NCBI GenBank assembly: GCA_044892505.1 | Contig: CM097883.1 | Span: 201,438,001 to 201,502,000, forward strand | Reading direction: 5' to 3' | Origin: Schmidtea nova | Taxonomy: Eukaryota | DNA length: 64,000 nt | Part shown: positions 1 to 64,000 of the stretch, piece after piece | Layout of the letters: the number at the start of each line of letters is the position of its first letter | Position numbering within the stretch: the stretch's first letter is position 1 | Program-made: the position numbers and the translations under genes | Notes under the pieces: generated by a model | What the model was told of the DNA's origin: nothing | The model's input: the letters and a program-made list of their open reading frames with translations, nothing else | Database searches by the model: none

Positions 1-400
1 ACTAAAAGCTGTTGTCTGGATATCCTTTTCGTCAATTGGTACTTGGAAAAATCAGTCTAGCCATCTTAGCGTTAAGTACTCAATAATCGACGCATTCTTA
101 TATCCCTATTTTTCTTCTTTACTACCACTGTAGAGAAATTCCATGGTGATGAACTTGTCTAATTATACCTGCACCTAATAAATCTTTTAATATATGATCA
201 GCATTCTCTTCAAATCCTATCAGATCCCTTCAAGGCTTAAACGCTAATGGCCTTGCATTTCCGTTATCAATGTAATGTTTTACTTCATCCGATTTTCCGA
301 TGTCCATCTTGTATTTACTGAAAATAATATCTGAACACAACCCTTCTTTAATTTTGTCTAATATTACCTCTATTGTCTTCTTTTCCTTTATTTTTTTCAT
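1..400 (-). pseudogene. Degenerate Ty3/Gypsy reverse transcriptase N-terminal fragment
   Basis: Manual minus-strand translation across stops/frameshifts: MDIGKSDEVKHYIDNGNARPLAFKP..ENADHILKDLLGAGII..SPWNFSTVVVKKKNRDIRM..DY..LN..QVPIDEKDIQTTAFS, matching the Gypsy pre-RT/RT start. Confidence 0.7.
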
Positions 401-609
401 TATTTTTGAGTTTATTCACTGTTTTTTATTCACTGCAATTTTATATTAAACTATTCAGAAGACGATGGGACGATATGTTTAAAATTTTTTAAGGCGAGTT
501 TGAAAGACATGGTCGACCGAGATGATGCAAAATTGCCAATAACTAAACCATTTATTCCATCAGGACTAAAAAAAAGTTCGAAAGTATGAATACGACGAGA
601 AATAAGATC

Positions 610-770
610 TTGTTTACAATCGATATACGAAGATCCATTCGATGTGATATCACGCTCTGATGATCTGAAGACTTTTCAAATAGACGTAGATGGAAAAATA
701 AAAACAGTGTCAGCCGATCGTCTGAAGCCAGCATTCATACCTTCGGTCTAGAGGGGAGAATTGTTGGATT
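610..770 (+). pseudogene. Gypsy integrase C-terminal fragment followed by polypurine tract and probable LTR start
   Basis: LQSIYEDPFDVISRSDDLKTFQIDVDGKIKTVSADRLKPAF (GPY/F-type integrase tail), stop, AGAGGGGAGAA (750-760), then TGTTGG at 762. Confidence 0.6.
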
Positions 771-3282
771 ATTTTAAATTGTAATTTAAAATAACCAACA
801 TCTTTTTAAAAAAAAGAAAAAGTTTGTTTTGATAAACAAAAAATAGAAGAAATATAATTTTAAATTTAGAATAAATTTGTACTTATCATCCTTTGAATTT
901 TTTNNNNNNNNNNNNNNNNNNNNNNNNNNNNNNNNNNNNNNNNNNNNNNNNNNNNNNNNNNNNNNNNNNNNNNNNNNNNNNNNNNNNNNNNNNNNNNNNN
1001 NNNNNNNNNNNNNNNNNNNNNNNNNNNNNNNNNNNNNNNNNNNNNNNNNNNNNNNNNNNNNNNNNNNNNNNNNNNNNNNNNNNNNNNNNNNNNNNNNNNN
1101 AAAATTTAAAATAAATTAAATATAAATAAAAAATATAAATTTTATTTGCTTGTCGGTAGCGGTTTTTTTTTAAAAGATGATAATATAATTAAGATATAAT
1201 TCATGATTTAAGAGAGATATAATTTAAATTATGTCAATCGCTGGTTACTGATAGTATTATAATAATAGTATAATGGTAGTTGGTGTAGATAATTGCAATT
1301 TTTTGAGTTCTATTTAAATTTTGAATTTAGACTGTTATTTACTCCATTTTATCCATATTTATTTTTAACTTTTTTATTACTGTACTTCACTGTATAGTGT
1401 TGGGCAAAAACCACAAACTGTTTTAATAAAACGATAACCCCATAGGTAGAGAGCGCGCAAGATTCAGTTTTAACCCAAATATCCCTTAAAAATCGAAACG
1501 ATTAAGTGAAAAACAACAAAAGGTGAAGTGAACTCACAACACATCAACCAGTAGAGAACGCGTTAGCTGTGAGTCTGAAAGCCCTTACATTGAAACCTCG
1601 AGAAAAATCAAATGCCATCAAAAGAAGAACGTTTAAAAGTTAGAATAGGCGGAAAACCCATTGAAAATACCCATAAAAAACGGAATTGTGTTATAAAACC
1701 TTCATGCAGAAAAAATTAACAAAATTTTAGCCGAAAATTGTGATTTTATCAAAATATTTCACATTAACAATAAAAAAAACTAATATTAATCGAAATATCG
1801 TAAATTAAATCAAATCGAACAAATTTCGATTCAAAAATAAATATTTTGAATTAAAATAAATTATTTGTGTTTTATAAAAAACTATTACACAAAAATATGG
1901 ATTTAATTTTCGGAAAATCATTAGAATTAATTTAGAAAAATTAAAAGGAAAATTCTAGAACAATTTGTTTTATTACACTACTGAAGGTAACGCAAAATCG
2001 ATGGTATATATACCGCCATCAAAATGGAATTTATCAGAATTTGTGAGAATTTTATGCAAGAAAATTTCTAAATTTTAATTTTAAAAAGAAAATAAATTTT
2101 ATTCGTAAGTCTCATTCTTTTGTTGGTGCGGGGTCATTGAACACCATGCCTGTCCGATTACCCCGTACCGGTAATATTTTTATATTTTTTGGTATATTAT
2201 ATTATTATTGCTATATTATTTCATGAATATTAAATGAGTATTAAAATTTTTACTGTTTATTTTTTTTAATTTTTTTTGACTATTGTCACAAATCCCAGAG
2301 TTGAATTCACCAAAATTATTTATTATAAAAAATGATAAAAGTAAATAAATAAAATTTTTTTTTTCACTTCCGTACCCCCTGAAGCCTGTGTCTGGCCTTG
2401 CGCCGATCGGGTGGAAGTAGCCTGAGCGGATCGCTGGTTCGATACGTAAATCGATCAGTCCATATTTCCGAGTCCAGGTGAATAGCCTAACCATCCATGA
2501 TCACTTCATCCCAACTGGTGAACAGTGGCTTGGCCAAAGGCAAGGTGTTATATTAATGATATTTAATTTATAATAAATGTAGTTTATTTGAATTTATAAT
2601 TTCCGACATATTTATCATCTAAAAATTAATACTACATGAAAACGTAAAAAACGAATCTCTCCAGCCATGTCTTTTCCATTAGGAAAAATAATTATGCAAA
2701 AACATTTTACTCGTCCTTCGCCTTCACCTTCACAATAGTTTTCTCTTCATCCAAGATCCAGAATATAAAAAACCGATATTGAAAAGGAAATCGTTCGAAT
2801 TAATCCGATGGAATAATAATGAAACCGAAATTAACTTTACTAGATGTCGAAAAATATTCGTTGAAAAATTTATAACTTAGTTTTATTTTATTTTTATTTA
2901 GCATATAAAAACTTTTTAGATTAAATGCTTATTTAGATTTCGAAATTTATGGATGAAAAATTTATTATTATGTGGATTTCGTTTCGATCAAAAAATAAAA
3001 ATTTACTTTTTGTTATATTGAAAAATTTTTATAATGAAAAATTGTAAACCAAAAATTCTCCGAATATTGTTATGATATAAAAGATGTTGTCATTTTATAA
3101 AATTCCTAAGAATTTATAAATCAAAACTTATATTGAAACCCATAAAAATTTTAAATCGAAAATATTATTATTATATTGAAAATTTTATCATTTTAAAAAA
3201 TCCAAAATTTCAAAATTTTATAGGAAAAATTTTTACTATATATATATACTTAAAATATAAAAATTTGAATATAAAAATGTAT

Positions 3283-3534
3283 ATTATAAAAATTAGAAAT
3301 TTTATTATTATATTATTTTCATAAAATTGTAAATTTAAAATTTATAAAAAGTATTATAAAAATTTATATTATAAAAATTAGAAATTTTATTATTGTATTG
3401 CTTTCATAAAATTATAAATCTGAAATTTGTAAAAAGTATTGTAAAAATGTGTATTATAAAAATTAGAAATTTTATCATTATTTAATTTTCATAAAATTAT
3501 AAATTTAAAATTTGTAAAAAGTATTATAAAAATT
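3283..3534. repeat. AT-rich tandem repeat, 85-bp period, about 3 copies
   Basis: ATTATAAAAATTAGAAATTTTAT recurs at 3283, 3368 and 3453 with conserved downstream sequence. Confidence 0.8.
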
Positions 3535-6500
3535 ATTATTATTATTTTAATTTTAAAAATATTTTATATAATTTATATATAGTATATTATAAATACCCCC
3601 GCGATATCTCAAAATCATAACGCATCCTTATTTGCAAAAAATTACATCCATTTCATTCAATAACATTTCCCATACTAATACACAAGCAACATACATTTAA
3701 AATACAATATACACACATACACAGTATCATTCATTAGCATTCAACAGTTATATACACACAGGCAAACAATACTGAAAATTCTACACAGTTATGTTAGTCG
3801 GCATCATACATCCAGAAAAACCATACAAAAATTGCTATCATTCAACCATACCACATAAAATTGAATATACCCAGTCAAACTTAGTACAATCAAATAGGCC
3901 ATTTACATTACATTTTATTTTAATCTCCCATTTACAAAAATTTCATAAAAATAATAAAAACTCAAACGAAAAAGAGTAAAGACGAAAAAAAAATTTTCTA
4001 AAATTTTATTGATAAAAATTGACGGTCATTCCGTTTGAGGGATAAGAGTCTCCGAAAAGGATTTTTCCGGTTTACAGTGCTTGAAGGGCCAGTTCCAACA
4101 TATTCTCTTCAAGAAATTTTCTAAAATTGTTCAAAATAAATTATAATTTTAAAATAATCAAAATTTTACTTGGTCGATAGAGCGGGCAATTTTGCTTCGT
4201 AGGAGCTGGAATTTTGGTTCTTTTGACCCATTTGGGGTGGTAGAATTTTCCTCTGACTTCGTAGTTTCCGGGGAGATCCATTTCTTGTTGATCTGAGTTG
4301 TAAAAATCATTATTTAATCAATTTAGTGAGAAAATTCAGAAATTTACATTTAAAATTAATATGATTTTTAAATTGAGTAAATTTGTCCTTTTGATTAAAT
4401 TAGCAATTTTAAACAAACGGAAATTTTATTTTTATTATTTCTAAACTCGATAAAATTACGGTAATAATTAAAGTTTTTCTTAAATTTCAAATGCCGATTA
4501 AAATTTTTCTATAAAAATAAAATATTTTATGTATTAATTATCATAAAATGCAATATTGGTAAAATATATGGTTATATTAGTGTTTTTGATGCTCGGAATA
4601 ATTTATTTGGATGCAATAATGAATTTAAAGTTATGTAGAGTGTTCATGTTGAATTTCTGATAAAATTTTGTTGAATGCTTACAGACAAATCGTTGAAGAA
4701 GGGACAAAATGGGCATTAAACCTTCTATCGGTAGCCCTTGGACCCAGGAGATATTCGGTCAATCATAGTTTCGTATTGACGACGCTCACTGATTGCGAAT
4801 ACCCACCCACTTGTTACAGTACCAACGTTACATAGTGACGGGTAACAAGATGGTAGCTTAAATGTTTTATGTGTTGAGTTTTTGATGCGAGCCATAGCAA
4901 CGTCAAGGTCATATTGACTATCAACAACCCACCAATAGTATAACACATTCACCAAAGATCATACGACAGTTCGGCTTTATTAATTAATGTCGTTGTAATG
5001 ACAAGGTTGTAATGACCATTCGTTCTATGACCAAACGATCTATAGCCAGAAGTTCTAAAGCCAAGTTATTATAGGGAAACCTTAAATTTCTCAAAAATAA
5101 GTACTAAAATAAAGTTTCTATATTCTTCATTTCTTTTTTGACTATCAATTGTAATTTTGTTATATATTTAGGACAAATCTTCAAGTAATTAAAAAAAATA
5201 CACTAATTAAAATTTCTGATGAATTTGGAAAATAAAAAATATACTGGTTGCAGCAGAATTTGAATTTTGGAAAATTGAAGTTTTAAAATATATATAATAT
5301 ATATATAAAAATATTTTAGAGCATTTAATTTGTAATAAAAGACTCCGCTGATTCGGACTCCACAGTCCTATAAACTATAACAAGAAATTGTTATCAATTG
5401 TGAATTTATTTAAAATCTAGGGATAGGGATAAGATTATAAAATGAACAATCTCGAAATTGGAAATGATAGTAAACAAACTATTTGTGATATTTCCATTGA
5501 GAGTTGCCAAAGTTTCCATTCCTTAATATAGAGAGAAAGTACGCCAGGTCTGGTTTGAAATAAAGCTGTTCATCTGATATCGTACAAGATACTATATTAA
5601 TATGCTTAGTATTATATTGTTAAGACAGAATTGAAATTATTATCTTACTTAACTATTTGTAAAAGAAAATTCATTACAAAAAGTCAGTTTACAGACAAGT
5701 CAAAGTCAAAGTCAATTGAATTAATTACCGATTGTCAGTTTTATTTTTTAATATGAATTCCATTAAAATTTAATATTTTCAGAAAAATAGAAAGCATGCT
5801 CAAAGAGATATCATTGACATCAGCACCGATATTTCCCAGCGAATGCCTTCACTGCAATTTTCATCAGATAGCAACACAATGCCAGAAATTATAAATTAAA
5901 TATTAAAAGTATGACCTAAATTGTTAAATAATTCAAAGTCTATTTTAAATTACGCTTCATGAAAATTAATTTAAAAATATCGCCGCCGGTGTCAGTAATT
6001 CTTTGTTCAATAATAAATGATTTGATATTTTCTCAAATTTTAATTTATTTCTTCAAATTATTTTTTTAATAAATAATATTACCATTATGTTGAATATTGC
6101 TCGGAGTAAAATTATTCATTTATTAAATTTTTATATAAATCTTTCCCTAATTTACAATAATAAAGACTAATATTTAAAGTCTAATACAAGAAATATGCTT
6201 TTTTGTTTGTATGCTTATTTGTCTGTTTTGTAATAATTAAAGATATTAAATATTAATAATGATGAGAGGGTTGAACACTTTTTCACTCTGAAATATTCAG
6301 AGCTAACTATCTTTAAAGGTGCCAAAATAGGAGAAGGTAGTCAAATTGGTCGAGTTAACGATGGCTCCAGATATTGAGAAAGAAGGTATAGTGTAACATA
6401 TTCGGTGAAACCGATCTAAAATACAGGATGGTGCTAAGAGAAAAAATCAAAAATATATTGCATCTCTATACTTAAACAAATAAAAGATTGACAGTATAGA

Positions 6501-7855
6501 AATACTCAACGCATTGATTACAAGTTATAATTATTAATCAAAAACTATTTAAAATTATAAATAATATCTTTATTATAATTAAACATTTTATTATTATAAG
6601 CAGATATTTTACATTTTATTTATATATATTTCATAAAATTATATAGTTTTTAATTTGATTTTTTCCAATTTTAATTTATTTAAATCTTATATTAATTTTT
6701 TTACATTTTGTTACATTTTCGTTAATTAGCTACATCATATATAAATAGAGAAATTTACAATTTTTCAATTAATCAAGTAATTTATATTTTTATGGAATAA
6801 AAATATGTTTTTTTTGTTTTTAAGGTCAAATATCATTAATAAATACATGCAATATGATATAACAAGTGATATAACAAGTAATATAAATAACAATAGTTGT
6901 TAATGATATATTATATAAATAATACAACTCTTACTTAAAACATAAAAATAAATAATAATAATGCTACATAAAATATAAAATATTTAGTACATAAGGATGA
7001 CTTTATAATATGAAACACTACAAAAATCATACCGATATCTTTTTGATTTATTGTCGTTATAAAAAATGAAAATCTTTGAAATAAATGTTATTGTCGGTAT
7101 AAAAAATAAAAATCTTTGAACTAAAATGTTTTTTTAAGTATAATTTTAATAAATGAGTTCATTTTAGTAAGAACTAAAGTAGACATGAAATCCAGTAGAG
7201 AGAAGGGTGCTCTTTGGCTAAGACCAATCAGAATCGTCTGTGGCGCGAGGACTCATAACGCTGAGTCATAGTTTTGAAGATGATGAATCATGCTTCAAAT
7301 GATGCGTCATCCGAGTTTGTATGACTCATGGTCTTTGTTCTATAAAGCGCCAAAGTGGTCATGTAAAAAATATTGATGACTCATCGTTTTATAACAAAGA
7401 AAATTTCAAACATTTTTCTATCTTTTTAAACCCCCACCCTCATGAAATTTTTTAACTTTTCCAGAAATCGAAAAAAATTTTACCTTGTATAACTCATATG
7501 TCTTTGTTCTACTATGACTCATCATTGTTTTGAAAAATTTTCAAAGTCCGTTTAACAAAGACATATGTGTTCGCTAGCGTATACACCCATTAAAAGAATT
7601 TTCTATGTCCGTTTAACAAAGAACATTTTCGAAAATTTTTCTATGTTGAAACTAAGATATATCCTACTAACAACAAAGGCATTTTCCAAATTTGTCTGTT
7701 CGTTTATCAAAGAATTTTATTTGCATTTGTATTTCATTTCTATTGCACTTGGATTGCATGCCAAATATTTATTTTACTAATATTATTATGTGAAAGTATT
7801 GTGTGTATGTACGTGAGTCATGCTCATGTAATGCATTTATATTGCATTTTGATAC

Positions 7856-7856
<1 letters not shown>

Positions 7857-7940
<84 letters not shown>

Positions 7941-7961
7941 AAATATTAATATTAAAATATC

Positions 7962-8051
<90 letters not shown>
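7857..8051. repeat. (TTA)n and (TA)n microsatellites
   Basis: Direct reading. Further (ATT)n/(TA)n tracts at about 8579-8666, 8845-8875, 20714-20762, 23594-23669 and 28795-28900. Confidence 0.95.
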
Positions 8052-8058
<7 letters not shown>

Positions 8059-8578
8059 TCATACACATGAAATATCATCACAAATTATTATCATAAAATA
8101 TTAAAAATACATAAAAATTTATCATACATACTTAATATACAGACAATAATCTTCATAGAAAAGAAATATTATCTATAGTGCAGAAATATACATGAAATAT
8201 TATACTATAGTGTGAAAATACAAACAAAATATCAAAATATACATCATACACACATACACAAAATATCATCAAAGTATTTTTTACTTTGAAACTATTTTAT
8301 TTATTTATTATTTTTATTTATTTATTTATTTTTACTTTGAAACTTCGTGTGTGTTGATATTTATTTATTTATTCATTGGACTTTGATATTTATAATGTTA
8401 TAATATTTTACTACTCATTGTATTTAACCCGCGAGCGTTTTGTATTATATTTTTCCAATAGTGTTATTAACATTTTTGTTAGAAACAATATATTTCCAAT
8501 ATTTATTTCAACATTTTTGTCACAGACTATTATTTCATTATATTAATTTTCATGCTAGCAGACAATTTCTAGCACAGC

Positions 8579-8619
<41 letters not shown>

Positions 8620-8625
8620 ATTATA

Positions 8626-8653
<28 letters not shown>

Positions 8654-8666
<13 letters not shown>

Positions 8667-8809
8667 CAATAATTCTCATAATGACTATAGATCAAATTTT
8701 TTTTATAAACAATAACACAATATTTCGGCACAGCCTTTATCAAGTGTGTATTGTTTATAAAAAAAATTTGATCTATAGTCATTATGAGAATTATTGATAA
8801 TAATAATAA
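8654..8809. repeat. Perfect 61-bp inverted repeat with 34-nt spacer
   Basis: Arm 8654-8714 is the exact reverse complement of 8749-8809. Confidence 0.9.
8711..8752 (-). ncRNA. Minimal type I hammerhead-ribozyme-like motif (Penelope-type, U3-A8 variant)
   Basis: Minus strand ACAC-UUGAUAA-A-GGC-UGU-GCC-GAAA-UAUU-GUGU: stem I ACAC/GUGU, core with compensatory C3U/G8A, stem II GGC/GCC, GAAA and palindromic AAUAUU stem III. Confidence 0.5.
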
Positions 8810-8842
8810 AAAAAGATCAAAGGTGAAAAAAGATAATTATGA

Positions 8843-8873
<31 letters not shown>

Positions 8874-10754
8874 TATTTCAAAATATAGAAAAATTTTAAA
8901 AATATATATAAGTGATTTTATGTAATTATTTTATTGAAATAGTCAATCGAAGGAATAAAAAAACCGGTGCTTCCGTGTTGAATTGAAAAATCTTTAAAAT
9001 AACTGAAAATATTATCCACATTTGTATTTTTAAATTTATTGAATTTACAGTGATAAAAATCTCATTTAGTAATTAATATTTTAAGATATTTTTCTTTTTT
9101 AATATACATTGTTCAAAATTATTTAGCAAAAAATAAAGATTAATTGCTTCCTTTTTTTCATCTAATTCCTTCAATGTCTCAAATTGATAATTAAACTTGA
9201 ATAAATCAACAAAAGTGACTTTACAAACAATTTTTACACTGGACTATTCCATTCGCAGAAGCGAATTTGTAAATATTTTCCCCTAGTCAAGATTATGTAA
9301 CATTTAATAATTTCCTTTTTCAGCTTGTTTCTTATTTGTAAAATCTCCAAGCATTTATTAAGTCGAACATTTCTCATGCATTATATCAAGAAATATATTT
9401 ATTCTGACATTTTGTTATGTCGCCCAAAATTATCAGTAACGTTTATTCCTGCGATTAACTCGAACCGTTTGGACTCAGAATATTTGATAACTTCCATGCC
9501 TAGATAATTGATACAAAGGTTATAAAATGAAATTTTTAACTACTTTAAATTTCCCATAACTCTGATTACAACGGCCTAATAACAAATAAGCTAATATTTG
9601 TGTTAGACTTATGCAAAATATAATTTCTAGTTGAAAATTAAATGAAGATAAAAAAAGTAAATCAAAAGTGACCACAAAGATAAATGTTTTTAGTGATAAT
9701 AATATCTGTTTACATGTTGATCTCAATTCAGAAAATCTGGGAAAGACAAAATTTATCAGTCTGAAATGAGAGATCATATTTGCATATATTATTATAATTA
9801 TTAAATAAAATGCCAATTAGGCAACTACCAAAAGCCATGACATAGTGGGACCCCTAAAATGAATTTCATACATTAAACATTAAAGTATTTGATGCTCGTA
9901 AAAATTAGATTAAATAAGCTAATATAAATTAAATAATAATAAACTAGAAAGGTGTGAAACGTAACTTATATATTTTAATAAAACATTTCTAAAAAAATTT
10001 TTGTAACATTATAACCATTATATTTTGGCAGATTTTTCTTATATTTTTATTTTTAATTAGTAAATTTGTTTAAAATATAGTCTTAAAACATTTTTAAAGG
10101 AATTTTGCAATTTACTATCGAGAACAATCTCAATAAATTCGTTGTTGATTGAATGTTAATTGGAGGGGATTGAAATATAAGTATTAATAACTCAGACAAA
10201 ATTCATTCGTTAAATCATTAAAGTTCTTTTTAATTTAAAAAACTCTAAAATTTGTTGTCCCTTTACACATTTTCTATACCTAATAATATTGCCTTAATTT
10301 TTAAATCGTCTATCTTCATGAAACTGTGTGATGATGGCGGGAAAATCTCTCCGATATATATGACATTACACCCTTTATAATAAAACTTATAAACTTCTTA
10401 GATTAGAAAATTAAACCTATAAGTGTTTGAAATTTATTCATAAAAATATTTAATAATTTCAAAGATTTTGAAACTATTTTAAATATATTAGGCTTGTTTA
10501 TGATTTATGATTTTTTTAAATTTTAAAACTCCAAATAAAGAAAAAATTAAATATTAGATTTTTAGGTCCATCAAAGTTAAGTGAACTCTAATTTTTTTGT
10601 TTTCATTATATTATCTCAAAAAACAATCAATGGTTTCATTAAACAGTTTTTTATCAAATGCCTTTGAAACCCCATTTTTATTCAAAAGAAAAATAAGGTT
10701 AGATACGTGGTGCGCCCAAGAAGTCGTGAGACTAAAATAGAAAGACTTTAGATA

Positions 10755-10964
10755 TCAACACAAAACTTTGTATTTAGAACAAGCACTGACACAATTTTCC
10801 CAGCGAATAACGAGGTTTTCGAAGGCGTTTTTGAAGAATTCCAGAAAACTCTCCACGGCTGCTCTCAAATCATGTTTGTTGGCAAACACCTGGCCTCGCA
10901 GATGCTTCTTAAGATGGCTATATACGTATACTTTTTCCAGATTTTTCAAGCGTGGAAATGACAA
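10755..10964 (-). pseudogene. mariner transposase C-terminal fragment
   Basis: SHLKKHLRGQVFANKHDLRAAVESFLEFFKNAFENLVIRWENCVSACSKY matches the mariner tail LK..L.G..F....V..FL..F..GI..L..RW.KCV...G.Y. Confidence 0.75.
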
Positions 10965-12283
10965 TAAGCAATAATGTATAAATCTGTATTCGTTGACTTT
11001 CTACTATTATTCTTATTACTGCTTCAAAACCCTATTACTAAAAAATCTGAAAATGTTAGACAATAAATAACTTATTCTAATACTGTAAAATTAGAATGAA
11101 GCTCGTTTATAAAATTAAGAAAGAAACAAAATCATCAAGATTAGAAAATACTAAAAAGATATCATGAGCATAACGTTTATGCTCATTTATAAGGCTTAGC
11201 AAAGAGAAAAACAGAATATTTTCTATAATTTTGAAAACGAAAATTGATGCAAAAGTTGGAGCCAAAAGTTACCATGTTAGCTACTTCATCAACTTGTTGA
11301 TGATAATAAAAAGAAACAGAAGTGGCATAAATCAACAATTGACGAAAAGCAAATTTATCGAATGTCTGATATACAATCATATTCTCTTACCACATTTAGA
11401 TGAAAAAATTGTAAACATCGAAATCATATTATTTTATATAATCAGAAGGTTCTGTGGACTGTTTTGTCATAAGATCAACCAAAACAAATGGATTCCGATA
11501 ATCCTAATACTTAGAAATCAAAGGTTTTAATAATAGATAAATTACATTAGCTATCCTATACTGAGCAGAACAAATCATAAAAATAACTGAGAGCATTGGA
11601 ACGTATTTCTTGTGAAGTTTCGGAAGGCTATAATTTTGTAGGTCTGTAGCCAACAGAATATAGCTGCTTACCAAGATTACAATCTAAATGCTTATCTTTG
11701 ATCAGACGAAAAACAAGTTTATTAAAAGTTTTATCTTATTAAGGAGGAAATATATCGTTTCTGTGTAAATTTCCCATTCTAGTAAATTGAGAGTCTTCTA
11801 GGACCTTATACAAATTTAGTAAAATTAAAGATTTTATTAAAAACTACAAAACATTTTCTTTATTGAACTTAAAAATCTAAGACGGTTTTTTGGGAAAGAA
11901 AAAATTTTAAAAACTTAATTACACAGATTTTACCATTTTAGATAAGCAATTTATTAACTATTGGAAAAGAGTTTTGTTTGAATAATTAAATCAATATCCC
12001 CTTCAGTTAACATTCAATCAACATTCAATCAACAACAAATTTATTGAGATTGTTTAATTAAATTATAAAAATTATGTCAATACTGTTTCCTATTGTTATA
12101 TAACATGAGACACATAATAAAGGACAATATTATTTAAATATATTATTAATTATATTATGAAAATATTATTTAAATGTTTATATTATTATTATTTTTATTT
12201 TGCACTATCATTTTTCAATCAGAATTCATTGCACTTTACATTAAAAATTGTTATTTCATTTTAAAAGAAATAAATAATAATAC

Positions 12284-12401
12284 CAATTTTTCCGTGTTAT
12301 GATCCAATCTTGGTTCTCGCCATTTGCATTTTATTAAGATATCTGCCGCATATTGTTCTTTAATTGTATCTATTTCTCCAATTTTTAAGAATACCACACA
12401 A
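12284..12401 (-). CDS. Exon of a host pentameric ligand-gated ion channel (Cys-less/Pro-loop-like), 5' side lost in N gap
   Basis: Frame not in the ORF track reads CVVFLKIGEIDTIKEQYAADILIKCKWREPRLDHNTEKL (pLGIC beta1-beta2 pattern ..ID....F..D..I...W.DPRL), followed by a GT donor at 12283. Other exons not identified. Confidence 0.65.
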
Positions 12402-12649
12402 NNNNNNNNNNNNNNNNNNNNNNNNNNNNNNNNNNNNNNNNNNNNNNNNNNNNNNNNNNNNNNNNNNNNNNNNNNNNNNNNNNNNNNNNNNNNNNNNNNN
12501 NNNNNNNNNNNNNNNNNNNNNNNNNNNNNNNNNNNNNNNNNNNNNNNNNNNNNNNNNNNNNNNNNNNNGTATCTTCATTCATTCTGTTGTTTCTTTTTTC
12601 TTGATTTCTCTTCCTTTTCATTGGATGTTAATCTGATTCATATAAATTT

Positions 12650-13000
12650 TTAAATTCTTAATTGTTTTTAAATGTTTTGGTATTTCTGGTTATCAGTGTT
12701 TGTTGTTCGAGATAATCCATGAATATAATCGCTAATGTGGCTGATATACTAGAGCCCATTGGCAGGCCTCTTACTTGTTGGTATATTTTATGTTCAAGTG
12801 TAAAGTAGGTGTTTGTGAGAATCACAATTAGAAGTTCAATTGTGTCTTCTGTCTGCATCTCATTTACTATAAGTTTAAATTTTTTTAAACTTTCTTTCTA
12901 AACAATCTATAGCATCTTTAGGGTGGATAGAGGTGTATAGGGATACCACATCGAGTCTAAAGGGATAATTGAATTTTGCATTGGTGTTTTTATCTGATTT
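12650..13000 (-). pseudogene. Penelope-like element reverse transcriptase fragment
   Basis: LDVVSLYTSIHPKDAIDCLERKF (about 12890-12960) and TYFTLEHKIYQQVRGLPMGSSISATLAIIFMDYLE (12658-12858) are PLE RT motifs. Confidence 0.8.
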
Positions 13001-13183
13001 ATTCAATTTTGATATATCTTTTTTATTATGAGAATTTATATCAATTTAACTTTGATTAATGTTCACTGTATAGTACATCAAAACTTAGTAGTATCTGGTA
13101 AGTAATATATTTTTATGTGATGGTTTTAGAGGATCGAAATTTAGTCAGTTTCTAGTAATGCTCATGCATTTAAAGAGTATATA

Positions 13184-14885
13184 CAGCCGGGTGAAAATTA
13201 ATAGGGACAACCTCATTTTTCTCTATTTTTCTTATGTGGCAATTCTAAGAAACATCTGCGCCGGCTACAGGTACTGGTGTGCGTAGCTATATGAATGACT
13301 AATGGCTGAACGTGTGTGTGCGTCTAAATGCATATATGAGTGCATGTGTGTACGTAGGTGTGTATTAAATCTGTGACTCGAATATGCATATGATTTGCTC
13401 TCAGTGGTAGCCAATCAGCGGAAACTATTTTGTGTAATGAATATGTTTGTTAGACTTTTTATAGCAGTTATTTTTACTTTCAGCATGGATATTACCATCC
13501 ATCAGCAGCAACGGGTTATTACACTCTACACTGATGCCAAGATGTCCCAACGGGCTATCAGTAGACACACTGGGATCAATTTATCTTTCCTCAACCGTAT
13601 TGTAATACTTTAGAAGAGGAATGGAGCCTCAAATTCTGCAAAAAAGGGAAGATGCGGTCGTAAGAGACTGTCAACAGCATCACATGATTGACTTATTTTG
13701 CGCAGCAGCATAAGAAACCCTTGAAACCCTTTAGTGCTGTTGATATCAAATGGGACATTAGAAGCCATTTATCTGTCCATACTATCAGTCGTCGGCTGAA
13801 TGAATGTGAAAAAAGGTCACGGAACCAATTGTCAAGCCAATGTTGACCACAAAAATGAAAAGCACGCGGCTTCAGTGGGCACTCCAACACCGCAACTGGA
13901 CTGAGGAGCAGTGGCGTTCGGTAAGTGTGGTAAATTGTTTTATATAGAAATATGAGAAATAAGGATTTCTTCCCTAATACGTTTTGGAATAGATAATTTT
14001 GTATAAGAAACACTTTTCAATGTTCTTCAGATAATACACTTTAATTAAACAGTGGATAATAAATCAGGATTCCAATGAATTAAACATTATGGTTATTGGT
14101 GTTTCACATTACTTGGATTTGAAAATTTATATTTATTTACATTTGTGTTTCTTCAGGTGATATTCAGTGACGAATCATCCTTCGAAGTACAATTGAGACA
14201 GCCGCGCATTGTCAGACGTGGTTCAGGGTCGATATCCGCTCTACACATGTTTCAACGTGTTGAATACCCACAAAAAGTCATGGTATGGGGTTGCATATCT
14301 ATTCATGGCTTTGGACATGTTCATATTGTTGAGGGAAATATGAACTCTGCGCAATATATGGATGTCAATCAGAGTCGGCTAATATCTCAAGATATTGAAT
14401 GGTTCGGTAGTAATTTTATATTCCAGCAGGATAACACATCGTGCCACACATCAAAAGCCAGCAAGCAATGTTTGACAGAACAGAACATCCGAGTGTTGCC
14501 GTGGCCGGCTAATTCATCTGACATGAGTCCACTTGAGACATTATGGGCTATTATCAAGGCCAAATTACGCACAGTCAGCGTCTTAAGCAAAGCAGAACTC
14601 ATCAACATTCTCTTAAACATTTGCGTACATGACAACGACACAAGTCACCGTCTTCAGGAGACATGTGCGAAATTGATAGATACCATGCCGAAGAAATTCG
14701 AGGCTTTAATAAAGGCTGAAGGTAGCTAAACCAAATTTTAAAAACATTTTATCAATATTATGGTTTCTGCTTTGCGTATTACATGTATTGTGAGTTGGTT
14801 TTAAATCGATTACTACAAGATGTATTTCTTTATTTGGGGGGAAAAGAGAAAAATGAGAGTATCCCTATTAATTTGCACCCAACTG
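13184..14885 (+). mobile_element. Full-length Tc1-like DNA transposon (decayed)
   Basis: TIRs CAGCCGGGTGAAAATTAATAGGGAC (13184-) and ATCCCTATTAATTTGCACCCAACTG (-14885), TA on both sides, transposase inside. Confidence 0.9.
13485..14729 (+). pseudogene. Tc1 DD34E transposase, two exons (13485-13920 broken by stops/frameshifts; 14157-14729)
   Basis: HTH region MDITIHQQQRVITL..SQRAISRHTG; catalytic VIFSDES, VMVWGCI, FQQDN..H, WPANSSDMSPLE with 34 residues between D and E; intron 13921-14156 (GTAAGT..TTCAG). Confidence 0.85.
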
Positions 14886-17800
14886 TACTTGAATTTATCA
14901 AGAATCTGATTAGTTTCTTAGTTGTTTTATTGATATTAATTATTTGGTATTGATTGATTGATGTGTAATTATTCTGTAACTGGTTATAAATTTGAAAAAT
15001 TATCAATTCTATAATGTAGTTATCTTTTAATTCGAATTTATTACATTTTTTGTACAATAACAGTAACTTTATTTGATCTTTCATTGAAAACTTAATCATT
15101 TTGTTATTTTTTACTAAGAAATAATTGTATAAGTGCAAACCTATTTTGTATGATTTTGACCATTGAGTGTTGTTTTTATTAGACAAATAAGGTTTATATG
15201 TTTATTATTGGTAATTTAATTAAAAATATATTTAATTATTTAAGTACTACCTAAATAATTTAATTTAATATTAATTCCAAATTGTAAATTATTTCCTAAA
15301 TTGCCTTTTCAATTGCTTTTCAATCAAATCCAATCACGATGTTTTCACCTTTATTATAAATAAAATTTATTCCAAAACTTCGTTATTAATACACTTAATA
15401 TTGAGTTTGTGAATTAATAGTTTAAATTAAATGAACAAATGTCGTCATGACTACAACTACACAAAAAGCTAAAAACTCGCATTGGGTGAAAAAGTTGTAG
15501 AATAAAAGTTAAATTCTGGACAGTTTTCAGAGCAATTTAACTGGTTAAATAAATTATTNNNNNNNNNNNNNNNNNNNNNNNNNNNNNNNNNNNNNNNNNN
15601 NNNNNNNNNNNNNNNNNNNNNNNNNNNNNNNNNNNNNNNNNNNNNNNNNNNNNNNNNNNNNNNNNNNNNNNNNNNNNNNNNNNNNNNNNNNNNNNNNNNN
15701 NNNNNNNNNNNNNNNAAACAGTGGCAATTGTTTTTTAAAAAATTGACAAATATATTTATCTCATTTTAATAACTAAAATTAATTGTTAGTCAATAAGTTA
15801 GATAAAAATAATAATTATTAATAATAATCATAGAACCTTTCTATTATTTTGGTCTCCGATAATTCTTTCATCGTTGTTTACACTATAATTGTCACCTTCG
15901 TGGTTGTATCTATTTCTCACATCGATCAACGGCACTGCAGCATCATCAGTTTGGCTAAAAACGGTCTCAGGTGGTGAAGATTTCTGTGTAAGTCCATTAA
16001 TGTTTATTAAAGGCGAAGAAAACATTTACTGAAGAATATTAAAAGAATCTATTTTGAAATATTGATTAACGAAATAAAAACAACCAATGGGAAACGAGTT
16101 AGAATAAATTATTATCTAATGGATATTTAACAATAAAATGTTGTTAAACATTTACGAGAATCCTTTAATTATATTTTCCTATTTTATTTAATAGAGAAAT
16201 ATTGCTCGTAAATTTTTTATTATTTTATAACATGGAAAAGCAAATTAGAACTTCAAATTATTGTTATTATTAGCATTATTATTATTATTTAAAATTTTAT
16301 TGTTTGTTTTAATATATTAAATAATTAAAAAATGGAATGCCTTTTCTCCAATGCTTATATCAATGACAAATTTAGATTTGTTAACTATCCCGACCACTCC
16401 AATACAAAATTCTTTCCTATTTATTTTTGATTTCTTGCTTTATTTCATTTCAGTTAATTGTAATATAGTTTTAGTTTTTCTAAAATTAAATAATTAATTT
16501 AATAATTAATAAAATAAGTTATTAGCAATACCAAAACACATAACAAAAACAACAAAAACATACAAAGATTATGTAATAATTTTATATTTACGTTACAGTA
16601 ATATTTGACACTGAACTATGATAATTAATATAGTATTTCAATAATAGAAAACTCAATAAATTAACTTGATAAAAATAAATCTCAAGTGAGTGTTGTTTTT
16701 GTAAATAAAATTAACAGTTTGTTTATATTCGAATTTAATATAAGGGAAGATAATTGACAAAACTAACTATAAAAGTAGAATTTGTTTTTGTATATATAAC
16801 AGAGAAATTTGCTTTTTATTTTGTTATTTAGAAATTATTTAGAAAGCTGTTATATTTTGAGAAATTTGTATTTTCTCAATTATCCAAGGATTTGTTAAAA
16901 AATATTAAAATTTCAATTTTTTTAAAACATGAACCAAAACCTCAAATATCTAAACACATAAAAACCCTTAAATAGTCAAACTATTAATTATCATTTTTTG
17001 GTTTTTCTTAAGTTGCTTTTTAATTTTAACACACATTTACTCTAATGAATACAAATTTTCATCAAAGTCTAATCATATTTCGTTGATTTAACCCTTTCAA
17101 TACGATTTTTTTATTTTAATAATTCATGTAGTATTTATAGCACAAAATATTTATTGCTAATTTATTTTGACGGGAAATAAAAAAACTCATAAAAGCTATT
17201 GCTGCACACTAAATAAGTAAAATAAAATTATAAATAGTTTACTTGGCAATTCCGAGCCCAACACATATAAAAACACAGTTAGTAATTATTAGAAATTCTC
17301 TGGGACAATATGTCCCTTCAGTATTGAAAGGGTAAAACACATTTACCACATAAATGCAATTCAGATCTGTTTAATTTAAAGCATTACAAGAGATCAAGAC
17401 AATAAAACGTGACTGATTTCAGTGATTCTTTTATCGTGCTATCATACTTGTTATATTTGGGATTCTCCCGCAAAAGTAAGTATAAATGTCGTCAGTAAGA
17501 ACAAGCGAATGATTTGGCACAAGCCATTTATACCTAAACTGTGTCGTAATTACGTTATGCTACACAGTGGGATTCCTGAATAAATATTTAATGTAACATA
17601 GTACTGTATTTATTGTGTAATATTTCATATATTACGTAATCATTATAATACTCTATACCTTCTATATTTTTTTCAAACTATGTAATTCATAATGTAATAT
17701 TTTATACATTACACAATATTTTAAATATTACGCAATTGATTTTGTAATACTGAAATGTTTTAATTTTAATTTTCTTTTATTTAATTTTTCAATATGTTTT

Positions 17801-18193
17801 CAAAAAAATTTAAATTTATTACTTTTTTCAAAACATTTTCAAAAATGCTCTGAAATCAAAAATTTTATACCAATCTGCTGCGGATTGAATGAGGAACAAA
17901 AAAGGGTCATGAAACAAAAACATAAAAAATATTTCTTTGTCGAACAAAAAATTTGCTCAGAATTCAATAATTTTTATACGCATCTACTGAGAATCGAAAG
18001 ACGATCAAAAAAGGTAAAAAGGTAAAATCATTATTCCCATCCGATAGAATTTTAAACTTAAAAACCTTACTCCGGGAATTTTTAAAAATGCTCAGAGTTC
18101 AATAATTTTTATGCAAAAATAGTCACAATTGAACAATAAAAAACAATAAAAACAATAAAAAATTTTAAACTCAACTGAATAAAACACAACAAT

Positions 18194-19700
18194 TTAAAGT
18201 AAATCTTTATTCATTAAAACATCGGCAAATTCATCATTGGCTTCATTCGCTTCAAAATCACACACCCCCATTACCACATCAATTCCATTATAATGACCAT
18301 AAGCAAGACTCTCATTTTTAAATATCCAAAATCTTTTATCATCAAGGTTAGTCAAAGCAATTTTACAAGATTTATTAGTAGAGTTGGTGATCAACAGAAA
18401 CTATTGAATTATTATTATAACAATCTAGGTACGATTGATGTTTCAGGTAGAACCCTTTAATGTTATACCCTTAACTTTATTGCTCTCTTTCCATCTAAAA
18501 GACTATAACATTTGGCCTAAGAAAAACCTTCTCCTTATACTTGAGTCCTTTATTCTCGTCTTTGAATTTTCAAATGACAAAATCTAGGTTTATCGAGTTC
18601 AATGAATGATTTGGGTTATAATTCTAGGTATCTAATAACCTATCCATAACCATAGCCGATAAAAGAAGATTCAACTTACAATTCTTAACCTCCAAGAAAA
18701 TAGAGTCAGTACCACCAGCAAGTATATTAATCTCACAGTTGAATTCATTACGATATCGTTGTTATTTTTCATACTGGAGTTGTTACATTCTAAGTTTAGG
18801 TAGATCCAATACAGTTTGAATAATGTAGCTGGGTCTATCTAAACACACAGAGTCCTTATTAAAAACACCAAAATTAAGTCGTTATCAATCTTACATGTTT
18901 TTCTAAAAGTAGGTTTGGATGTACATGTAATCAGTTTTGACGCTGAGTTGCATAACCTTAAATTAAATCTTATTTAATGTTTTCAACAGTCTTTCAGTAC
19001 AGACTATAATTTAATAATTTAATAATAATAATAATAATAATAATAATTAATAATAATAGCAACAGCCGTAGAAGAAGCCGTCCGAAGTTGAGTGTTTGTG
19101 TCTTTTTAATTTTTTTAAATCGGTTTCTGTTTGTATTGACCTTCTCGATGAACTCATGTTATTTTAACACCTAAAGAAAAAATAGGCTTGAAAAGCCCCT
19201 AATGAAAAACATATTTCAACTTGGGAGAATGCGTAAGCATCAGCTTCTCAACTTTTGAACACGGAGTACATATCCTTTTTGCTGCAACGGGGAAATCATT
19301 TTTTATCGTAAATTTTTAAAGGAATATCTAGATCCACTTCAAAAATCACAACATAAGTTAAAATAGGCATTCATTAAATTTATTATTTATTTAATTTATT
19401 TTATTCTGTGATCCATTCAAAATTACCATAACATAATATTTGGCTAATAGCCCACCCGTATAAATTATTAATATCAATATATAAAAGCTCAGTCGTTTCG
19501 GAGGTGCTTATTGACAAATGTCAAACCACTACGTATCTCCCTTCGAAAAAATTATAAATCTTCATATCCTGGAGCAACTCAATAGGTCCATCCAAGATAA
19601 TAAGCATTAGAAGCCCGCGACATACCTCAAATTGCCAAATAATTTAAAGGCTCAAGTCGATTGTGAGCTATAGACTTTGCATTTAACTGATGAAAGAAAT
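18194..19700 (-). pseudogene. Second, more decayed copy of a Polinton-type protein-primed DNA polymerase B (3' half)
   Basis: Collinear nucleotide similarity to 32484-34000 (e.g. 18830-18895 vs 33170-33230; 19440-19690 vs 33740-34000) and C-terminal KIALTNLDDKR..LAYGH motif. Confidence 0.7.
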
Positions 19701-20712
19701 TGACAAGAAGAAAGGCATAAAAGTAGGTAGATGTTTGGAACCGGGAACCAAGACATTATGACTCATTGCGTGGGCGGACCAATAAAGAACAAAGCCCCGT
19801 AGGGTTAGAAATTTTTTTTTATGAATCATCAATGACTCATATTTTTTTTCTAAAAATTTTCTTTTTTTTTAAATTTTTTTAAAATTTATTTTTTTAATCT
19901 TTTACTTTCGAAAAATTTTCTGTCTTTATTTAAACTTTTTTTAATTGTTTATTTTTTTATATTTTTTTATTTTATTTTTTATTTTCGAAAAATTTTCTCT
20001 TATTTTAAAAATTTTTTTTACCAAAAGATGACTTATCGATGACTCATCCAAAATTTTTACGACTCATCGAAAAATAAGCAATTTTTAAAAACCTTTTCAA
20101 TTTTGATTATTTAAAAATTTTTTGGTTTTTATGACTCATCGATGACTTTTTCGATGATTTTTTGAGAAATTATTTTTTAAAAATGTTTAAAAAGTTTAAA
20201 TTTATGACTCGTCGATGACTCATCATATTCACATCTCATACTTATGACTCATCGATGATGCATTGGTGACTCGTTTCAAATTTGAACTTTATGACGACAT
20301 CGATTACTCATTTCAAATTGGAATAAATTTTTAAAAAGTACTAGTATCAAGGTCAAATTTGATATCATTCGAACCGCCTTTGCTATACGAACACGATGGT
20401 ATTATTTTTGAAAAGGGTTGATCGAAAAAATAAAATTTTGTATTAAAAATTAAAGATTTTTAAATTTTAAAGTATCAAGGTCAAATTTGGTAGCATTCGA
20501 ACCGCCTTCGCTATATGATCACGATGCTATGATTGAAATATAATTTCATACTCTTTTAAACAACGGTATAATTAAGAAAGACATTTCATTGCCAAAATAA
20601 CTAAACAAAGACATTGCAATCCATGTGCATTATTAACAAAGACATTGCAATGCAGATGCAAGTTAACAAAGACATTTATAATAATAAATACAAAGAATAA
20701 ATATTAAAATTT

Positions 20713-20767
<55 letters not shown>

Positions 20768-23591
20768 GCTACGTGTACGAAATTTCAAATCAAAATTATT
20801 CATATCAAAATTATTCATAGGTATATTATTCTTAGGAATATTCGATATTTTCTATAACCTTATCGAAGTTGATAATATCAAGATCACTATTAATATCAAT
20901 AAACTTATATAATGTAATACTAATGCTGTTTTTTCGTTTTCAATTTGAACTGTTTTATTTTGACATCTGATTTGTTCATAGTGTTTTTTTATTAAATGTT
21001 TGATTCTGACATTTTTCTTTCATAGATTTTGGTAATGATTTTTTCAATTTCATTCTTAATCAAATCATTTTTGAAGGACACTGATTACATTGTAATCTTA
21101 TTTGGCTGCATTAAATGTTTAAGTAAACACATATTTCATTGTAACTCGTACAAGTGCTATCTTCTCTTCTAAATGGGTTGATTGGCAAGCTTTCAAAACT
21201 TGTTCTTCTTCAATAGTGTGCACACATAATAATAATATTATGATAAGTTTCATTTTAAATAAAAACTAAAATTGATAATACTAAAATTTGTTAAATTACA
21301 TTTATAACATTTATAAAAAATCATTTATGCATATCGTGTATTGTCAATTCTCCAAATTTGAGTAATGACTTCATATTTATCTATCTTATATCTTTGAATA
21401 ATTGTCGTAATGAACCAGTGTTCTTGATCCCTGTAATCAATATTTTGAAAAGCATCATAGAAACGAGTTTTTCTGTTGCTGATGTACATTGTGTCTTTAC
21501 AAATTAAATTGATGTTGATTTTGTCGAAAACTTTATTTATTGACATAACATCTTCTTTATCAATAATTATAGCTAGACTATCATACAGTGATTTTGATAA
21601 TTTTACTAGGAAAGACAAACGAAATGGTATTTCTTGAACCAAAAACTAAATTCTGCTATCGTAATACATCTGGACAGGTTGTACTTATGTCGGAAATATT
21701 CTTTCTTCATTGATATCATTATTTTATTTACGTGATAGCTTTTTATAAATTGTGACACCATCTTAAAAATATCTTGGTATTTATAGTGATGACTGTATGT
21801 CTTTGTTCAGTCAGATTCATGCATTCGTATTGCACATGTTATACGTGTACACGTAAATTGTTATGTCTTTATTGTATACGTGTGTTTAGTTGTTGTTGTA
21901 TATGTTTTTATTTATTTATATATTTGATGATAATTTTTTAAAAATTCTTTATTCCTATTTAAAACTTATTAAATAAAATATTTCTTAATAAAAAATAACT
22001 TAAAGTTAAATAAAATCACATGTTAAATAAAAGCGAACGCTCAAATCTAAAACATTTATTAAATAAAATGAGGAAACTAAAATGACATTAAACTAAAATA
22101 GATAACATTAAAACCTATTTATCATATACATTAATGTTTATTGTTCTTCTTCTTGTTTTTCTTCTTTTTCAACAACTCTATGACATTCGTCACAATCAGG
22201 AGATTCTGGAGACTCATCGCATAATGGTTTTTCATTCGATTGATCCATCGATATCCACTTGATATGTATGGATTTGGCGACTCGATAATTAAATTTGGCC
22301 AAGATTCTTTTTGTTGATCATTCTCCTCCTCACCCTTTTCCAATTGTGTTGCTTCATATTTTTTGAGGGTATTTCGGACGACACAAACATGGAATTTGAG
22401 GATCCTGTTCACACAATGTCCGCATTGGTATGCACAGAGAATGATATTCCCAGATGGTTCAGCAAGATCTGTACAGATCTTTCCCCGTCAGCACTTGAAT
22501 TTTATAAGGGAACAGCTTTGGTGCTTTTTATGTTTATGGAGGTTTATTTTATGTTTGATTGTGGCCGTTTGTGACAGTTTGATTTTGAATGATTGTTAGT
22601 AAACGATTGTTTTATATCAGGAAGATCTTGAAGAGTCCAAGAGAGTCGCCTATTAATTGTTGGGACACTCGGGATGCGTGCTTATATTTGCGTGCCTGTT
22701 TTACTACAATTCGTTACCAGATTAAAATAAGAAAATATATAAATAAGAAATATTACAATAAAATTTTATTATGATAATATACAAAACCACGAAAAGTTAC
22801 TTGTAATTAAAAGTTTATTTTCAAGATAGTTTGGCAAGATTTGGCAAAAAGAAGTTCTACTCTATTTCTTTTTCTCTTGTTAATATTTCTCGATTTATTT
22901 GGCTTTCTACTCTTTTTTCCTTTTCGTAACCAGATCTCTATTCTAGCAATATCAACAGCTTTCGTCCGTCAAACTGTATTAATTGTATTAATTTTTCCCG
23001 TTTAGTTTAATTTTTCTTTCGTTTTCCTTTAGTTTAATTTTTTTCAGTTCTTGAGCTTGTAAATAAATTTTATTATTTTTATATCAATTTTTCTAATTAT
23101 CAATTTGGCTTACTATAGCATTTGCTATAGCAAGCCAAATTCGAATTTCAAACTATAAATATTTATTTAAAATAATAATAATTATAATAATAAACATAAC
23201 TTTCAATCGCCCAGTACACTAATAATTGGGGGGGGGGTACAATCCCGTTTGCCGGTAACGATATAAAAAATGCAAGTGATATTAAAAATAAATAATAACA
23301 ACTAGATAAAAAATTTCACAACTCATCATATTCGCCAGATGGTTCAGCAAGATCTGTACACATCTATCCCCGTCATCACTTGAATTTTATAAGGGAACAG
23401 CTTTGGTGCTGTATATGTTACAGTTGGCATGAGTTTCGAGTAGATCTCCTTCAGCTTCGCGAAGAGAACAACCATCAGTTTTTCTTAAAAATAAATATAC
23501 TAAAATTGTAAAATAATAAGTATAATCCTTACCACTTTTCATCATAATTTGTTTTAGACACATTGCAGATATAAATAATGATATAATGTTC

Positions 23592-23672
<81 letters not shown>

Positions 23673-24356
23673 GAAACACACATTATGTACAAAATAATAC
23701 ACATCGAACCAATCAGATTCAAGCATGCACAACATGTCTTTATTCTCGAAATACATACTCGACCAATCAGAATCGTGCATTTCCATGCATCTATATTCCA
23801 ATCATGAGTCACATGTTAGTTATAATATCAACAAAGGCTTTATCTTCAATAATTGATTTTATATCGTTTTTATCAATTTTATATTATCAACTATATTTGA
23901 ATAGTCTTTTTTAATCGTAATATAACTAATTTACCACTTGCAAATAAATTAACACACATTGGATTATATTTGATATATCTCAAAGCTGGAAATAATTCTG
24001 TCTCGTAAACACATTCTATTAATTTAGATAAATCATTTAAATTAAAAAGATAATTAAAGTGTTAGAACAGATTTTTTCAACAAGGAAGGATTCATGGTTT
24101 ATAAACAATGTTAAATCGATTTATGTGACTAATAATGTTAATGAAATCTCAAATAAAGTTTGAGCGATTGAGAAAGTCTAGAAAAACAATGAAAATAGGT
24201 AAGAAAGCGGGTAAGAAATTGAGAAAGAAATCCGTTTCAAAATTTGTTTTAAAAACCAGTTATACAATATCGAAAAAATTATTTATGGATAATATTCCAA
24301 AGAGTAATTAAATTCCAAGTATTTTGAAATCTAATCCTTAACAAATAGATCTTCAG

Positions 24357-24690
24357 AATTTTCCATTTTTTAATGCATTGCTTAAAACCCCAAGTGTTAG
24401 AAAAATAAGTATTTTGCAATCGTTTTCTAATTACGTCATTGACGATTTACTGGCTATTTTAATTAGAAGTTAACCCTTGGTCGTTAGAGGTAAAATGAAT
24501 CTAAGTCCATCTAATCGACGGGTTTTGAACAAACATAAAAAAACAAATGTTATCACTTGTAAAAACAAAAAATCTAAAACTTATGCGCAAAATAATATAT
24601 AAACAACAAGGAAGATTTATCGCAGCATTGTTACCACTAGCTTTATCATTACTGGGAGGGGCTGGTTTATTAGGAAAAAGGTCATAAACA
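24357..24690 (+). pseudogene. Polinton small basic core-protein-like gene (pX/PZ-type), decayed
   Basis: Basic region ending QQGRFIAALLPLALSLLGGAG, resembling the QxGGFLxxLL adenoviral-protease cleavage motif; lies directly upstream of a Polinton integrase. Confidence 0.45.
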
Positions 24691-24749
24691 ATGGGTCAAT
24701 CAATTCCTAAACTAAATTTAAACTTTAAATCTTCTTGTTGTAATGGAGA

Positions 24750-25156
24750 AGATCTGGACGAACCCAAAAGACGACGCTAGTTTCGGTGGAGTCCAAAAGC
24801 TAAGTAAAAAAGTACAGAAGTCTAAACAACAGACACAAAGCTGGTTATCGAGGTAACTTGCATACAGTCTAAACAAACCAATGCTGAAACGGTTTCCAAC
24901 TTGAGCATATAAAACGTATAGAATCAATGATTTGTGGCTGATGTATCTGATGGAAATGATTCAATATTCAACAATTAACAAGGGATACAAGTATATCTTA
25001 ACTTGTATTGATGTTTACAGTCGTTTTGCTCGGGCAGCCGCAGTAAAATCTAAATCTGCTAATGGCATGGTTGTTGCAATCAAAGCAATGATGAAAAAGG
25101 ATCGTCCAACTAATTTAAAACCGATTTGGGTAAGTTTAAATAGAAATTTATAAATG

Positions 25157-25192
<36 letters not shown>

Positions 25193-25600
25193 AAGAATTT
25201 TACAACAGTTAAGTCAAGGAATTTCTAAAGGAAATCAATCATTATTCGGTATACTCTCAATTCAAAGCAGCTCATGTCGACAGATTTGATTGAAAAAATA
25301 CTTTGTTCACAAAGGTAATAAAACATGGATTAACGTTTTACCACAAATGATTCACAGTTATAATAATTCTGCTCATCGGGGTATAAATAGAAAGAAATCC
25401 GCTGAATTAGTTGACACTGAAAATACTTTGAGTTATACGAAAATAAAGAAACCAAAATATAAAATTGGTGATCATGTTCGAATTAGTAAAATTAGTGCAT
25501 CGCCATTCATTAAAAATTTGATAGTAATTGGAGCGAGGAGGTACATAAAATATCAAAAGTCAACACAGTCCAGAATCCTGTCATGTATACTAAGGTGTCC
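24750..25600 (+). pseudogene. Polinton/Maverick retroviral-like (rve) integrase, decayed, with a 60-nt intron
   Basis: NKGYKYILTCIDVYSRFARA, TDLG|KEFYN, HYSVYSQFKAAHVDRF, WINVLPQMIHSYNNSAHRGI, KPKYKIGDHVRISK. Confidence 0.8.
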
Positions 25601-25873
25601 CACAAAATATGCAAAGTTAACATTTTCTGGGTCTCACCAACAAAAATGTTTCTCTGTGGTGGTTACAGAAAAAATTTCATAATTAAAAAGAAATATTTAG
25701 GGGTCCCCCAGACATGTAAAATCTTGTATTTTATTTCACTTATCATTTCTCCTCCAGCTGATAACTACAATAAATTATTTCAAACCTACTCTCTGAACAC
25801 AATTATGCAGTATTTACTATTTAGTGTATTTACTGAACTAATAAAAATACAATTGCTTGGAAATCTTTATTAG

Positions 25874-27005
25874 TAGGAACATCAATGTCGTCATATGCCA
25901 GAATTGCCAGTATGCTGAGTATGCCCATTGCCTAAATCATGCACTTCTAGTATTCTTTTTAACTGTTCAATTATCAGTGGCAATCTGTACTAGCAGTATA
26001 ATATTGCTAGTTGGTTAATTGGAAGACTGGAAGTATTTTAATTTGTAATTATTTTAATATTTGTTGCCGGATTGCTGCATTTACTGCGAGACTGCTGTCA
26101 CATGTCTGTTTACTGTGTCCAACTGTCCATTTTCTAAAGTCTGGTATTGTGACATTACGTATAATTTATGTGACAAATATGTATTTTTACAGTATATGTC
26201 AGTAATTTTGATTAAACTATGACTGCACTAAGTGTGCCTTTTGAACATACTAGAAGTAAAGATACAGTTTGGCTCATAGGATATCTTCTTGAATCAATCA
26301 ATGGTGCACATCTGCCGTCTGGTCGTGACATTATGAGAAACTTTGTCTTCTACTAACGATCTCAAAAACTGGCAATGAACGTTAGTGCCCAAGAAGTGTT
26401 TGCTCAGGTGATGCCGTTTTGGGAGAAATCGAGAATTCCAACAATACAGAAACATCACGTTTTGCAGAAAGTCAAACAGTTGCATGACAATTATTCAGGG
26501 CTTATGAAGCACCGCAGCAGAAGCAACGCCACGGGCAAACTGAACTAACACAAGTACACTAAGAAGCTCAATTTACTATTTGACATCAGTCATGTTAGAG
26601 CAGAGGAGATGATTAAGAATGATGAAGACAGAGAATTTCTAAGACTGCAATGAATAGCACGCGTTGGATTGATCGCATTAGTTAACAGACAGCCTGCAGC
26701 CAAAGAGAGGCGATAAGTTGAACGTCGTGAGAGATTGTCACAGCGTATGCATACCCACTGCATCGCCGCATCAGCGAAAGTCACATCAGTTGACGATTGT
26801 GCTTCCAATCAAGCAGATAGTAGCACTGATGGAGATAAGACAGATGATGAGCCTGACTTTATGAGTACATCAGTTGCAATAAACGTTGAATCTAAACAAC
26901 AGCCTATCATAACTCCAATAGTTTCCGCAGTATTGGATAGAACCAATACTAGCATTCGGAAGTCAGCAATGATTCTTGCATCTGTTGTCAATGAGGCAGG
27001 TTCAT
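25874..27005 (+). mobile_element. Truncated DNA transposon (transposase N-terminus, family not assigned) inserted in the Polinton
   Basis: Manual translation IGYLLESINGAHLPSGRDIMRNF..VMPFWEKSRIPTIQ..LLFDISHVRAEEMIKNDEDREFL resembles invertebrate cut-and-paste transposase N-termini; boundaries approximate. Confidence 0.45.
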
Positions 27006-27081
27006 AAGTAATAATATAAAAATTGAAGGTGGAAACAATACATATACACACAAGGCAATTATCGAAAATATTTTAAATTAT

Positions 27082-27729
27082 ATGAGTGATGCAAAAGAAA
27101 TGTGTCTTACTCCAATGGGATATGGTGCATCTGAAGATAGAAAAAAGGGGATTAAAGGATCAAAACTTTACAACATGTTTTCCTCATTACAACTAGATTT
27201 TATGGATCAACCTAAATATCTACTTTCTGGGGTTAATGTACATATTCGATTGAAACGATCTGAATCTGCATTATCATTGAAATCCACAGCTGGAAAACCA
27301 ATACTCCAATTAGTAGATGCAAAATTAATGGTTCGAAGAGTTCGATGTGAATCTTCAGTAATACCAGGACATCAAATTGGTTTAAATAACAAACACGCAA
27401 TTTATCCAATAAAATCAAAAGAAATTGGATCTTTTGCAATCGGTAAAGGGGTATCATCATTTTACAAGGAGCAAATATATGGTGATAGAAGAATGCCTAA
27501 TCTCATTGTAGCTTTTCAAACTGAAAATCAATATAACGGATCTTATGCTGAAACTTCATCTATATTCAAACATTTCAATGTAACTTCATTATCATTGTCG
27601 AAAAATACCGATTATCGAGAAATATCTACTCAAGATTTTGAAAATGATAATTTTAGTGCCACATATATGCAAAGTCTTGTTAGAAATTTAGATTATTTGG
27701 ATAAAAACATGAATTGTAAAAAAAATTAA
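27082..27729 (+). CDS. Polinton major capsid protein (double jelly-roll), partial
   Basis: LQLDFMDQPKYLLSGVNVHIRLKRS..AKLMVRRV..HAIYPI..FAIGKG..YNGSY..FKHFNVTSLSL matches the Polinton MCP pattern. Confidence 0.8.
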   Translation: MSDAKEMCLTPMGYGASEDRKKGIKGSKLYNMFSSLQLDFMDQPKYLLSGVNVHIRLKRSESALSLKSTAGKPILQLVDAKLMVRRVRCESSVIPGHQIGLNNKHAIYPIKSKEIGSFAIGKGVSSFYKEQIYGDRRMPNLIVAFQTENQYNGSYAETSSIFKHFNVTSLSLSKNTDYREISTQDFENDNFSATYMQSLVRNLDYLDKNMNCKKN

Positions 27730-27984
27730 AAATTTAAATCAAAGTCAAATCCCTAAAAATGGAAATTTACGATTACATATCAAATTTGGTAAAGCCATTG
27801 ACGAAATGGTTCATGAAATAATATATGGAGTCTTTGAAAATAAAATACAAATTACTGTCAATCGAGCAGAGCTGGTATAAATGAACCAAAATATATTAAT
27901 AATTTTCATAAAGTAAGCTTTTTAATTACTAAAATAATTAATTAAATTAGTTCTGTTCAGGTATATAGACTTGGTAAAAAACTA

Positions 27985-28290
27985 TTGGTAAATCAATTTA
28001 TTGGAAATTATCCACTAGATAAAATTCCCTATTTGGATATTAATCAGACCATCATTGTAAATACTCAGACATTTACTTTGGGTGGTCAGCATTGGATTGC
28101 TGTTTACGTGAAACTGGATCGAAAACATGTATTTGATCCATTTGGATATTATTATCCCAATTTATTAGTGAGAAAATTGCAGACTATGGGTAAACCGATT
28201 GTATATAATAGAATTCGGTATCAACATCCATTCTCAACTACTTGTGGTCAACATTATCTTGCATGGTTAAAATCTATGTCACATGTATAA
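27985..28290 (+). CDS. Polinton adenoviral-type cysteine protease, partial
   Basis: IIVNT..GGQHWIAV..FDPFG..YQHPFSTTCGQH (His-Asp-Gln-Cys catalytic set). Confidence 0.85.
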   Translation: MVNQFIGNYPLDKIPYLDINQTIIVNTQTFTLGGQHWIAVYVKLDRKHVFDPFGYYYPNLLVRKLQTMGKPIVYNRIRYQHPFSTTCGQHYLAWLKSMSHV

Positions 28291-28796
28291 ACAATTTAGT
28301 TTAATAAATTTTATTGTGAAAAATGACTTGTTATTTTATTGATATTTACGGTTATAATGATATGGGAGTATTAATTATTAAAGAATTATATATTATGAAT
28401 GTTAATAATATTTTTAAACCAAAGTATTATATATACAATGATTTACCGTTCCGGGCTGGATTCGGAACTCCCGATCGATTGGAATTGTACGAGGGACAAG
28501 ATCACTTTTGCCCAACGTGTATTATGAATGCTAATTAAGATACAAGTGCTATTTGCAATGTCACTGATGTTGATAAACTCCAAGTCTTGAAGAAATATTT
28601 TCCTTAATTGAGATTAATTAAATATAATTTTAAAGAAATTGAAGATGTTACAGATAATATATCATGTCCATATAGGGATCATAATATGTGTGTCTATAAA
28701 GGAAGTTTGAGTGCAGTTATTGATTATTTAAAACAAAAAATTATTGTTAGTTTAATAAATTTTAATAATGTATATTATGTTCTTTATTATTTTACA

Positions 28797-28829
<33 letters not shown>

Positions 28830-28859
28830 TTATAAACATTATTATAATAACTATTATTG

Positions 28860-28898
<39 letters not shown>

Positions 28899-29713
28899 TT
28901 ATAAATATTATTAAATTATTCACATATATTACATAAAGCATGATGACATCAACAAAGCCTCTGACGATAAATTCTAGGCATAAAGACACGTGAGGTCGTG
29001 AACTTATATGTCTTTATGTAGTCACATAACAACTATCGTGACATAAACAAACATGCAGTATGTGTGCCTTTATTTCCCTATCCTATCTCGATTCTGATTG
29101 AATGGTTAATAAAACTTGAAATTATCTGCTTTATATAGTCTATACTTGTATTATTTTGTCACTTTTAATCTCAAAATCTATTTTTAATTATTCAAAATCA
29201 ATTTCAATATGAATAGCATAATGAATCAACGACGAGTTTCTCGAAAATCATACGGAACTGGAATCAATGGTAAATTTATTATTTTTTATTTACTTTTTGT
29301 TTTTAATTTTACTAGAAGTTAATATAGCGAACAATATCGCGAATAATATTATCTCACATAACAGCGGATCTGTCATCAAACCTGGAGTCATCGGAACTAG
29401 AGTCAATGGTATATTTATTTTTATTATTGTTAATTTTAATTGACAATAATTTTTAGAAATTAATAATCTTATAAATAATGACAACATTCGACAAAATTAT
29501 GGTCAGACTGATGCTCCAAATACTTTTAATGCTGCTGGTTTTACGATTGGATAAAAAAAATGTAACTATTTTCATTATTTTTTAATATGATATATCGTGG
29601 CTGAATAAATAAACATAAACAGCCAAAGATTTTTATTAAAAATATAAAGGGTTGTTGCTGGAGGCTGCATTTTATTAACATGTTTGAGTTCCATCTTCTC
29701 TTGCGATTTCCTT

Positions 29714-29932
29714 TTATATACTTGATGCTGCATGTATTTATCTAAATTCATATTCTCTTTATATACTTTGTGCTACTTGCATTTATCTAAATTCATATTC
29801 TCTTTATATACTTGGTGCTGCTTGCATTTATCTAAATTCATATTCTCTTTATATACTTGGTGCTGCTTGCATTTATCTAAATTCATATTCTCTTTATATA
29901 CTTGGTGCTGCTTGCATTTTTCTAAATTCATC
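29714..29932. repeat. 45-bp tandem repeat, about 4.7 copies
   Basis: Unit TTTATCTAAATTCATATTCTCTTTATATACTTGGTGCTGCTTGCA; minus strand reads CKQHQVYKENMNLDK repeats (one copy has a stop). Confidence 0.9.
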
Positions 29933-30079
29933 TTCTGCTATTTTTTTCCATTATTCAAACAACTGTTTATAAATAAGTATATATTTTTAATTTAATTATA
30001 TATATAATATATAATATTTTTAATTTAATTATATATAAGTTATACATCTTAAAATTATATATATATATATATATGACGA

Positions 30080-31950
30080 AGGTACTACAATAGCCCCCGC
30101 CGAAGTACGCCGAGCGTATGGGAAATTGGAAACGGTATTCAAGGGTCAGAGTAAAAAAACTTGGAAGGCGAAACTCAATTGTTCTTGTACCGGAGAGCAG
30201 TTTAGGTGTACCTTTCGCGGCTAGGTGGGTGATGAGCAAGATGTGTCTCCGATGAAGACGGTAGGTAATATTGAGTAAAACGAGTCTGTGTCCATCGTGA
30301 CGATACGTGTCGGTGAGAGCGATGACGGAGATGCGGTTTGTGAAGGCTGCGGTAGAATGTGTGTGTAGTCTGTGCGGGTTTTTTCGTCGGAAAATGTTGG
30401 CGGTGCTTCTGGTATTGTTAGTGGTGTTTCTAATGATGTTGTGAATGTTGCTGCTGGTAATGATGTGGTTGGTGCTCTGTGTGGTGTGGCGGGTGATGTC
30501 GTTGTTGGTGTTGTTGCTAATGTTGTGCAAGGTGTGCTGGTTGGTTCTTGTTCTGGTGTTGATGCTTGTATTGGTATTGGTGATGGTGTTGTGTGAGTAA
30601 ATAGTACTGTGAAGAGGGTAGCAGTTGTTTTTGAGATAGTGCCTGCTGGTTGAGTTGATATTGTGTGTATTGAACGTGGTTTGCTGTGCAAACGGGTGTT
30701 CACTGGCAGGAAGTCATCGGAGGGTCCAGGAATATCCGATGACTCGGTTAGTTTTTTGCATGGTGGTGACTGCTGGTGTGCCATGTACATCCTTCGATGC
30801 ACAATTTGGCTTCGTTTTTGAATTGGTGGTGGTGGATGCAGATTGGAATGACTGGATAATGAGAATTGTGGAATTCGGAAGTGCAATCAATGCAGCATTT
30901 CTGTGCATGTTTTCTACATCTGCTGTGGAAATAGCAAATTAGTGATGCGTTGTTACTGGGTTGTACGTTTTGTGTGCGTGTTGTCGGTGGACGATTGGGA
31001 TGTTGTACTAGATGTAATGGCGGTGTATGGTTGGGATATCTTTCGACGTTGCGAGCGTAGTGGTTTTCTGGTGTATGTGTTGCGTTAACAATGGGATCTA
31101 GTGGTGGTGGTGTGTAATTATCAGCGCGCGGTTTATGGGGTTGAAGTGCGTAAATGCGGTCGGCTATTTTTGCTAGATGATATGGGTCTTCGGAGTCGAC
31201 CAATGCAAGCGAGGTTTGTAGGTGGTAGGGCAGTGCAGAAAGGAATTGGTGTGTCAATAGGTGTGAATTTTTGGAGAGTCCAGGTATTGCCGCGTCGTTT
31301 AAGCGAATTATCTCAGCCAAAAAGATGCTCGGTTGTTGGCCTGAGTAGCATTGTGGGGCTAATAACTTTTGTAGGGCTTGGGTTTGCGATGCGGTGTATT
31401 TGGATACTATGAGTCCTTTTTAGTTTTCGTATGGGCTATCAGAATCAAGGGCATCTGCTATTTTCTGTGCAAGCTCGACTATCAACTCAGCGGGTAAACT
31501 GTCAAGGAGGTAATCGGCTCGTAATTTCTGGAAAGAGGACGTACGGGCTTCAAAAATGCGAAACCACGAGGAAGGTGTACCGCCTTGATCTAAGAAAAAC
31601 AGTATGGGACGAAATCCGGATGAGGAACATTACTCTGTTGTGATTCTACCGCCTCCTAGGATGCGACAGTTGATGTCCAAGATTGAATTAGACTGCAGTT
31701 GGATAGAAGAAGAGACTAAAAAACCATTGCATGACACATAGTATGAGGTCTTGTCAATGCGAAGCGATGTGGCAATGTCTGTGTGTAAATCGGAAGTAAC
31801 GGCGATTTCTCGTATTATGTTATTTAAACGCGTGAGTATATAGGCTGGTAGTATCGGTGTGGTTTTGGTGAAAGAATCGTTATCGTGTGTTGAATCTAGG
31901 TTAGGATTATGGGTGATGTTTGTAGTTAAAGGGTGGAAGAGAGGCGGGAT
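30080..31950 (-). mobile_element. Decayed Gypsy gag-protease fragment
   Basis: FLSALPYHLQTSLA..LAKIADRI and ICYFHSRCRKHAQKC (gag), then IVTMDTDSFYSILP and LAAKGT..GTRTI (degenerate aspartic protease) in alternating frames. Confidence 0.65.
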
Positions 31951-32483
31951 AAAAAATTCGGGAAGTGTAAATTTAAATAATATAATATTTATTAAAAAGT
32001 ATATATAAAATTATGATAAATATTAATACAATTTTATTTATATAAATATAATAAATGATACTTATTGCCATATCATTTGGATTGGGATGTGTCACCCCAA
32101 CTGTGTTTATTTTTTGAGCTTTAGAATCNNNNNNNNNNNNNNNNNNNNNNNNNNNNNNNNNNNNNNNNNNNNNNNNNNNNNNNNNNNNNNNNNNNNNNNN
32201 NNNNNNNNNNNNNNNNNNNNNNNNNNNNNNNNNNNNNNNNNNNNNNNNNNNNNNNNNNNNNNNNNNNNNNNNNNNNNNNNNNNNNNNNNNNNNNNNNNNN
32301 NNNNNNNNNNNNNNNNNNNNNNNNNNNNNNNNNNNNNNNNNNNNNNNNNNNTAAAAATAATAAAACATATTAAAACAATAATTATTTAATAAATAACTTT
32401 TAAATAACAACAATATAAAAATCAAAAAAATTAAAAAAAGCCGTTTTCAAAAATTATATTCAATTAATGAAAATAATAAATGC

Positions 32484-35260
32484 TCACAAATCTGGAAAAT
32501 GTGGATGCACAAATTGATCATTGAAATCTGCATCGTTGAGCTCCGGCCGCATTTCTTCTGGAGTATTGACATCGTCAAGATCTACAACTGTGTCATGTCC
32601 TCTAAAATGGCCGTATGCGTAACTTTTATTTTTATCTATCGAGTTCTGTTTATCGTCTGCATTAGTTAACACTCTTTTTTATGTCTTATGCTATACAGTT
32701 GATTTTTACTAGCTATACGAAATTGGGGCACTGTGTATATTTTATTTGTACGATAACAATCTAGGTAAGATTCATGCGTTAAACCACTATCAGGCAATGT
32801 GATATTTTTAGCTTTTAATATGTCATCTTTGCCTTTCATGCTGTAGCATTTAGGTCTTAAAAATATCCACTCATCATAACCAAATCCCTTGCTCTCATTC
32901 TTAAACTTTCCTATCACAGAGTCAAGGTTCCTATTGTATAATGGATCTGTTGGTTCATAATTTGATGTGTCTAGCAAATTTTCTCGAATCATAGCTGGTA
33001 ATAGATTGACCAATTTACAATTTTTGATTTCCAAGAAAAAGGAATCGGTGTCCCCAGCAATAATATTAATTTGGCAATCGAATTCGTCTCGATATTTTTG
33101 CAAATCAATATATTGCAGCTGATACATTCGTAGTTTGGACAGATCTAGTACTGTTTGACCAATGTAACTAGGTCTGTCCAAACACACCCAGTCCTTTCTA
33201 AGGAAAACAGAAATTAAATCGTCATCTACTTTTGTGCTCCGTCTGAATGATGCTTTACTGCAATATGTTAGTAATTTATCTGGAGAATTACAAAGTCGTA
33301 AATTTATAAGCTTTTTTAGGCTTTCAACAGTCTTGCCGTAAAGACTGTTGTTTAATAATTTATAATAATTTTTGTCTAGAGTGTTAGTGCTCATTGCTCT
33401 AAGTCTAGTGTTTGTATCGATATATTTTTAAAATATATTTGATTGATTGAATTTTATTGCTCTATGAGCTTTTGTTACAATTACACCTATATTAAAAAAT
33501 AGTTGAATAAGCCTCCAATGAAGAACGTAGTTCTTCTTGGGATTGTGCGTGAGCAACAGCTTTTGAAAAAGGTGGACATTGTTTCTCAGCTGCAACTGGA
33601 AAATCGTCCAGTTTATCATGAATTTAGGATGGAATCTCTAAATCCACTTCCAATGTATAACTATAGGAAAGTAAATCTAAATCACCCGATTTACATTCAA
33701 TTAAAATTTAATTTAATAAATGATCATCATTGATCCAAGAAAAATTATCCTCGGGAAGTTTTTCACTAAGAGCCCACCCATACAGGTTGTTTATATCTAT
33801 ATATAACAACTCTGTATTTCGATCTGATTTTGTGTAATGTTTGTTTACAAACGCTAAACCTCCCCTAATCCCTCCCTCAAAAAGTTGTAAATTTCTATGT
33901 CTTGCAAGAGGTTTTTCTAAAGTCAATAAGGCGGAATCCCAAGACATGCACAGAATTCCTAAATAATTCAAAGGCTCAAGATTGTTATGAGCAATAGATT
34001 TAGACCGAAATTGCTGAAAAAAGTCAGCTAGTAAAAAGACATCCAATTTGAGGTAGACCATCATGTAATCGAAAAGCGAATTACAATTGGTTTCCCTCCA
34101 GATTGATTGAGCCATATTATACTCGGTTTCATTTACAGAACCCCAAATTGGCGGTAATGAAGTTATTTGATGAAGTACTTCTAAACTGTAAATTCCAGTG
34201 ATGTTAATGGAAGCGATGTTAGAGTTTTTACAGCATCATTTAGACTTGAGCTGACAAATGAGCAAGAATCGATAAATTTAATTGTTAAATTCCCGATTCT
34301 TGCATTACAAGGAAAGAAATTTCTCGACAGTGATAGGTATACAACTAATATTATAAGATTTGAACGAGGAAAGACCGAATTTGAGAATATGTTGAAGATC
34401 ATATCCTCTCAAATTATGAAAAACCACAGGCAAATTTGGTTTAATTCACCTGGATACATTGCATTTCTTACATGCAGCCCCTAAAAATTGACCGGAAAAA
34501 TGGTCACGATGCCTAACTGGATCAACAAGTGTTTTAGAACACAAATAACAATGGGTTGATGATGAAAACCTTAATTCCTCTGTGTTATTTAAAGATAGTT
34601 TTTTATTATAATTTTTAGCGAAATAAGGAACAACTATTTGCTCACTAATAGTTTGAATTTAGTAAAGAAAATCCTTAACACAATCCAAACTTACAAAACT
34701 CTTATAAATCCTTTTGCCAGAAAAGTTATTTATACAAAGAAGCTCAGCGGATATAGGAAAATGCTTTTGGAAATACTTTGTATTTGGTGGTAAAATAGCC
34801 TCGGAATTGGCATAAATTACAAATGGTGGAGTAATTGTTTTGGCCCAAATTTTAAATTCGAGATCTTTATTTTTCGGTAGTGTGTACAAAGTTGTACCTA
34901 TCTGATTTTTGTCGCACAAAGCTTTATGCCTGTCGAAACTAATATCAGTACGAAACCCCTTCAAACACCGTGGGCACATTTACTACATATTCTAACTGAT
35001 GTTATATCCAAATTATCGCAATTCAAAAGTCTGTCAAGATTTGTTATGGCTATATAATGATAATTATCTATGCCTTCTAATAAAATAAAATTAATTATAT
35101 GCTCTCCGTCTACTTTTGAGCGATATATTAAATCAACAAAAGGATGTTTTAAAACCTCAGACTTATTAGTTATATCTATTATTGCCTTTTCGTCATATGA
35201 AAACACATTAATAGATAACCAGGATTTCGGGATTCAAATTTCGAAATATTACAAAGACGC
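32484..35260 (-). pseudogene. Polinton/Maverick protein-primed DNA polymerase B, fragmented
   Basis: YIDINNLYGWAL (motif A), KLLNNSLYGK (motif B), IAGDTDSFF (motif C), EGGIRGG, KFIDSCSF, PFVIYANSE, CPRCLKGF and C-terminal DDK..AYGH spread over several ORFs. Confidence 0.9.
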
Positions 35261-35701
35261 ATAGGCATATCCGCTGGGTCAAAAGAAAGATCAGACAAGA
35301 GTAGAGTAGGGGGAGCGCCCATCCACAGGAACAACCCCCCGCTCCCTGTTCTTGTTTTTAAATTTTTTTGTTTAAATGAAGTGAATTAAAAAAAATTGTT
35401 TAAATGAAGTCAATTTAATTTTTAAATTTATTATTTTGTTTAAATGAAGTTAATTTTTATTTATTTAATTTTTATTTTTTTAATTTTTTTTTAATTTTTA
35501 AATGAAGTCAATTTTTAAATTTTTATTTTCGGCCCAGTCTGAAAAATAATAATAATATAGGGTTTTCCGACCTATTTAGACACTTTAACGATCAAATTAG
35601 ACATTTCAAAAAAGTAAAATATATTTCACAATCAATTTAGACAATTTTTCAATCAATTTAGACAATAAAGTTAAGAATAAGTTTAGCAAATCCACAATGA
35701 T

Positions 35702-36058
35702 TTATTCATATATCAATTCCATATTTCTACTTCTTTCGATATAAGTCAACATTCTCCTGAAATACCCTCCACAATCTTCGCTTGTTACGATGTTAAATCC
35801 CGCCATAATCAAATCATTCAATTCATTTTCGTTGTTTGCATTACCTCTGAGCACGTGATTCTTCCATTTACTGAAACAATTCTCAATAATGTTAAGAAAT
35901 GGGGAGTAAGGGGGTAGGTATACAAATTTGATGTTTTCAGCTTCACACATGGAAATAAAACGAGTACAATGATGTATACGGGCGTTGTCGATGATGAAAA
36001 TTGGATCGGTAATTCCTTGGTTTATGGCTAAATTTTTTAACTCCACCATGTAACACAA
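35702..36058 (-). pseudogene. IS630/Tc1/mariner-superfamily transposase C-terminal fragment (DD34E spacing)
   Basis: IFIIDNARIHH..VYLPPYSPFLNIIENCFSKWK; 34 residues between D and E. Confidence 0.85.
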
Positions 36059-36632
36059 AAATTTCTCGCCGTTTATAGGTCAGTATTTGATTCGTCTCTC
36101 ATAACATTCGCCATCGGAGATGATGGCTCGTTTGTGTCAATAACGTTATTGATTATGTTCCGGTCATTCGCGTCATTTACCGTTGTTTCGTCGTTGTTAT
36201 GCATGGGTATCAAATACAGAGGAAATGTAGACATATTTAAAATTGATTATATATTATATAAGTGTTGGGCCAGCCAAATCGAGCAGCATCTGAAAATAAT
36301 GTACAATCAATAAAATAAATTTACAACAGAATAACAACAAAATAAATTACCAACACCAAAGCGTAACAAGATAGGCGGCAACATCTGAAGGAAATAAAGT
36401 ATTAATCAAAACAACAAAAATCTTCAAAACTCACTCATGCGAAGCAGATAAAATTGGAATATGACAGCGCGTGGGCGGATGTCACCGAAGAGCTAAAACA
36501 AAATCAAATAAAAATTAAATCATACATAAAATAAACTTACCGCATGATTAACCAAATAAATCAGTGAGTTAAGTTAGGCAGCAAAAAGCCGACAACATGA
36601 AAAAATGAAGCAAACATACACACATAGTCGAT

Positions 36633-36694
36633 GCTGATTGGCTAACCAACAACACCGGTTCAGTATAAATACTGAAGTCAAATCAGTATTTGAC
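36633..36694 (+). promoter_or_regulatory. Candidate promoter in LTR (ATTGG/CCAAT box, TATAAATA at 36664)
   Basis: CTGATTGG at about 36634 and TATAAATA 36664-36671, conserved in the 3' LTR. Confidence 0.35.
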
Positions 36695-37782
36695 AATGTC
36701 ATTTTTTACTGAGTGTGAAGTATCAGCAAAACTTGTAACTGATTTGGAAGCCGCAATAAAAGGTAATTTGGAGTTATGTTTTGATGTATCTAAACCCTCA
36801 TAATTATTTGTAATCATGATAAAATCAATAAGGTTTTCCGGAGGCCTAACAGCCTGACGGATTCTTGGGGCCTCTCAGCGCAACACAATCTTTCGGTTGT
36901 GAGGTGCTGATGCGGCGGGACCATAGGTTTACTAAATACTTAGTAAATGGAAGGGGGATAAATGCACATAGGATGTCTACTACCATCGTAACATCAGTAT
37001 GGGTAAAAGCAATAGAAGGAGGTATTATCTGTCACGACGACATCGAGCAAATAAGTGTACGTAACAGGCGGGTTAATAGATCAATAGGGCATCTAGCGTT
37101 CGTGAAGTCGAGTAAAGTAGCGACGGTTTTGTGCCGAGGATATGTATCATGATAAATAACCCCAAGTTGGATAAATTGAGCACTGACGATGGTAGAGCTA
37201 TACAACGCATAAGTCATGTGAGTTCAGAGGCTGACAGTGCTAGCGTCAGAGGTAAACCATGAATCAACAAGGCATCCCAACATATATATACACCTCTCGA
37301 AGGGTACGAGGGATAGACCCCACGGATATTTAATGATAGTACGATCCGTACCCAATTAACCTGAGTAAGGGATTGATCATGTTCCCCGGATGATGTGATC
37401 ATTGGTAGTTGATAATGATGTTTGGAGATAAAACCTGAGGAGTGATTGAGCATGATTGCTGTAAATATAAACTAAAAATGTCTCGTAGATAATAACATTC
37501 AAACATAATGAACGGTCAAGCGATCACTGTAGATGAAACCAACTTATCATAAACGGCACGATGAATTATGCGTGGCCAAGCAATCGATAGAGTAAATGCA
37601 TTCACCAACAATGATAATAAAATACGACCTACATGATATCGCAAACATCGGACCGGTTCAACACTGAACCACCGACTGAAGCCTACAGAGTTTCACCCTT
37701 AAGTCGAGTAGGTCGACGGGTATAAATAATTGCGCTCACCCGACAAATCTATCACACTAACATAATTCTTATCTCCAGCCAC

Positions 37783-38418
37783 ATGATAAAGACCGAGGGA
37801 TACCAAAGGAATCTGATCGTCTCACGACATATGAAAGTGGAGGATTATGTCATCCGGAAAAAACGACGTATCCGTTCCGTCATCCAGCCAAAGAGGAACC
37901 CTACCATCGATGGAGAAATGGAAGCCCCACGCAGAATTAGCGAAACTGCGCGTCGACACTTACGCCGGTGGATAAGACATCATATGAGTGCAGCCGCCGA
38001 TATTCCGGCTTGCGCTTTCACGATACAATTACGATGGGAAGGAGACCCCGAGTGGACCTCCACCGCGGATCCTGCCGAGCCAAGGACCGATAGATGGTTC
38101 TACCAATTCCTCGACGGACAGCAACGACCCCGTTGGTTATTGAGTAATGAAATGATGACGGGAAGGGCTCTATATCAATTAGGGTACATGCTGCTAGACA
38201 GGCCTCGGTGTCGCTACACTGAGGAAGTCTTCGCCTACTCCAACGCGCCAGGAAGCGTGTCCTTAGATCAGTACCCCGAGCTCAAGGAGCTTCGCCTCTG
38301 GGAGGTGTTTATCTACAAAGATAAACTGAGTTGGAACCCAGCCCCAGAAATGTATTGGGAGAATGGAATTCGGTGCGACGAGTATCCCGCTGATCAGGAA
38401 TTGAGAGCATTCGGGTGA
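37783..38418 (+). CDS. LTR-internal ORF A, 211 aa, unknown function
   Basis: ATG start, uninterrupted 211 codons, preceded by CACTAAC branch point, pyrimidine tract and CAG at 37776-37778. Confidence 0.6.
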   Translation: MIKTEGYQRNLIVSRHMKVEDYVIRKKRRIRSVIQPKRNPTIDGEMEAPRRISETARRHLRRWIRHHMSAAADIPACAFTIQLRWEGDPEWTSTADPAEPRTDRWFYQFLDGQQRPRWLLSNEMMTGRALYQLGYMLLDRPRCRYTEEVFAYSNAPGSVSLDQYPELKELRLWEVFIYKDKLSWNPAPEMYWENGIRCDEYPADQELRAFG

Positions 38419-38571
38419 TCGACACAACCCGAACAAGAATGATTGTCGTAGATATAAAAATATATGTATTTGTGTGCGAACGGTCTTGTTTTGTTTTTCG
38501 AGTGCATGAGAATAGCATGATGATAAGGTGGAGTTGTTTAATAACGACAGGATGACCGAAAGATCGGACAA

Positions 38572-39171
38572 ATGACATATACCACAATTAATGATATATT
38601 TACAGACATGACTGAAACCAAGGACAGAGATTTCAAGCAAGAGGCGCGAGAACATAAGGCGCGTTCACGAGTCTTGGAAAATCGTTTAAGGCAACTGAAT
38701 GACGAGCATCAGAGGATCAAGACAACATGGTTTAACCCAGAGAGGGTTAAAGCCATCCTGCAAGCTAGATACAGGGTGGAACGAGCAGCTGAGGAACATG
38801 CCAGAGAGGTTGCAGCCCTGAAATTGGAGTTGGCCAATTACTTAAAGGTATCGACTCAGGATTTTATCACCGAACAATTGCGCCCAATGATCAGAGCGAG
38901 CACCTTTAACCGATGGGTGGACACGATAGCGGTAACCACGAGTACCCAAACGGAAACAGATGCAGTCGCAATCACGACGATCGAACCGACAACAAGGACT
39001 CCAGCAGGCTCAAAACGAACGAAGAGAAGGAATCGCCTCGGAGCGAAAAAGCGGCGAGAGCGACGTGCATATGCGGATCGCCTCGGGATAGAAGTAGACT
39101 TGCTCAGTGGTCTATCTGAACAAGAACTTCTGAATGTAATTAGACCATCAGTGTTATTGAATTATAAATAA
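38572..39171 (+). CDS. LTR-internal ORF B, 199 aa, coiled-coil plus basic NLS-like tract
   Basis: ATG start, heptad-rich N-half, KRTKRRNRLGAKKRRERR; AATAAA overlaps the stop. Confidence 0.6.
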   Translation: MTYTTINDIFTDMTETKDRDFKQEAREHKARSRVLENRLRQLNDEHQRIKTTWFNPERVKAILQARYRVERAAEEHAREVAALKLELANYLKVSTQDFITEQLRPMIRASTFNRWVDTIAVTTSTQTETDAVAITTIEPTTRTPAGSKRTKRRNRLGAKKRRERRAYADRLGIEVDLLSGLSEQELLNVIRPSVLLNYK

Positions 39172-39174
39172 ATG

Positions 39175-39368
39175 TATATAAATGAATGATTTGACTTGTC
39201 TTGTTTGTTTGAAGTATGTATGAGAATTAAAAGTAATGAAAACCTGGTTCATTTAAAGCTGCAGATATCTAAAAAGTAAATTACCCTAGGACAAAAGAAA
39301 AGAGCATAAGTGGGACCGAAAGAAATCCACAAACACCTTCTAACGGTAGTGGTGGACCCGTGAATAAA
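39175..39368 (+). promoter_or_regulatory. Candidate U3/R/U5 signals: TATATAAA (39175) and AATAAA (39363)
   Basis: Spacing TATA - about 190 nt - polyA signal - about 190 nt - PBS fits canonical LTR geometry. Confidence 0.4.
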
Positions 39369-39562
39369 CAAGGGAATAGTAGCCGCAAGGTTGCTCACCT
39401 GCCTTGTCATTTCACAACGTTGACACAGCACCAACATGATGAGTAGTTAGGGATACATCATGGGTGTCAGCGGGGGAATGTTTTTATGTTGGCGAGATCA
39501 CCCTAATAGATAAAATCCTAATGATCTCAGTTGTCAATCTAACCAACACACCCGCATAAATT

Positions 39563-39580
39563 TGGGAGCTCAGCCGGGAT
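39563..39580 (+). other. Primer binding site, tRNA-Pro-like
   Basis: TGGGAGCTCAGCCGGGAT matches the classical tRNA-Pro PBS TGGGGGCTCGTCCGGGAT at 15/18 positions. Confidence 0.7.
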
Positions 39581-40118
39581 TAAATCGATCGTTGTGTGAA
39601 AAAGTGAATTCGATATCTGCGGACAGTTTTAGAGCGCATGAACCGGGATGAAATTGAATTAGTGAGGAAAAGTAAAGTAAAGAATGATAGAGGGTTTGAG
39701 GATCCTGAAGCAAGAATGAATCGGGTTGAAAAATAATAAATAAAAGTATGAGTGTAAAAGAATGAGAATGATGAGAATGATGAAAGGATGCATGAGAATG
39801 AAAGTATGAATGATAACGGAATGGAAGTATGAGGACGAATGAAGTATGATGAATAGTATGTGGAGTAACAGTATGAAAAGTGACAAAAGGTATGCATGAC
39901 GCAATATAAAAGTATGTTGAAAGGTATGCATGAAAATGATATGAATGTAGACAACTAACAATGATCATGTCGGGGCGACATTCAAGAACACGGGGGGATA
40001 CGCAAGTAACGACGTAAAACAGAACAACAGAAAGCGAACAGTAGGACTACCATAGAATAGGAATGATAAATGATAAATAAAAATCGAAAACCAAATTTAA
40101 TGAGAATTCGTTCAGGGG

Positions 40119-40577
40119 ATGGAGAACAAAACAAAAGAAATGCAAACGTTTTTCGAAACAAACAACGAAACAGTGGAGACAATAATGAGGAAGTTAAGAC
40201 GACTCGAGGTAGGAGAATATCACGAACCGACAAACAACACAGAAAGAGCCGAAAGGATGATGAGCTTAAGTGAGAATAAGAACACAGTGGATACAGCAAC
40301 ACGATATCAATGGTATAGAGAAAGATTAAACAACCCTGAGATGAATATCGAGTGCCACAGGCTAGAACAACAGATTGCAACAAAACACGACGAGTGGATA
40401 AGAAGAACAACCGAACATACGAGACAATATCTGACGTGTTACATCTGTGAAATAAACAAAATACAGATAATGTTGTTGCCGTGTGGGCATTTTCGATTCT
40501 GTAATGAATGTAAAATAAATGAACAATGTCCTATGTGCAACCTTCCCGTATCCGAGAAAATAACAGTGTACTTGTAA
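40119..40577 (+). CDS. RING finger protein (IAP/MDM2-type C-terminal C3HC4 RING), 152 aa, no BIR
   Basis: CYICEINKIQIMLLPCGHFRFCNECKINEQCPMCNLPVSEKITVYL at the extreme C-terminus. Confidence 0.85.
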   Translation: MENKTKEMQTFFETNNETVETIMRKLRRLEVGEYHEPTNNTERAERMMSLSENKNTVDTATRYQWYRERLNNPEMNIECHRLEQQIATKHDEWIRRTTEHTRQYLTCYICEINKIQIMLLPCGHFRFCNECKINEQCPMCNLPVSEKITVYL

Positions 40578-41278
40578 TAGAAATAAAGTTTTGAACAAGT
40601 GCAGTTGTTATTGAAATTATGAGGGTTTAATAATGATTTGGTAAAAATGACCTAAGTAATAATGAGCTACTCACGAGTAGTCCGATAAGCACCCATTGGG
40701 GGGAACCAACTGATCAACTCACCCGAGATGTGTAGAAAGGGATCCAATCGCGGATATTGGAAAGCTCTTGTGATGTGACTGATCACCACATCGTGCATCA
40801 GTGGACCAATGCGATCTTTTTATATATTTTGGTTGGGGTGAAAGGTAAGGACAACTCAATGAGGTTTAGGCGCGCGCAGAAAAACTATAAAAAATAGGAC
40901 GATAAACTGATCAGTAAAGAGAGAGAGAAAGCAATGAAATGAGTAAGATGAGTAGAGAAATGGGGTATATGATGAAAGGCACGTAATCAGCTCGCATAGA
41001 CTAAAATCACGTAGAGAGGTTGACGAATCGATAATAGAATAAAGGGGTGTAATAGATGAGCCGAGTAAGTGAAAAACTCGAGGGTTAAATGAAATCCTTG
41101 AAAGAAAGGAAATGATAAAAGGGGTCCTAGAGAGAAAGGATTTGCCCATAGTTCTTGAAAGATAGAACTTAACGAAACACGACAATAGATTCTCCGAAGA
41201 AGCATAAGTGACCAATGAGAGGAACATCTCGAAGCAACACATGCAACCACTGAGAGATGATATTTCGAGTTTTCGTTC

Positions 41279-41875
41279 GTGAGCATAGGTCTCATAGTGA
41301 GCATAGGTCTCGTCATAAAAATAACATCCTAGTGAGCATAGGTCTCGTCATAAAACACAACATCATAGTGAGCATAGTTCTCGTCCGTAAATATAAATCT
41401 CGTAGTGAGCAGAGTTCTCATTAATAAACACAAGACCAGCGAACATAGTCCTCATCAGTGAGCGTAGTTCTCATCAACAAACATAGTCACCACAGTGAGC
41501 TTAGTTCTCATCAGGAAACATAATTCCTGTAGTCACCATCAGTGAGCATAGTTCTCATCAGGGAACATAGTCCCCGGAGCAAAGAGTTTCCATCAGTAAG
41601 CAAAACCCTCATAACAACCATGTTTTGCCAGTGAGCATAGTTCTCGTCAGTGAGCATAGTTCTCGTCAGTGAGCATAGTTCTCGTCAGTGAGCATAGTTC
41701 TCGTCAGTGAGCATAGTTCTCGTCAGTGAGCATAGTTCTCGTCAGTGAGCATAGTTCTCGTCAGTGAGCATAGTTCTCGTCAGTGAGCATAGTTCTCGTC
41801 AGGGAGCATAGTTCTCGTCATTGAACATAGTTCTCGTTAGTGAGCATAGTTCTCAGCGGTGAGCATAGTTCTCGT
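41279..41875 (+). repeat. 19-bp tandem array (CAGTGAGCATAGTTCTCGT) with degenerate upstream copies
   Basis: 9 perfect units 41629-41799, 4 variant units to 41875, dispersed variants 41279-41620. Confidence 0.95.
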
Positions 41876-42202
41876 TCGAAATAAAATATTGAGTAAAAGC
41901 CCACGAGAAAGACGACGAAGTGAGGCAGATGAGGACCAAATTAAGCACAAAACTATCCGGATAGAAAAGATCAACAAGTGATAATGGAGATGAATAAATA
42001 ATAATGAGGATAAATGATGAATAGTGAAAATGAATAGCGAATAATGAGGAATAAGGGTTGAAAGAAACCGAATTAATAACGAAAGAATTGAAGGTGCGCA
42101 CCTGAGTATTGATAAATGCGAGTAAAGCTGATTATGTGGCCTAATGATGTTAAAGTATGCATACAAGGAGGAGTAGCAAAGTAAAGTGAGTAAGTGAAGG
42201 GT

Positions 42203-42665
42203 GCTGACTGAAAAACCCAGCAGACCATGAGATTCGATGGGAATAAAAGGAAACCGGTTTGTTAAGACAGGTAAAGTGGTAAAGACGCTAGCTGGAAAAC
42301 CCAGCAGGTCAATGATAACGATCAGGAAAGATCGAGAGAATAAAAGGGAGTAATAATAAAGTAGTAAAATTGAGGACGCTGACTGGAAGACCCAGCAGGT
42401 CAAAAGTGATGATCATCGGAGTAAAGAACAGGTAAAAGTCGACAGTGAAGAGATAAAGGGTGGATAAAAAGAGCGCTGACTGGAAAAACCCAGCAGGCTA
42501 ATGAAACGACAATTGAGGTCGAGAATAATGAAGCAGAAGTAAAAGGTAAGATTAAAAGCGCTGACTGGAAAACCCAGCAGGCTAATGAGATAATGAGTGA
42601 AGTTGAAAGAAACAGAGTTCGAGATAAAAGGCGAGATTAAAGGTGCTGACTGGAAAACCCAGCAG
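42203..42665 (+). repeat. Six regularly spaced copies of hairpin motif GCTGACTGGAAAACCCAGCAG
   Basis: Copies start at 42203, 42287, 42378, 42475, 42560 and 42645 (spacing 84-97 nt). Confidence 0.9.
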
Positions 42666-43626
42666 GTCAACGAGAGATGTCAGTGGAATCAAAGGTGAGA
42701 AGAGATGGGAATTGAAATGAAGTAGTAAACGCAGTGTGAATAGGAAATAAAGCGAATAGTTGAGAAATAGAGTAGTCGACAGATAAGGGGAGATTTGAAC
42801 TCAGAGCCAGAGAAGCCTGAGAAAAGTAAAGGGGATAATAAGAGCGCTGAGCGACAAAGTAATTGGGGAACTGGGGAAAAGTAATTGGTGTATTTGATAA
42901 TGAATAGATAATTGATACGACTGCATAGATAATTTAAATAGACTTAAAATCAAGGGAAATGGGAAAAATGGGGATCTTCATGAATTATGACTACACCCGT
43001 GAGAGGGACGAGAAACACGATAACGGGGACGTATCGTGTAAGTGATTATTTGTTTTAAGGAAACAAATCAATCAAGCAATTCAAAGCAATCTAGCAGTCA
43101 GAGCAATCAAAGGAAACAAATCAAAGAAGAAGCAAAACAAAAGCGAAGTAGAAAATCAGTTGAGAATATAAGAAGTTGAGGAATAGACAAAATTGCGGAA
43201 CGCGAAACAAGGACAGGTATAATACCAATCCTAACAGAAGCAGAAAGAAAAGCAGCAAAAAGGGCAAAAGCAGCAGCTAAATTAGCGCAACAAAAGGTCG
43301 ACACAGAAGCGATCTTAACCGAAGAAGAAAGAAAAGCAGCGAAAAAGACAAGGCCAGGAAATAAAGCAGCGCAACTGAAGAACAAACCAGCAGAGATCAG
43401 CGATAATTCGAGTAATAAAGAGAATCAAGAAGAAATCCCAGAGGATCCAGAAGTACCAAACGAAGAAGAAACGATAGACAGTGAACTAGTCAGTGAAAAC
43501 AGAACAAGAAGCGAATCAAGAGATAACGAAACAGACAATAGTGAAGAAGAAGAGTTGAATCCAGAAACAAGTGGTGAAATAGAAGCAAAGAAAACTAGTA
43601 CAGTATTCCAAGATAGTGGAATCGGG

Positions 43627-45447
43627 ATGAGTGATCACAGAGAGGATCTAAGAGAAAAATTCAAGGGCGAACCATTCAATGGAGACGCCAGTAGATTGGA
43701 CACGTTTCTGAAGGAGTTTGGCATATTTGTGGATATATGCGGATGGAGTGCAGAAACGTTGGCAAATCGAATCCCGCTATACTTGAAAGATAGCGCATTG
43801 GATCTGTATATTGAAAAGCGATCTGGAAGTAGTCCACCCAGAACGTGGGAAGCGATCAAGGAGTTCTTCCAACAGACGTTTGGGATAAACAAAGTGCTGA
43901 ATGAAGCATTCGATGAGTTTTCAGCAAGAAAACAAAGGAGAAACGAGTCAAATGCGGTGTACGCAAGTGAACTGAGAAAGTTGGCGAAACTGGCGTTCAA
44001 CAGAGGAAGTCCAGTAGATGAGGAATTGATGACAGCGTTATTCGTACGAGGTCTCAGGAGACCTGACATCAGAGCACAAGTGGGATGCAAAGGATGTAAA
44101 ACAGTAGACGAAGCGTTGGAAGCAGCCAACCTATTCGAATTGCATATGGCAATGAACGACATGAGAATTACGGCGGTAATGGGAAAAACGACAGAAGATG
44201 AAGAACAAGGAAAAAGAAATATGAATCAAAGTATTCCCCATTCGCAGAGATTGTTCAAAGAACCGCCAGCGAGGAAGAATAACGGATATATCACGGTGAA
44301 CACGAATGGAGGAAATAGTTACAATGACAGGCAGAATAGGCAATGTCAGACGTGTGGGAAAAACGGACATTGGCAACAAGATTGTTTTCAGAATGTAGCC
44401 TGTAAACTGTGTGGACAAAAAGGTCACTCAGAAAATCGATGTTATGGGAAAACGTGTTACACATGTGGAAAAACCGGACACATGTCAAGAGACTGTAATC
44501 AACAGAGAAGTTGGTCAAACAGTGGAAATAGACCGAATTACGGGAATCGACCAAGCTATGGGAATCAGGGTCAACAACGGAATAACCCAAACAGCAGTGC
44601 AAACGAAGCTAGTATGAAAGAAGCCAAGTTGAGACAGGAGGTATCCAGATTACACGAGATAATCGAAAGCATGGCAAAGGGGAGCCAGCAAGCTGCTCAA
44701 CCAAAGATAAACATGATCCAGTTAATAGAAGCTGAGGCCGAAAGAGAGAATAGAGAAAGCCAACAGAAACATAATCAAGAATGGGCTAGAGTACGACGAG
44801 AAGAAGAACAAGTCAGGCAACAACGATTACAACAGTTAAAAAAGGGAAATCCAAGGATCAACATGATGCGAGCAATGATGGAAGAGAAGCAGCAGGATGA
44901 GTCAGACGAGTTAGAAGTTAAAGAGAAAAGAAACGAAGAGCAGAAACAAGAAGAAGTGAATCAGGAAGTAGAAGTCGCAGAGCAGAATCAAAAGGATGAA
45001 GAAGTAGAAAAAGAAACAGAAACAGAAAAAGAAGTAGAAAAAGAAACGAATCAAGAAGAGGAAGTGAGAATCAAACAAAGAGGAATGTTGGTGATCATGC
45101 CGAATGATCACGTATGGCGATTCAAATATGATGTAAAAGAAGAAGTAGGAAGACTGTTCAACAAAGTAAATGAGATGATTCCGGGAGTAACGAAACTGCC
45201 CAGAGAAGCATTCCTACAAACAGAGGATTTACCGGAAGTAAAGTTGAAGATGACTGATATATGGGAAGATATGGGAGTAACAGAGACGAAAATGAACGTG
45301 ATGATCATCAGAGAGGTGGAACCGGAGAAAATCCCACCACCAGTGAAACATCAAACCCGGATCAGTCGAATATTCAAGGGAAAAATAAGACGAAGACGGT
45401 TGGAAGAAAAAACGAATTGGAGAAAAGAATGGGAAAAGCTGAAATAA
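43627..45447 (+). CDS. gag: Gag (capsid + three CCHC zinc knuckles + acidic/coiled tail); frame open from 43180
   Basis: PFNGD..LDTFL..LYLKDSALDLY..TWEAIKEFF..KQRRNES..YASELRKLA; CQTCGKNGHWQQDC, CKLCGQKGHSENRC, CYTCGKTGHMSRDC (44344-44496). Confidence 0.92.
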   Translation: MSDHREDLREKFKGEPFNGDASRLDTFLKEFGIFVDICGWSAETLANRIPLYLKDSALDLYIEKRSGSSPPRTWEAIKEFFQQTFGINKVLNEAFDEFSARKQRRNESNAVYASELRKLAKLAFNRGSPVDEELMTALFVRGLRRPDIRAQVGCKGCKTVDEALEAANLFELHMAMNDMRITAVMGKTTEDEEQGKRNMNQSIPHSQRLFKEPPARKNNGYITVNTNGGNSYNDRQNRQCQTCGKNGHWQQDCFQNVACKLCGQKGHSENRCYGKTCYTCGKTGHMSRDCNQQRSWSNSGNRPNYGNRPSYGNQGQQRNNPNSSANEASMKEAKLRQEVSRLHEIIESMAKGSQQAAQPKINMIQLIEAEAERENRESQQKHNQEWARVRREEEQVRQQRLQQLKKGNPRINMMRAMMEEKQQDESDELEVKEKRNEEQKQEEVNQEVEVAEQNQKDEEVEKETETEKEVEKETNQEEEVRIKQRGMLVIMPNDHVWRFKYDVKEEVGRLFNKVNEMIPGVTKLPREAFLQTEDLPEVKLKMTDIWEDMGVTETKMNVMIIREVEPEKIPPPVKHQTRISRIFKGKIRRRRLEEKTNWRKEWEKLK

Positions 45448-45803
45448 CGAGAAACGAAAATGAACTAATACAGGAAGTTAGCAAAAACGAAACGAGACCA
45501 ACCGCACATATTGGGATGCTGAGACACCCAAGACAAGAGTTGTCAGATGAAGAAGACGACAGCGAAGTTAGCAGTCTGGCAGGAGACATGCTAAAGGAAC
45601 CGGAAAACGAGGACAAAAAGATGGAAGTAGTCGAGACAATAGAAACGATGTCAGTAAAGGAAGACGAAATTCAGAAGTTGATGGATAATGCGTTAGAAGT
45701 AATCCATAACGAGGAGTATATCGACAAGAAACGATACCGAAAGTTCATACGAGCAGTATGGCAAATGAAGTATAAAGAGTGGTTACAAGAAAGAGAAGTG
45801 TGA
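45261..45803 (+). CDS. Linker ORF in the pol frame, overlapping the gag end (-1 relative to gag)
   Basis: Same frame as the 4234-aa ORF and separated from it only by TGA 45801-45803; acidic protein-like sequence. Confidence 0.55.
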   Translation: MGRYGSNRDENERDDHQRGGTGENPTTSETSNPDQSNIQGKNKTKTVGRKNELEKRMGKAEITRNENELIQEVSKNETRPTAHIGMLRHPRQELSDEEDDSEVSSLAGDMLKEPENEDKKMEVVETIETMSVKEDEIQKLMDNALEVIHNEEYIDKKRYRKFIRAVWQMKYKEWLQEREV

Positions 45804-45830
45804 GTAATACAGGAGTTCATAGAGAAGTTA

Positions 45831-48800
45831 TTGAAAGAACCACTCAACGAATACGTAGTACAAATATGGATAAACGAGTGTTCACCGAGAATCTGGATAA
45901 GGAACCCAATGACGGATGGAATTTACAGATGGGTTGAGGACAGATTGGGAAGCTCCTACAAAGACAAATTCATATATTCGGAAAACGGATTGGTGAGAAA
46001 AGGAACGCATATGATAGACACAGGCATCTGGCCAGGAGAAATAACGACGTTATCTATATGCAACACCAAAAAGGAAGAGAACTTACAAGGGATCGTCAAA
46101 GAAGCGAATATGTGTTACGAGATGAGAATAAAACCTCAGTTGATAGAGACAAAAGAGAGAATCTTGGCGGAGAATTTGAATACGATGATAGAACAGATCA
46201 TCCAGCAAATCAAGAAACATCGAAAGGAATTGACGAAAAGCGAGTATGAGAATTTGAAGCAATGTATCGAGACCATACGAGATACAAGTCAAACGAGGCA
46301 TTCAAACTTCAAAACGGACAAGCTAATCGCAAAGATGGGAAAAGAAATGTTTAAAAGAGGAGAAGTATCAGATCTGAAGATTACCGTGAGATTACCGAAT
46401 GAAGAGACAAGACAAATTGAGGTAATACCAGATAGTAAAGTAGGAGAAATAGTAGATGTCATCAATGAGACGATATTACAACGAGAACGGGAAGATGAAC
46501 TCGAGGATGACATCGCTATAAAATACAAAGAACATCTACTGAACGAACGTGACGAAAGACGAGCGTACAAAATCGGCATATGGGATAATTATCAGACAAT
46601 ACATGTCATCAGAATGGATGATGTGCAAAGAGCAACACCAAGAGATGAGGAAAGGAAAAAGAAACGACAAGAGGACGTTATGCGCAAGTTGAGGCAGATA
46701 GTAGAAATCTATCGTAAATGGCAGATGAAGCCAGAATGGGAGACAATATTGGGAGAATTGGATCTTAACAGACGACGATTGACGCCAGTAGAGAAGCAAT
46801 GGGATAACAAAGAGAAATGTTGGAAAGTGAAAAGAGGCGTGTATGAAGAAGATCCAGAAGGAGAAGACAGATATGAAACGAATACGAAACGGATATGTAT
46901 GGTAACAAGGAGGTTATTACCAACGGACTTAGACGAACCAGAAACTGCAGTAATATGGGCAGAATTGGAGAAACAGAAAACGAATGAATTAATCGAGCTG
47001 TTGAGAGGAAATACTCGGAGAAAAAGACAAACAATAAAAGGCTTAGCACAATTCATAATCACAAATGGAGAAGACATGACGAACTTGAGAAAAGCAGCTA
47101 AAGCGATAGCAGAATACAAGAGAGTTAACGAGTGGTGTCCAGAGCAACTAGACGATGTAATAAAAAAGTGGAGAAACAAAGAGTTTGCGGAAGAAACGCC
47201 ACAGAAAATACATTTGAGGATAATGTATCCAAATCAGAGAAAAGAAGAGTTTTGGGTGATGCTAACAGAAAAAGTGAAGAGTGTTAAAGAGAAACTGATG
47301 TATGAACTACCATTCCACCTGCAACATCAAGGACGATCGTTAGATAACAGTTTGGAAATCTGGCTGACACCAGTACAATTGGATCTAATGAATACGCTAA
47401 CAGTGGCACAGATAGTGGGTCAACCACTGAAGTTTAAAGAGGAAAAGAAAGCGAAAGGAAGCATGAGTACACCAAGTCCGATGAAGTCAACAATGACCAC
47501 AGGAACAAGTTCGGGACAAGCAAGGACAACACCAATAAAAACGAGAGAGAGAACACCGCCAGAAGCGTATGACGTCGATGAGATACTAACAGACAGTGAT
47601 GAAGCGATAGAAGAATTAACAAAGTTGACTCAAAAACCAACGGCGAATATTTTTGACAGAATAATAGAGATGCCAATAACGTCACCAGCAGAAATCGACG
47701 ATCAAGGAGTGGAACAGGAGGTAGTCATAGAAATGGTAAACGATTCGGAAGAAGAGCAAGAACAACCACAGTTTACTCAAGAAATGGAAAGATGGTTAGA
47801 ACAACGAGCAAACGAGGGAAGAGATGTTACAGAAGAAACCGGAAGAGCAACGAGATTTGTAGAAACCGGAACTGGAATGGAAAAACGACCAAGAGGAAGA
47901 CCAAAGATAGACCCAACAACAGCAATTCCAAAGACAAGGGAAGAAAGGAGACAAGAGCAATGGGAGACTTGCTTGAAGAAACTGGATAAAATCGCAGAGA
48001 TCAGAGGCAAAGAGGAGAATCAAGTCTGCCAAGGAGAAGAATGGCTCACCAAAACGATAATGGATGTGTTAGCGATAATTGATCCAGAATTAAGGAATTT
48101 GTGGCGGATAAACGAACCTAGTACAAAGGCAAAGATGCTACACAATGCGATAGCACCAATTATGCCAGAATTGATAAAAGCAAAAACAAAATCGAATCAT
48201 CTAGATTGGCAAGGAACCACGATGTTAATAAAAAGGCTACTTAACGGAGCAGAAACGGACACCAAATATCTAGTAGCAATCTCGTATACGATATACAATC
48301 TACTAACGCTAAGCCGAGGGAGTCCGAAGTCAAGTCCGATGGGAAGACATATCAAAAATACGGCGATGATTATCGAGAAGGAAATTGAACCATATATCCT
48401 CAGAAAAGGAGGATGGGAGAAGTTCATAAAAGAAAACCAGGCGAAAGAAGGTTCTAACGTGATGAGAAAGAAACTCGAAGGAGTATTGAGAGAAATGGAG
48501 AATAGACAAACGATGCAAGGAAACGGAAGATCGACGTTGAATCTAAATTCGATAATCATGATGATGTTAGTATGGTTGTTAAGCACAGAAGGTGTAACAA
48601 CTTTCGAGGTATTTGACTGTGATCAAATGAAGTTGGGAGAAAAGTACTCATTGAGAGGTACGGAGCAATGCAAAGATGCAACTCCAGTAGAGTTAAAAGA
48701 GATTAAAAAAGAACAATGGTACCACGTATATCAAGAGGCAGAACTAATAAAGACAATGGTGAATGAATGCAAAGTGCAAAAGACGAGATTCGCATTCTAT

Positions 48801-51800
48801 TGTGGTAGAGGACATTATTCAGCAATTGTCATGCCAGGAACAGAAAGAGAACCAATCGTGTTGCAAGGAGAAGACTGCGAAGCATTGTTTAAGCATGGAG
48901 AAGTGACAACGAGAGACAAAATCAAGATAAGAGGAAAGCCAGGAATGATGTTACAGCAGACGTATTATGTAGCAGGACGAATTACGGGAGGAGAAGGGTA
49001 TTGTCAAGGAGAAACATACCCAATATTCGGAGTACCCGCAACCAACTTAGTGGTGATGGATACGTACATAGTCGAACTGAAAAGCTACGAAGCATTCTTC
49101 GAACCAACAACAGGAGAAATGAAAACGTTATCCATGAGTAAAATTGACAGAAGCATGTGTCAAACGGGAATGTCAACATTGGTATACAAACCGAAAGTGA
49201 ACGAATGTCAATTACAACTGCTACAAGGAGCAAAGTTCGACGAAATCCAAGGCAAAACGTTCCAAGAAGAGGACGATGACGACAAAGCTAGAGCAAAACA
49301 TCTCAAAGAAGCTTTAGAGAATAAAAGACAATTGAAACCGGATCATAGAGAGAAACGGATAGAGATGAGAACCACACCAACAGTGTTGATAACCACAAAT
49401 CAGGATGTGGGCATGAGATTCATAAAAGGGAAAGCAACCCTTAAGTGCAGTACAACAGTATACGAAACAAACTATCCAGGAATATATGTGTCAAAGCAAG
49501 AAGTACCGAATACGAAACCCAAGATCGACACAATGGATATCAAGCTACACTTGTATGTGAATAATAAAATGGATTTCTTATTCCATAGAGGACAAGCCTC
49601 ATTGCAAAAAGTGTACTACGATCTGATAAATAACGATTGTATACTGAATCGGGAAATATTAAAGACAAAGTTGGCCGTAGCGATTACGAATCCAGATAGC
49701 GCGATGCCGTTATTACCACTGAGAGAAGGACATTTCGGAAGAGTGGTCGGAGAAGCAATGTACGTATACATTTGCGAAAAGACACACGCATCGCTAGCAG
49801 CAACAACGCAGTTGAAACCTGGACAATGTACAAACGAACTAGAAATCGATTATAAAGGAAAAGTACGATACGTTCAACCGGTGACGAGAATTATCAATCC
49901 ACCAGGGTTTGAACCAAATCCATTCAACTGTAGTAATGCGTACGGACCGCTTTATCAGAAGCCAGATGGCAAATGGGTTATGTTCCCAGGAAGAACTGAA
50001 GTATTAGCACCAAGAGAATTTGAGCTAATGCAGTTGTCAAAGGATAGACAGTTCAGCGACGTAGATGTCTCAAACAACGGAATCTATAGTCCAAAGGATC
50101 TAGAAGCAGCAAGGCAGAATATATTATTCCCGGCAAGAAGAGAAGCATTACTGTCAAATATCGTAACGATAACGGGAGGAACGAATTATCGAGAAGGACC
50201 GAATTACGAACTGCTGTTGTCACCGGCACATTTCAAGAAAGCCACAGAAAATATGATGAAGGCAATGTGGGGAAGATTCCTGATATTCGGACAAATGATG
50301 GCTGGAATACTGGGAGTGATATTGATAATACAAATCGTCAGAGTGATAATAACGCAGATGTTAGCGTGTTTCGACATCTACAAGAGAGAAAAGAAAGTGA
50401 ATTGGAAGATGGTAGTAGGATTCTTACCATTCCTTGCGAAAACGATGGTGTTACACGGACACTCAAAAGACATACATCGAATAAAGAGGTTGTTGAAGAT
50501 ACTTGCGAAAATGAGAGGAACAAACGAAGATGTCGGAAGGAAATTCAAAAAGATTATACAAGACGAGCAAGCAAGACGACAACTAAAGAAAGAAAGGAAA
50601 GGATTATGGGAAAGAGTAAGGGGATATCGAACACAAGATGATTCAAGCAACGACGACGATGACGATGACGATCGAGGAGGACAAGCGAATATAAACCAGA
50701 TTCCACAGTATAACGAAAAGAGTGCAGTTGAGAATTGGAGATACAGCGCTCCACCCCAGTCAATGTATAACGAACCTATATATAAAGCGAAGCCGAATAT
50801 GATGCAGATGATGCCGATGACAAGTATATACCCGATAATTCCAGAAGACTGCAAAGTAAAACGAGGTAGAAGCGTAGACTCGTTGGAAGACACGCACACG
50901 ATAGCGGTTATGTCCACAAATATGGGACCGATTTTAACAACAACCGTAGAAATAAACGGAAGAGAAATCGAAGCAATGATCGATACAGGCGCGAATATTT
51001 CGGCAATCGACATCAATTATATACCCGAGAAAAATCAAGGAGAAATCGAGAAGACGAATGTACATGTAATCGCGTGCAGTCAGGAGACAGTAGAAGTAGC
51101 CGGAAGATGGTTTGTAAAAATTAAGCATCGAGGTGCAGAAATCAACACGTACATCGCTGTAATACCATCGCTGAGTGTACCATGTATTATTGGAACTGAC
51201 CTGATGCCAGACCTGTTCAAGGAAATCGTAATTGATCTAGGAGCAATGAAACTAAAAGATAGAACAGGAAAAATCTGCAGAATGAAAGTTAAAGTGGCAA
51301 GCACGGAACAAATAGTAGTGCCAGCGAGACATGAAATGATGTGTTATGTAAAGATCGATTCAACAATAAAGGGAGATATGATATTCGAACCCAGTAAGAA
51401 GTTCGAAGCGAAGAAAGAATTACCAATGGCAAGAGAATTGGTTACGATAAACCAAGAAGGAGAAATACCGATCAATCTGGTAAACTTCGACGAAGAGGAC
51501 AAGATAATATACGAGAATGAGAATTTGGGTAAATTGACACCCATGTCCGAAATCGAAATACCAGACAAGAATGAGAAAGGCAAAGGCGAATTACCATGGA
51601 AAATCGACAGTATGTTGTTAGACGAGCAACAAAAAGAACAGTTACAGAAACTGTTGATGGAGTATCAAGACATATTCGCAGCATCAGATCTGGATTTAGG
51701 AACATGTGACGTAACATTACATACGATACCGTTGACAGACGAGACGCCAATCGCATTAAGACCATATAAACTGGCAGAAGCTCAAAAAGCAGTGGCAGAA

Positions 51801-54800
51801 GAAGAGGTACAAAAGATGTTAGATGCAGAGGTCATCGAACCCAGTTGCTCACCCTGGCAATTCCCAGTGGTGATGGTGAAAAAGAAGGATGGAACTCAGA
51901 GATTCTGTATCGATTACAGACGATTGAACGCAGTTACGAAAAGAGATACGTACCCACTGCCAGACATAAATGAAATGTTGTTGACGCTACAAGGAGCAGC
52001 CTATTTCACGTCACTGGATTTAAAGAGCGGATATTGGCAGATCAAAATGAAAGACGAGGATAAAGAAAAGACAGCTTTCACAATCGGACGAGATCTGTAC
52101 CAATTCAAGAAAATGCCGTTTGGGTTAACAAACGCGCCACCATCATTCCAGAGATGCATGAATTTCGTAACACATGGCATAAAACAATGCATGGTGTATA
52201 TCGACGATCTATTGATCTACTCCGCAACATTTGAAGATCATTTACAAGACATCAGAAATGTGTTCGTGAAATTAAGGCAGTGGAAACTGAAATTGAAGCC
52301 GTCAAAGTGCGATTGGGCAAAAGAGAAAGTGACATTCTTAGGTCACATTGTATCAGCAAAAGGAAAAGAACCAGATCCAAGGAATATCGAAAAAGTCAAA
52401 GAATGTCCACCACCAAAGACAGTGACTCAAATACAAGAATTTTTGGGATTGTGTGGATATTATCGAAAGTTTATCAAGGACTATGCAGGAATATCAAAGC
52501 CAATGCAAGAATTAGTAAGACAAGACGTGTCGTTTGTATGGGGACCAGAACAGCAAGCAGCATTTGAAACATTACGAGATAAGCTGATTACAGCACCAAT
52601 ATTGGTCCATCCAAACTTTAAGAAGCCATTTCTGTTGGCAACAGACGCAAGTGGATATGCAGCAGGAGCAGTACTAGGCCAATTTGACGAAGAAGGCAAG
52701 GAAAGAGTAATCGGATATTACAGTCGAACCTTCAGGAAGCATGAAAAGAATTACTCAGTCACGGAAAGAGAAGCCTATGCGATAATATTGGCAATCAAGC
52801 ATTTCAAATACCTATTGTGGGGTCATGAGATATATATTACAACGGATCATCAACCATTGGTATGGTTAGGTCAACATAAAGAATCATCAAGTAGATTGAT
52901 GCGTTGGGCGATGCAACTACAAGAATACTCGCCATTCATAAAGTTTAAAGCAGGAAAAGCAAATGCGAACGCAGATTGCATGTCAAGATTTACATTCCCA
53001 GAATTGGTGAACCTAAACGCTCTGAAAATATGTGCATTAATAGCGGAGGATTTGGATTTCAACGAATTAAGGAAAGATCAACTCGAAGAGGAAGAGTTGG
53101 GATTGATCAGCAAGTACTTGAAAGAAAGGGAAATAGAAAAATTCGGCAAGAACCAAATGTTGCGCGAACATATGCAGAAATATCAACATAGATATGTGAT
53201 GGAAAAAGGATGGTTATTGATACAAGATGGAGAACGAAGATTAATGTGCTTACCTGCGAATAGACGAAAGGAAATCATGACTCAATATCATGACGGAAAA
53301 TTAGGCGGACATATGTCAGCAAAAAAGACAATAGGGAGATTGAGACAAAAGTATTTTTGGCCAACCATGGAAGATGATGTGAAGGAATGGATAAAGAACT
53401 GCTTAACCTGTGCGACAAGAAAGAACGTCGGAACAAAGTGGAAAACACCACTAAAACCAATGCCAATACCTGCAGAACCAATGGCAACAATAGCAATGGA
53501 TGTAGTTGGGCCATTGCCGGAAAGTTTAAAGGGGAATCAATATATCTTAGTAGTCACGGACTACCTAACGAAGTTCCCAGAAGCGTTCGCAATACCAGAT
53601 CAAAAGGCGAAAACAGTCGCGAGAATATTGGTGGAAGAGATATGCTGCAGATACGGAACACCAAAGAAAATCCTAACGGATCAAGGAACAAATTTCATGA
53701 GTGAAATATTAGACGAAGTAACGAATTACTTCCGAATCGCGAAATTACGAACATCCCCATACCATCCACAAACGAACGGTCAAACAGAAAGGTTCAATGG
53801 AACATTGATACGCATGTTGTCAAATTACGTCAGTAAACATCAAACTGACTGGGACGAATATATTAACTTGTGTTTAATGGCATATAGAATGTCAATACAT
53901 GCGGCAACAAAGCTAAGTCCATTCCAACTAATGTACGGAAGAGATTACAACTTACCGATCGATTTAGAATACCAACCACCATTATCGCAGTACATGGAGG
54001 TTGACGATTACGTTACAAAGTTCAAAGAAAGAATGCAAGAAATCTGGAAAACGGCGGAACTAAACATCAAGTTCTATCAAGAGAGTTACAAGGATCTACA
54101 TGATCAGAAAAAGAATGTGAAAGCACATGATTTAAAAGTTGGAGATTGGGTGATAATCGAAACACCAGAGATAATACCCGGTACGGTGAAGAAACTCCAA
54201 CGACCAGGCAAAGGGCCATATGAAATCACGACAGTGAATGAAAACAATGTGCGAGTACGATTGGTGAACAATCCATTGGTAAGACCAATATACGTGAACG
54301 CATGTCGATGCAGGAAAATACCAAAGACAGCAACTCTATCACCAGAGAAACGGGTGATGACAAGATCACAGACGGCGAGAATTAATATGTTGCGAGTACA
54401 ACAAAAGCCGCAAACAAGTCTAGAAGACAACCGAAGAGGAGCAACGGATATCAAAGAACTGGCAAAGAGGACCAGAGAAATTATACCAGAATGGAAATGG
54501 TGGTTCGATTTCAATATACTGTCAGAAGTACGGAAAAACGTAATGGAGTATGCGAAGGATAGAACAGGGCATCCAATAACAAGAACGCTGCTAGAGGAGA
54601 TCCCGCAAACGTTTAATTTACAAGACAAAGACGGTAACACAGCGTTGCACAATGCAATCAAGCACAGTGGGAACGAAAAAGTGAAAGAGATCGTAGAGAT
54701 GATACTCGAAGGTGGGGGAGAAATTGACAAAGTGAATTGGGAAGGAATCACTCCACTCATGATGATGACAATTCATGGAAGAAACGATGAAATAGTCAAG

Positions 54801-57800
54801 CTATTCGGAAACACCAGATCAAATTGGATGACAAAAGATAAAGAAGGACGAACATTCTTGAATCATGCAATTGACAGAGCAAATCACCGAATACTGAAGT
54901 ATATCACGGAAAATGCCACGTGGGAAATCGATGAACTAACCAGAGGATCGATCATGAAACAAGCAATCGGAGTTAGAAACAGTAAAACCTGGAGAATATT
55001 GCTAAAGTGGAAACGACCAGAAGGAGATTCGTGGGTCGTAGATTGTAATGAAGTATTCACAAGGGGAGAAAATGCGTTACTGAAACATCTATTAGAAGTA
55101 GCATACGATCCAAAAACACTTGCAGTGTTGATAGCGAGAGATACGTTACGGGTTAGCGAAAACCCAAGAGAATACAAGTTGGATGACCGAAAGAAGGAAC
55201 TATTCGGATTAATCAAGAAATGGTGTGATAAGCAATGGAATCCGGATATGAGCTTCGAACATTTTTATGACATCCAAAAGCAGCACAAAGAAATAAGCAA
55301 GCGATATAAAGAGCTGGTGGAAGCATTGAAGTATGGACAATTCTTCAGACAAGCAGTGTATCAAGACCAACGGATGAAACAGATGCAAACACGAATAAGA
55401 AGCAAAGCAGTGTTGTTCAATGCAAAAGCCGATTATCAAGAGAGATTAGACGCAATCGTAGCAAAAGCACAGGAAAAATTATCGGAATTCAAAGAGAATA
55501 AAAACTCGTTGGAAATACTAGGAGCAATTACAGAGAAAGTACACAGATACGCACAAGGAGATTATAACGAGAGTGACATAGAAACGATCAAAAATCAAAT
55601 GCCAGTAGCATTCCTATTATCAAAGGATGGGAAATTGCCGATACACTGGGCATTACGTCGAAGGAAAGAAAACGAAGTGCTAGAAATAACAAAAGCGATG
55701 GTCAAGTGCGAAGCAGACATGAATACGGTTGATGATAATGGAGACACAGTCATGATAATCGCAGCAAGAAAGAAGACGAACTTTAAAGTGCTAAGTAAAT
55801 TTTACGAAGCAGGAGCAAAAATTGAAGGGAAAAATGGAAAGAATAATTCCATCACAGATATCGCAATACAGTGGAACAACTTCGAGATGATCAAGTTCAT
55901 AAAGTCCATCAAGAAACAAGATGATATAGAATACCTGGCAAATAACGTAAAGAATTTCAGTCTGACAGTAATGATACACGACGTAGAGAAAACAAGAGCA
56001 TTACTAACATGGGTGAATCCGATCACCAAGGAACCAGTGTTCAAGATCAATGACCATATGGAACAGAATCAGAATTGGTGTATCAGAAGCGCGTTATTAA
56101 GACACAAAAAGCCAGAGATAGTAGAAGAATTCCTAAAGAGAAGAGATTTGAAATTCACGAACAACCCAAAGGAACAGGAACGAATGGGAAGATGGAAAGA
56201 CTTATTCAGAAAATATGTGAAGGAGTGGGCAAATGCCAAAGAAACGATCAAGCAAAGTGGACTAAAAGACATAGAACCATCCAAGGATATGGAAATACGT
56301 GAATTCGAGTCTAGCACACTCGCAGTTCAAGCGTATGAAAGATTGATTGAAGAAATTAATGTCGAGGACGACATTTCGAAAGGACCAGGGGGTGGTTACA
56401 GAGACTTCGACGACAAAAGTAACAATGAAAAGAACAACGAAGACAATGACAACAAAAGAACAGAGGATAATGGAAAAGAAAGACAAGAAGAACCGAAACC
56501 AACGAGAAACGACAAGAAAGGAGAAGCCGAAGAACGAGAAAACAGTGGAACAAAAGACGAACGTACGAACTATGGAAAACGAACAGGAAGTCTACTTTTG
56601 AGACCAGAAATGTTGTGTATTGCGATATTGATAACAATCATCGGACAAGGAGAAGCCAAGAAACAATACGTCACGCTAGAGATAATCAGAGGAAATGAAG
56701 TATACGAAAAAATATGCTGGAAAGAAAACATGAGGAAAAACGATACGCTGAAGTGTATATTGTCAGATTTGAAGCGAGACGTCATCCAAATCAAAGGATT
56801 GGAGAAAGAAAAGTCATACATAATATGCGCAATAAAGCAGAGAGGAGAACCAAAAGCACCTCAAGTAACTGCGTGTCAATTATATAAAGCAACAGAAGCG
56901 CTGAAAATACAGAAATGGGTTGGGAAAAGAAGTGAAGAGACAACGAGAAGAACAGAAGTGGAATCAGAGAAAGGGAAGAATCAATCTGAAGCAGAAGAGG
57001 GAATCAGAAACCGAACAGAGAAAGAAAGAATAACCAAAAATCCAGCGGGCAAATTAACATTCCAACCAGAATTGATATGTGTAGCATTAATATTAATCCT
57101 TATTAAGAGAATCATGGAGGACATAGATATCAGCGTGATGACGTTAGTAAATATCCAAGACCAACGAACAACGAATGGAAGATGTTGGGGACGAAACAAT
57201 GAAGTAATGGGAATCAGCGAAACAAGAGAAAGTCGAGAAGCAGAGACAAATGAAGAAATCGAAATAACAGAAATAGAGACAGATAAAAAATGTGAACTAT
57301 GTCTCATGGAAAAGGCAGCAAACGGAAACAGACCAGGAACAAGCGAGTGTAAAGTGTTCCAAGCAAAGGAGATAATTGAGTTCCCAAAAAGAAAGAAACA
57401 AGATCAAGAAATGATTGCGAATGAAGTAGTAACAGTGGAGATAAAAAACATTGATCGGAGAACAATTGGGATGTGTTGGAGAAAATACATCGGAGTATCG
57501 ACCAACATCATAATACCGCAATGTAGAACGAGAGAACGAGGAATCCCGTTTCCACTAAATGGATTCGAAGTCGGACAAGCATACGAAATCTGCATAATCC
57601 GAAGAATAAGAGAAGTAATACAAAGAAGCCTGGAGTGCAAACTGTACAAGACGCCAGAGCAAATTAACGGAACGAGAACGATTGAAATGGGAAGAAGTCG
57701 ACAGAGGAAAAGAAAGTCAAGAAGAATCACGACAACCAACAGTCAAGGAACTCAACAGACAACAACAGAAAGGACGACAATAGAAAACGAACCGGAATCA

Positions 57801-58535
57801 ACAACGTTGATAATATGGAAGATCCATAAAAAAGTCCTAGAAATCTGTTGGACATTAATGCCAAACAGTATGGGAAAGTCCCCACGAAACTGTCAAAAGA
57901 CATCAAATAATAAAGGAGAAATAATCGAGGTAGAAATGAGGAAGTTGAAAACAAACGCAGAATACGAAGTATGTGCAATCGAAGAAGTGGACGCACAAGG
58001 AAATCCACAGGAAAGGTGCGACACCTATTACACGCCAAAGAACATAACAACCAAAAGGAGAATCAGAAAGTTAGAATTCAGAGAATTGAGCCTAAAAAGA
58101 GAACAAACAGAGACGGAAGAAGCAACATCTAGTCAACAAGAAAGATGGGAACCAGAGAAAGTGATCGAAGAAGTCAGACGGAGACAACAACAATATGAAC
58201 AATGGGAAGCAGAATGGAAAGGTCAATATGGCGTGATGATAAACCAAAGTGAAACTCCAAAAAGGAGCATTGGAAAAACAATAATGGGATTAATCAGTAT
58301 GGGAGTATTCATAGGGTGTATACCGCTGATAACGATCATGATAGTATGTTGGAGATATGGCATGAGAAATAAGACCATAGCAGTAAAATGGCCGGACGTA
58401 AAGGTCACGAATTACAACATAAAACTACCAAAAGCAGTACGAGAAGAGCTGAAAAGACGATCAAAACACGAAGAGATGTGGGTACAGATCGAAGACGAGG
58501 AACTGTACGAAGGAAAACCAGTGATAGTTGTATAG
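45831..58535 (+). CDS. pol: 4234-aa polyprotein: Ubl-like / Bcl-2-like / Env / PR / RT / RNase H / IN / ankyrin / FN3-like + TM
   Basis: Single uninterrupted frame (open from 45804; listed start is TTG) containing all the domains listed below. Confidence 0.95.
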   Translation: MKEPLNEYVVQIWINECSPRIWIRNPMTDGIYRWVEDRLGSSYKDKFIYSENGLVRKGTHMIDTGIWPGEITTLSICNTKKEENLQGIVKEANMCYEMRIKPQLIETKERILAENLNTMIEQIIQQIKKHRKELTKSEYENLKQCIETIRDTSQTRHSNFKTDKLIAKMGKEMFKRGEVSDLKITVRLPNEETRQIEVIPDSKVGEIVDVINETILQREREDELEDDIAIKYKEHLLNERDERRAYKIGIWDNYQTIHVIRMDDVQRATPRDEERKKKRQEDVMRKLRQIVEIYRKWQMKPEWETILGELDLNRRRLTPVEKQWDNKEKCWKVKRGVYEEDPEGEDRYETNTKRICMVTRRLLPTDLDEPETAVIWAELEKQKTNELIELLRGNTRRKRQTIKGLAQFIITNGEDMTNLRKAAKAIAEYKRVNEWCPEQLDDVIKKWRNKEFAEETPQKIHLRIMYPNQRKEEFWVMLTEKVKSVKEKLMYELPFHLQHQGRSLDNSLEIWLTPVQLDLMNTLTVAQIVGQPLKFKEEKKAKGSMSTPSPMKSTMTTGTSSGQARTTPIKTRERTPPEAYDVDEILTDSDEAIEELTKLTQKPTANIFDRIIEMPITSPAEIDDQGVEQEVVIEMVNDSEEEQEQPQFTQEMERWLEQRANEGRDVTEETGRATRFVETGTGMEKRPRGRPKIDPTTAIPKTREERRQEQWETCLKKLDKIAEIRGKEENQVCQGEEWLTKTIMDVLAIIDPELRNLWRINEPSTKAKMLHNAIAPIMPELIKAKTKSNHLDWQGTTMLIKRLLNGAETDTKYLVAISYTIYNLLTLSRGSPKSSPMGRHIKNTAMIIEKEIEPYILRKGGWEKFIKENQAKEGSNVMRKKLEGVLREMENRQTMQGNGRSTLNLNSIIMMMLVWLLSTEGVTTFEVFDCDQMKLGEKYSLRGTEQCKDATPVELKEIKKEQWYHVYQEAELIKTMVNECKVQKTRFAFYCGRGHYSAIVMPGTEREPIVLQGEDCEALFKHGEVTTRDKIKIRGKPGMMLQQTYYVAGRITGGEGYCQGETYPIFGVPATNLVVMDTYIVELKSYEAFFEPTTGEMKTLSMSKIDRSMCQTGMSTLVYKPKVNECQLQLLQGAKFDEIQGKTFQEEDDDDKARAKHLKEALENKRQLKPDHREKRIEMRTTPTVLITTNQDVGMRFIKGKATLKCSTTVYETNYPGIYVSKQEVPNTKPKIDTMDIKLHLYVNNKMDFLFHRGQASLQKVYYDLINNDCILNREILKTKLAVAITNPDSAMPLLPLREGHFGRVVGEAMYVYICEKTHASLAATTQLKPGQCTNELEIDYKGKVRYVQPVTRIINPPGFEPNPFNCSNAYGPLYQKPDGKWVMFPGRTEVLAPREFELMQLSKDRQFSDVDVSNNGIYSPKDLEAARQNILFPARREALLSNIVTITGGTNYREGPNYELLLSPAHFKKATENMMKAMWGRFLIFGQMMAGILGVILIIQIVRVIITQMLACFDIYKREKKVNWKMVVGFLPFLAKTMVLHGHSKDIHRIKRLLKILAKMRGTNEDVGRKFKKIIQDEQARRQLKKERKGLWERVRGYRTQDDSSNDDDDDDDRGGQANINQIPQYNEKSAVENWRYSAPPQSMYNEPIYKAKPNMMQMMPMTSIYPIIPEDCKVKRGRSVDSLEDTHTIAVMSTNMGPILTTTVEINGREIEAMIDTGANISAIDINYIPEKNQGEIEKTNVHVIACSQETVEVAGRWFVKIKHRGAEINTYIAVIPSLSVPCIIGTDLMPDLFKEIVIDLGAMKLKDRTGKICRMKVKVASTEQIVVPARHEMMCYVKIDSTIKGDMIFEPSKKFEAKKELPMARELVTINQEGEIPINLVNFDEEDKIIYENENLGKLTPMSEIEIPDKNEKGKGELPWKIDSMLLDEQQKEQLQKLLMEYQDIFAASDLDLGTCDVTLHTIPLTDETPIALRPYKLAEAQKAVAEEEVQKMLDAEVIEPSCSPWQFPVVMVKKKDGTQRFCIDYRRLNAVTKRDTYPLPDINEMLLTLQGAAYFTSLDLKSGYWQIKMKDEDKEKTAFTIGRDLYQFKKMPFGLTNAPPSFQRCMNFVTHGIKQCMVYIDDLLIYSATFEDHLQDIRNVFVKLRQWKLKLKPSKCDWAKEKVTFLGHIVSAKGKEPDPRNIEKVKECPPPKTVTQIQEFLGLCGYYRKFIKDYAGISKPMQELVRQDVSFVWGPEQQAAFETLRDKLITAPILVHPNFKKPFLLATDASGYAAGAVLGQFDEEGKERVIGYYSRTFRKHEKNYSVTEREAYAIILAIKHFKYLLWGHEIYITTDHQPLVWLGQHKESSSRLMRWAMQLQEYSPFIKFKAGKANANADCMSRFTFPELVNLNALKICALIAEDLDFNELRKDQLEEEELGLISKYLKEREIEKFGKNQMLREHMQKYQHRYVMEKGWLLIQDGERRLMCLPANRRKEIMTQYHDGKLGGHMSAKKTIGRLRQKYFWPTMEDDVKEWIKNCLTCATRKNVGTKWKTPLKPMPIPAEPMATIAMDVVGPLPESLKGNQYILVVTDYLTKFPEAFAIPDQKAKTVARILVEEICCRYGTPKKILTDQGTNFMSEILDEVTNYFRIAKLRTSPYHPQTNGQTERFNGTLIRMLSNYVSKHQTDWDEYINLCLMAYRMSIHAATKLSPFQLMYGRDYNLPIDLEYQPPLSQYMEVDDYVTKFKERMQEIWKTAELNIKFYQESYKDLHDQKKNVKAHDLKVGDWVIIETPEIIPGTVKKLQRPGKGPYEITTVNENNVRVRLVNNPLVRPIYVNACRCRKIPKTATLSPEKRVMTRSQTARINMLRVQQKPQTSLEDNRRGATDIKELAKRTREIIPEWKWWFDFNILSEVRKNVMEYAKDRTGHPITRTLLEEIPQTFNLQDKDGNTALHNAIKHSGNEKVKEIVEMILEGGGEIDKVNWEGITPLMMMTIHGRNDEIVKLFGNTRSNWMTKDKEGRTFLNHAIDRANHRILKYITENATWEIDELTRGSIMKQAIGVRNSKTWRILLKWKRPEGDSWVVDCNEVFTRGENALLKHLLEVAYDPKTLAVLIARDTLRVSENPREYKLDDRKKELFGLIKKWCDKQWNPDMSFEHFYDIQKQHKEISKRYKELVEALKYGQFFRQAVYQDQRMKQMQTRIRSKAVLFNAKADYQERLDAIVAKAQEKLSEFKENKNSLEILGAITEKVHRYAQGDYNESDIETIKNQMPVAFLLSKDGKLPIHWALRRRKENEVLEITKAMVKCEADMNTVDDNGDTVMIIAARKKTNFKVLSKFYEAGAKIEGKNGKNNSITDIAIQWNNFEMIKFIKSIKKQDDIEYLANNVKNFSLTVMIHDVEKTRALLTWVNPITKEPVFKINDHMEQNQNWCIRSALLRHKKPEIVEEFLKRRDLKFTNNPKEQERMGRWKDLFRKYVKEWANAKETIKQSGLKDIEPSKDMEIREFESSTLAVQAYERLIEEINVEDDISKGPGGGYRDFDDKSNNEKNNEDNDNKRTEDNGKERQEEPKPTRNDKKGEAEERENSGTKDERTNYGKRTGSLLLRPEMLCIAILITIIGQGEAKKQYVTLEIIRGNEVYEKICWKENMRKNDTLKCILSDLKRDVIQIKGLEKEKSYIICAIKQRGEPKAPQVTACQLYKATEALKIQKWVGKRSEETTRRTEVESEKGKNQSEAEEGIRNRTEKERITKNPAGKLTFQPELICVALILILIKRIMEDIDISVMTLVNIQDQRTTNGRCWGRNNEVMGISETRESREAETNEEIEITEIETDKKCELCLMEKAANGNRPGTSECKVFQAKEIIEFPKRKKQDQEMIANEVVTVEIKNIDRRTIGMCWRKYIGVSTNIIIPQCRTRERGIPFPLNGFEVGQAYEICIIRRIREVIQRSLECKLYKTPEQINGTRTIEMGRSRQRKRKSRRITTTNSQGTQQTTTERTTIENEPESTTLIIWKIHKKVLEICWTLMPNSMGKSPRNCQKTSNNKGEIIEVEMRKLKTNAEYEVCAIEEVDAQGNPQERCDTYYTPKNITTKRRIRKLEFRELSLKREQTETEEATSSQQERWEPEKVIEEVRRRQQQYEQWEAEWKGQYGVMINQSETPKRSIGKTIMGLISMGVFIGCIPLITIMIVCWRYGMRNKTIAVKWPDVKVTNYNIKLPKAVREELKRRSKHEEMWVQIEDEELYEGKPVIVV
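45849..47417 (+). other. Two to three ubiquitin-like domains in polyprotein (45849-46061 weak; 46371-46613; 47202-47417)
   Basis: LKITVRLPNEETRQIEVIPDSKVGEIV..YKIGIWDNYQTIHVI and IHLRIMYPNQRKEEFWVMLTEKVKSVKEKL..HQGRSLDN..TLTV follow the beta-grasp pattern. Confidence 0.6.
47961..48440 (+). other. Bcl-2-like domain in polyprotein
   Basis: BH3-like CLKKLDKIAE, BH1-like LLNGAETDTKYLVAISY (NWGR not conserved), BH2-like EPYILRKGGWEKF (GGW at 48408-48416). Confidence 0.55.
48537..50460 (+). other. env: Envelope glycoprotein, class III fusion type (chuvirus/Monjiviricetes G-like), in frame upstream of protease
   Basis: Signal-like IIMMMLVWLLSTEG; FDC..YSL..C, ECKVQKTRFAFYCG.GH, YETNYPGIY, LHLYVNNKMDFL, DCILNREIL, VGEAMYVYIC, GIYSPKDLEAARQNILFPARREALL; TM 50277-50372. 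Confidence 0.8.
50930..51220 (+). other. Aspartic protease domain
   Basis: VEINGREIEAMIDTGANISAI (DTG at 50982) and CIIGTDLM. Confidence 0.95.
51780..52400 (+). other. Reverse transcriptase domain (Gypsy)
   Basis: SPWQFPVVMVKKKDG..FCIDYRRLN, LDLKSGYWQI, KTAF, MPFGLTNAPPSFQR, YIDD (52197-52208). Confidence 0.97.
52630..52990 (+). other. RNase H domain
   Basis: LATDASGYAAGAVL, NYSVTEREAYAI, TDHQPL, RLMRW, ANANADCMSR. Confidence 0.95.
53289..54320 (+). other. Integrase (HHCC + DDE core + GPY)
   Basis: HDGKLGGH..CLTC, IAMDVVGPLP, LTDQGTNF, YHPQTNGQTERFN, GKGPYEI. Confidence 0.96.
54612..55905 (+). other. Two ankyrin-repeat clusters (54612-54910 and 55614-55905)
   Basis: DKDGNTALHNAI, NWEGITPLMM, DKEGRTFLNHAI; KDGKLPIHWAL, DDNGDTVMIIAA, GKNNSITDIAI. 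Confidence 0.85.
56592..58349 (+). other. Four Cys-containing FN3-like repeats with two signal/TM-like segments and a C-terminal TM helix
   Basis: Repeats share C-W, L/F-x5-Y-x-[IV]-C and terminal C-x2-[YF]; hydrophobic PEMLCIAILITIIGQGEA (56592-56657), PELICVALILILI (about 57054-57110), TM IMGLISMGVFIGCIPLITIMIVC (58281-58349). Confidence 0.6.
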
Positions 58536-58660
58536 AGGGTGGAATATGAGTGTAAATAATAGTGTAAAAAACCAATGCATAACCGTATACGTATGGGTAT
58601 AAATATTATAAAACATAAAAACAGAAAAAAAGAGAATGATGTATATAACCTAGAAAAACA

Positions 58661-59011
58661 ATGAACCAAGAAAATATCGAAACGTCAATGATGACGAGAT
58701 GGAAAGTACAATGTGACCTGCTAGCCAGAACAGTAAATGAATTACAGAGCCAGTTGACGGCCAAAACGCAATTATTAACCGAGAGTTATAACTGTAATTT
58801 CGAAGCGATGAACAAAATCGAGATCCAACAAATGCAGATAAACGAATTACAGAACGAGAACCGAACATTAAATGAAGTGAACAACTGGCAAGCAGAGGAA
58901 ATTGATCGATTAACGAGACATGAAGAGGAGGAGATACCGGATAGTTGGACAAGCTGGATTGTAAATGAGATAGACGTGTATCCAGAGCCAGATTCAACTG
59001 AGGATGTATAG
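58661..59011 (+). CDS. Accessory coiled-coil protein, 116 aa
   Basis: ATG start, heptad pattern, same strand and composition as neighbours. Confidence 0.7.
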   Translation: MNQENIETSMMTRWKVQCDLLARTVNELQSQLTAKTQLLTESYNCNFEAMNKIEIQQMQINELQNENRTLNEVNNWQAEEIDRLTRHEEEEIPDSWTSWIVNEIDVYPEPDSTEDV

Positions 59012-59100
59012 TGAATAAGCGGAAAATTGTGTAAAAACGTGTAAATAAAGAATCAGAAAAATCAAAAATATGGGGAAATTGATGTAAATATTGTTGTAGA

Positions 59101-60513
59101 ATGAGAGCAGAAAGTGAAACAGATTACCAAACAATCGAGATTCTAAGAGGAGAGAACCGACAATGGGGAGTAAATGTGACATGTGTAAAGTGTAAAAATT
59201 TACTGTTAAAACCGAGACAAACGGAATGTGGATGCAGGATGTGCACCAAATGTATACTACAAATAATCAGTGAAAGTGAGACAAGAAAGTGTCCAGAGTG
59301 TGACGATAAACTACTGATCAACGAGACGAAACCAGACAAAGCAATACAAAAGGAGATCTGGAAGATAAAAACCGAATGTATAAACCAACCATGTGAATGG
59401 AAAGGACAAATAATCGAGCTAAGACAACATCTGGAGAAATGTGAAAACAAGAAAGCTATATGTGAAAAGTGTCAGCAGACGATAACCATCAAGCAGTCGA
59501 AAAATCACAAGGATAAGTGCAAAGCAGAGATAATAGAGTGTCAATACTGCGAACAAAGAGAGACGAGAGAAGTAATCGAAACAGAACATCTCAACGTAGT
59601 AGAAGAGAAAGTGTGTGGAAAATTCAGAGGAATTTGTCCAAGTAATTGTGGAGCCGGAGAAGAAGTGATGTTGAGAGAACATTGGGAACAATGCGAATCA
59701 AGACCAAGAAAGTGCGTATGGAGTAAACAAGGATGTGCAGTAAAGAGAACGAGAAAAGAGATGAAAGAGCATTTAGAAACTGAAACGGTACAACACGCAG
59801 AGATGTTAACAGAAAATTTAAACGGAATGGAACAAACCATACAGAAACTGGGAAAAGAAATCGAATCCCAGAGGATAATGACGGAGTTATTACTGGAAAC
59901 GAGAGAGCAATTCGAGCTCACCAGAGAGAAAATGATGGAGAAAATCAAAGTCATAGAGACGCTAGTAAAGGAGGTAAATGTACGACATCAAATATGGGTG
60001 CGAGATGCAGAGGATATCGAGAATTTACCGGTCGCACCATATGTATGGAAAATCAAGAACTTCAACGACAAGTTCACAGCAGCAAAAGCAGGAAGTCAGG
60101 TGTCGGTAACAAGTCCACCATTCTATCTGTGGAAAAACGGATACAAAGTTCGAATGAGAATTTATCCAAATGGAGATGGATCAGGAAAGGAAACGCATGT
60201 GTCATTATTCTTTGCGTTGTGTAAAGGTGGTTACGACGACATATTAGAATGGCCGCTAGAAACAAAGGCTATAATGAGAGTGAAAAACTCGAAAGAAACA
60301 ATAGCGAGAGTATTCAAAATTGATGGTAAGCACGAAGCTTACAAAAGACCAACCACAGAATGTTCATTAGCGACTGGAGAACCAAAATTCATACCACACC
60401 AAACAATGTGGGAAATGTTGTTCGACGACAACCTATACGTAGAATTGGAAATCGAAAAGAAAGCAAGTACAACAGTGATGAACACGAAGTCAACGAAAGG
60501 ATGGTTAGAGTAG
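59101..60513 (+). CDS. Full-length intronless TRAF homologue (RING, TRAF zinc fingers, coiled coil, MATH), 470 aa
   Basis: CVKC..PRQTECGCRMCTKC..CPEC, DKAIQKEI..CINQPCEWKG..HLEKC, YVWKIKNF..SPPFY..GYKVRMRIYPNGDGSGKETHVSLFF..YDDILEWP. Confidence 0.93.
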   Translation: MRAESETDYQTIEILRGENRQWGVNVTCVKCKNLLLKPRQTECGCRMCTKCILQIISESETRKCPECDDKLLINETKPDKAIQKEIWKIKTECINQPCEWKGQIIELRQHLEKCENKKAICEKCQQTITIKQSKNHKDKCKAEIIECQYCEQRETREVIETEHLNVVEEKVCGKFRGICPSNCGAGEEVMLREHWEQCESRPRKCVWSKQGCAVKRTRKEMKEHLETETVQHAEMLTENLNGMEQTIQKLGKEIESQRIMTELLLETREQFELTREKMMEKIKVIETLVKEVNVRHQIWVRDAEDIENLPVAPYVWKIKNFNDKFTAAKAGSQVSVTSPPFYLWKNGYKVRMRIYPNGDGSGKETHVSLFFALCKGGYDDILEWPLETKAIMRVKNSKETIARVFKIDGKHEAYKRPTTECSLATGEPKFIPHQTMWEMLFDDNLYVELEIEKKASTTVMNTKSTKGWLE

Positions 60514-60602
60514 TCAGAATGAACGACCCTGTAAATAAAGTGTAAAAATCGACAACAACAATAAACGTATAGTATAACAAGTGTAAATTTGTCAATTACA
60601 GA

Positions 60603-61763
60603 ATGGAAAACGCAAATGAACCTGTAACCGAAGATGAAACGAGAAGTGAGATGTTGAACGAACAAGAAACAATAGAAAGAGAAATCGAAAGGAGATGTAA
60701 AATGGAAGTGGAACAAAGAACCAGAGAATTACACGAAGTGATGACAAACAATTTCTACGAGAAATTAAAATGTGAGAGACGAATGGAGTTATATCAACTG
60801 GAACTCGAGGAAGTGAATAAAGAGATGATACAACTGACAACACAAATAGAGAAGCTAAAAGGAACGAATGTGCGAAGTCGACAGAAGATAGAAGAGGTCT
60901 ATCAGTTGATGAGGAAACAAGCAGAACATTATAAAAATATGATGAAAACGCGAAGAGAAGAGAGGGAGAAACAAGAGGAAAAGATGGAGGTAAAGATACT
61001 AGCAATCAAAGCTCAAGCGAGACATTGGAAGATGGAGTCGAAACGAGTGTATAAAGAAGCCAAAGAGATAATCAGAAGGACAGCATATAGCGAAGATTGG
61101 AAACTGTATCAAGAAATCGACGAATTGAAAGAAGAATTAGAACAGAGAAAGAGACAAGAACAGACAAACAAAGAATGGAGTCGAAAACGGCAACGATTTA
61201 TTCGAGAGCAAGCAAAGGAACTAAAGAAAACGCAATGGCAAATACAGATGATAAATGGAGAAATGCGAGGCATTAGACAGAAAGAGGAAGCGGAAAGACA
61301 AAAGTTGATCAGGGAAAAAGAAAGTCTGGAAAGAGATGTAAATGGTTACCAAGGTGTGATGACCCAAAAGAAAATGGAACTGAAAGCTGTGAAGGAAAGA
61401 CATGCGGAATCAAACCGAGCGTATGAAGAAAATATAACGAATTTGACGAAAGAAAACGAAGAACTGAAACAACAAATAATAACCCTGAAAGCAGAGAAAG
61501 AAACCATAGAAGTAGAAACCGAACCAACAGAAGTAGAAGCCCTGAAGAGAAAAGTGGAAGAGATGGAAAGACAAATTGAAACTCTGAGCGAACAATCAGA
61601 CTATATGGAGTATCTGTTAGACGAGGAAATACAAACCTCGAGAACGTATCAAAACGAAATTGCAATGTGGAGAAGCAGAGTGGTGTGGTTACCGTTTATA
61701 CCACCGCCACCAATGGAGCTCCAAGACGAAGGGTTCCATGAACCAGAGGAAACGGATGTGTAA
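60603..61763 (+). CDS. Accessory long coiled-coil protein, 386 aa, ends ETDV
   Basis: ATG start, E/K/R/Q-rich heptads throughout. Confidence 0.75.
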   Translation: MENANEPVTEDETRSEMLNEQETIEREIERRCKMEVEQRTRELHEVMTNNFYEKLKCERRMELYQLELEEVNKEMIQLTTQIEKLKGTNVRSRQKIEEVYQLMRKQAEHYKNMMKTRREEREKQEEKMEVKILAIKAQARHWKMESKRVYKEAKEIIRRTAYSEDWKLYQEIDELKEELEQRKRQEQTNKEWSRKRQRFIREQAKELKKTQWQIQMINGEMRGIRQKEEAERQKLIREKESLERDVNGYQGVMTQKKMELKAVKERHAESNRAYEENITNLTKENEELKQQIITLKAEKETIEVETEPTEVEALKRKVEEMERQIETLSEQSDYMEYLLDEEIQTSRTYQNEIAMWRSRVVWLPFIPPPPMELQDEGFHEPEETDV

Positions 61764-61837
61764 AAAGAGGCGAAAAATCCGTGTGTAAAAATGTACAAAT
61801 CGATGTAACAGGTATTAATCAGTAGAAATAATCAGAA

Positions 61838-62361
61838 ATGAACTGGCTCAAAACCCTACCAATCCTAACAATTATGTTAACTGCAACAATCATGAACTGT
61901 TCGACAACCGAAATTCAAAGAACCCTGTCAAATGAGATATCCCAAGAGATTGAAAAACAACTAACGAAGTCAGAGAAGACTTGAAACAATTAATCCGACA
62001 AATGCGAACCAGTCATGATCATCGCAAACCTTTAAAAACCCTATTCAAGCAAATCGAGAAGATCCGAGAAATCCATAGAACATTGCAAGAACACCTAAAG
62101 CCAATCAAAGGTCAAACCCAAATCGAATCCGAAATCCGAAACAGATGGATCATCGTCGGAATAGTCACAATGACAATATTGACAATCATCTTGATCATCG
62201 TGATCACGTATACCCTATATCGAATCAGAAGCCTCAAACAACAACAAATGATAATGTGTAGATGCGCCAAAAGAGAAGCAAAAACCCAACAGAGAATGAG
62301 AAGTCATCTACGACAAATTCAAGCCCGATACGAAATGCAGTCAACCAGTGAAAGGACCTGA
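61838..62361 (+). CDS. Small type I membrane protein split by one frameshift (61838-61984 signal-peptide part; 61954-62361 TM part)
   Basis: MNWLKTLPILTIMLTATIMNCS.. from ATG 61838 stops at 61984; the -1 frame is open from 61954 and holds TM WIIVGIVTMTILTIILIIVITYTLY. Confidence 0.55.
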
Positions 62362-62563
62362 AAATCGACCCCTATGAGCCAGAAACATTGAACTGTGTAA
62401 CAATATAAACATGACAATGACAATGTGTGACTTTGTATAAATGGGTATGAAAGCTACCACCTTATGTGGTTTTGCATGTAAATTCTGTCACGAACTTTCT
62501 ATGAATGTTGATGTAGGTATATGCATGTAATTGCGGGACGCAATTTTAGGGGACCCTGAGTGA

Positions 62564-64000
62564 TGTTGGGCCAGCCAAATCGAGCAGCATCTGAAAATAA
62601 TGTACAATCAATAAAATAAATTTACAACAGAATAACAACAAAATAAATTACCAACACCAAAGCGTAACAAGATAGGCGGCAACATCTGAAGGAAATAAAG
62701 TATTAATCAAAACAACAAAAATCTTCAAAACTCACTCATGCGAAGCAGATAAAATTGGAATATGACAGCGCGTGGGCGGATGTCACCGAAGAGCTAAAAC
62801 AAAATCAAATAAAAATTAAATCATACAAAAAATAAACTTACCGCATGATTAACCAAATAAATCAGTGAGTTAAGTTAGGCAGCAAAAAGCCGACAACATG
62901 AAAAAATGAAGCAAACATACACACATACTCGATGCTGATTGGCTAACCAACAACACCGGTTCAGTATAAATACTGAAGTCAAATCAGTATTTGACAATGT
63001 CATTTTTTACTGAGTGTGAAGTATCAGCAGAACTTGTAACTGATTTGGAAGCCGCAATAAAAGGTAATTTGGAGTTATGTTTTGATGTATCTAAACCCTC
63101 ATAATTATTTGTAATCATGATAAAATCAATAAGGTTTTCCGGAGGCCTAACAGCCTGACGGATTCTTGGGGCCTCTCAGCGCAACACAATCTTTCGGTTG
63201 TGAGGTGCTGATGCGGCGGGACCATAGGTTTACTAAATACTTAGTAAATGGAAGGGGGATAAATGCACATAGGATGTCTACTACCATCGTAACATCAGTA
63301 TGGGTAAAAGCAATCGAAGGAGGTATTATCTGTCACGACGACATCGAGCAAATAAGTGTACGTAACAGGCGGGTTAATAGATCAATAGGGCATCTAGCGT
63401 TCGTGAAGTCGAGTAAAGTAGCGACGGTTTTGTGCCGAGGATATGTATCATGATAAATAACCCCAAGTTGGATAAATTGAGCACTGACGATGGTAGAGCT
63501 ATACAACGCATAAGTCATGTGAGTTCAGAGGCTGACAGTGCTAGCGTCAGAGGTAAACCATGAATCAACAAGGCATCCCAACATATATATATACACCTCT
63601 CGAAGGGTACGAGGGATAGACCCCACGGATATTTAATGATAGTACGATCCGTACCCAATTAACCTGAGTAAGGGATTGATCATGTTCCCCGGATGATGTG
63701 ATCATTGGTAGTTGATAATGATGTTTGGAGATAAAACCTGAGGAGTGATTGAGCATGATTGCTGTAAATATAAACTAAAAATGTCTCGTAGATAATAACA
63801 TTCAAACATAATGAACGGTCAAGCGATCACTGTAGATGAAACCAACTTATCATAAACGGCACGATGAATTATGCGTGGCCAAGCAATCGATAGAGTAAAT
63901 GCATTCACCAACAATGATAATAAAATACGACCTACATGATATCGCAAACATCGGACCGGTTCAACACTGAACCACCGACTGAAGCCTACAGAGTTTCACC
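62564..64000 (+). repeat. 3' LTR (truncated by window end)
   Basis: Matches 36263-37697; I see four substitutions and one 2-bp (TA) indel. Confidence 0.95.

Follow-up and report, generated by a model that had tools for sequence, protein, structure and literature searches.

How does a single retroelement express seven accessory genes and still supply genomic RNA? The question is raised by a 64,000-nt stretch of Schmidtea nova DNA (the window), in which a giant element begins at 36263 and continues beyond the window end. Giant elements of the Burro type carry many extra genes, for example TRAF and RING genes, and the IAP of Burro1 reportedly helps planarian regeneration. A search of the searchable literature returned no account of a ~25-kb retroelement RNA expressing seven accessory open reading frames (ORFs) plus genomic RNA. 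The outcome of our analysis is a set of base-exact predictions of junctions, start sites and 3' ends. Multiple internal poly(A) sites, if true, would break with the 3'-coterminal retroviral scheme, and spliced-leader (SL) operons would be even further out of the ordinary.

The host element is a young, giant, Burro-like gag-env-pol Ty3/gypsy retroelement; all its features described here lie on the forward strand. Positions 36263-37697 are 99.58% identical to 62564-64000, the 3' long terminal repeat (LTR) truncated at the window edge. As the two LTRs are only 0.4% apart, the signals of the element belong to a recently active family. The 5' LTR (~3.2 kb, 36263-39459) has its right end placed by a terminal CA and a primer-binding-site-like (PBS-like) sequence at 39461-39472, complementary at 11 of 12 nt to the 3' end of tRNA-Leu in a by-eye comparison; the alternative end is 39436. 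With the LTR ending at 39459, the internal region would be ~23.1 kb and the total ~29.5 kb, the 3' LTR being cut by the window. The gag frame (43180-45447, first ATG 43627) encodes Retrotrans_gag and CCHC knuckles, and the env-pol frame (45258-58535) a fusion glycoprotein, the domains PR-RT-RNase H-IN in that order, and ankyrin. The glycoprotein (PF24664, E=7e-71, aa 1151-1492) precedes RVP (aa 1678) and is in frame with pol. The frames sum to ~5,100 codons and are not one uninterrupted ORF here; the frame change near 45380 and the in-frame stop at 45801 may reflect decay or programmed recoding. A search for BCL2-like and ubiquitin-like motifs before env gave no match in Pfam or PDB sequences (single-sequence model pLDDT 52). 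None of the 11 ORFs scanned contained a BIR domain, the only RING being that of ORF C; the missing BIR would lower the case for Burro1 itself and leave 'Burro-like' untouched. An Rfam scan of 36000-64000 gave no matches, and env or an accessory ORF was found in 0 of 78 GTDB loci. The flanks have a GC content of 20-34%, except for one 2-kb block, and contain ATT repeats, which would be compatible with a triclad host.

Besides gag, env and pol, the element has seven accessory genes (A-G). ORFs A (37783-38418, 211 aa) and B (38572-39171, 199 aa, or 187 aa from ATG 38608) are housed in the 5' LTR, and ORF C (40119-40577, 152 aa) encodes a C3HC4 RING. Behind pol are ORF D (58661-59011, 116 aa, coiled-coil-like), ORF E (59101-60513, 470 aa), an intronless TRAF gene with RING, zf-TRAF and MATH domains, ORF F (60603-61763, 386 aa), with a long coiled-coil-like stretch judged from sequence, and ORF G (61838-62361). 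In this copy the last is split between two frames that overlap (61838-61984 and 61954-62361), with just 48 codons in frame from ATG 61838; its N-terminus is hydrophobic, as is a stretch near its end, which points to a membrane protein. A family search with ORF A gave no result, the homologue search with ORF B was empty, every family match of ORF D fell below the cut-off and ORF F had no match in Pfam; ORF G likewise could be assigned to no family. The 3' spacers measure 125 (pol-D), 89 (D-E), 89 (E-F) and 74 nt (F-G), as first reported, and the A-B interval 153-189 nt. The two equal spacers had been singled out; their lengths are correct, but they share no clear homology, and by a rough estimate two of four lengths coinciding in a ~50-nt range is a ~1-in-8 event.

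The first-pass annotation had proposed that nearly all accessory ORFs start just behind a YAG acceptor. The arrangement YAG-N(1-7)-ATG was present at all six named sites, with the AGs ending at 37778, 40115, 58653, 59099, 60601 and 61835, and was above chance: 6/7 first ATGs of accessory ORFs had a YAG 1-7 nt upstream, compared with 137/665 other ATGs of the element (P=4.4e-4) and 25/164 non-coding ATGs (P=7.6e-5). The excess also held up against shuffling within local 60-nt segments (P=1.7e-4). When the background was restricted to ATGs with a purine at -3, 101 of 433 had a YAG; YAG was the top pattern among 96 tried, and it preceded the ATG in 2 of 12 minus-strand shadow ORFs. The 1-7 nt window was picked post hoc, with the data already seen; narrower windows gave 5/7 (1-4 nt, P=4e-4) and 3/7 (1-2 nt, P=0.012). 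ORF B is the exception at its first ATG, and the element's top-scoring acceptor precedes its second in-frame ATG, 38608.

Acceptor quality was assessed with a score that ignores the ATG, expressed as the median rank among the element's 805 YAGs over 2000 random weightings; the score features were selected after the sites had been seen. Sites B, E and A ranked approximately 1, 3 and 5. Acceptor A (37755-37778) combines a CTAAC branch-like site, a pyrimidine tract and CAG within 65 AG-free nt, and the CACTAAC reported near it was found at 37755. Acceptor B (TTTACAG, 38575-38605) has a branch-like site and 41 AG-free nt and ends 2 nt upstream of ATG 38608, and acceptor E (TTGTAG, 59099) is strong. 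Acceptors F (TTACAG, 60601, rank ~35), C (40115, rank 56) and G (80, candidates 61811 and 61835) were middling, and D (58653, rank 261) was weak and ordinary. The named acceptor topped its own intergenic region in 5/7 cases. Compared with non-coding YAGs only, the six named sites stood out in AG-free zone (P=0.005) and T-rich tract (P=0.0009), and TTNYAG occurred at 3/7 accessory acceptors (B, E and F, not G) and 21/798 others. The element's T-richest NAG, TTTTGTTTTAAG (43040-43059), is an acceptor-like site that lies in phase 0 relative to gag. It is an addition to the first-pass annotation, as are acceptor 38605, the TGTAHA motif and the TATA boxes. Downstream of 43059, 567 nt are free of ATG (matched in 5/20000 shuffles). 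With 39+50 ATGs between the PBS and 43059 and then this ATG-less stretch, gag would be unreachable by scanning on unspliced RNA. In the present copy, the phase-0 frame from 43059 is open for 39 codons before a stop.

These patterns could arise by chance, from T-richer, AG-poorer spacers and a motif chosen post hoc, or as scars of gene capture, with the ORFs read via leaky 3' ends and re-initiation or hardly expressed. A sample of seven, a window and score fixed after the fact, unconvincing sites at D and G, an 89-nt coincidence and AATAAA count at chance level, and the frame breaks of the present copy are all consistent with this. We consider it improbable, however: significance survives the non-coding YAG background, other windows and other weightings, the apparent exception, ORF B, has the site ranked first of all, next to an ATG in frame, and the LTR divergence indicates recent activity.

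Among donor-like sites, matches of 8/9 to the U1 consensus occur at three only, 36763, 40845 and 42546, all in the LTR or leader. The best LTR candidate (36755-36770, GT at 36763) is AAG/GTAATT overlapped by AATAAA, with U-rich sequence downstream, and the leader exon predicted in front of it, 36699-36762, is ATG-free, one ATG lying at 36696. The long leader (40578-43059) contains 50 ATGs, 19/35-nt tandem arrays at 41295-41875 and, besides 40845 and 42546, 7/9 candidates at 41065, 42186 and 43038; donor enrichment there was not significant (14 vs 9.2; 19/200). From gag to G, donor-like sites are depleted (8 vs 43 expected), and of the 847 5-mers only three are more depleted in the ORFs than GTAAG, ordinary gypsy ORFs pooling at 0.96. 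Depletion equally low was seen in 6/63 control ORFs, so it is not unique, and was absent from PR-IN alone (2 vs 2.8). ORF E contains three 7/9 matches. The AG/GTATGC donors proposed at 39890 and 39924 are present but have no special status, being 7/9 matches like 23 others inside an RGTATG repeat cluster (39743-39930, with 8 copies in 39745-39923); they are probably not the working donors.

Three promoter candidates were identified, composed of what we take, by consensus, to be CCAAT, TATA and Inr elements. P1 (36637-36705) has ATTGG (reverse CCAAT) at 36637, TATAAATA at 36664 and Inr-like TCAGT (36683) and TCATTTT (36699), at TATA distances of 21 and 37 nt. In P2 (37718-37758), GGGTATAAATA lies 65 nt upstream of ATG A, with Inr-like TCACACT at 37752, so that ORF A has its own TATA and Inr candidate besides its acceptor. 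P3 (58595) has GGGTATAAATA 66 nt upstream of ATG D, and ORF D would appear to be the leading gene of an internal TATA promoter. GTATAAATA occurs three times in the whole element. No donor above 6/9 lies between P2 and acceptor B or between P3 and acceptor E.

The 3' spacers contain 12 TGTAHA motifs against 0.79 expected. The pol-D spacer (58536-58660) has three, together with AATAAT, P3 and the acceptor; D-E (59012-59100) has three and AATAAA at 59044, and E-F (60514-60602) three and AATAAA at 60534 and 60560. In F-G (61764-61837) they lie at 61759 (across the F stop), 61784 and 61792, and AATAAA is absent, leaving ORF F without a canonical poly(A) hexamer. The AATAAA noted earlier behind upstream stops is indeed found, 33 nt after D and 21 nt after E, but the hexamer is not enriched across the four spacers (3 vs 2.2 expected; 1904/5000 shuffles). 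ORF A is followed by TATAAA/AATATA, ORF B by an AATAAA spanning its stop and ORF C by AATAAA at +5, each with a U-rich tract. T content after the hexamers of the LTR, A, B and C is 0.40-0.47 (90th percentile 0.315), and merely 0.25-0.33 downstream in the 3' spacers. Poly(A)-like hexamers behind most stops, together with the U-rich tracts downstream of ORFs A, B and C, suggest internal mRNA ends.

Might each ORF instead be transcribed from a compact promoter of its own and end at a private poly(A) site, like the genes in DNA-virus arrays? On this view, the TGTAAA(T/A)A clusters would be Forkhead-type DNA sites and the YAGs initiator or context features. The clear TATA candidates upstream of A and D fit this, the threefold presence of the motif in each spacer is reminiscent of homotypic factor-site clusters, and tissue-specific expression of planarian transposons has been described. 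Against it, TATAWAWR has no match in the D-E, E-F and F-G spacers or upstream of B, TGTAHA is confined to one strand (12 forward, the sole reverse match being a palindrome), and AG-exclusion zones, branch-like sites and donor depletion are left unexplained. We give this explanation little weight.

SL trans-splicing of operons deserves somewhat more, although we regard it as rather unlikely. P2 (37721) and P3 (58598) would each give rise to a polycistronic RNA, A-B and D-E-F-G respectively; the leading gene would keep its own cap, B, E, F and G would be freed by 3' cleavage in the spacers and SL addition, and an SL might also be added at 43059 for gag. Consistent with this, the same TATA sequence precedes the first ORF of each cluster at nearly the same distance, the first gene D has a poor acceptor whereas downstream B, E and F have TTNYAG, which is reported for SL acceptors of flatworms, no donor above 6/9 interrupts the P2-to-B and P3-to-E stretches, and the ATG-less gag frame lies in phase 0 relative to 43059. 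The spacers lie under the <=300 nt threshold and near the ~100 nt peak given in the accessible parts of PMC12582326 and PMC8629364, and an SL1-trans-spliced mRNA is described for Cer1 in passages of PMC3315495 and PMC10309623. The same flatworm excerpts, however, give UUNYAG as a canonical acceptor common to cis-splicing, and flatworm SLs as ending in AUG (PMC12582326, PMC8629364). This AUG would be out of frame at 6/7 acceptors, opening competing frames of 1-53 codons, a weak argument given a chance in-frame expectation of only 1 in 3. The excellent acceptor A lies ~25 nt past the P2 Inr and can therefore only act for a start farther upstream, which has a strong cis donor, and the phase-0 frame at 43059 closes after 39 codons here. 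It is less probable still, in our view, that this is an envelope-bearing retroelement with true operons, in which internal promoters for A-B and D-E-F-G, SL addition and spacer polyadenylation would yield monocistronic mRNAs, which encode captured regulators of immunity and apoptosis, the SL AUG may start an ATG-less long Gag, and a host UGUA-binding protein would toggle between accessory messages and full-length genomic RNA.

We favour, with somewhat less than even confidence, a model in which a short LTR leader is joined by cis-splicing to one of several alternative terminal exons, every one of them ending at a poly(A) site of its own. Splicing of either kind, cis or trans, at A, B, E and F is likely. 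The operon-like cassette resolved by splicing that was first proposed finds support at A, B, E and probably F, but not at D, which has a TATA upstream instead. Our lean to cis comes from the strong LTR donor with its nearly ATG-free leader and from the out-of-frame SL AUG. The recurring layout is an acceptor, an ATG a few bases on, the ORF and a poly(A) signal directly past the stop. RNA polymerase II would initiate at the LTR promoter at ~36695-36700, and a ~65-nt non-coding leader ending at donor 36763, or leader donor 40845 or 42546, would be joined in cis to one acceptor: A, B, C, gag (43059), E, F or G. Acceptor use would switch on the poly(A) site behind the chosen ORF, giving a monocistronic mRNA, and an unspliced fraction would serve as genomic RNA. 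ORF D, and perhaps A, would more likely be transcribed from its internal TATA promoter. The TGTAHA clusters may be RNA elements, presumably of Pumilio or CFIm25 type, that tune weak 3' ends or neighbouring acceptors; in S. mediterranea, UGUA upstream of poly(A) signals is reportedly absent. Cis-splicing would require introns of 16-25 kb to reach E-G, which counts against it, as do the missing AATAAA enrichment in the 3' spacers, this lack of UGUA in S. mediterranea, the Inr distances of P1, the ATG at 36696 and an R region at ~36700-36780, which would make U5 ~2.7 kb, unusually long. Its support is drawn from sequence signals in one element copy.

A common leader joined to many acceptors is familiar from the adenovirus major late unit, HIV, foamy viruses and walleye dermal sarcoma virus. 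Adenovirus also has several poly(A) sites but, as a DNA virus, no genomic RNA to preserve; complex retroviruses have accessory ORFs around gag-pol-env, but their mRNAs are 3'-coterminal at the LTR. For a major 5' donor of the complex-retrovirus type, 36763, 40845 and 42546 are candidates as sequence matches. Among LTR elements, the C. elegans gypsy element Cer1 shares a spliced accessory mRNA with an acceptor ahead of the initiator ATG, SL1 use, and a genomic RNA that has to skip splice sites, according to the available portions of PMC3315495 and PMC10309623; it has a single accessory protein sharing gag exons, as opposed to seven ORFs that each have a poly(A)-like signal behind them. In the plant Ty1/Copia shGAG, splicing and internal termination likewise yield a subgenomic mRNA, as a single event for GAG without an accessory gene array (PMC5580714, in part). 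Flatworm and nematode SL operons (PMC12582326, PMC8629364, excerpts) share the spacer lengths, UUNYAG at downstream genes and a first gene that can do without an acceptor; they consist of host genes, whereas here strong cis donors lie upstream and the SL AUG is mostly out of frame.

Gene order and env type are shared with the GAG-ENV-POL errantiviruses, whose env is of HSV/gB type in the parts of PMC13524379 consulted, and the element's env looks homologous, by eye, to that of Smed_errantivirus_1 in a row of its supplement. 'Accessory' and 'splic' occur 0 times in the main text of that paper. In a tree of env-pol relatives that did not include a Burro sequence, the element's RT grouped with 16 polyproteins that carry env before pol, in a clade of 99% support; the closest RT-RNase H identity was just 57%. 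There is a close likeness to Burro/GYPSM1 of triclad planarians, for which the accessible text of PMC6431247 describes a giant element with long LTRs, a gag of CCHC type, env placed between it and pol, leader tandem repeats and an accessory content of ankyrin repeats, TRAF/MATH, RING and coiled coils; it does not go into the expression of the accessory ORFs. For Burro-like elements an internal region of up to 25 kb and a total of >30 kb serve as the yardstick, and their reported polyproteins have 4,873-5,140 aa, against ~5,100 codons here. Unlike in Burro/GYPSM1 as described in that text, BIR was not found, two ORFs lie within the LTR and the polyprotein is interrupted in the present copy. TRAF, which resides within the polyprotein in S. 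mediterranea and in an upstream ORF in D. tigrina (PMC6431247, same passages), forms a separate ORF after pol in this element.

GC content was higher, with a purine skew, from about 36 kb of the window onward. A repeat in this region (36263-37697 versus 62564-64000) was 99.58% identical, with four substitutions and one 2-nt gap, indicating a young LTR element that is truncated by the window end. Pfam identified a gag with CCHC and one 4208-aa frame in which a Monjiviricetes-type fusion glycoprotein is followed by PR, RT, RNase H, IN and ankyrin. Accessory ORF C (start 40119) matched RING and E (59101) matched TRAF, while A, B, D, F and G (37783, 38572, 58661, 60603 and 61838) had no Pfam family above cut-off. 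The same was true of the ∼700 aa beyond the ankyrin region (56400-58532), in which Cys-containing segments recur and a hydrophobic stretch comes late. RT-RNase H clustered with 16 env-before-pol polyproteins (99% SH-aLRT; best identity 57%) in a tree built by the quick method from 78 rows. A triclad is the probable host.

A scan of GTDB genome contigs for sister elements yielded 78 loci, each of them an ordinary gypsy contaminant and none with env or accessory ORFs; contaminating eukaryotic gypsy contigs were frequent in GTDB representative genomes, often in Sedimenticola, Rubritalea and Stappiaceae MAGs. None of 10 queries was identified by look-up of the exact protein sequence, ORF B had no homologue among 1.84 billion representatives, the structure model of ORF A was unusable (pLDDT 30), and Rfam gave no match in 36000-64000. 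The flanks contain four N gaps and, as judged by eye, decayed transposon pieces (14079-14729, 24905-28290, 30748-31419, 32666-35233 and 35702-36079): Tc1/IS630-like transposases, a gag-like fragment, and Polinton/Maverick-like integrase, capsid, protease and DNA polymerase fragments.

Nucleotides 39461-39472 matched, at 11 of 12 positions, the complement of a tRNA-Leu end given in excerpts of the PMC13524379 supplement. This candidate primer binding site (PBS) puts the LTR end near 39459, and thus ORFs A and B within the LTR and C within the leader. A self-priming PBS search returned a single 11-nt match, located in the LTR. The resulting ∼3.2-kb LTR (36263-39459) appears to contain two ORFs lacking homologues; it carries alternative signals (TATA at 39177, AATAAA at 39363), and A and B could lie in either U3 or U5. 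The terminal inverses conflict: TGATGT at the 3' LTR junction (62561-62570) is the inverse of the ACATCA preceding the PBS (39430-39459), and TGTTGG at the 5' LTR start (36260-36270) is that of CCAACA at 39436, so that the position of the terminus is uncertain by 3 nt at the left end and by 23 nt at the right. In the leader (41295-41875 and 42200-42680), 19- and 35-nt tandem arrays and about five scattered copies of a GCTGACTGGAAAACCCAGCAGG-like motif are possible packaging or export elements.

The first-pass annotation had described YAG acceptors 1-7 nt before nearly every accessory ATG and proposed an operon-like cassette. The six YAG motifs, the spacer lengths, two AATAAA and two AG/GTATGC donors were all present where it had placed them. 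The core of this pattern stood: a YAG preceded the first ATG by 1-7 nt in six of the seven accessory ORFs as against 137/665 other ATGs (P=4.4e-4), with 5/7 at 1-4 nt and 3/7 at 1-2 nt (P=0.012), and YAG was the top of 96 patterns tried. Minus-strand shadow ORFs showed it in 2/12 cases, and conditioning on a Kozak-type context left the background unraised (101/433), which argues against Kozak context as its source. That the arrangement is a product of chance or a relic seems to us improbable. Other parts were overstated: the two donors, which match at only 7/9 positions, sit in a cluster of RGTATG copies, AATAAA is no commoner than chance across the four 3' spacers (pol-D, D-E, E-F and F-G; 3 versus 2.2 expected), equal 89-nt spacer lengths were rejected as a signal, and the acceptor of D failed on its rank.

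That rank comes from a score of all 805 YAGs, irrespective of ATGs, by AG-free distance, pyrimidine and T content, TT at -6/-5 and a branch-like motif, features that were picked post hoc with the sites already known. Reading 91 flank ORFs by eye revealed no recognisable intron-bearing host gene on which a splice model could be trained. The six named sites exceeded 185 other non-coding YAGs in AG-free distance (P=0.005) and T content (P=0.0009), with no excess in total pyrimidine content (P=0.14). Under 2000 randomly drawn weightings, the median rank was 1 for B, 3 for E, 5 for A, 35 for F, 56 for C, 80 for G and 261 for D. ORF B, the apparent exception to the pattern, has the element's top site, 2 nt upstream of the second ATG in its frame (38608); for G, the AG at 61811 is an alternative. 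TTNYAG was not depleted in ORFs (20 observed, 20.8 expected).

Donor-type sites were scored against a 9-nt U1-type consensus. It was matched at seven or more positions by 28 sites, the best (8/9) being 36763, 40845 and 42546. From gag to G there were eight such sites against 43 expected, and 0/200 shuffles were as low; the 14 in the leader against 9.2 expected were not a significant enrichment. In ORFs, GTRAGT was absent (6.4 expected) and GTAAG occurred five times (∼18 expected), the fourth most depleted of 847 5-mers. The observed/expected ratio was 0.34, as compared with 0.96 pooled over those 69 of the 78 unrelated gypsy loci in which the RT frame is intact, and 6/63 control loci with an expectation of at least 3 were as low as this element. 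Within PR-IN alone there was no depletion. In each LTR, the strongest donor candidate shares bases with an AATAAA (36755-36770 and 63056-63071). In retroviruses, U1 binding masks the 5' LTR poly(A) site, and by analogy U1 at the LTR donor could hide the poly(A) site of this 5' LTR.

Once AAG is allowed, 43059 is the T-richest acceptor-like site. Upstream of it lie 39 ATGs between the PBS and C and 50 between C and 43059; downstream, 567 nt (43060-43626) are free of ATG (5/20000 shuffles), and the gag frame runs for 149 codons without a stop before it reaches its first ATG (6/20000 shuffles). After a stop at 43177, the frame stays open and looks protein-like from 43180 onward. The ATG-free stretch suggests that the gag mRNA is spliced, and that Gag may be N-terminally extended, with no AUG of its own. 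Further on, a slippery-type heptamer, G GGA AAA as read in the gag frame, lies where the frame changes from gag to pol (45378-45384). The in-frame stop at 45801 shares bases with a donor-like GTGAGT, and 45928 is the last base of an acceptor-like TTTACAG. These breaks (45378-45384 and 45800-45928) could reflect programmed recoding, splicing or simple decay.

Most stops are followed by a poly(A)-like hexamer; ORF F had no canonical signal. The T fraction downstream of the hexamer was 0.40-0.47 for the LTR site, A, B and C, above the 90th percentile of 45 AATAAA (0.315), and 0.25-0.33 for pol, D, E and G. TGTA[ACT]A occurred 12 times in the four 3' spacers (0.79 expected), on the forward strand only except for one palindrome; it was found post hoc, and the counting windows take in the stops. 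The 8-mer TGTA[ACT]ATA, which corresponds to the Pumilio element and overlaps the Forkhead site too, occurred five times (0.08 expected). The case for CFIm as the UGUA reader is weaker should the host be similar to S. mediterranea, where UGUA enrichment before poly(A) signals is reportedly absent according to portions of PMC5068929. Three copies of GTATAAATA lie in the element, one in the LTR at 36663, and its GGGTATAAATA form stands 65 nt before the ATG of A and 66 nt before that of D. A separate promoter for every ORF is, in our view, hardly probable.

An operon resolved by spliced-leader (SL) trans-splicing would account for two TATA boxes ahead of the first genes and for TTNYAG at the downstream ones. 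Flatworm SL acceptors are UUNYAG, with spacers of ∼100 nt, in the sections consulted of PMC12582326 and PMC8629364, and Cer1 is a precedent (PMC3315495, in part). However, an AUG-ended SL would be out of frame at six of the seven sites, and the acceptor of A indicates an upstream cis donor; we regard this operon as doubtful. The simplest account, which we favour tentatively at somewhat short of an even chance, is that a short non-coding LTR leader would be joined by splicing to one or another alternative terminal exon, D being transcribed from an internal promoter. It is based on the strong acceptors of A, B, E, F and 43059, donors only in the LTR and leader, the ATG-free stretch before gag and the hexamers behind the ORFs; from these sequence features we infer each processing step.

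We did not find accessory ORF expression described for Burro elements, and the sections consulted of PMC6880638 and PMC11410931 held nothing on the question; transcript maps may already exist in Grohme 2018, Lee 2026 or the supplements of either. RNA data would be the direct test of an expression scheme that we did not find in the literature for an element of otherwise known kind. Ahead of env (46329-48488), inspection by eye picked out two stretches that look ubiquitin-like and one that is BCL2-like and contains GGW, an arrangement described for Burro. Searches of the BCL2-like region against Pfam, PDB and known folds gave nothing significant, and weak Bcl-xL rows (E 1-2) are not evidence. 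The architecture of the present element agrees with that of planarian Burro elements, as described in the part of PMC6431247 consulted.

Follow-up and report, generated by a model that had tools for sequence, protein, structure and literature searches.

A predicted Bcl-2-fold domain ahead of a putative internal Env signal sequence in the polyprotein of a Burro-like LTR element

A 29.6-kb Burro-like Ty3/Gypsy LTR element of Schmidtea nova harbors, in its polyprotein frame and ahead of the Env glycoprotein, a domain that is real and selected and very likely has a Bcl-2 fold. The element was found in a stretch of 64,000 nucleotides, which we refer to as the window. We tentatively propose, with confidence a little short of even, that this is a diverged Bcl-2-fold domain of a Gag-Env-Pol polyprotein that would be tethered to the ER by the Env signal and would act as a viral-type pro-survival Bcl-2.

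The element and its polyprotein

The element is flanked by a 4-bp target-site duplication, and its two LTRs are 99.4–99.6% identical to each other. Its main features are given below with their positions in the window.

36263..39556, + strand: 5' LTR of 3.3 kb, from LTR comparison and the 4-bp target-site duplication
43180..45447, + strand: Gag with CCHC knuckles, from Pfam and the ORF list
45804..58535, + strand: polyprotein frame, an ORF of 4,243 aa, with the order unknown part, Bcl-2, Env, PR, RT, RNase H, IN, ankyrins, membrane-protein tail
62564..64000, + strand: 3' LTR, which runs on past the window end to about 65,859 in window-equivalent coordinates

Over the element, Pfam recognizes Gag CCHC knuckles, a Monjiviricetes-type fusion glycoprotein, PR, RT, RNase H, integrase and ankyrins, as well as TRAF-like and C3HC4_3 RING domains in separate ORFs. 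A ubiquitin-like domain at 46902–47450 of the polyprotein was unconfirmed by Pfam. The TRAF-like ORF (59083–60513) is complete, with RING, zf-TRAF and MATH, and the C3HC4_3 RING ORF (40104–40577) is short. A YAG lies at most 8 nt upstream of the first ATG in four of the six element ORFs checked.

The element is present in high copy. All 150 scored candidates match it, among 1,017 candidates found in its own genome, and 33 of the 150 matches listed have frames of at least 5,000 aa. In the window copy, two lesions, a frameshift (near 45.4 kb) and a stop (near 45.8 kb), split gag from the polyprotein, and because gag is out of frame this locus may not yield the full precursor. In the six families mapped, Gag, the Bcl-2 domain and the beginning of Env are all in the same frame, with PR and RT behind Env in the adjoining stretch.

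Several further observations concern the element and its surroundings. The 3.3-kb LTR contains ORFs of 230 and 208 codons (37726–38418 and 38545–39171) without a clear Pfam match, and a tandem array of a 19-nt unit is situated between the RING ORF and gag (41427–41913). A GC-rich, G-skewed block occupies window positions 30001–32000, and a minus-strand ORF, labeled transposase-like by eye, lies beside the 5' LTR (35702–36079). A different element bearing PR and RT is found directly upstream of the family C copy (L113:308–3829).

Homology to Bcl-2 proteins

The region 47958–48602 is stop-free in the frame of the 4,243-aa ORF. The window domain alone gave no match in Pfam, PDB sequences, the ESM Atlas or a word-indexed protein search, and both it and its sister subfamily stayed below the curated cut-off of PF00452, with no Pfam match for either. 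Other families of the element were collected by searching the same genome with PF00452 and PF24664. Seven representatives were derived from 91 GGW-to-Env matches by dropping rows with a stop in the domain and collapsing the rest at 90%; since the extraction demanded a GGW-like motif followed by [YF]DC, this set cannot reveal families that have no such domain.

In all five representatives outside the window family, the positional equivalent of the domain matches PF00452 (E 2e-8 to 1e-3; two of the five over the cut-off), and hhalign aligns the window family with these five at E 2.5e-5 and a probability of 75%. A profile made from the seven element representatives matches Bcl-xL in the PDB (E 1e-7) and, when run against 1.84 billion proteins, returned 29 matches, of which 21 match PF00452 at E<0.01 and six have the same Env downstream. 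One of the 29, P0003, bridges to the window domain (BLAST E 7e-11). Two others, P0002 with saposin repeats and P0013 with ankyrin repeats, were rejected as spurious repeat artefacts. An HMM built from 15 element sequences, with the window family excluded, gives the window domain 52.6 bits; among 3,000 decoys, shuffled with the GGW tail left intact, none attains this score and the maximum is 20.1 bits. With a smaller HMM of five sequences the domain scores 13.1 bits, and none of 3,933 scored decoys is as high. On these sequence comparisons, homology of the window domain to Bcl-2 proteins via intermediates is supported.

A tree was made from seven element and 11 host Bcl-2 segments over 75 columns, omitting the host loci L049, L063 and L066, which have a stop in the match. 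It is saturated, with support on three of 15 branches, and therefore neither a donor nor a single origin can be claimed from it. The genome itself contains at least 14 Bcl-2-like loci outside the element (L038–L046, L049, L057, L059, L063 and L066), including a divergent W-S-[RKH] group and genes that we take, from resemblance, to be Bak-like and Bok-like. No BH3 exon was found within 10 kb of the two Bak-like host genes.

Predicted fold

48021..48449, + strand: Bcl-2-fold core, predicted α1–α8, from AlphaFold, VIA and Foldseek

When AlphaFold was given the seven-row alignment, the best model had a pLDDT of 76 and a pTM of 0.72, and the other four models reached 46–63. The alignment behind this confident model contained five rows already scoring as Bcl-2, cut on GGW. 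A control fold given nothing but copies of the window's own family failed, with a pLDDT of 39.7, and the evidence from the model therefore depends on the sister rows. All 38 PDB rows listed by Foldseek are Bcl-2 family members, with TM of about 0.5–0.6 and a best E of 2.5e-3; no match was returned at E 0.001 or below. VIA superposes the model on Bfl-1/A1 with Z 14.0 and an rmsd of 2.8 Å over 135 aa, the core being model residues 22–164; VIA is a second look at Foldseek's own matches, and by the tool's account helical models can attain Z 13–14. In the viral structure library, the best matches given by name are Bcl-2s of herpesviruses and ASFV, and proteins of the poxvirus A46/A52/B14 type are not named among the structural matches listed.

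The initial annotation had put forward an AlphaFold and Foldseek check of the fold. The model does match the Bcl-2 fold over its whole extent (Z 14, rmsd 2.8 Å), and the homology agrees. It is highly probable that the window domain has a Bcl-2 fold.

BH motifs and the extra N-terminal helix

47961..48014, + strand: extra N-terminal helix with a BH3-like motif, model helix H2-19, outside the core aligned by VIA
48237..48287, + strand: BH1-equivalent at α4–α5, from alignment with sister families and Bcl-xL
48387..48425, + strand: BH2-like EPYILRKGGWEKF, with GGW at 48408–48416

The GGW is invariant in the seven representatives, whose rows were cut on GGW. Within the BH2 pattern W-x(4,5)-GGW, the first Trp is a Tyr in the window family and a Trp in the other five representatives. 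The BH1-equivalent, RLLNGAETDTKYLVAISY, is degenerate: it aligns with the BH1 of the sister families, and TDTK (48255–48266) replaces NWGR. Over the BH1 columns of 17 element rows, Gly is present in one, and a Lys or Arg occupies the Arg position in 15. Several host Bcl-2 genes of the same genome also have no BH1 Gly. Loss of this Gly is compatible with binding, because tanapox 16L is described as binding BH3 with 'NDNR', the Arg contact being the hallmark (PMC8310162).

LDKIAE (47982–47999), which we assume to be the motif meant as BH3 in the initial annotation, is the only match to L-x-x-[IVM]-[AG]-[DENS] in the 4,243-aa ORF. A BH3-like L-x-x-I-A-[E/N/S] motif occurs on the helix before α1 in five of the seven representatives and lies 125–142 aa before GGW. 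LDKIAE is not a canonical α2 BH3, since its helix sits N-terminal to the Bcl-2 core (residues 22–164). In α2 itself, the strict BH3 (L-x-x-x-G-D) is found in none of the seven representatives, and there is no BH3 Asp. Of the BH3, BH1 and BH2 order that had been claimed, the degenerate BH1, the GGW-containing BH2 and the hydrophobic segment behind them are borne out, but the supposed 'BH3' belongs to an additional helix ahead of α1. Because the domain has neither a BH1 NWGR nor an α2 BH3 and stays below the Pfam cut-off, we regard the domain as a divergent homologue and not as a canonical member of the Bcl-2 family.

Selection on the domain

The Bcl-2 domain is under strong purifying selection. 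It shares 73% amino acid identity with the sister subfamily, with differences at about 80 of 102 synonymous sites and a dN of 0.16. Among close copies at 29 loci, pN/pS in the domain is 0.03, a value biased low because these loci were the top protein matches to the Bcl-2 region, and the subfamily comparison was therefore relied on. In contrast to the domain, the linker that follows it evolves fast, at 37–43% identity with the sister subfamily over 48432–48536, and is near neutral, with dN/dS of 0.46–0.87 over four copies. When 47958–49199 is compared with L031 and L034–L036, synonymous change has reached saturation in the Bcl-2 domain, with a pS of about 0.79, whereas the start of Env next to it is unsaturated, with a dS of 0.44–0.49. 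This suggests recombination between subfamilies near the signal sequence.

The Env junction

47883..47906, + strand: AT-hook-like or basic motif KRPRGRPK, just upstream of the Bcl-2 domain, from the sequence
48432..48530, + strand: fast-evolving linker without a protease-like motif, from motif scan and subfamily comparison
48531..48602, + strand: predicted internal Env signal sequence, from hydropathy and charge, with a predicted cut after 48602 (VTT^FEVFDC)
48603..50351, + strand: Env fusion-glycoprotein ectodomain and transmembrane helix (50295–50351), from PF24664 (E 2.5e-72) and hydropathy

The order of domain, 47–76-aa linker, hydrophobic segment and Env was seen in all 13 representatives examined, seven from the same genome and six from outside. 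In the window, the uncharged stretch covers 19 residues (48531–48587), with a best 19-residue hydropathy of 1.42. Uncharged runs are 14–22 residues long in the own-genome representatives and 11–13 in three of the six outside relatives. The net charge ahead of the segment ranges from 0 to +4 in the seven own-genome representatives. Signal peptidase follows the (-3,-1) rule, which calls for small residues at these positions. A cut at one aligned site, three residues before [YF]DC, fits this rule in 7/7 own-genome and 5/6 outside representatives (12/13 in total), and neighboring offsets fit in 0, 4 and 2 of the seven.

The domain had been placed directly before the Env signal. It does precede the signal, but about 38 residues separate the window GGW from the hydrophobic stretch and 62 separate it from the predicted cut. 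The proposal that the Env signal doubles as a membrane anchor fits the single-ORF topology, the conserved n/h/c anatomy and viral precedent. The membrane would be that of the ER rather than of mitochondria, because a signal sequence inserts co-translationally, and the anchoring is perhaps transient. We consider at least transient ER anchoring of the Bcl-2 domain by the Env signal sequence to be likely.

A recurring word, [RK]-I-[NC]-[MA]-hydrophobic, is found at several known domain borders of the polyprotein and may mark protease sites. In the motif scan of the window, it was absent between 46890 and the signal sequence, linker included, and the signal sequence would thus form the end of the upstream product. 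A crude scan gave no consistent support for a separate spliced env mRNA, and two of the seven representatives lack a Met in the interval from GGW to the hydrophobic segment. YAG sites between GGW and the segment were not above background in the same kind of crude scan. Three runs of one study, of unspecified kind, gave no GT..AG joint among the six listed and are uninformative on splicing.

The AT-hook-like motif has a counterpart in families A2 and B and in P0003 and P0004, and none was seen at the equivalent place in families C, D and E; Pfam AT_hook reaches only E 0.26 in family B. Farther along the polyprotein, the tail (56586–58350) has two more signal-like hydrophobic segments (56586 and 57048) and a transmembrane helix (58290). 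The blocks around these segments contain Cys and are Pfam-negative, and this looks like the same internal-signal arrangement producing a surface protein.

Proposed mechanism and alternatives

In the mechanism that we favor, the hydrophobic segment would insert N-in/C-out, an orientation that we infer because the charge ahead of it is net positive or neutral, and the Env signal would keep the domain at the ER membrane, facing the cytosol. Signal peptidase would release Env, and the segment would stay with the upstream product, a situation known from the polyproteins of pesti- and hepaciviruses. The element protease, whose putative specificity is read from the motif only, would cut upstream, where the nearest protease-like motif is at 46890, and would spare the linker; the product left at the ER would be about 570 aa long. 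The groove, with Lys at the BH1 Arg position, would bind a BH3 or BH3-like helix of the host, such as that of Bak/Bok-like proteins or Beclin 1, and would keep the producing cell alive through ER-heavy Env synthesis. Bok, IP3R and Beclin 1 are described as acting at the ER (PMC11209288). Taken separately, pro-survival activity of the putative vBcl-2 through a BH3 groove has about an even chance. A point against this mechanism is that hydrophobic runs so short resemble a cleavable signal more than a permanent anchor.

Uncharged runs of only 11–22 residues leave room for a serious alternative, in which signal peptide peptidase takes the anchor away. The peptidase would clip the segment after signal peptidase has acted and release a soluble Bcl-2-fold product, which might be nuclear by way of the AT-hook-like motif. 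We rate this outcome as rather unlikely: the short h-regions (11–13 uncharged residues in three of the six outside relatives), the Asn/Ser within the h-region of the window, the AT-hook-like motif adjoining the domain in several families and the precedent of hepacivirus and pestivirus core (PMC8310223) are in its favor, whereas the own-genome runs reach 14–22 residues and families C, D and E have no AT-hook-like motif there. The repurposed fold could instead serve as a matrix-like adaptor, with the signal anchor keeping the precursor of Gag at the ER next to Env (and next to Pol, which follows the tail of Env), so that capsids would assemble and bud there. Conservation of Bcl-2, linker, signal and Env in all six families mapped, while the length from Gag to the domain varies about threefold, is consistent with such a structural role, as is the loss of the BH1 Gly. 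However, the hydrophobic segment alone suffices for tethering, 15 of 17 rows retain a basic residue in BH1 and the element bears other death-related cargo; we consider a mainly structural function unlikely.

A46, A52, B14 and K7 are poxvirus proteins with a Bcl-2 fold, and a signaling antagonist of their kind would bind TRAF/IKK-type adaptors outside the groove. The best structural matches of the window domain are groove-binding Bcl-2s (Bfl-1, Bcl-xL, A179L and herpesviral proteins), and it retains the BH2 and BH1 frame of cellular Bcl-2; we therefore think this reading improbable, even though BH1 and BH3 are degenerate and the same element encodes a TRAF-like protein and ankyrin repeats. We regard it as extremely improbable, and already largely refuted, that the domain is a passenger in decay or a helical bundle that arose by chance. 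There was no direct Pfam match and the own-family control fold failed, but purifying selection, retention across families and outside relatives, and a score of 52.6 bits against a decoy maximum of 20.1 all oppose it. Returning to the ER-tethered pro-survival domain, a speculative extension, to which we give little credence, is that, before the polyprotein has been processed, the conserved BH3-like helix occupies the groove of its own domain or serves as bait for pro-survival proteins of the host, the Env signal being both a tail anchor and a Gag-ER tether. If true, a self-latched, ER-anchored Bcl-2 of Burro-type elements would wire the control of cell death to particle maturation.

Comparison with known systems

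A BCL2-like motif is described for planarian Burro-2, -3 and -4, with Env homology 'between BCL2 and PR' (PMC6431247). The arrangement of BCL2 followed by Env in Burro elements is thus already published there and is not new here. The window element is likened to Burro/GYPSM1 (Grohme et al. 2018, cited at second hand) by published description. In that description, Burro-2, -3 and -4 and GYPSM1 share with it an LTR element of about 30 kb, Gag-(Ubl)-BCL2-Env-PR-RT-RH-IN-ankyrins in one ORF, Env directly between BCL2 and PR, and TRAF and RING cargo. Unlike in those elements as described, the domain of the window family is too diverged for Pfam, and TRAF is a separate ORF downstream of pol. The account of Burro in section 7 of PMC6431247 is silent on a signal sequence, an anchor, BH motifs and an extra N-terminal helix. 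A literature search found no paper proposing the Env signal as a Bcl-2 anchor, Grohme 2018 and Lee 2026 with their supplements lying outside its reach.

Internal signals of pesti- and hepaciviruses offer a parallel, in that signal peptidase leaves the signal of the next glycoprotein attached to the C terminus of the protein before it (PMC8310223). In those viruses the protein so extended is core or a glycoprotein, with the core anchor removed by SPP, whereas in the window it would be a Gag-linked Bcl-2 fold. With pro-survival Bcl-2s and their viral mimics (Bfl-1/A1, Bcl-xL, ASFV A179L and herpesviral vBcl-2), the window domain shares a predicted eight-helix fold (Z 12–14), the BH2 GGW, a basic residue at the BH1 Arg position and a C-terminal hydrophobic segment. 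It differs from them in having neither NWG nor the α2 BH3 Asp, and its identity to them is 7–16%. Unlike the pro-survival Bcl-2s, it would be cut from a polyprotein, and its tail would be a co-translational signal and not a post-translational tail anchor.

The review PMC11209288 places viral Bcl-2 in dsDNA viruses, and retrotransposons go unmentioned in that treatment; if working, a Bcl-2 in a retroelement would extend the viral Bcl-2 range beyond dsDNA viruses. The B-IAP of Burro1, for which protection of stem cells and a benefit to planarian regeneration are reported (Lee et al. 2026 Dev Cell, cited in PMC13465017), is likewise a death-pathway protein borne by an element of the same group, but it is an IAP with a reported function. 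A working Bcl-2 would be a second anti-death arm of elements with a regeneration-aiding IAP. As the presence and position of the domain were already published, the value of the present work lies in a sharpened model, which specifies the ER and not mitochondria, a BH1 that retains its basic residue but not its Gly, an additional BH3-like helix and a defined site of cleavage.

Follow-up and report, generated by a model that had tools for sequence, protein, structure and literature searches.

The window, 64,000 nucleotides of Schmidtea nova DNA, very probably holds the envelope part of a Burro-like element in whose family one frame encodes Gag and cargo domains, then a class III fusion protein, then Pol. 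The product is likely one precursor threaded through the membrane, from which the separate proteins are later cleaved. We infer the threading from a hydropathy pattern that is kept in relatives. In agreement with the initial annotation, env lies between gag and protease and is in one frame with pol, but gag is out of frame in the window's own copy. The same annotation took the architecture to be unlike that of other retroelements; it is already in print (PMC6431247, PMC13524379, accessible text). Because the layout is known, no discovery of an architecture is claimed, and it is the family itself that is an addition.

The element and its class

The element is 29.6 kb long, with an internal part of 23.0 kb, and is delimited by the following features.

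36259-36262, target-site duplication (TSD) TAAG, directly before the 5' LTR; TAAG again follows the 3' LTR
36263..39556 (+), 5' LTR, 3,294 bp, TG...CA ends
39563..39580 (+), PBS-like stretch starting with TGG, 6 nt past the LTR, read from the sequence
62564..64000 (+), 3' LTR, continuing beyond the window to 65859 (extended coordinates)

The two LTRs are 99.4% alike (17 mismatches over ~3.3 kb), and the element is young. The PBS-like stretch may resemble a tRNA-Pro PBS. The TG...CA ends and the 4-bp TSD agree with the TG...CA ends and 4-6-bp TSDs of Ty3/gypsy elements (Metaviridae), as does the Pfam order PR-RT-RH-IN of pol, and the closest PDB sequence match of the RT is Ty3 Gag-Pol (E=9e-118). 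On these sequence features the element is classed with Ty3/gypsy; it is multi-copy and Burro-like. Troyka was considered and rejected as unrelated, having CG..CG ends and a 3-bp TSD according to the accessible text of PMC12440569.

Coding capacity

The coding features outside env are as follows.

40104..40577 (+), accessory RING-finger ORF (PF13920, E=4.3e-9)
43180..45447 (+), gag with capsid and three CCHC knuckles (PF03732, E=4.4e-6; PF00098)
45804..58535 (+), single stop-free frame of 4,243 codons with env, pol and cargo
48200..48440 (+), Bcl-2-like domain (BH1-BH2 region), just ahead of the env signal; weak profile match
50940..51212 (+), aspartic protease (PF00077, E=5.2e-9), DTG at 50982-50990 (aa 1727)
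51876..52352 (+), reverse transcriptase with YIDD (PF00078, E=4.4e-36)
52539..52928 (+), RNase H (PF17917/PF17919)
53253..54221 (+), integrase with H2C2, core and GPY (PF17921, PF00665)
54612..56000 (+, end approximate), ankyrin repeats 3' of integrase, three stretches (PF12796, E=1.9e-19)
56586..58361 (+), second membrane module ending the frame, from hydropathy and Cys pattern
59083..60513 (+), accessory TRAF-like ORF with RING, zf-TRAF and MATH (PF22486, E=8.2e-27; PF02176, PF21363)

In the window's copy, gag lies outside the env-pol frame, owing to a shift of frame within 45258-45447 and to a stop at 45801-45803. Capsid and CCHC are continuous with the large frame in 23 of 30 loci, the window's own being among the seven misses; with its Gag link lost, this copy could move only with the help of sister copies. 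At the family level the single ORF of ~4,900-5,100 aa, a Burro trait, is indicated by two overlapping surveys taken together (23/30 and 18/20 loci).

Within the large frame, env is preceded by ~900 residues that end in the Bcl-2-like domain, and the env signal is therefore internal. A profile of three Bcl-2-like sequences picked by eye gave a weak match to Bcl-xL in the PDB (E=0.004), all 60 among the matches listed belonging to the Bcl-2 family. As a single sequence the domain had no match in PDB, Pfam or Atlas, and its single-sequence model (pLDDT 50) gave generic helical matches with Z up to 7.9, none of the 50 listed being Bcl-2. Two Ubi/SUMO-like candidates ahead of it, picked by eye, lack Pfam and PDB matches. 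A segment of ~90 aa between PR and RT, in a dUTPase-like position, is matched in 6/10 relatives and has no Pfam match. In the second membrane module, hydrophobic stretches at aa 3597, 3751 and 4166 flank four Cys-patterned repeats of ~90 aa; a PDB profile search with the post-pol repeats gave a best match of E=1.3, which was rejected.

The envelope region

Env and its junction with pol comprise the following features.

48543..48605 (+, aa 914-934), internal signal-peptide-like hydrophobic stretch, from hydropathy
48606..50267 (+), class III fusion ectodomain of chuvirus G/herpes gB type (PF24664, fold matches)
50295..50363 (+, aa ~1498-1520), transmembrane (TM) helix, Kyte-Doolittle peak 2.55
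50364..50897 (+), putative Env cytoplasmic tail, linking to the protease, ~180 aa
50403..50453 (+), second, weaker hydrophobic/amphipathic segment, kept in relatives
50826..50840 (+), IYPII, late-domain-like YP motif in the linker, unchanged in 20/20 copies
50898..50912 (+), TIAVM, candidate protease cleavage site at the N-terminal border of PR, by eye

The initial annotation had read this region as the signal peptide, Cys-patterned ectodomain and TM of a class III fusion protein, and the profile search bears it out: the match to Monjiviricetes_fusion (PF24664) has E=1.7e-73 and a score of 248 against a cut-off of 27 bits, so that homology to fusion glycoproteins is found far above threshold. 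RVP, RVT_1, RT_RNaseH, Integrase_H2C2 and rve follow PF24664 in this order. The top Foldseek matches of the env model were chu-like virus G (E=8.5e-26) and herpes gB (E=2.5e-9), and all 50 among the VIA matches listed were gB, rhabdovirus G or thogotovirus GP, with a mediocre model (pLDDT 60, pTM 0.37), TM-scores to gB of ~0.2, and VIA Z of at most 7.4 at large rmsd. From profile and model together, env is identified as a class III fusion protein. Its ectodomain has 13 Cys (aa 939-1376), invariant across 11 aligned sequences. The signal-like stretch reaches a hydropathy peak of only 1.5 in the window's family and lies in the same place in 10/10 relatives (by eye). Like chuvirus/xinmovirus G and herpesvirus gB, the protein combines PF24664 and matching folds with a signal-ectodomain-TM-tail anatomy; unlike these free-standing ORFs, to which identity is 10-20%, it is joined at both ends to the rest of a retroelement polyprotein.

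Relatives with the same layout

The order env-TM-protease is recurrent. Env, TM and protease are in one called protein in 10/10 relatives from ENA assemblies, and a CCHC gag is in the same protein in six of them. The window's genome also contains a second family, 36% identical in env, that repeats this domain order and has no stop between env and D[ST]G in 12/15 loci. A full HMMER search for env relatives gave 904 matches; among the 148 new matches analysed, 13 were further env-protease fusions, 31 were dropped as fragments or for having no detectable TM, and 104 were "free" envs without a downstream protease, a set that may include shortened fusions. A word-index search had returned no free-standing env relative among 7,959 candidates, which reflects its limited sensitivity, given the 904 HMMER matches.

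Late-domain-like motifs in the Env tail

The TM-to-PR linker resembles the tail of an ordinary Env. Late-domain motifs, as defined in the accessible text of PMC8952333, were sought in it and its counterparts. YP is present in 11/11 linkers of the first set, from whose inspection the pattern was chosen, while PPxY (1/11) and P[ST]AP (0/11) show no enrichment there; IYPII itself fits YPx(n)L less well than the relatives' motifs. Out of sample, the second family carries PTAP[VI]YPxEKL in 14/15 loci, and 10 of the 13 new fusions have YP in the linker (shuffle mean 2.9; 0/5000 shuffles reach 10), three being without it. Among envs lacking a downstream protease, [LIV]YP occurs in 41/104 tails (shuffle mean 5.5) and P[ST]AP in 20/104 (shuffle mean 0.7), while PPxY is not enriched (5/104; shuffle maximum 6). 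The tail motif lies at a median of 14 aa from the C-terminus (40/90 full-length-sized matches). The Gag side is mostly devoid of late-domain-like motifs, with YP and PPxY words there in one of six relatives.

Together, the tail motifs and their scarcity on the Gag side suggest Env-driven ESCRT budding. We tentatively propose, as a reading somewhat short of an even chance, that a viral glycoprotein ORF, complete from its signal through its tail, was inserted in frame after the Gag cargo and before protease, with budding driven from ALIX/TSG101-type late domains in the Env tail and not from Gag, Gag held on the membrane by the Env signal and Pol riding on Env. If true, this would amount to a route of retroelement assembly that reverses how retroviruses divide the labour. 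It is less likely, though conceivable, that Env has ceased to serve spread outside the cell and persists as a scaffold on membranes, either in intracellular assembly or in cell-cell fusion, with YP as a tyrosine-based sorting signal and not one for budding. IYPII does match YxxPhi as well, and the ectodomain has a single N-glycosylation sequon and lacks a clear furin site; however, the 13 invariant Cys and a pN/pS of 0.03 over the whole ectodomain speak against such a role, and the enrichment of YP and PTAP/PSAP in the tails of free-standing relatives is better explained by ESCRT recruitment than by YxxPhi.

Expression and membrane topology

Under the precursor model, Gag and cargo would be made in the cytosol, and the internal signal (aa 914-934) would move the ectodomain into the ER. 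Signal peptidase would cut after the signal, whose hydrophobic core would keep the Gag/Bcl-2-like part on the membrane, and the TM would stop transfer, so that the tail, PR, RT, RH and IN would remain cytosolic and attached to Env. Gag, Env and Pol would thus be on one membrane, an arrangement that would replace the Gag-Pol frameshift of other elements. The linker would be the tail that the captured Env brought with it, and its YP/PTAP-type motifs would recruit ALIX/TSG101 (ESCRT) for budding, and PR would release itself at its N-terminal border, freeing Pol into the core. Segment 50403..50453 is assumed here to be membrane-apposed; if it spans the membrane, the topology could change.

Env and Pol may plausibly be translated in equal amounts, since a crude scan found no acceptor-like (pyrimidine-rich) splice site in 45804-51000 and there is no slippery heptamer in 50271-51100. 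Several Met codons ahead of the signal (aa 890-907) would suit a scheme in which Env and Pol come also or mainly from spliced or internally started RNAs, at a ratio other than 1:1. We regard this as improbable: the scan for acceptors argues against it, and a spliced env RNA would still read into Pol because no stop follows env.

The protease border

The linker of ~180 aa runs without a stop from the TM into DTG protease (aa 1727), RT, RH and IN in one open frame, exactly as first annotated. TIAVM sits 24-28 aa ahead of the catalytic Asp of PR and resembles, by eye, KICAL at the RH/IN border, RINML after IN and the relatives' KICSL, DICTL and EICTI. A strict form of the border motif occurs three times in the frame, a number reached by 2/500 shuffles. 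Because a border-like motif precedes the catalytic Asp at this distance, release of Pol by cleavage once assembly is done is more probable than a permanent tether. The initial idea of a 1:1 tether of Pol to the Env tail thus probably holds for the precursor, whereas for the mature state the candidate cleavage site before PR counts against it. A tether that persists in the mature particle, as part of a previously unknown architecture, would agree with the conserved linker (pN/pS 0.09) and with a TM-to-PR stretch free of stops, acceptor-like sites and slippery heptamers. It is nevertheless very unlikely, as motifs like KICAL and RINML precede PR in the window and in relatives. Retropepsins are known to release themselves in Ty3 and retroviruses, which also argues against it. 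Moreover, the layout has been published (PMC6431247, PMC13524379).

Copies and selection

Copies were surveyed by scoring 40 of 877 candidates, all 40 matching at 96-100%. The TM-to-DTG stretch is open in 20/20 and the whole 5.8-kb locus uninterrupted in 18/20 of the best-scoring loci, a choice that favours intact frames. Over 190 pairs from 20 copies, pN/pS is 0.03 for env, 0.01 for TM, 0.09 for the linker, 0.01 for PR and 0.02 for RT; env is under strong purifying selection. A value of 0.39 for the pre-env region was set aside, since one of the 20 loci carries an indel that shifts the frame there. The open junction in 20/20 loci and the env pN/pS of 0.03 exclude a misassembly, and this or a one-off nested insertion is practically dismissed by the same order in 20/20 loci, in the second family of the same genome and in 23 relatives from other assemblies.

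Comparison with known elements

Statements on published elements in this section refer to the accessible text of the papers cited. One published account describes gag-env-pol in a single frame in planarian Burro elements (PMC6431247), and another the order GAG-ENV-POL, with an env of gB type, in elements of flatworms, nematodes and bryozoans (PMC13524379). The present family resembles Burro/GYPSM1 in its size (~30 kb, internal part up to 25 kb there), in a Gag with three CCHC, in one ORF of ~5,000 aa at the family level, in the succession of BCL2-like domain, in-frame env, PR-RT-RH-IN and ankyrin repeats, and in MATH/TRAF and RING cargo (PMC6431247). The position of MATH differs: here a whole TRAF-like ORF lies downstream of pol, whereas MATH is inside ORF1 in Burro1 and in an upstream ORF in the Dugesia tigrina element (PMC6431247). 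The second membrane module that ends the frame is absent from the Burro description, and the Ubi/SUMO-like and dUTPase-like parts lack Pfam support here (PMC6431247). BIR, a Burro domain (PMC6431247), gave no Pfam match in the 12 ORFs scanned, a set that excludes the short leader ORFs; the element is therefore classed as Burro-like and not as one of Burro1-4.

With the GAG-ENV-POL errantiviruses whose ENV is of HSV/gB type, the family shares the gene order, multiple copies with LTRs, a gypsy pol and a gB/chuvirus-type env between signal and TM (PMC13524379). The env words PGTERE, GMRFIKGK and TNYPG are common, by eye, to the window and Smed_errantivirus_5 (Platyhelminthes); beside the similar envs of Smed_errantivirus_5 and _6, the window's family appears distinct and clearly diverged, as judged by eye only (PMC13524379). 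The non-canonical nematode ERVs of Sacco et al. (2022, J Gen Virol) are likewise metaviruses with a captured RNA-virus glycoprotein ahead of pol (via PMC13524379).

What looks new here is the reading of the linker as an Env tail and the recurrence of YP/PTAP late-domain-like motifs in it. We found no earlier report of late domains in such env tails in a search that covered subscription literature and supplements thinly, and the accessible main text of PMC13524379 has no occurrence of 'polyprotein', 'cytoplasmic', 'late domain' or 'ESCRT'. The motifs bear on whether such elements bud and on how a one-ORF element loads Pol. The family is young and strongly conserved, its fusion protein being under purifying selection as tight as that on its RT, and this selection on env lends support to the view, already published, of Burro-like elements as integrated viruses.

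Domain order of the large reading frame

The features on which the analysis rests are listed below, with residues (aa) counted within the large frame.

36263-39556, 5' direct repeat (LTR), begins TG, ends CA
40104-40577, RING accessory ORF (Pfam)
43180-45447 (+), gag, with PF03732 (E=4.4e-6) and three CCHC motifs
45804-58535 (+), large frame, stop-free, 4,243 codons
48537-51220 (+), env-to-protease stretch singled out in the initial annotation
aa 914-934 (+), signal-like hydrophobic stretch (hydropathy)
aa ~1498-1520 (+), transmembrane segment, TM (hydropathy)
aa 1727 (+), DTG protease motif
56586-58361, second membrane module, closing the polyprotein and made up of a hydrophobic stretch, a luminal-looking part and a TM
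59083-60513, TRAF-like accessory ORF (RING, zf-TRAF, MATH; Pfam)
62564-65859, 3' direct repeat (LTR), extended using locus L021, begins TG, ends CA

Some 900 residues of the large frame precede the env signal. A Cys-patterned region lies between the signal-like stretch and the TM, and about 180 residues, the linker, separate the TM from the protease motif. A Pfam scan of the frame returned Monjiviricetes_fusion (PF24664, E=1.7e-73) and, downstream of it, protease (PR), RT, RNase H and integrase (IN). The initial annotation had described 48537-51220 accurately. In the window copy, a frame change and a stop separate gag from the large frame.

Conservation of the env-protease fusion

A search of the same genome with the env-protease DNA gave 877 candidates, 40 of which were scored; all 40 are 96-100% alike. 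Among the 20 best of these, the window's own included, TM to DTG is open in every one, and 18 stay open over the full 5.8 kb. Over gag, 30 loci were surveyed: in 23 all motif tags are present and capsid reads on past the knuckles into the large frame, one further locus is open without one tag, and the window copy is among the broken ones. From these two overlapping surveys, rather than from any single copy, we infer a family ORF of about 5,100 codons. Pairwise pN/pS (190 non-independent pairs among 20 copies) is 0.03 for env, 0.01 for TM, 0.09 for the linker, 0.01 for PR and 0.02 for RT.

All ten relatives from ENA (P0002-P0011; 30-38% identity) carry env, TM and protease in a single chain, which in six also includes a CCHC gag. 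In a second family of this genome (L052-L066; 36% env identity) the order recurs, and 12/15 loci read from env to the protease motif uninterrupted by a stop; 13 further env-protease fusions were found among 148 new HMMER hits. These three sets bear out the wider occurrence of the order and, together with the 20/20 open copies, rule out misassembly or another artefact.

The second family comprises two subfamilies; first-look PF24664 candidates in the genome number 3,413. Two or three protease-like domains per polyprotein occur in 9/10 relatives, several with one beyond integrase, and a single one in the window's family. In relative P0010, ankyrin-like cargo precedes the main protease.

The element and its known counterparts

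The TG/CA repeats, their 17 differing positions over ~3.3 kb and the TAAG flanking both sides indicate a young LTR element of 29.6 kb, 23.0 kb of it internal. The pol order, together with Ty3 Gag-Pol as the top sequence match in the PDB (E=9e-118), places it in Ty3/gypsy. Ankyrin repeats and then the second membrane module follow integrase.

According to PMC13524379, which cites Sacco 2022, GAG-ENV-POL elements with HSV/gB-type env occur in Nematoda, Bryozoa and Platyhelminthes and are not monophyletic; supplement 1 lists nine flatworm elements. The window element has the tested features of these errantiviruses, and Smed_errantivirus_5 and _6 (supplement 2) are nearest to its env, by eye only. 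With Burro, giant planarian elements with in-frame gag-env-pol (PMC6431247), it has in common its size, the ORF at family level, the order BCL2-env-PR, ankyrin repeats and MATH, and on these features we call it Burro-like. No BIR match came from the 12 ORFs scanned with Pfam; two Ubi/SUMO-like candidates chosen by eye matched nothing in Pfam or the PDB, and a ~90-aa segment between PR and RT, the position of the dUTPase-like domain in Burro, is shared by 6/10 relatives and has no Pfam match. Burro1 expression and an anti-apoptotic cargo are reported in PMC13465017 and PMC8532177. The layout, which the initial annotation did not recognise from other retroelements, is in print for both groups: it is real, well conserved and already known as a kind.

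The 3.3-kb LTR holds two ORFs (37726-38418 and 38545-39171; 230 and 208 codons) for which a Pfam scan gave no significant match. A tandem array of a 19-bp repeat (41292-41913) occupies the leader upstream of gag, and two coiled-coil-looking ORFs and one small single-TM ORF lie at 58649-59011, 60573-61763 and 61954-62361. Over 42001-62000 the sense strand shows strong A and G excess (AT skew <=0.47, GC skew <=0.33), and GC is 38-41% versus mostly 21-34% in the flank.

Class of the Env protein

None of the 13 Cys varies across the env alignment. An AlphaFold model from 11 sequences was of moderate quality (pLDDT 60, pTM 0.37). The top Foldseek matches were chu-like virus glycoproteins in the set of viral models (E=8.5e-26) and, in the PDB, herpesvirus gB (E=2.5e-9, TM-score ~0.2). 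The 50 VIA matches listed all belong to three kinds of protein, gB, rhabdovirus G and thogotovirus GP, with Z at most 7.4 (for the N-terminal half, for example, Z 7.3 and rmsd 5.5 over 204 residues). Profile and fold together support the proposed assignment to class III fusion proteins, with predicted fusion activity.

Late-domain-like motifs in the linker

Little of the linker can be aligned among the first 11 proteins. All 11 linkers contain a YP word 41-63 aa upstream of the first protease motif, and nine fit YPx(1 or 3)[LI]. This pattern was picked post hoc; the later sets are out of sample. YP recurs in 10/13 new fusions (shuffle mean 2.9; 0/5000 reach 10), in a stricter form in seven. 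In the second family, PTAP[VI]YPxEKL is found in 14/15 loci, the fifteenth being frameshifted there, which counts as one independent observation; PTAP directly precedes [VI]YPxEKL, 68-69 aa before the protease motif.

Such motifs also occur in Env proteins lacking a downstream protease. Of 104 hits with TM and tail, 41 carry [LIV]YP (shuffle mean 5.5, max 13) and 20 carry P[ST]AP (mean 0.7, max 5), and PPxY is not enriched; these sequences are related to one another, and 31/148 hits, fragments or without TM, were left out. In hits of 600-800 aa, a motif lies within the last 100 residues in 40/90, at a median of 14 from the end, and motif density is 4.7 per 1000 aa in the C-terminal region versus 0.26 in the ectodomain. 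The linker would then be the Env tail, an entire glycoprotein ORF having been inserted in frame with the motif marking its former C-terminus.

In retroviral Gag, PTAP binds TSG101 and YPXL binds ALIX (PMC8952333). No late-domain-like motif was found in the window's gag or in the Gag sides of 5/6 relatives. We tentatively propose, as somewhat short of probable, that budding is driven from the Env tail via ESCRT; the tyrosine motif may instead serve sorting. The literature searched, with key works outside it, yielded no report of a late-domain-like motif in such Env tails.

Proposed topology and release of Pol

Hydropathy and conservation suggest a topology in which Gag and cargo would be cytosolic, an internal signal would lead to a luminal ectodomain, and, past the TM, tail and Pol would again be cytosolic. 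A Bcl-2-like domain lies just upstream of the env signal (three-sequence profile, Bcl-xL E=0.004); as a single sequence, this region gave no Bcl-2 match in PDB or Pfam, nor among the 50 structure matches listed. The signal begins ~30-45 aa past this domain, both in the window (48200-48605) and in L052-L066. A Bcl-2 domain ordinarily precedes a tail anchor, and the env signal may double as one.

Crude scans of 45804-51000 for acceptor-like sites and of the TM-PR interval for slippery heptamers both came up empty, making equal translation of Env and Pol plausible. The motif [RK][IV][NC][MVAL][ILMVF] occurs twice in gag and three times in the large frame, with one copy where RH meets IN and another past IN; 1/500 (gag) and 2/500 (large frame) shuffles reach these counts. 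Immediately before the protease stand KICSL, DICTL or EICTI in relatives and TIAVM in the window, which we read as a candidate site where PR frees itself. The 1:1 tether of Pol to the Env tail put forward initially would accordingly hold for the precursor; these words argue against a lasting one.

Beyond IN, two hydrophobic stretches are present in 7/8 relatives that reach it (P0002-P0006, P0008, P0010), which would put a membrane anchor on either side of Pol. Section 7 of PMC6431247 does not mention a second membrane module, and no report of one after Pol was found in the literature searched, key works lying outside it.

The window's module consists of four ~90-aa repeats with an invariant C-W and two further Cys. 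These repeats may be FN3-like; the best PDB profile match (E=1.3) was rejected.

Neighbouring sequences

Decayed protein-primed polymerase B fragments lie at 32666-34235 (-), with PF03175 below cut-off. Together with a nearby ORF (26995-27729) without a match in the Pfam scan, they are possibly remains of a Polinton-like element. A DDE_3 (Tc1/mariner-type) transposase fragment is located at 14079-14729 (E=2.4e-11).

Follow-up and report, generated by a model that had tools for sequence, protein, structure and literature searches.

The stretch of Schmidtea nova DNA analyzed here (the window, 64,000 nucleotides) holds a full-length TRAF gene within a 29.6 kb Burro-like Gypsy element with an env-like domain. 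The LTRs of this element, at 36263-39556 and 62564-65859, are 99.4% identical, have TG...CA ends and are flanked by a target-site duplication, TAAG. The element belongs to family A of five related families (A-E) compared below, and its features are as follows.

36263..39556, + strand: 5' LTR, 3294 bp, TG...CA; the target-site duplication TAAG lies just before it
39563..39580, + strand: primer-binding-site-like sequence, directly after the 5' LTR
40119..40577, + strand: 152-aa ORF with a C-terminal IAP-type RING (zf-C3HC4_3, 4e-9), without BIR
43180..45803, + strand: Gag region, CCHC knuckles present; the frame shifts between 45258 and 45447, and an in-frame stop lies at 45801-45803
45804..58535, + strand: 4243-aa frame with viral fusion glycoprotein (7e-71), protease, RT, RNase H, integrase, ankyrin repeats and a membrane-anchored C-terminal tail
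58661..59011, + strand: 116-aa coiled-coil accessory ORF, the upstream neighbor of TRAF in each of the five families; dN/dS 0.065
59012..59100, + strand: spacer of 89 nt in which TGTAAA/TGTA.ATA motifs recur; an acceptor-like TTGTAG stands 2-4 bases before the TRAF ATG
59101..60513, + strand: full-length TRAF; all-Cys RING 28-67, five zinc fingers 93-232, coiled coil 229-306, MATH 314-451
60603..61763, + strand: 386-aa coiled-coil accessory ORF, ending in ETDV; dN/dS 0.11
61838..62361, + strand: small signal-peptide/transmembrane ORF, in two frames in the window copy and a single 197-aa frame in family D
62564..64000, + strand: start of the 3' LTR, which runs beyond the window to the equivalent of 65859, followed by the target-site duplication TAAG

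The intron-free TRAF ORF encodes 470 aa (ATG at 59101, stop at 60511-60513) and has the full TRAF2/3/5-type order of RING, zinc fingers, TRAF-N coiled coil and MATH. Pfam assigns MATH_2 (8e-27), TRAF-mep_MATH (3.5e-25), zf-TRAF (1e-5) and TRAF3_RING (1.4e-4), and the closest solved sequences are TRAF5, TRAF3 and TRAF2 (PDB, E 1e-27 to 1e-24). A single-sequence fold reached a pLDDT of 41, and an alignment-based model (mean pLDDT 86) was used instead; it presents a 78-residue helix at 229-306 (pLDDT ~90) and a MATH domain of eight strands, for which fold comparison picks out solved TRAF1/2/3/5 domains (E 1e-17). The C-terminal TRAF-type MATH domain is thus seen by Pfam above cut-off, by PDB sequences and by fold match. 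Eight predicted zinc ligands (C28, C31, C43, C45, C48, C51, C64 and C67) make up the RING, where Cys takes the place of the customary His (CGCR), and five Cys/His sets align in the zinc-finger region across an alignment of 31 proteins. Together with the LTRs and target-site duplication, Pfam and the model confirm what a sequence-only reading of this DNA had proposed, namely a complete TRAF gene inside a retroelement. The element-like, A/G-rich codon usage described in that reading is equally well borne out: the RSCU correlation of the gene is 0.91 with the gag-env-pol frame of the element versus 0.57 with host TRAFs, and T occupies 6% of four-fold sites versus 17-41% in eight host TRAFs. The peptide-binding residues of TRAF2 are given as R393, Y395, D399, F447, S453-455 and S467 in the accessible part of PMC1334386. 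Mapped via frog TRAF2, four of these eight are kept in the element MATH domain (R353, Y355, D359 and F405), the serine triad is replaced by H411-E412-A413 and S467 by T425. Because the replaced triad and S467 also vary between element families, canonical receptor binding by the element TRAF is doubtful.

The Gypsy domain order PR-RT-RH-IN is present in the element, and the env-like fusion domain (PF24664) precedes the protease, in frame between gag and pol. An unbroken frame of 5076-5114 aa is found in 26 of 115 sister copies; the window copy is broken in the gag region. We take the sequence at 39563..39580 to resemble a tRNA-Pro primer-binding site. Ankyrin, RING and MATH represent the Burro-type cargo; BIR is present in family E and absent from family A, where the IAP-type RING ORF is without BIR and there is no BIR gene. 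BCL2-like cargo was sought by Pfam in the element, with no BCL2 match. The 152-aa RING ORF has orthologues in families B, D and E and in a family with MATH in its polyprotein. Two ORFs in the 5' LTR (37783-38418 and 38572-39171) have no Pfam match, and no family was found for the 386-aa coiled-coil ORF, for which an atlas search gave nothing usable. The polyprotein tails (window 56600-58535; locus L064:2999-4750) carry a transmembrane segment as well as fibronectin-III-like repeats, which Pfam identifies as fn3 in L064; the tail may thus be a receptor-like product. Spacers of 74-125 nt (58536-58660, 59012-59100, 60514-60602 and 61764-61837) separate the genes at the 3' end, and TGTA.ATA occurs five times in 377 spacer nt versus none in 15657 coding nt (shuffle mean 0.09). 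These motifs may serve as signals for poly(A) addition or splicing, or be of the Pumilio type. YAG stands a few bases ahead of most accessory ATGs. Families A-D all retain the acceptor-like motif before the TRAF ATG, and within family A it is present in 28 of 30 copies; no canonical splice donor is common to the family A, B and D leaders. The leader before gag holds a 19-bp tandem array and an 85-90-bp spaced repeat (window 41427-41913 and 42267-42675). The 127 bp to the left of the element match its right flank in inverted orientation at 98% (window 35553-35679 and L031:2864-2990), and the element likely inserted inside a palindromic or inverted-repeat element.

Absence of the gene from sister copies, which the sequence-only reading had named as the mark of a one-off transduction, is not what we find. 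Family A sister loci were defined by an integrase match of at least 95% identity, which gave 115 loci among the matches listed, and TRAF sequence lies at the expected place in 108 of these. A TRAF match stands at the right distance in 91 of the 115, among the matches listed, and reading the other 24 gave 11 full genes, one near-full, five partial and seven loci without TRAF, all seven of which also lack the upstream ORF. Every one of the 30 TRAF loci read lies in element sequence (one, L030, internally rearranged), no internal stop interrupts 87 of the best 90 copies, and a deletion of most of TRAF is common to two family A copies (L123 and L127). The check on selection that had been suggested points to purifying selection, with a dN/dS of 0.082 for TRAF and 0.033 for its RING part over 30 family A copies chosen as best protein matches, a choice that lowers dN; values in family B (0.112, six copies) and between families B and D (0.125 at dS 1.0) nevertheless agree. 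Variants shared among copies are 120 synonymous and 43 non-synonymous, against 272 and 1138 sites, respectively. The ORFs neighboring TRAF have similar dN/dS (0.065-0.26), so selection does not single out signalling. The element TRAF is intact, under purifying selection and, by that selection, functional.

An orthologue of the gene occupies the same slot in four further families, at 45-54% identity to the window TRAF in families B, C and D and 35% in family E, and the order of small ORF, TRAF and coiled-coil ORF is common to all five. Families B (about 107 listed loci assigned by frame length, six read) and C (13 listed loci) were exposed by a search with a relative, family D came from the integrase list (two read) and family E from a BIR search. 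Summed over families, the element TRAF loci number at least ~330 among the matches listed; the ~3000 candidates of a first look are not copy numbers. As to the suggested count of TRAFs between LTRs, element loci (at least ~330) outnumber host MATH matches (73) among the matches listed. In family E (L149:3885-6729, L153 and L157-L176), whose 4-4.4-kb LTRs are 99.9% identical, a BIR-RING IAP gene lies directly after TRAF in 25 of 26 loci read, with another BIR in the 26th. Two family E copies read are without env, RT, RNase H and integrase, and the family is large and young, since its best 88 TRAF matches are all at least 99% identical. In a sixth family MATH occurs by itself within the polyprotein, an arrangement also described for Burro1.

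In two of three family C copies read (L105-L106 and L183 vs L181) the protease runs straight into the ankyrins without RT-RH-IN, and the ankyrins of these RT-less copies are ~80% identical to family A versus 41% in the complete copy; they are likely a recombinant non-autonomous line. The env of a family B copy (L101) is 96.8% identical to that of family A (window 49104-50603), with flanking domains at 68-78% and the family D env at 81%, and a recent exchange of the env module between families A and B is likely. The coiled-coil ORF ends in ETDV, ETLV, ETIV or ETFV (window 60603-61763; L091, L134, L149 and L140), and the last ORF of the MATH-in-polyprotein family ends in ETLV. These ET-V ends are presumably a class I PDZ-binding-like motif that has been kept. 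The open frame of family D (L134-L139) has 5140 aa, the length reported for ORF1 of a Dugesia tigrina Burro-like element in the part of PMC6431247 available to us, which may be chance.

In trees that include host paralogues, as had been proposed, the element TRAFs form one branch and fall with planarian Cys-RING TRAFs (100/99). Families A-D group with support of 99/98; with family E and a protein designated P0001 they form one branch at 95/95 under the mixture model, and the elements alone at 80/70. P0001 stands on a long branch and, by this grouping, may be an element TRAF. Near-duplicates and short pieces were dropped from these trees (10 of 48 rows in one and 9 of 31 in the later ones). Biased composition and long branches can draw element TRAFs together in trees; their common descent is independently supported by the shared gene order. 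The MATH domain of the polyprotein family (L063) also groups with them (96/91 under LG+G4, 92/88 and 90/90 under the mixture model), which is suggestive. The element TRAFs are thus likely the product of one old capture from a planarian Cys-RING TRAF, and the element-like codons argue for long residence, a claim of the earlier reading with which the five diverged families and their single branch are in accord. Two other arguments of that reading fall. The gene does appear to be a captured host TRAF, but its lack of introns is not proof of retro-capture: in nine host paralogues a single frame spans RING to MATH, and a gene of this kind could be captured without losing introns. Likewise, the His-to-Cys change in the RING is real but not an element trait, since 16 of 17 distinct host RINGs read have this Cys, and Cys occupies the His site in 16 of 202 RING-bearing homologues, including some echinoderm TRAF3-like proteins. 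A direct homologue search with the element TRAF returned only four distant proteins, and a profile search of 1.84 billion representatives gave none closer than 33% identity among 268 listed, within which no element TRAF from another species was identified. A host TRAF of the source genome is 70% identical to a Dugesia japonica protein, in keeping with a planarian host.

The nearest named relatives are planarian host TRAF2-like proteins (Dugesia japonica TRAF-2-like A and Dendrocoelum TRAF-4), at 28-33% identity. Such proteins, including Smed-traf-2, share the domain order and the all-Cys RING and often a single coding frame, according to the accessible parts of PMC7586133, PMC8807557 and PMC6109357, whereas the element TRAFs differ from them in A/G-rich codons, an altered peptide groove and hundreds of copies. 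The giant Gypsy elements of Schmidtea mediterranea (Burro1/GYPSM1 and Burro2-4) are described in the available sections of PMC6431247 as ~30 kb long, with LTRs, a single-frame gag-env-pol and cargo of ankyrin repeats, RING, BIR and MATH_TRAF_C, and the Dugesia tigrina Burro-like element as having 5,140 aa and MATH on a separate accessory ORF. Compared by description only, our element resembles these in its size, long LTRs, gag-env-pol frame and ankyrin, RING and MATH cargo. However, those sections of the review name only a MATH domain, in the polyprotein or an upstream ORF, whereas in the element described here a complete TRAF lies downstream of pol, and its history is followed through five families by means of selection analysis and trees. 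The B-IAP of Burro1 (Lee et al. 2026, Dev Cell, as cited in the accessible part of PMC13465017) is likewise a captured apoptosis regulator in a planarian giant retrotransposon, and a BIR-RING gene is also found in family E; functional tests exist for B-IAP, whereas the role of TRAF is predicted. A host TRAF was likewise captured by a virus-like parasite in the case of ORF111L of the iridovirus ISKNV, an independent capture by a DNA virus whose product binds TRADD and promotes apoptosis (PMC3352826, in part), and models of iridovirus and giant-virus TRAFs exist. Burro cargo already described in print thus includes a MATH domain and an anti-apoptotic IAP. Searched for complete TRAF genes in Burro or LTR elements, the literature outside subscription papers, Repbase and supplements yields only PMC6431247, with its MATH domain, and no account of a full TRAF, of one old origin for it or of a TRAF-IAP pairing.

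TRAF2 partners cIAP, and the adjacency of TRAF and IAP in family E recalls this pair. By analogy, the reading that we favor, and hold to be somewhat better than an even prospect, is that the element TRAF is a survival adaptor that works with IAPs against cell-death or stress signalling where the element is active. It would form a trimer and partner host or element IAP ubiquitin ligases in the manner of TRAF2-cIAP; in family A, which has no BIR gene of its own, this would call for an IAP supplied by the host or by a different element family. The acceptor-like motif before the accessory ATGs suggests that TRAF may be expressed from a spliced or trans-spliced sub-genomic RNA, and gaps of ~100 nt are reported for Macrostomum operons (PMC8629364, in part). 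Four sequencing runs of unstated type cover a host intron without a break and are therefore DNA. A survival benefit to element-bearing cells would parallel Burro1 B-IAP, which reportedly protects stem cells from apoptosis (PMC13465017, accessible part), and the host gene traf-2, knockdown of which harms survival (PMC8807557, accessible part). Selection would act through the element, with copies that carry a working TRAF transposing more. The viral ORF111L promotes apoptosis rather than blocking it, as stated in the available portion of PMC3352826, so the effect of the element TRAF on death could run in either direction; a further counterpoint is that the MATH-in-polyprotein family manages with MATH alone. 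A bolder extension, which we offer tentatively and think rather improbable as a whole, is that an ancestral giant retroelement captured both halves of a TRAF-cIAP pair as an operon-like cassette read out by splicing or spliced-leader trans-splicing, that its copies now constitute most TRAF genes of the genome and restrain stem-cell death to mutual benefit, and that the RT-less family was amplified as a TRAF-IAP carrier.

The altered groove can also be read as that of a decoy. As a dominant-negative, the element TRAF would join host trimers via its coiled coil and dampen the innate-immune or stress signalling directed against the element, which we consider possible though fairly unlikely. The loss and variability of the serine triad across families and the long branches that separate element TRAFs from all host TRAFs are in keeping with this, and the env-like domain makes a virus-like counter-defense plausible. 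However, planarian host TRAFs also deviate from the triad (S-A-C and S-T-C), the RING and the five zinc fingers are under the strongest constraint, beyond what a simple decoy would need, and the side-by-side TRAF and IAP genes of family E are in keeping with an active module. Less probable still is a role internal to the element, in which TRAF would bind the membrane or coiled-coil proteins of the element in ubiquitin-dependent trafficking or assembly with little effect on the host. This would suit the way TRAF keeps its place between the 116-aa and coiled-coil ORFs throughout the five families, a groove altered to fit a private ligand, and the fusion of MATH into the polyprotein in one family. 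Against it, the ends of family A proteins hold no conserved canonical TRAF-binding motif, and family E keeps TRAF and IAP even though the two copies read have no env, RT or integrase.

The sequence-only reading had further suggested that such elements contributed to the expansion of host TRAFs, which is already described in planarians (accessible parts of PMC6109357 and PMC7586133). We regard as very improbable the version in which the intronless Cys-RING host TRAFs arose from an early element copy and elements fed the planarian expansion. The nine host paralogues intronless between RING and MATH would be expected under such a transfer, and the AU test does not reject a tree that places the elements as sister to this whole host group (p 0.19). 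However, no host gene is nested among element TRAFs among the seven in the trees, nesting of the nearest host pair (L062 and L093) is rejected (AU p 0.0008), and the host genes have host-like codons. Among the matches listed, 150 for MATH were scored; place and frame mark 73 of them as host genes, and 63 of these 73 lie in one tandem region (G000:C2:400-456 Mb), where many genes are two-exon with a Cys RING; four genes of this type form their own branch (99/99). Host TRAF expansion thus appears to be mostly a separate tandem cluster, and the suggested contribution of elements is not supported. A one-off transduction or neutral passenger, to which the deletion or breakage of some copies might point, is ruled out by presence in 108 of 115 copies, a dN/dS of ~0.1, conservation in five families and fully element-like codons.

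Our findings extend the known cargo of Burro elements from a MATH domain to a whole TRAF that is kept across five families and tied to an IAP gene. This suggests that retrotransposons, like large DNA viruses, may carry a working part of TNF-type survival signalling. When planarian TRAF/MATH transcripts are counted, element copies may be included along with host genes, given the balance of element and host loci among the matches listed, and the element TRAF offers a direct test in a tractable regeneration model.
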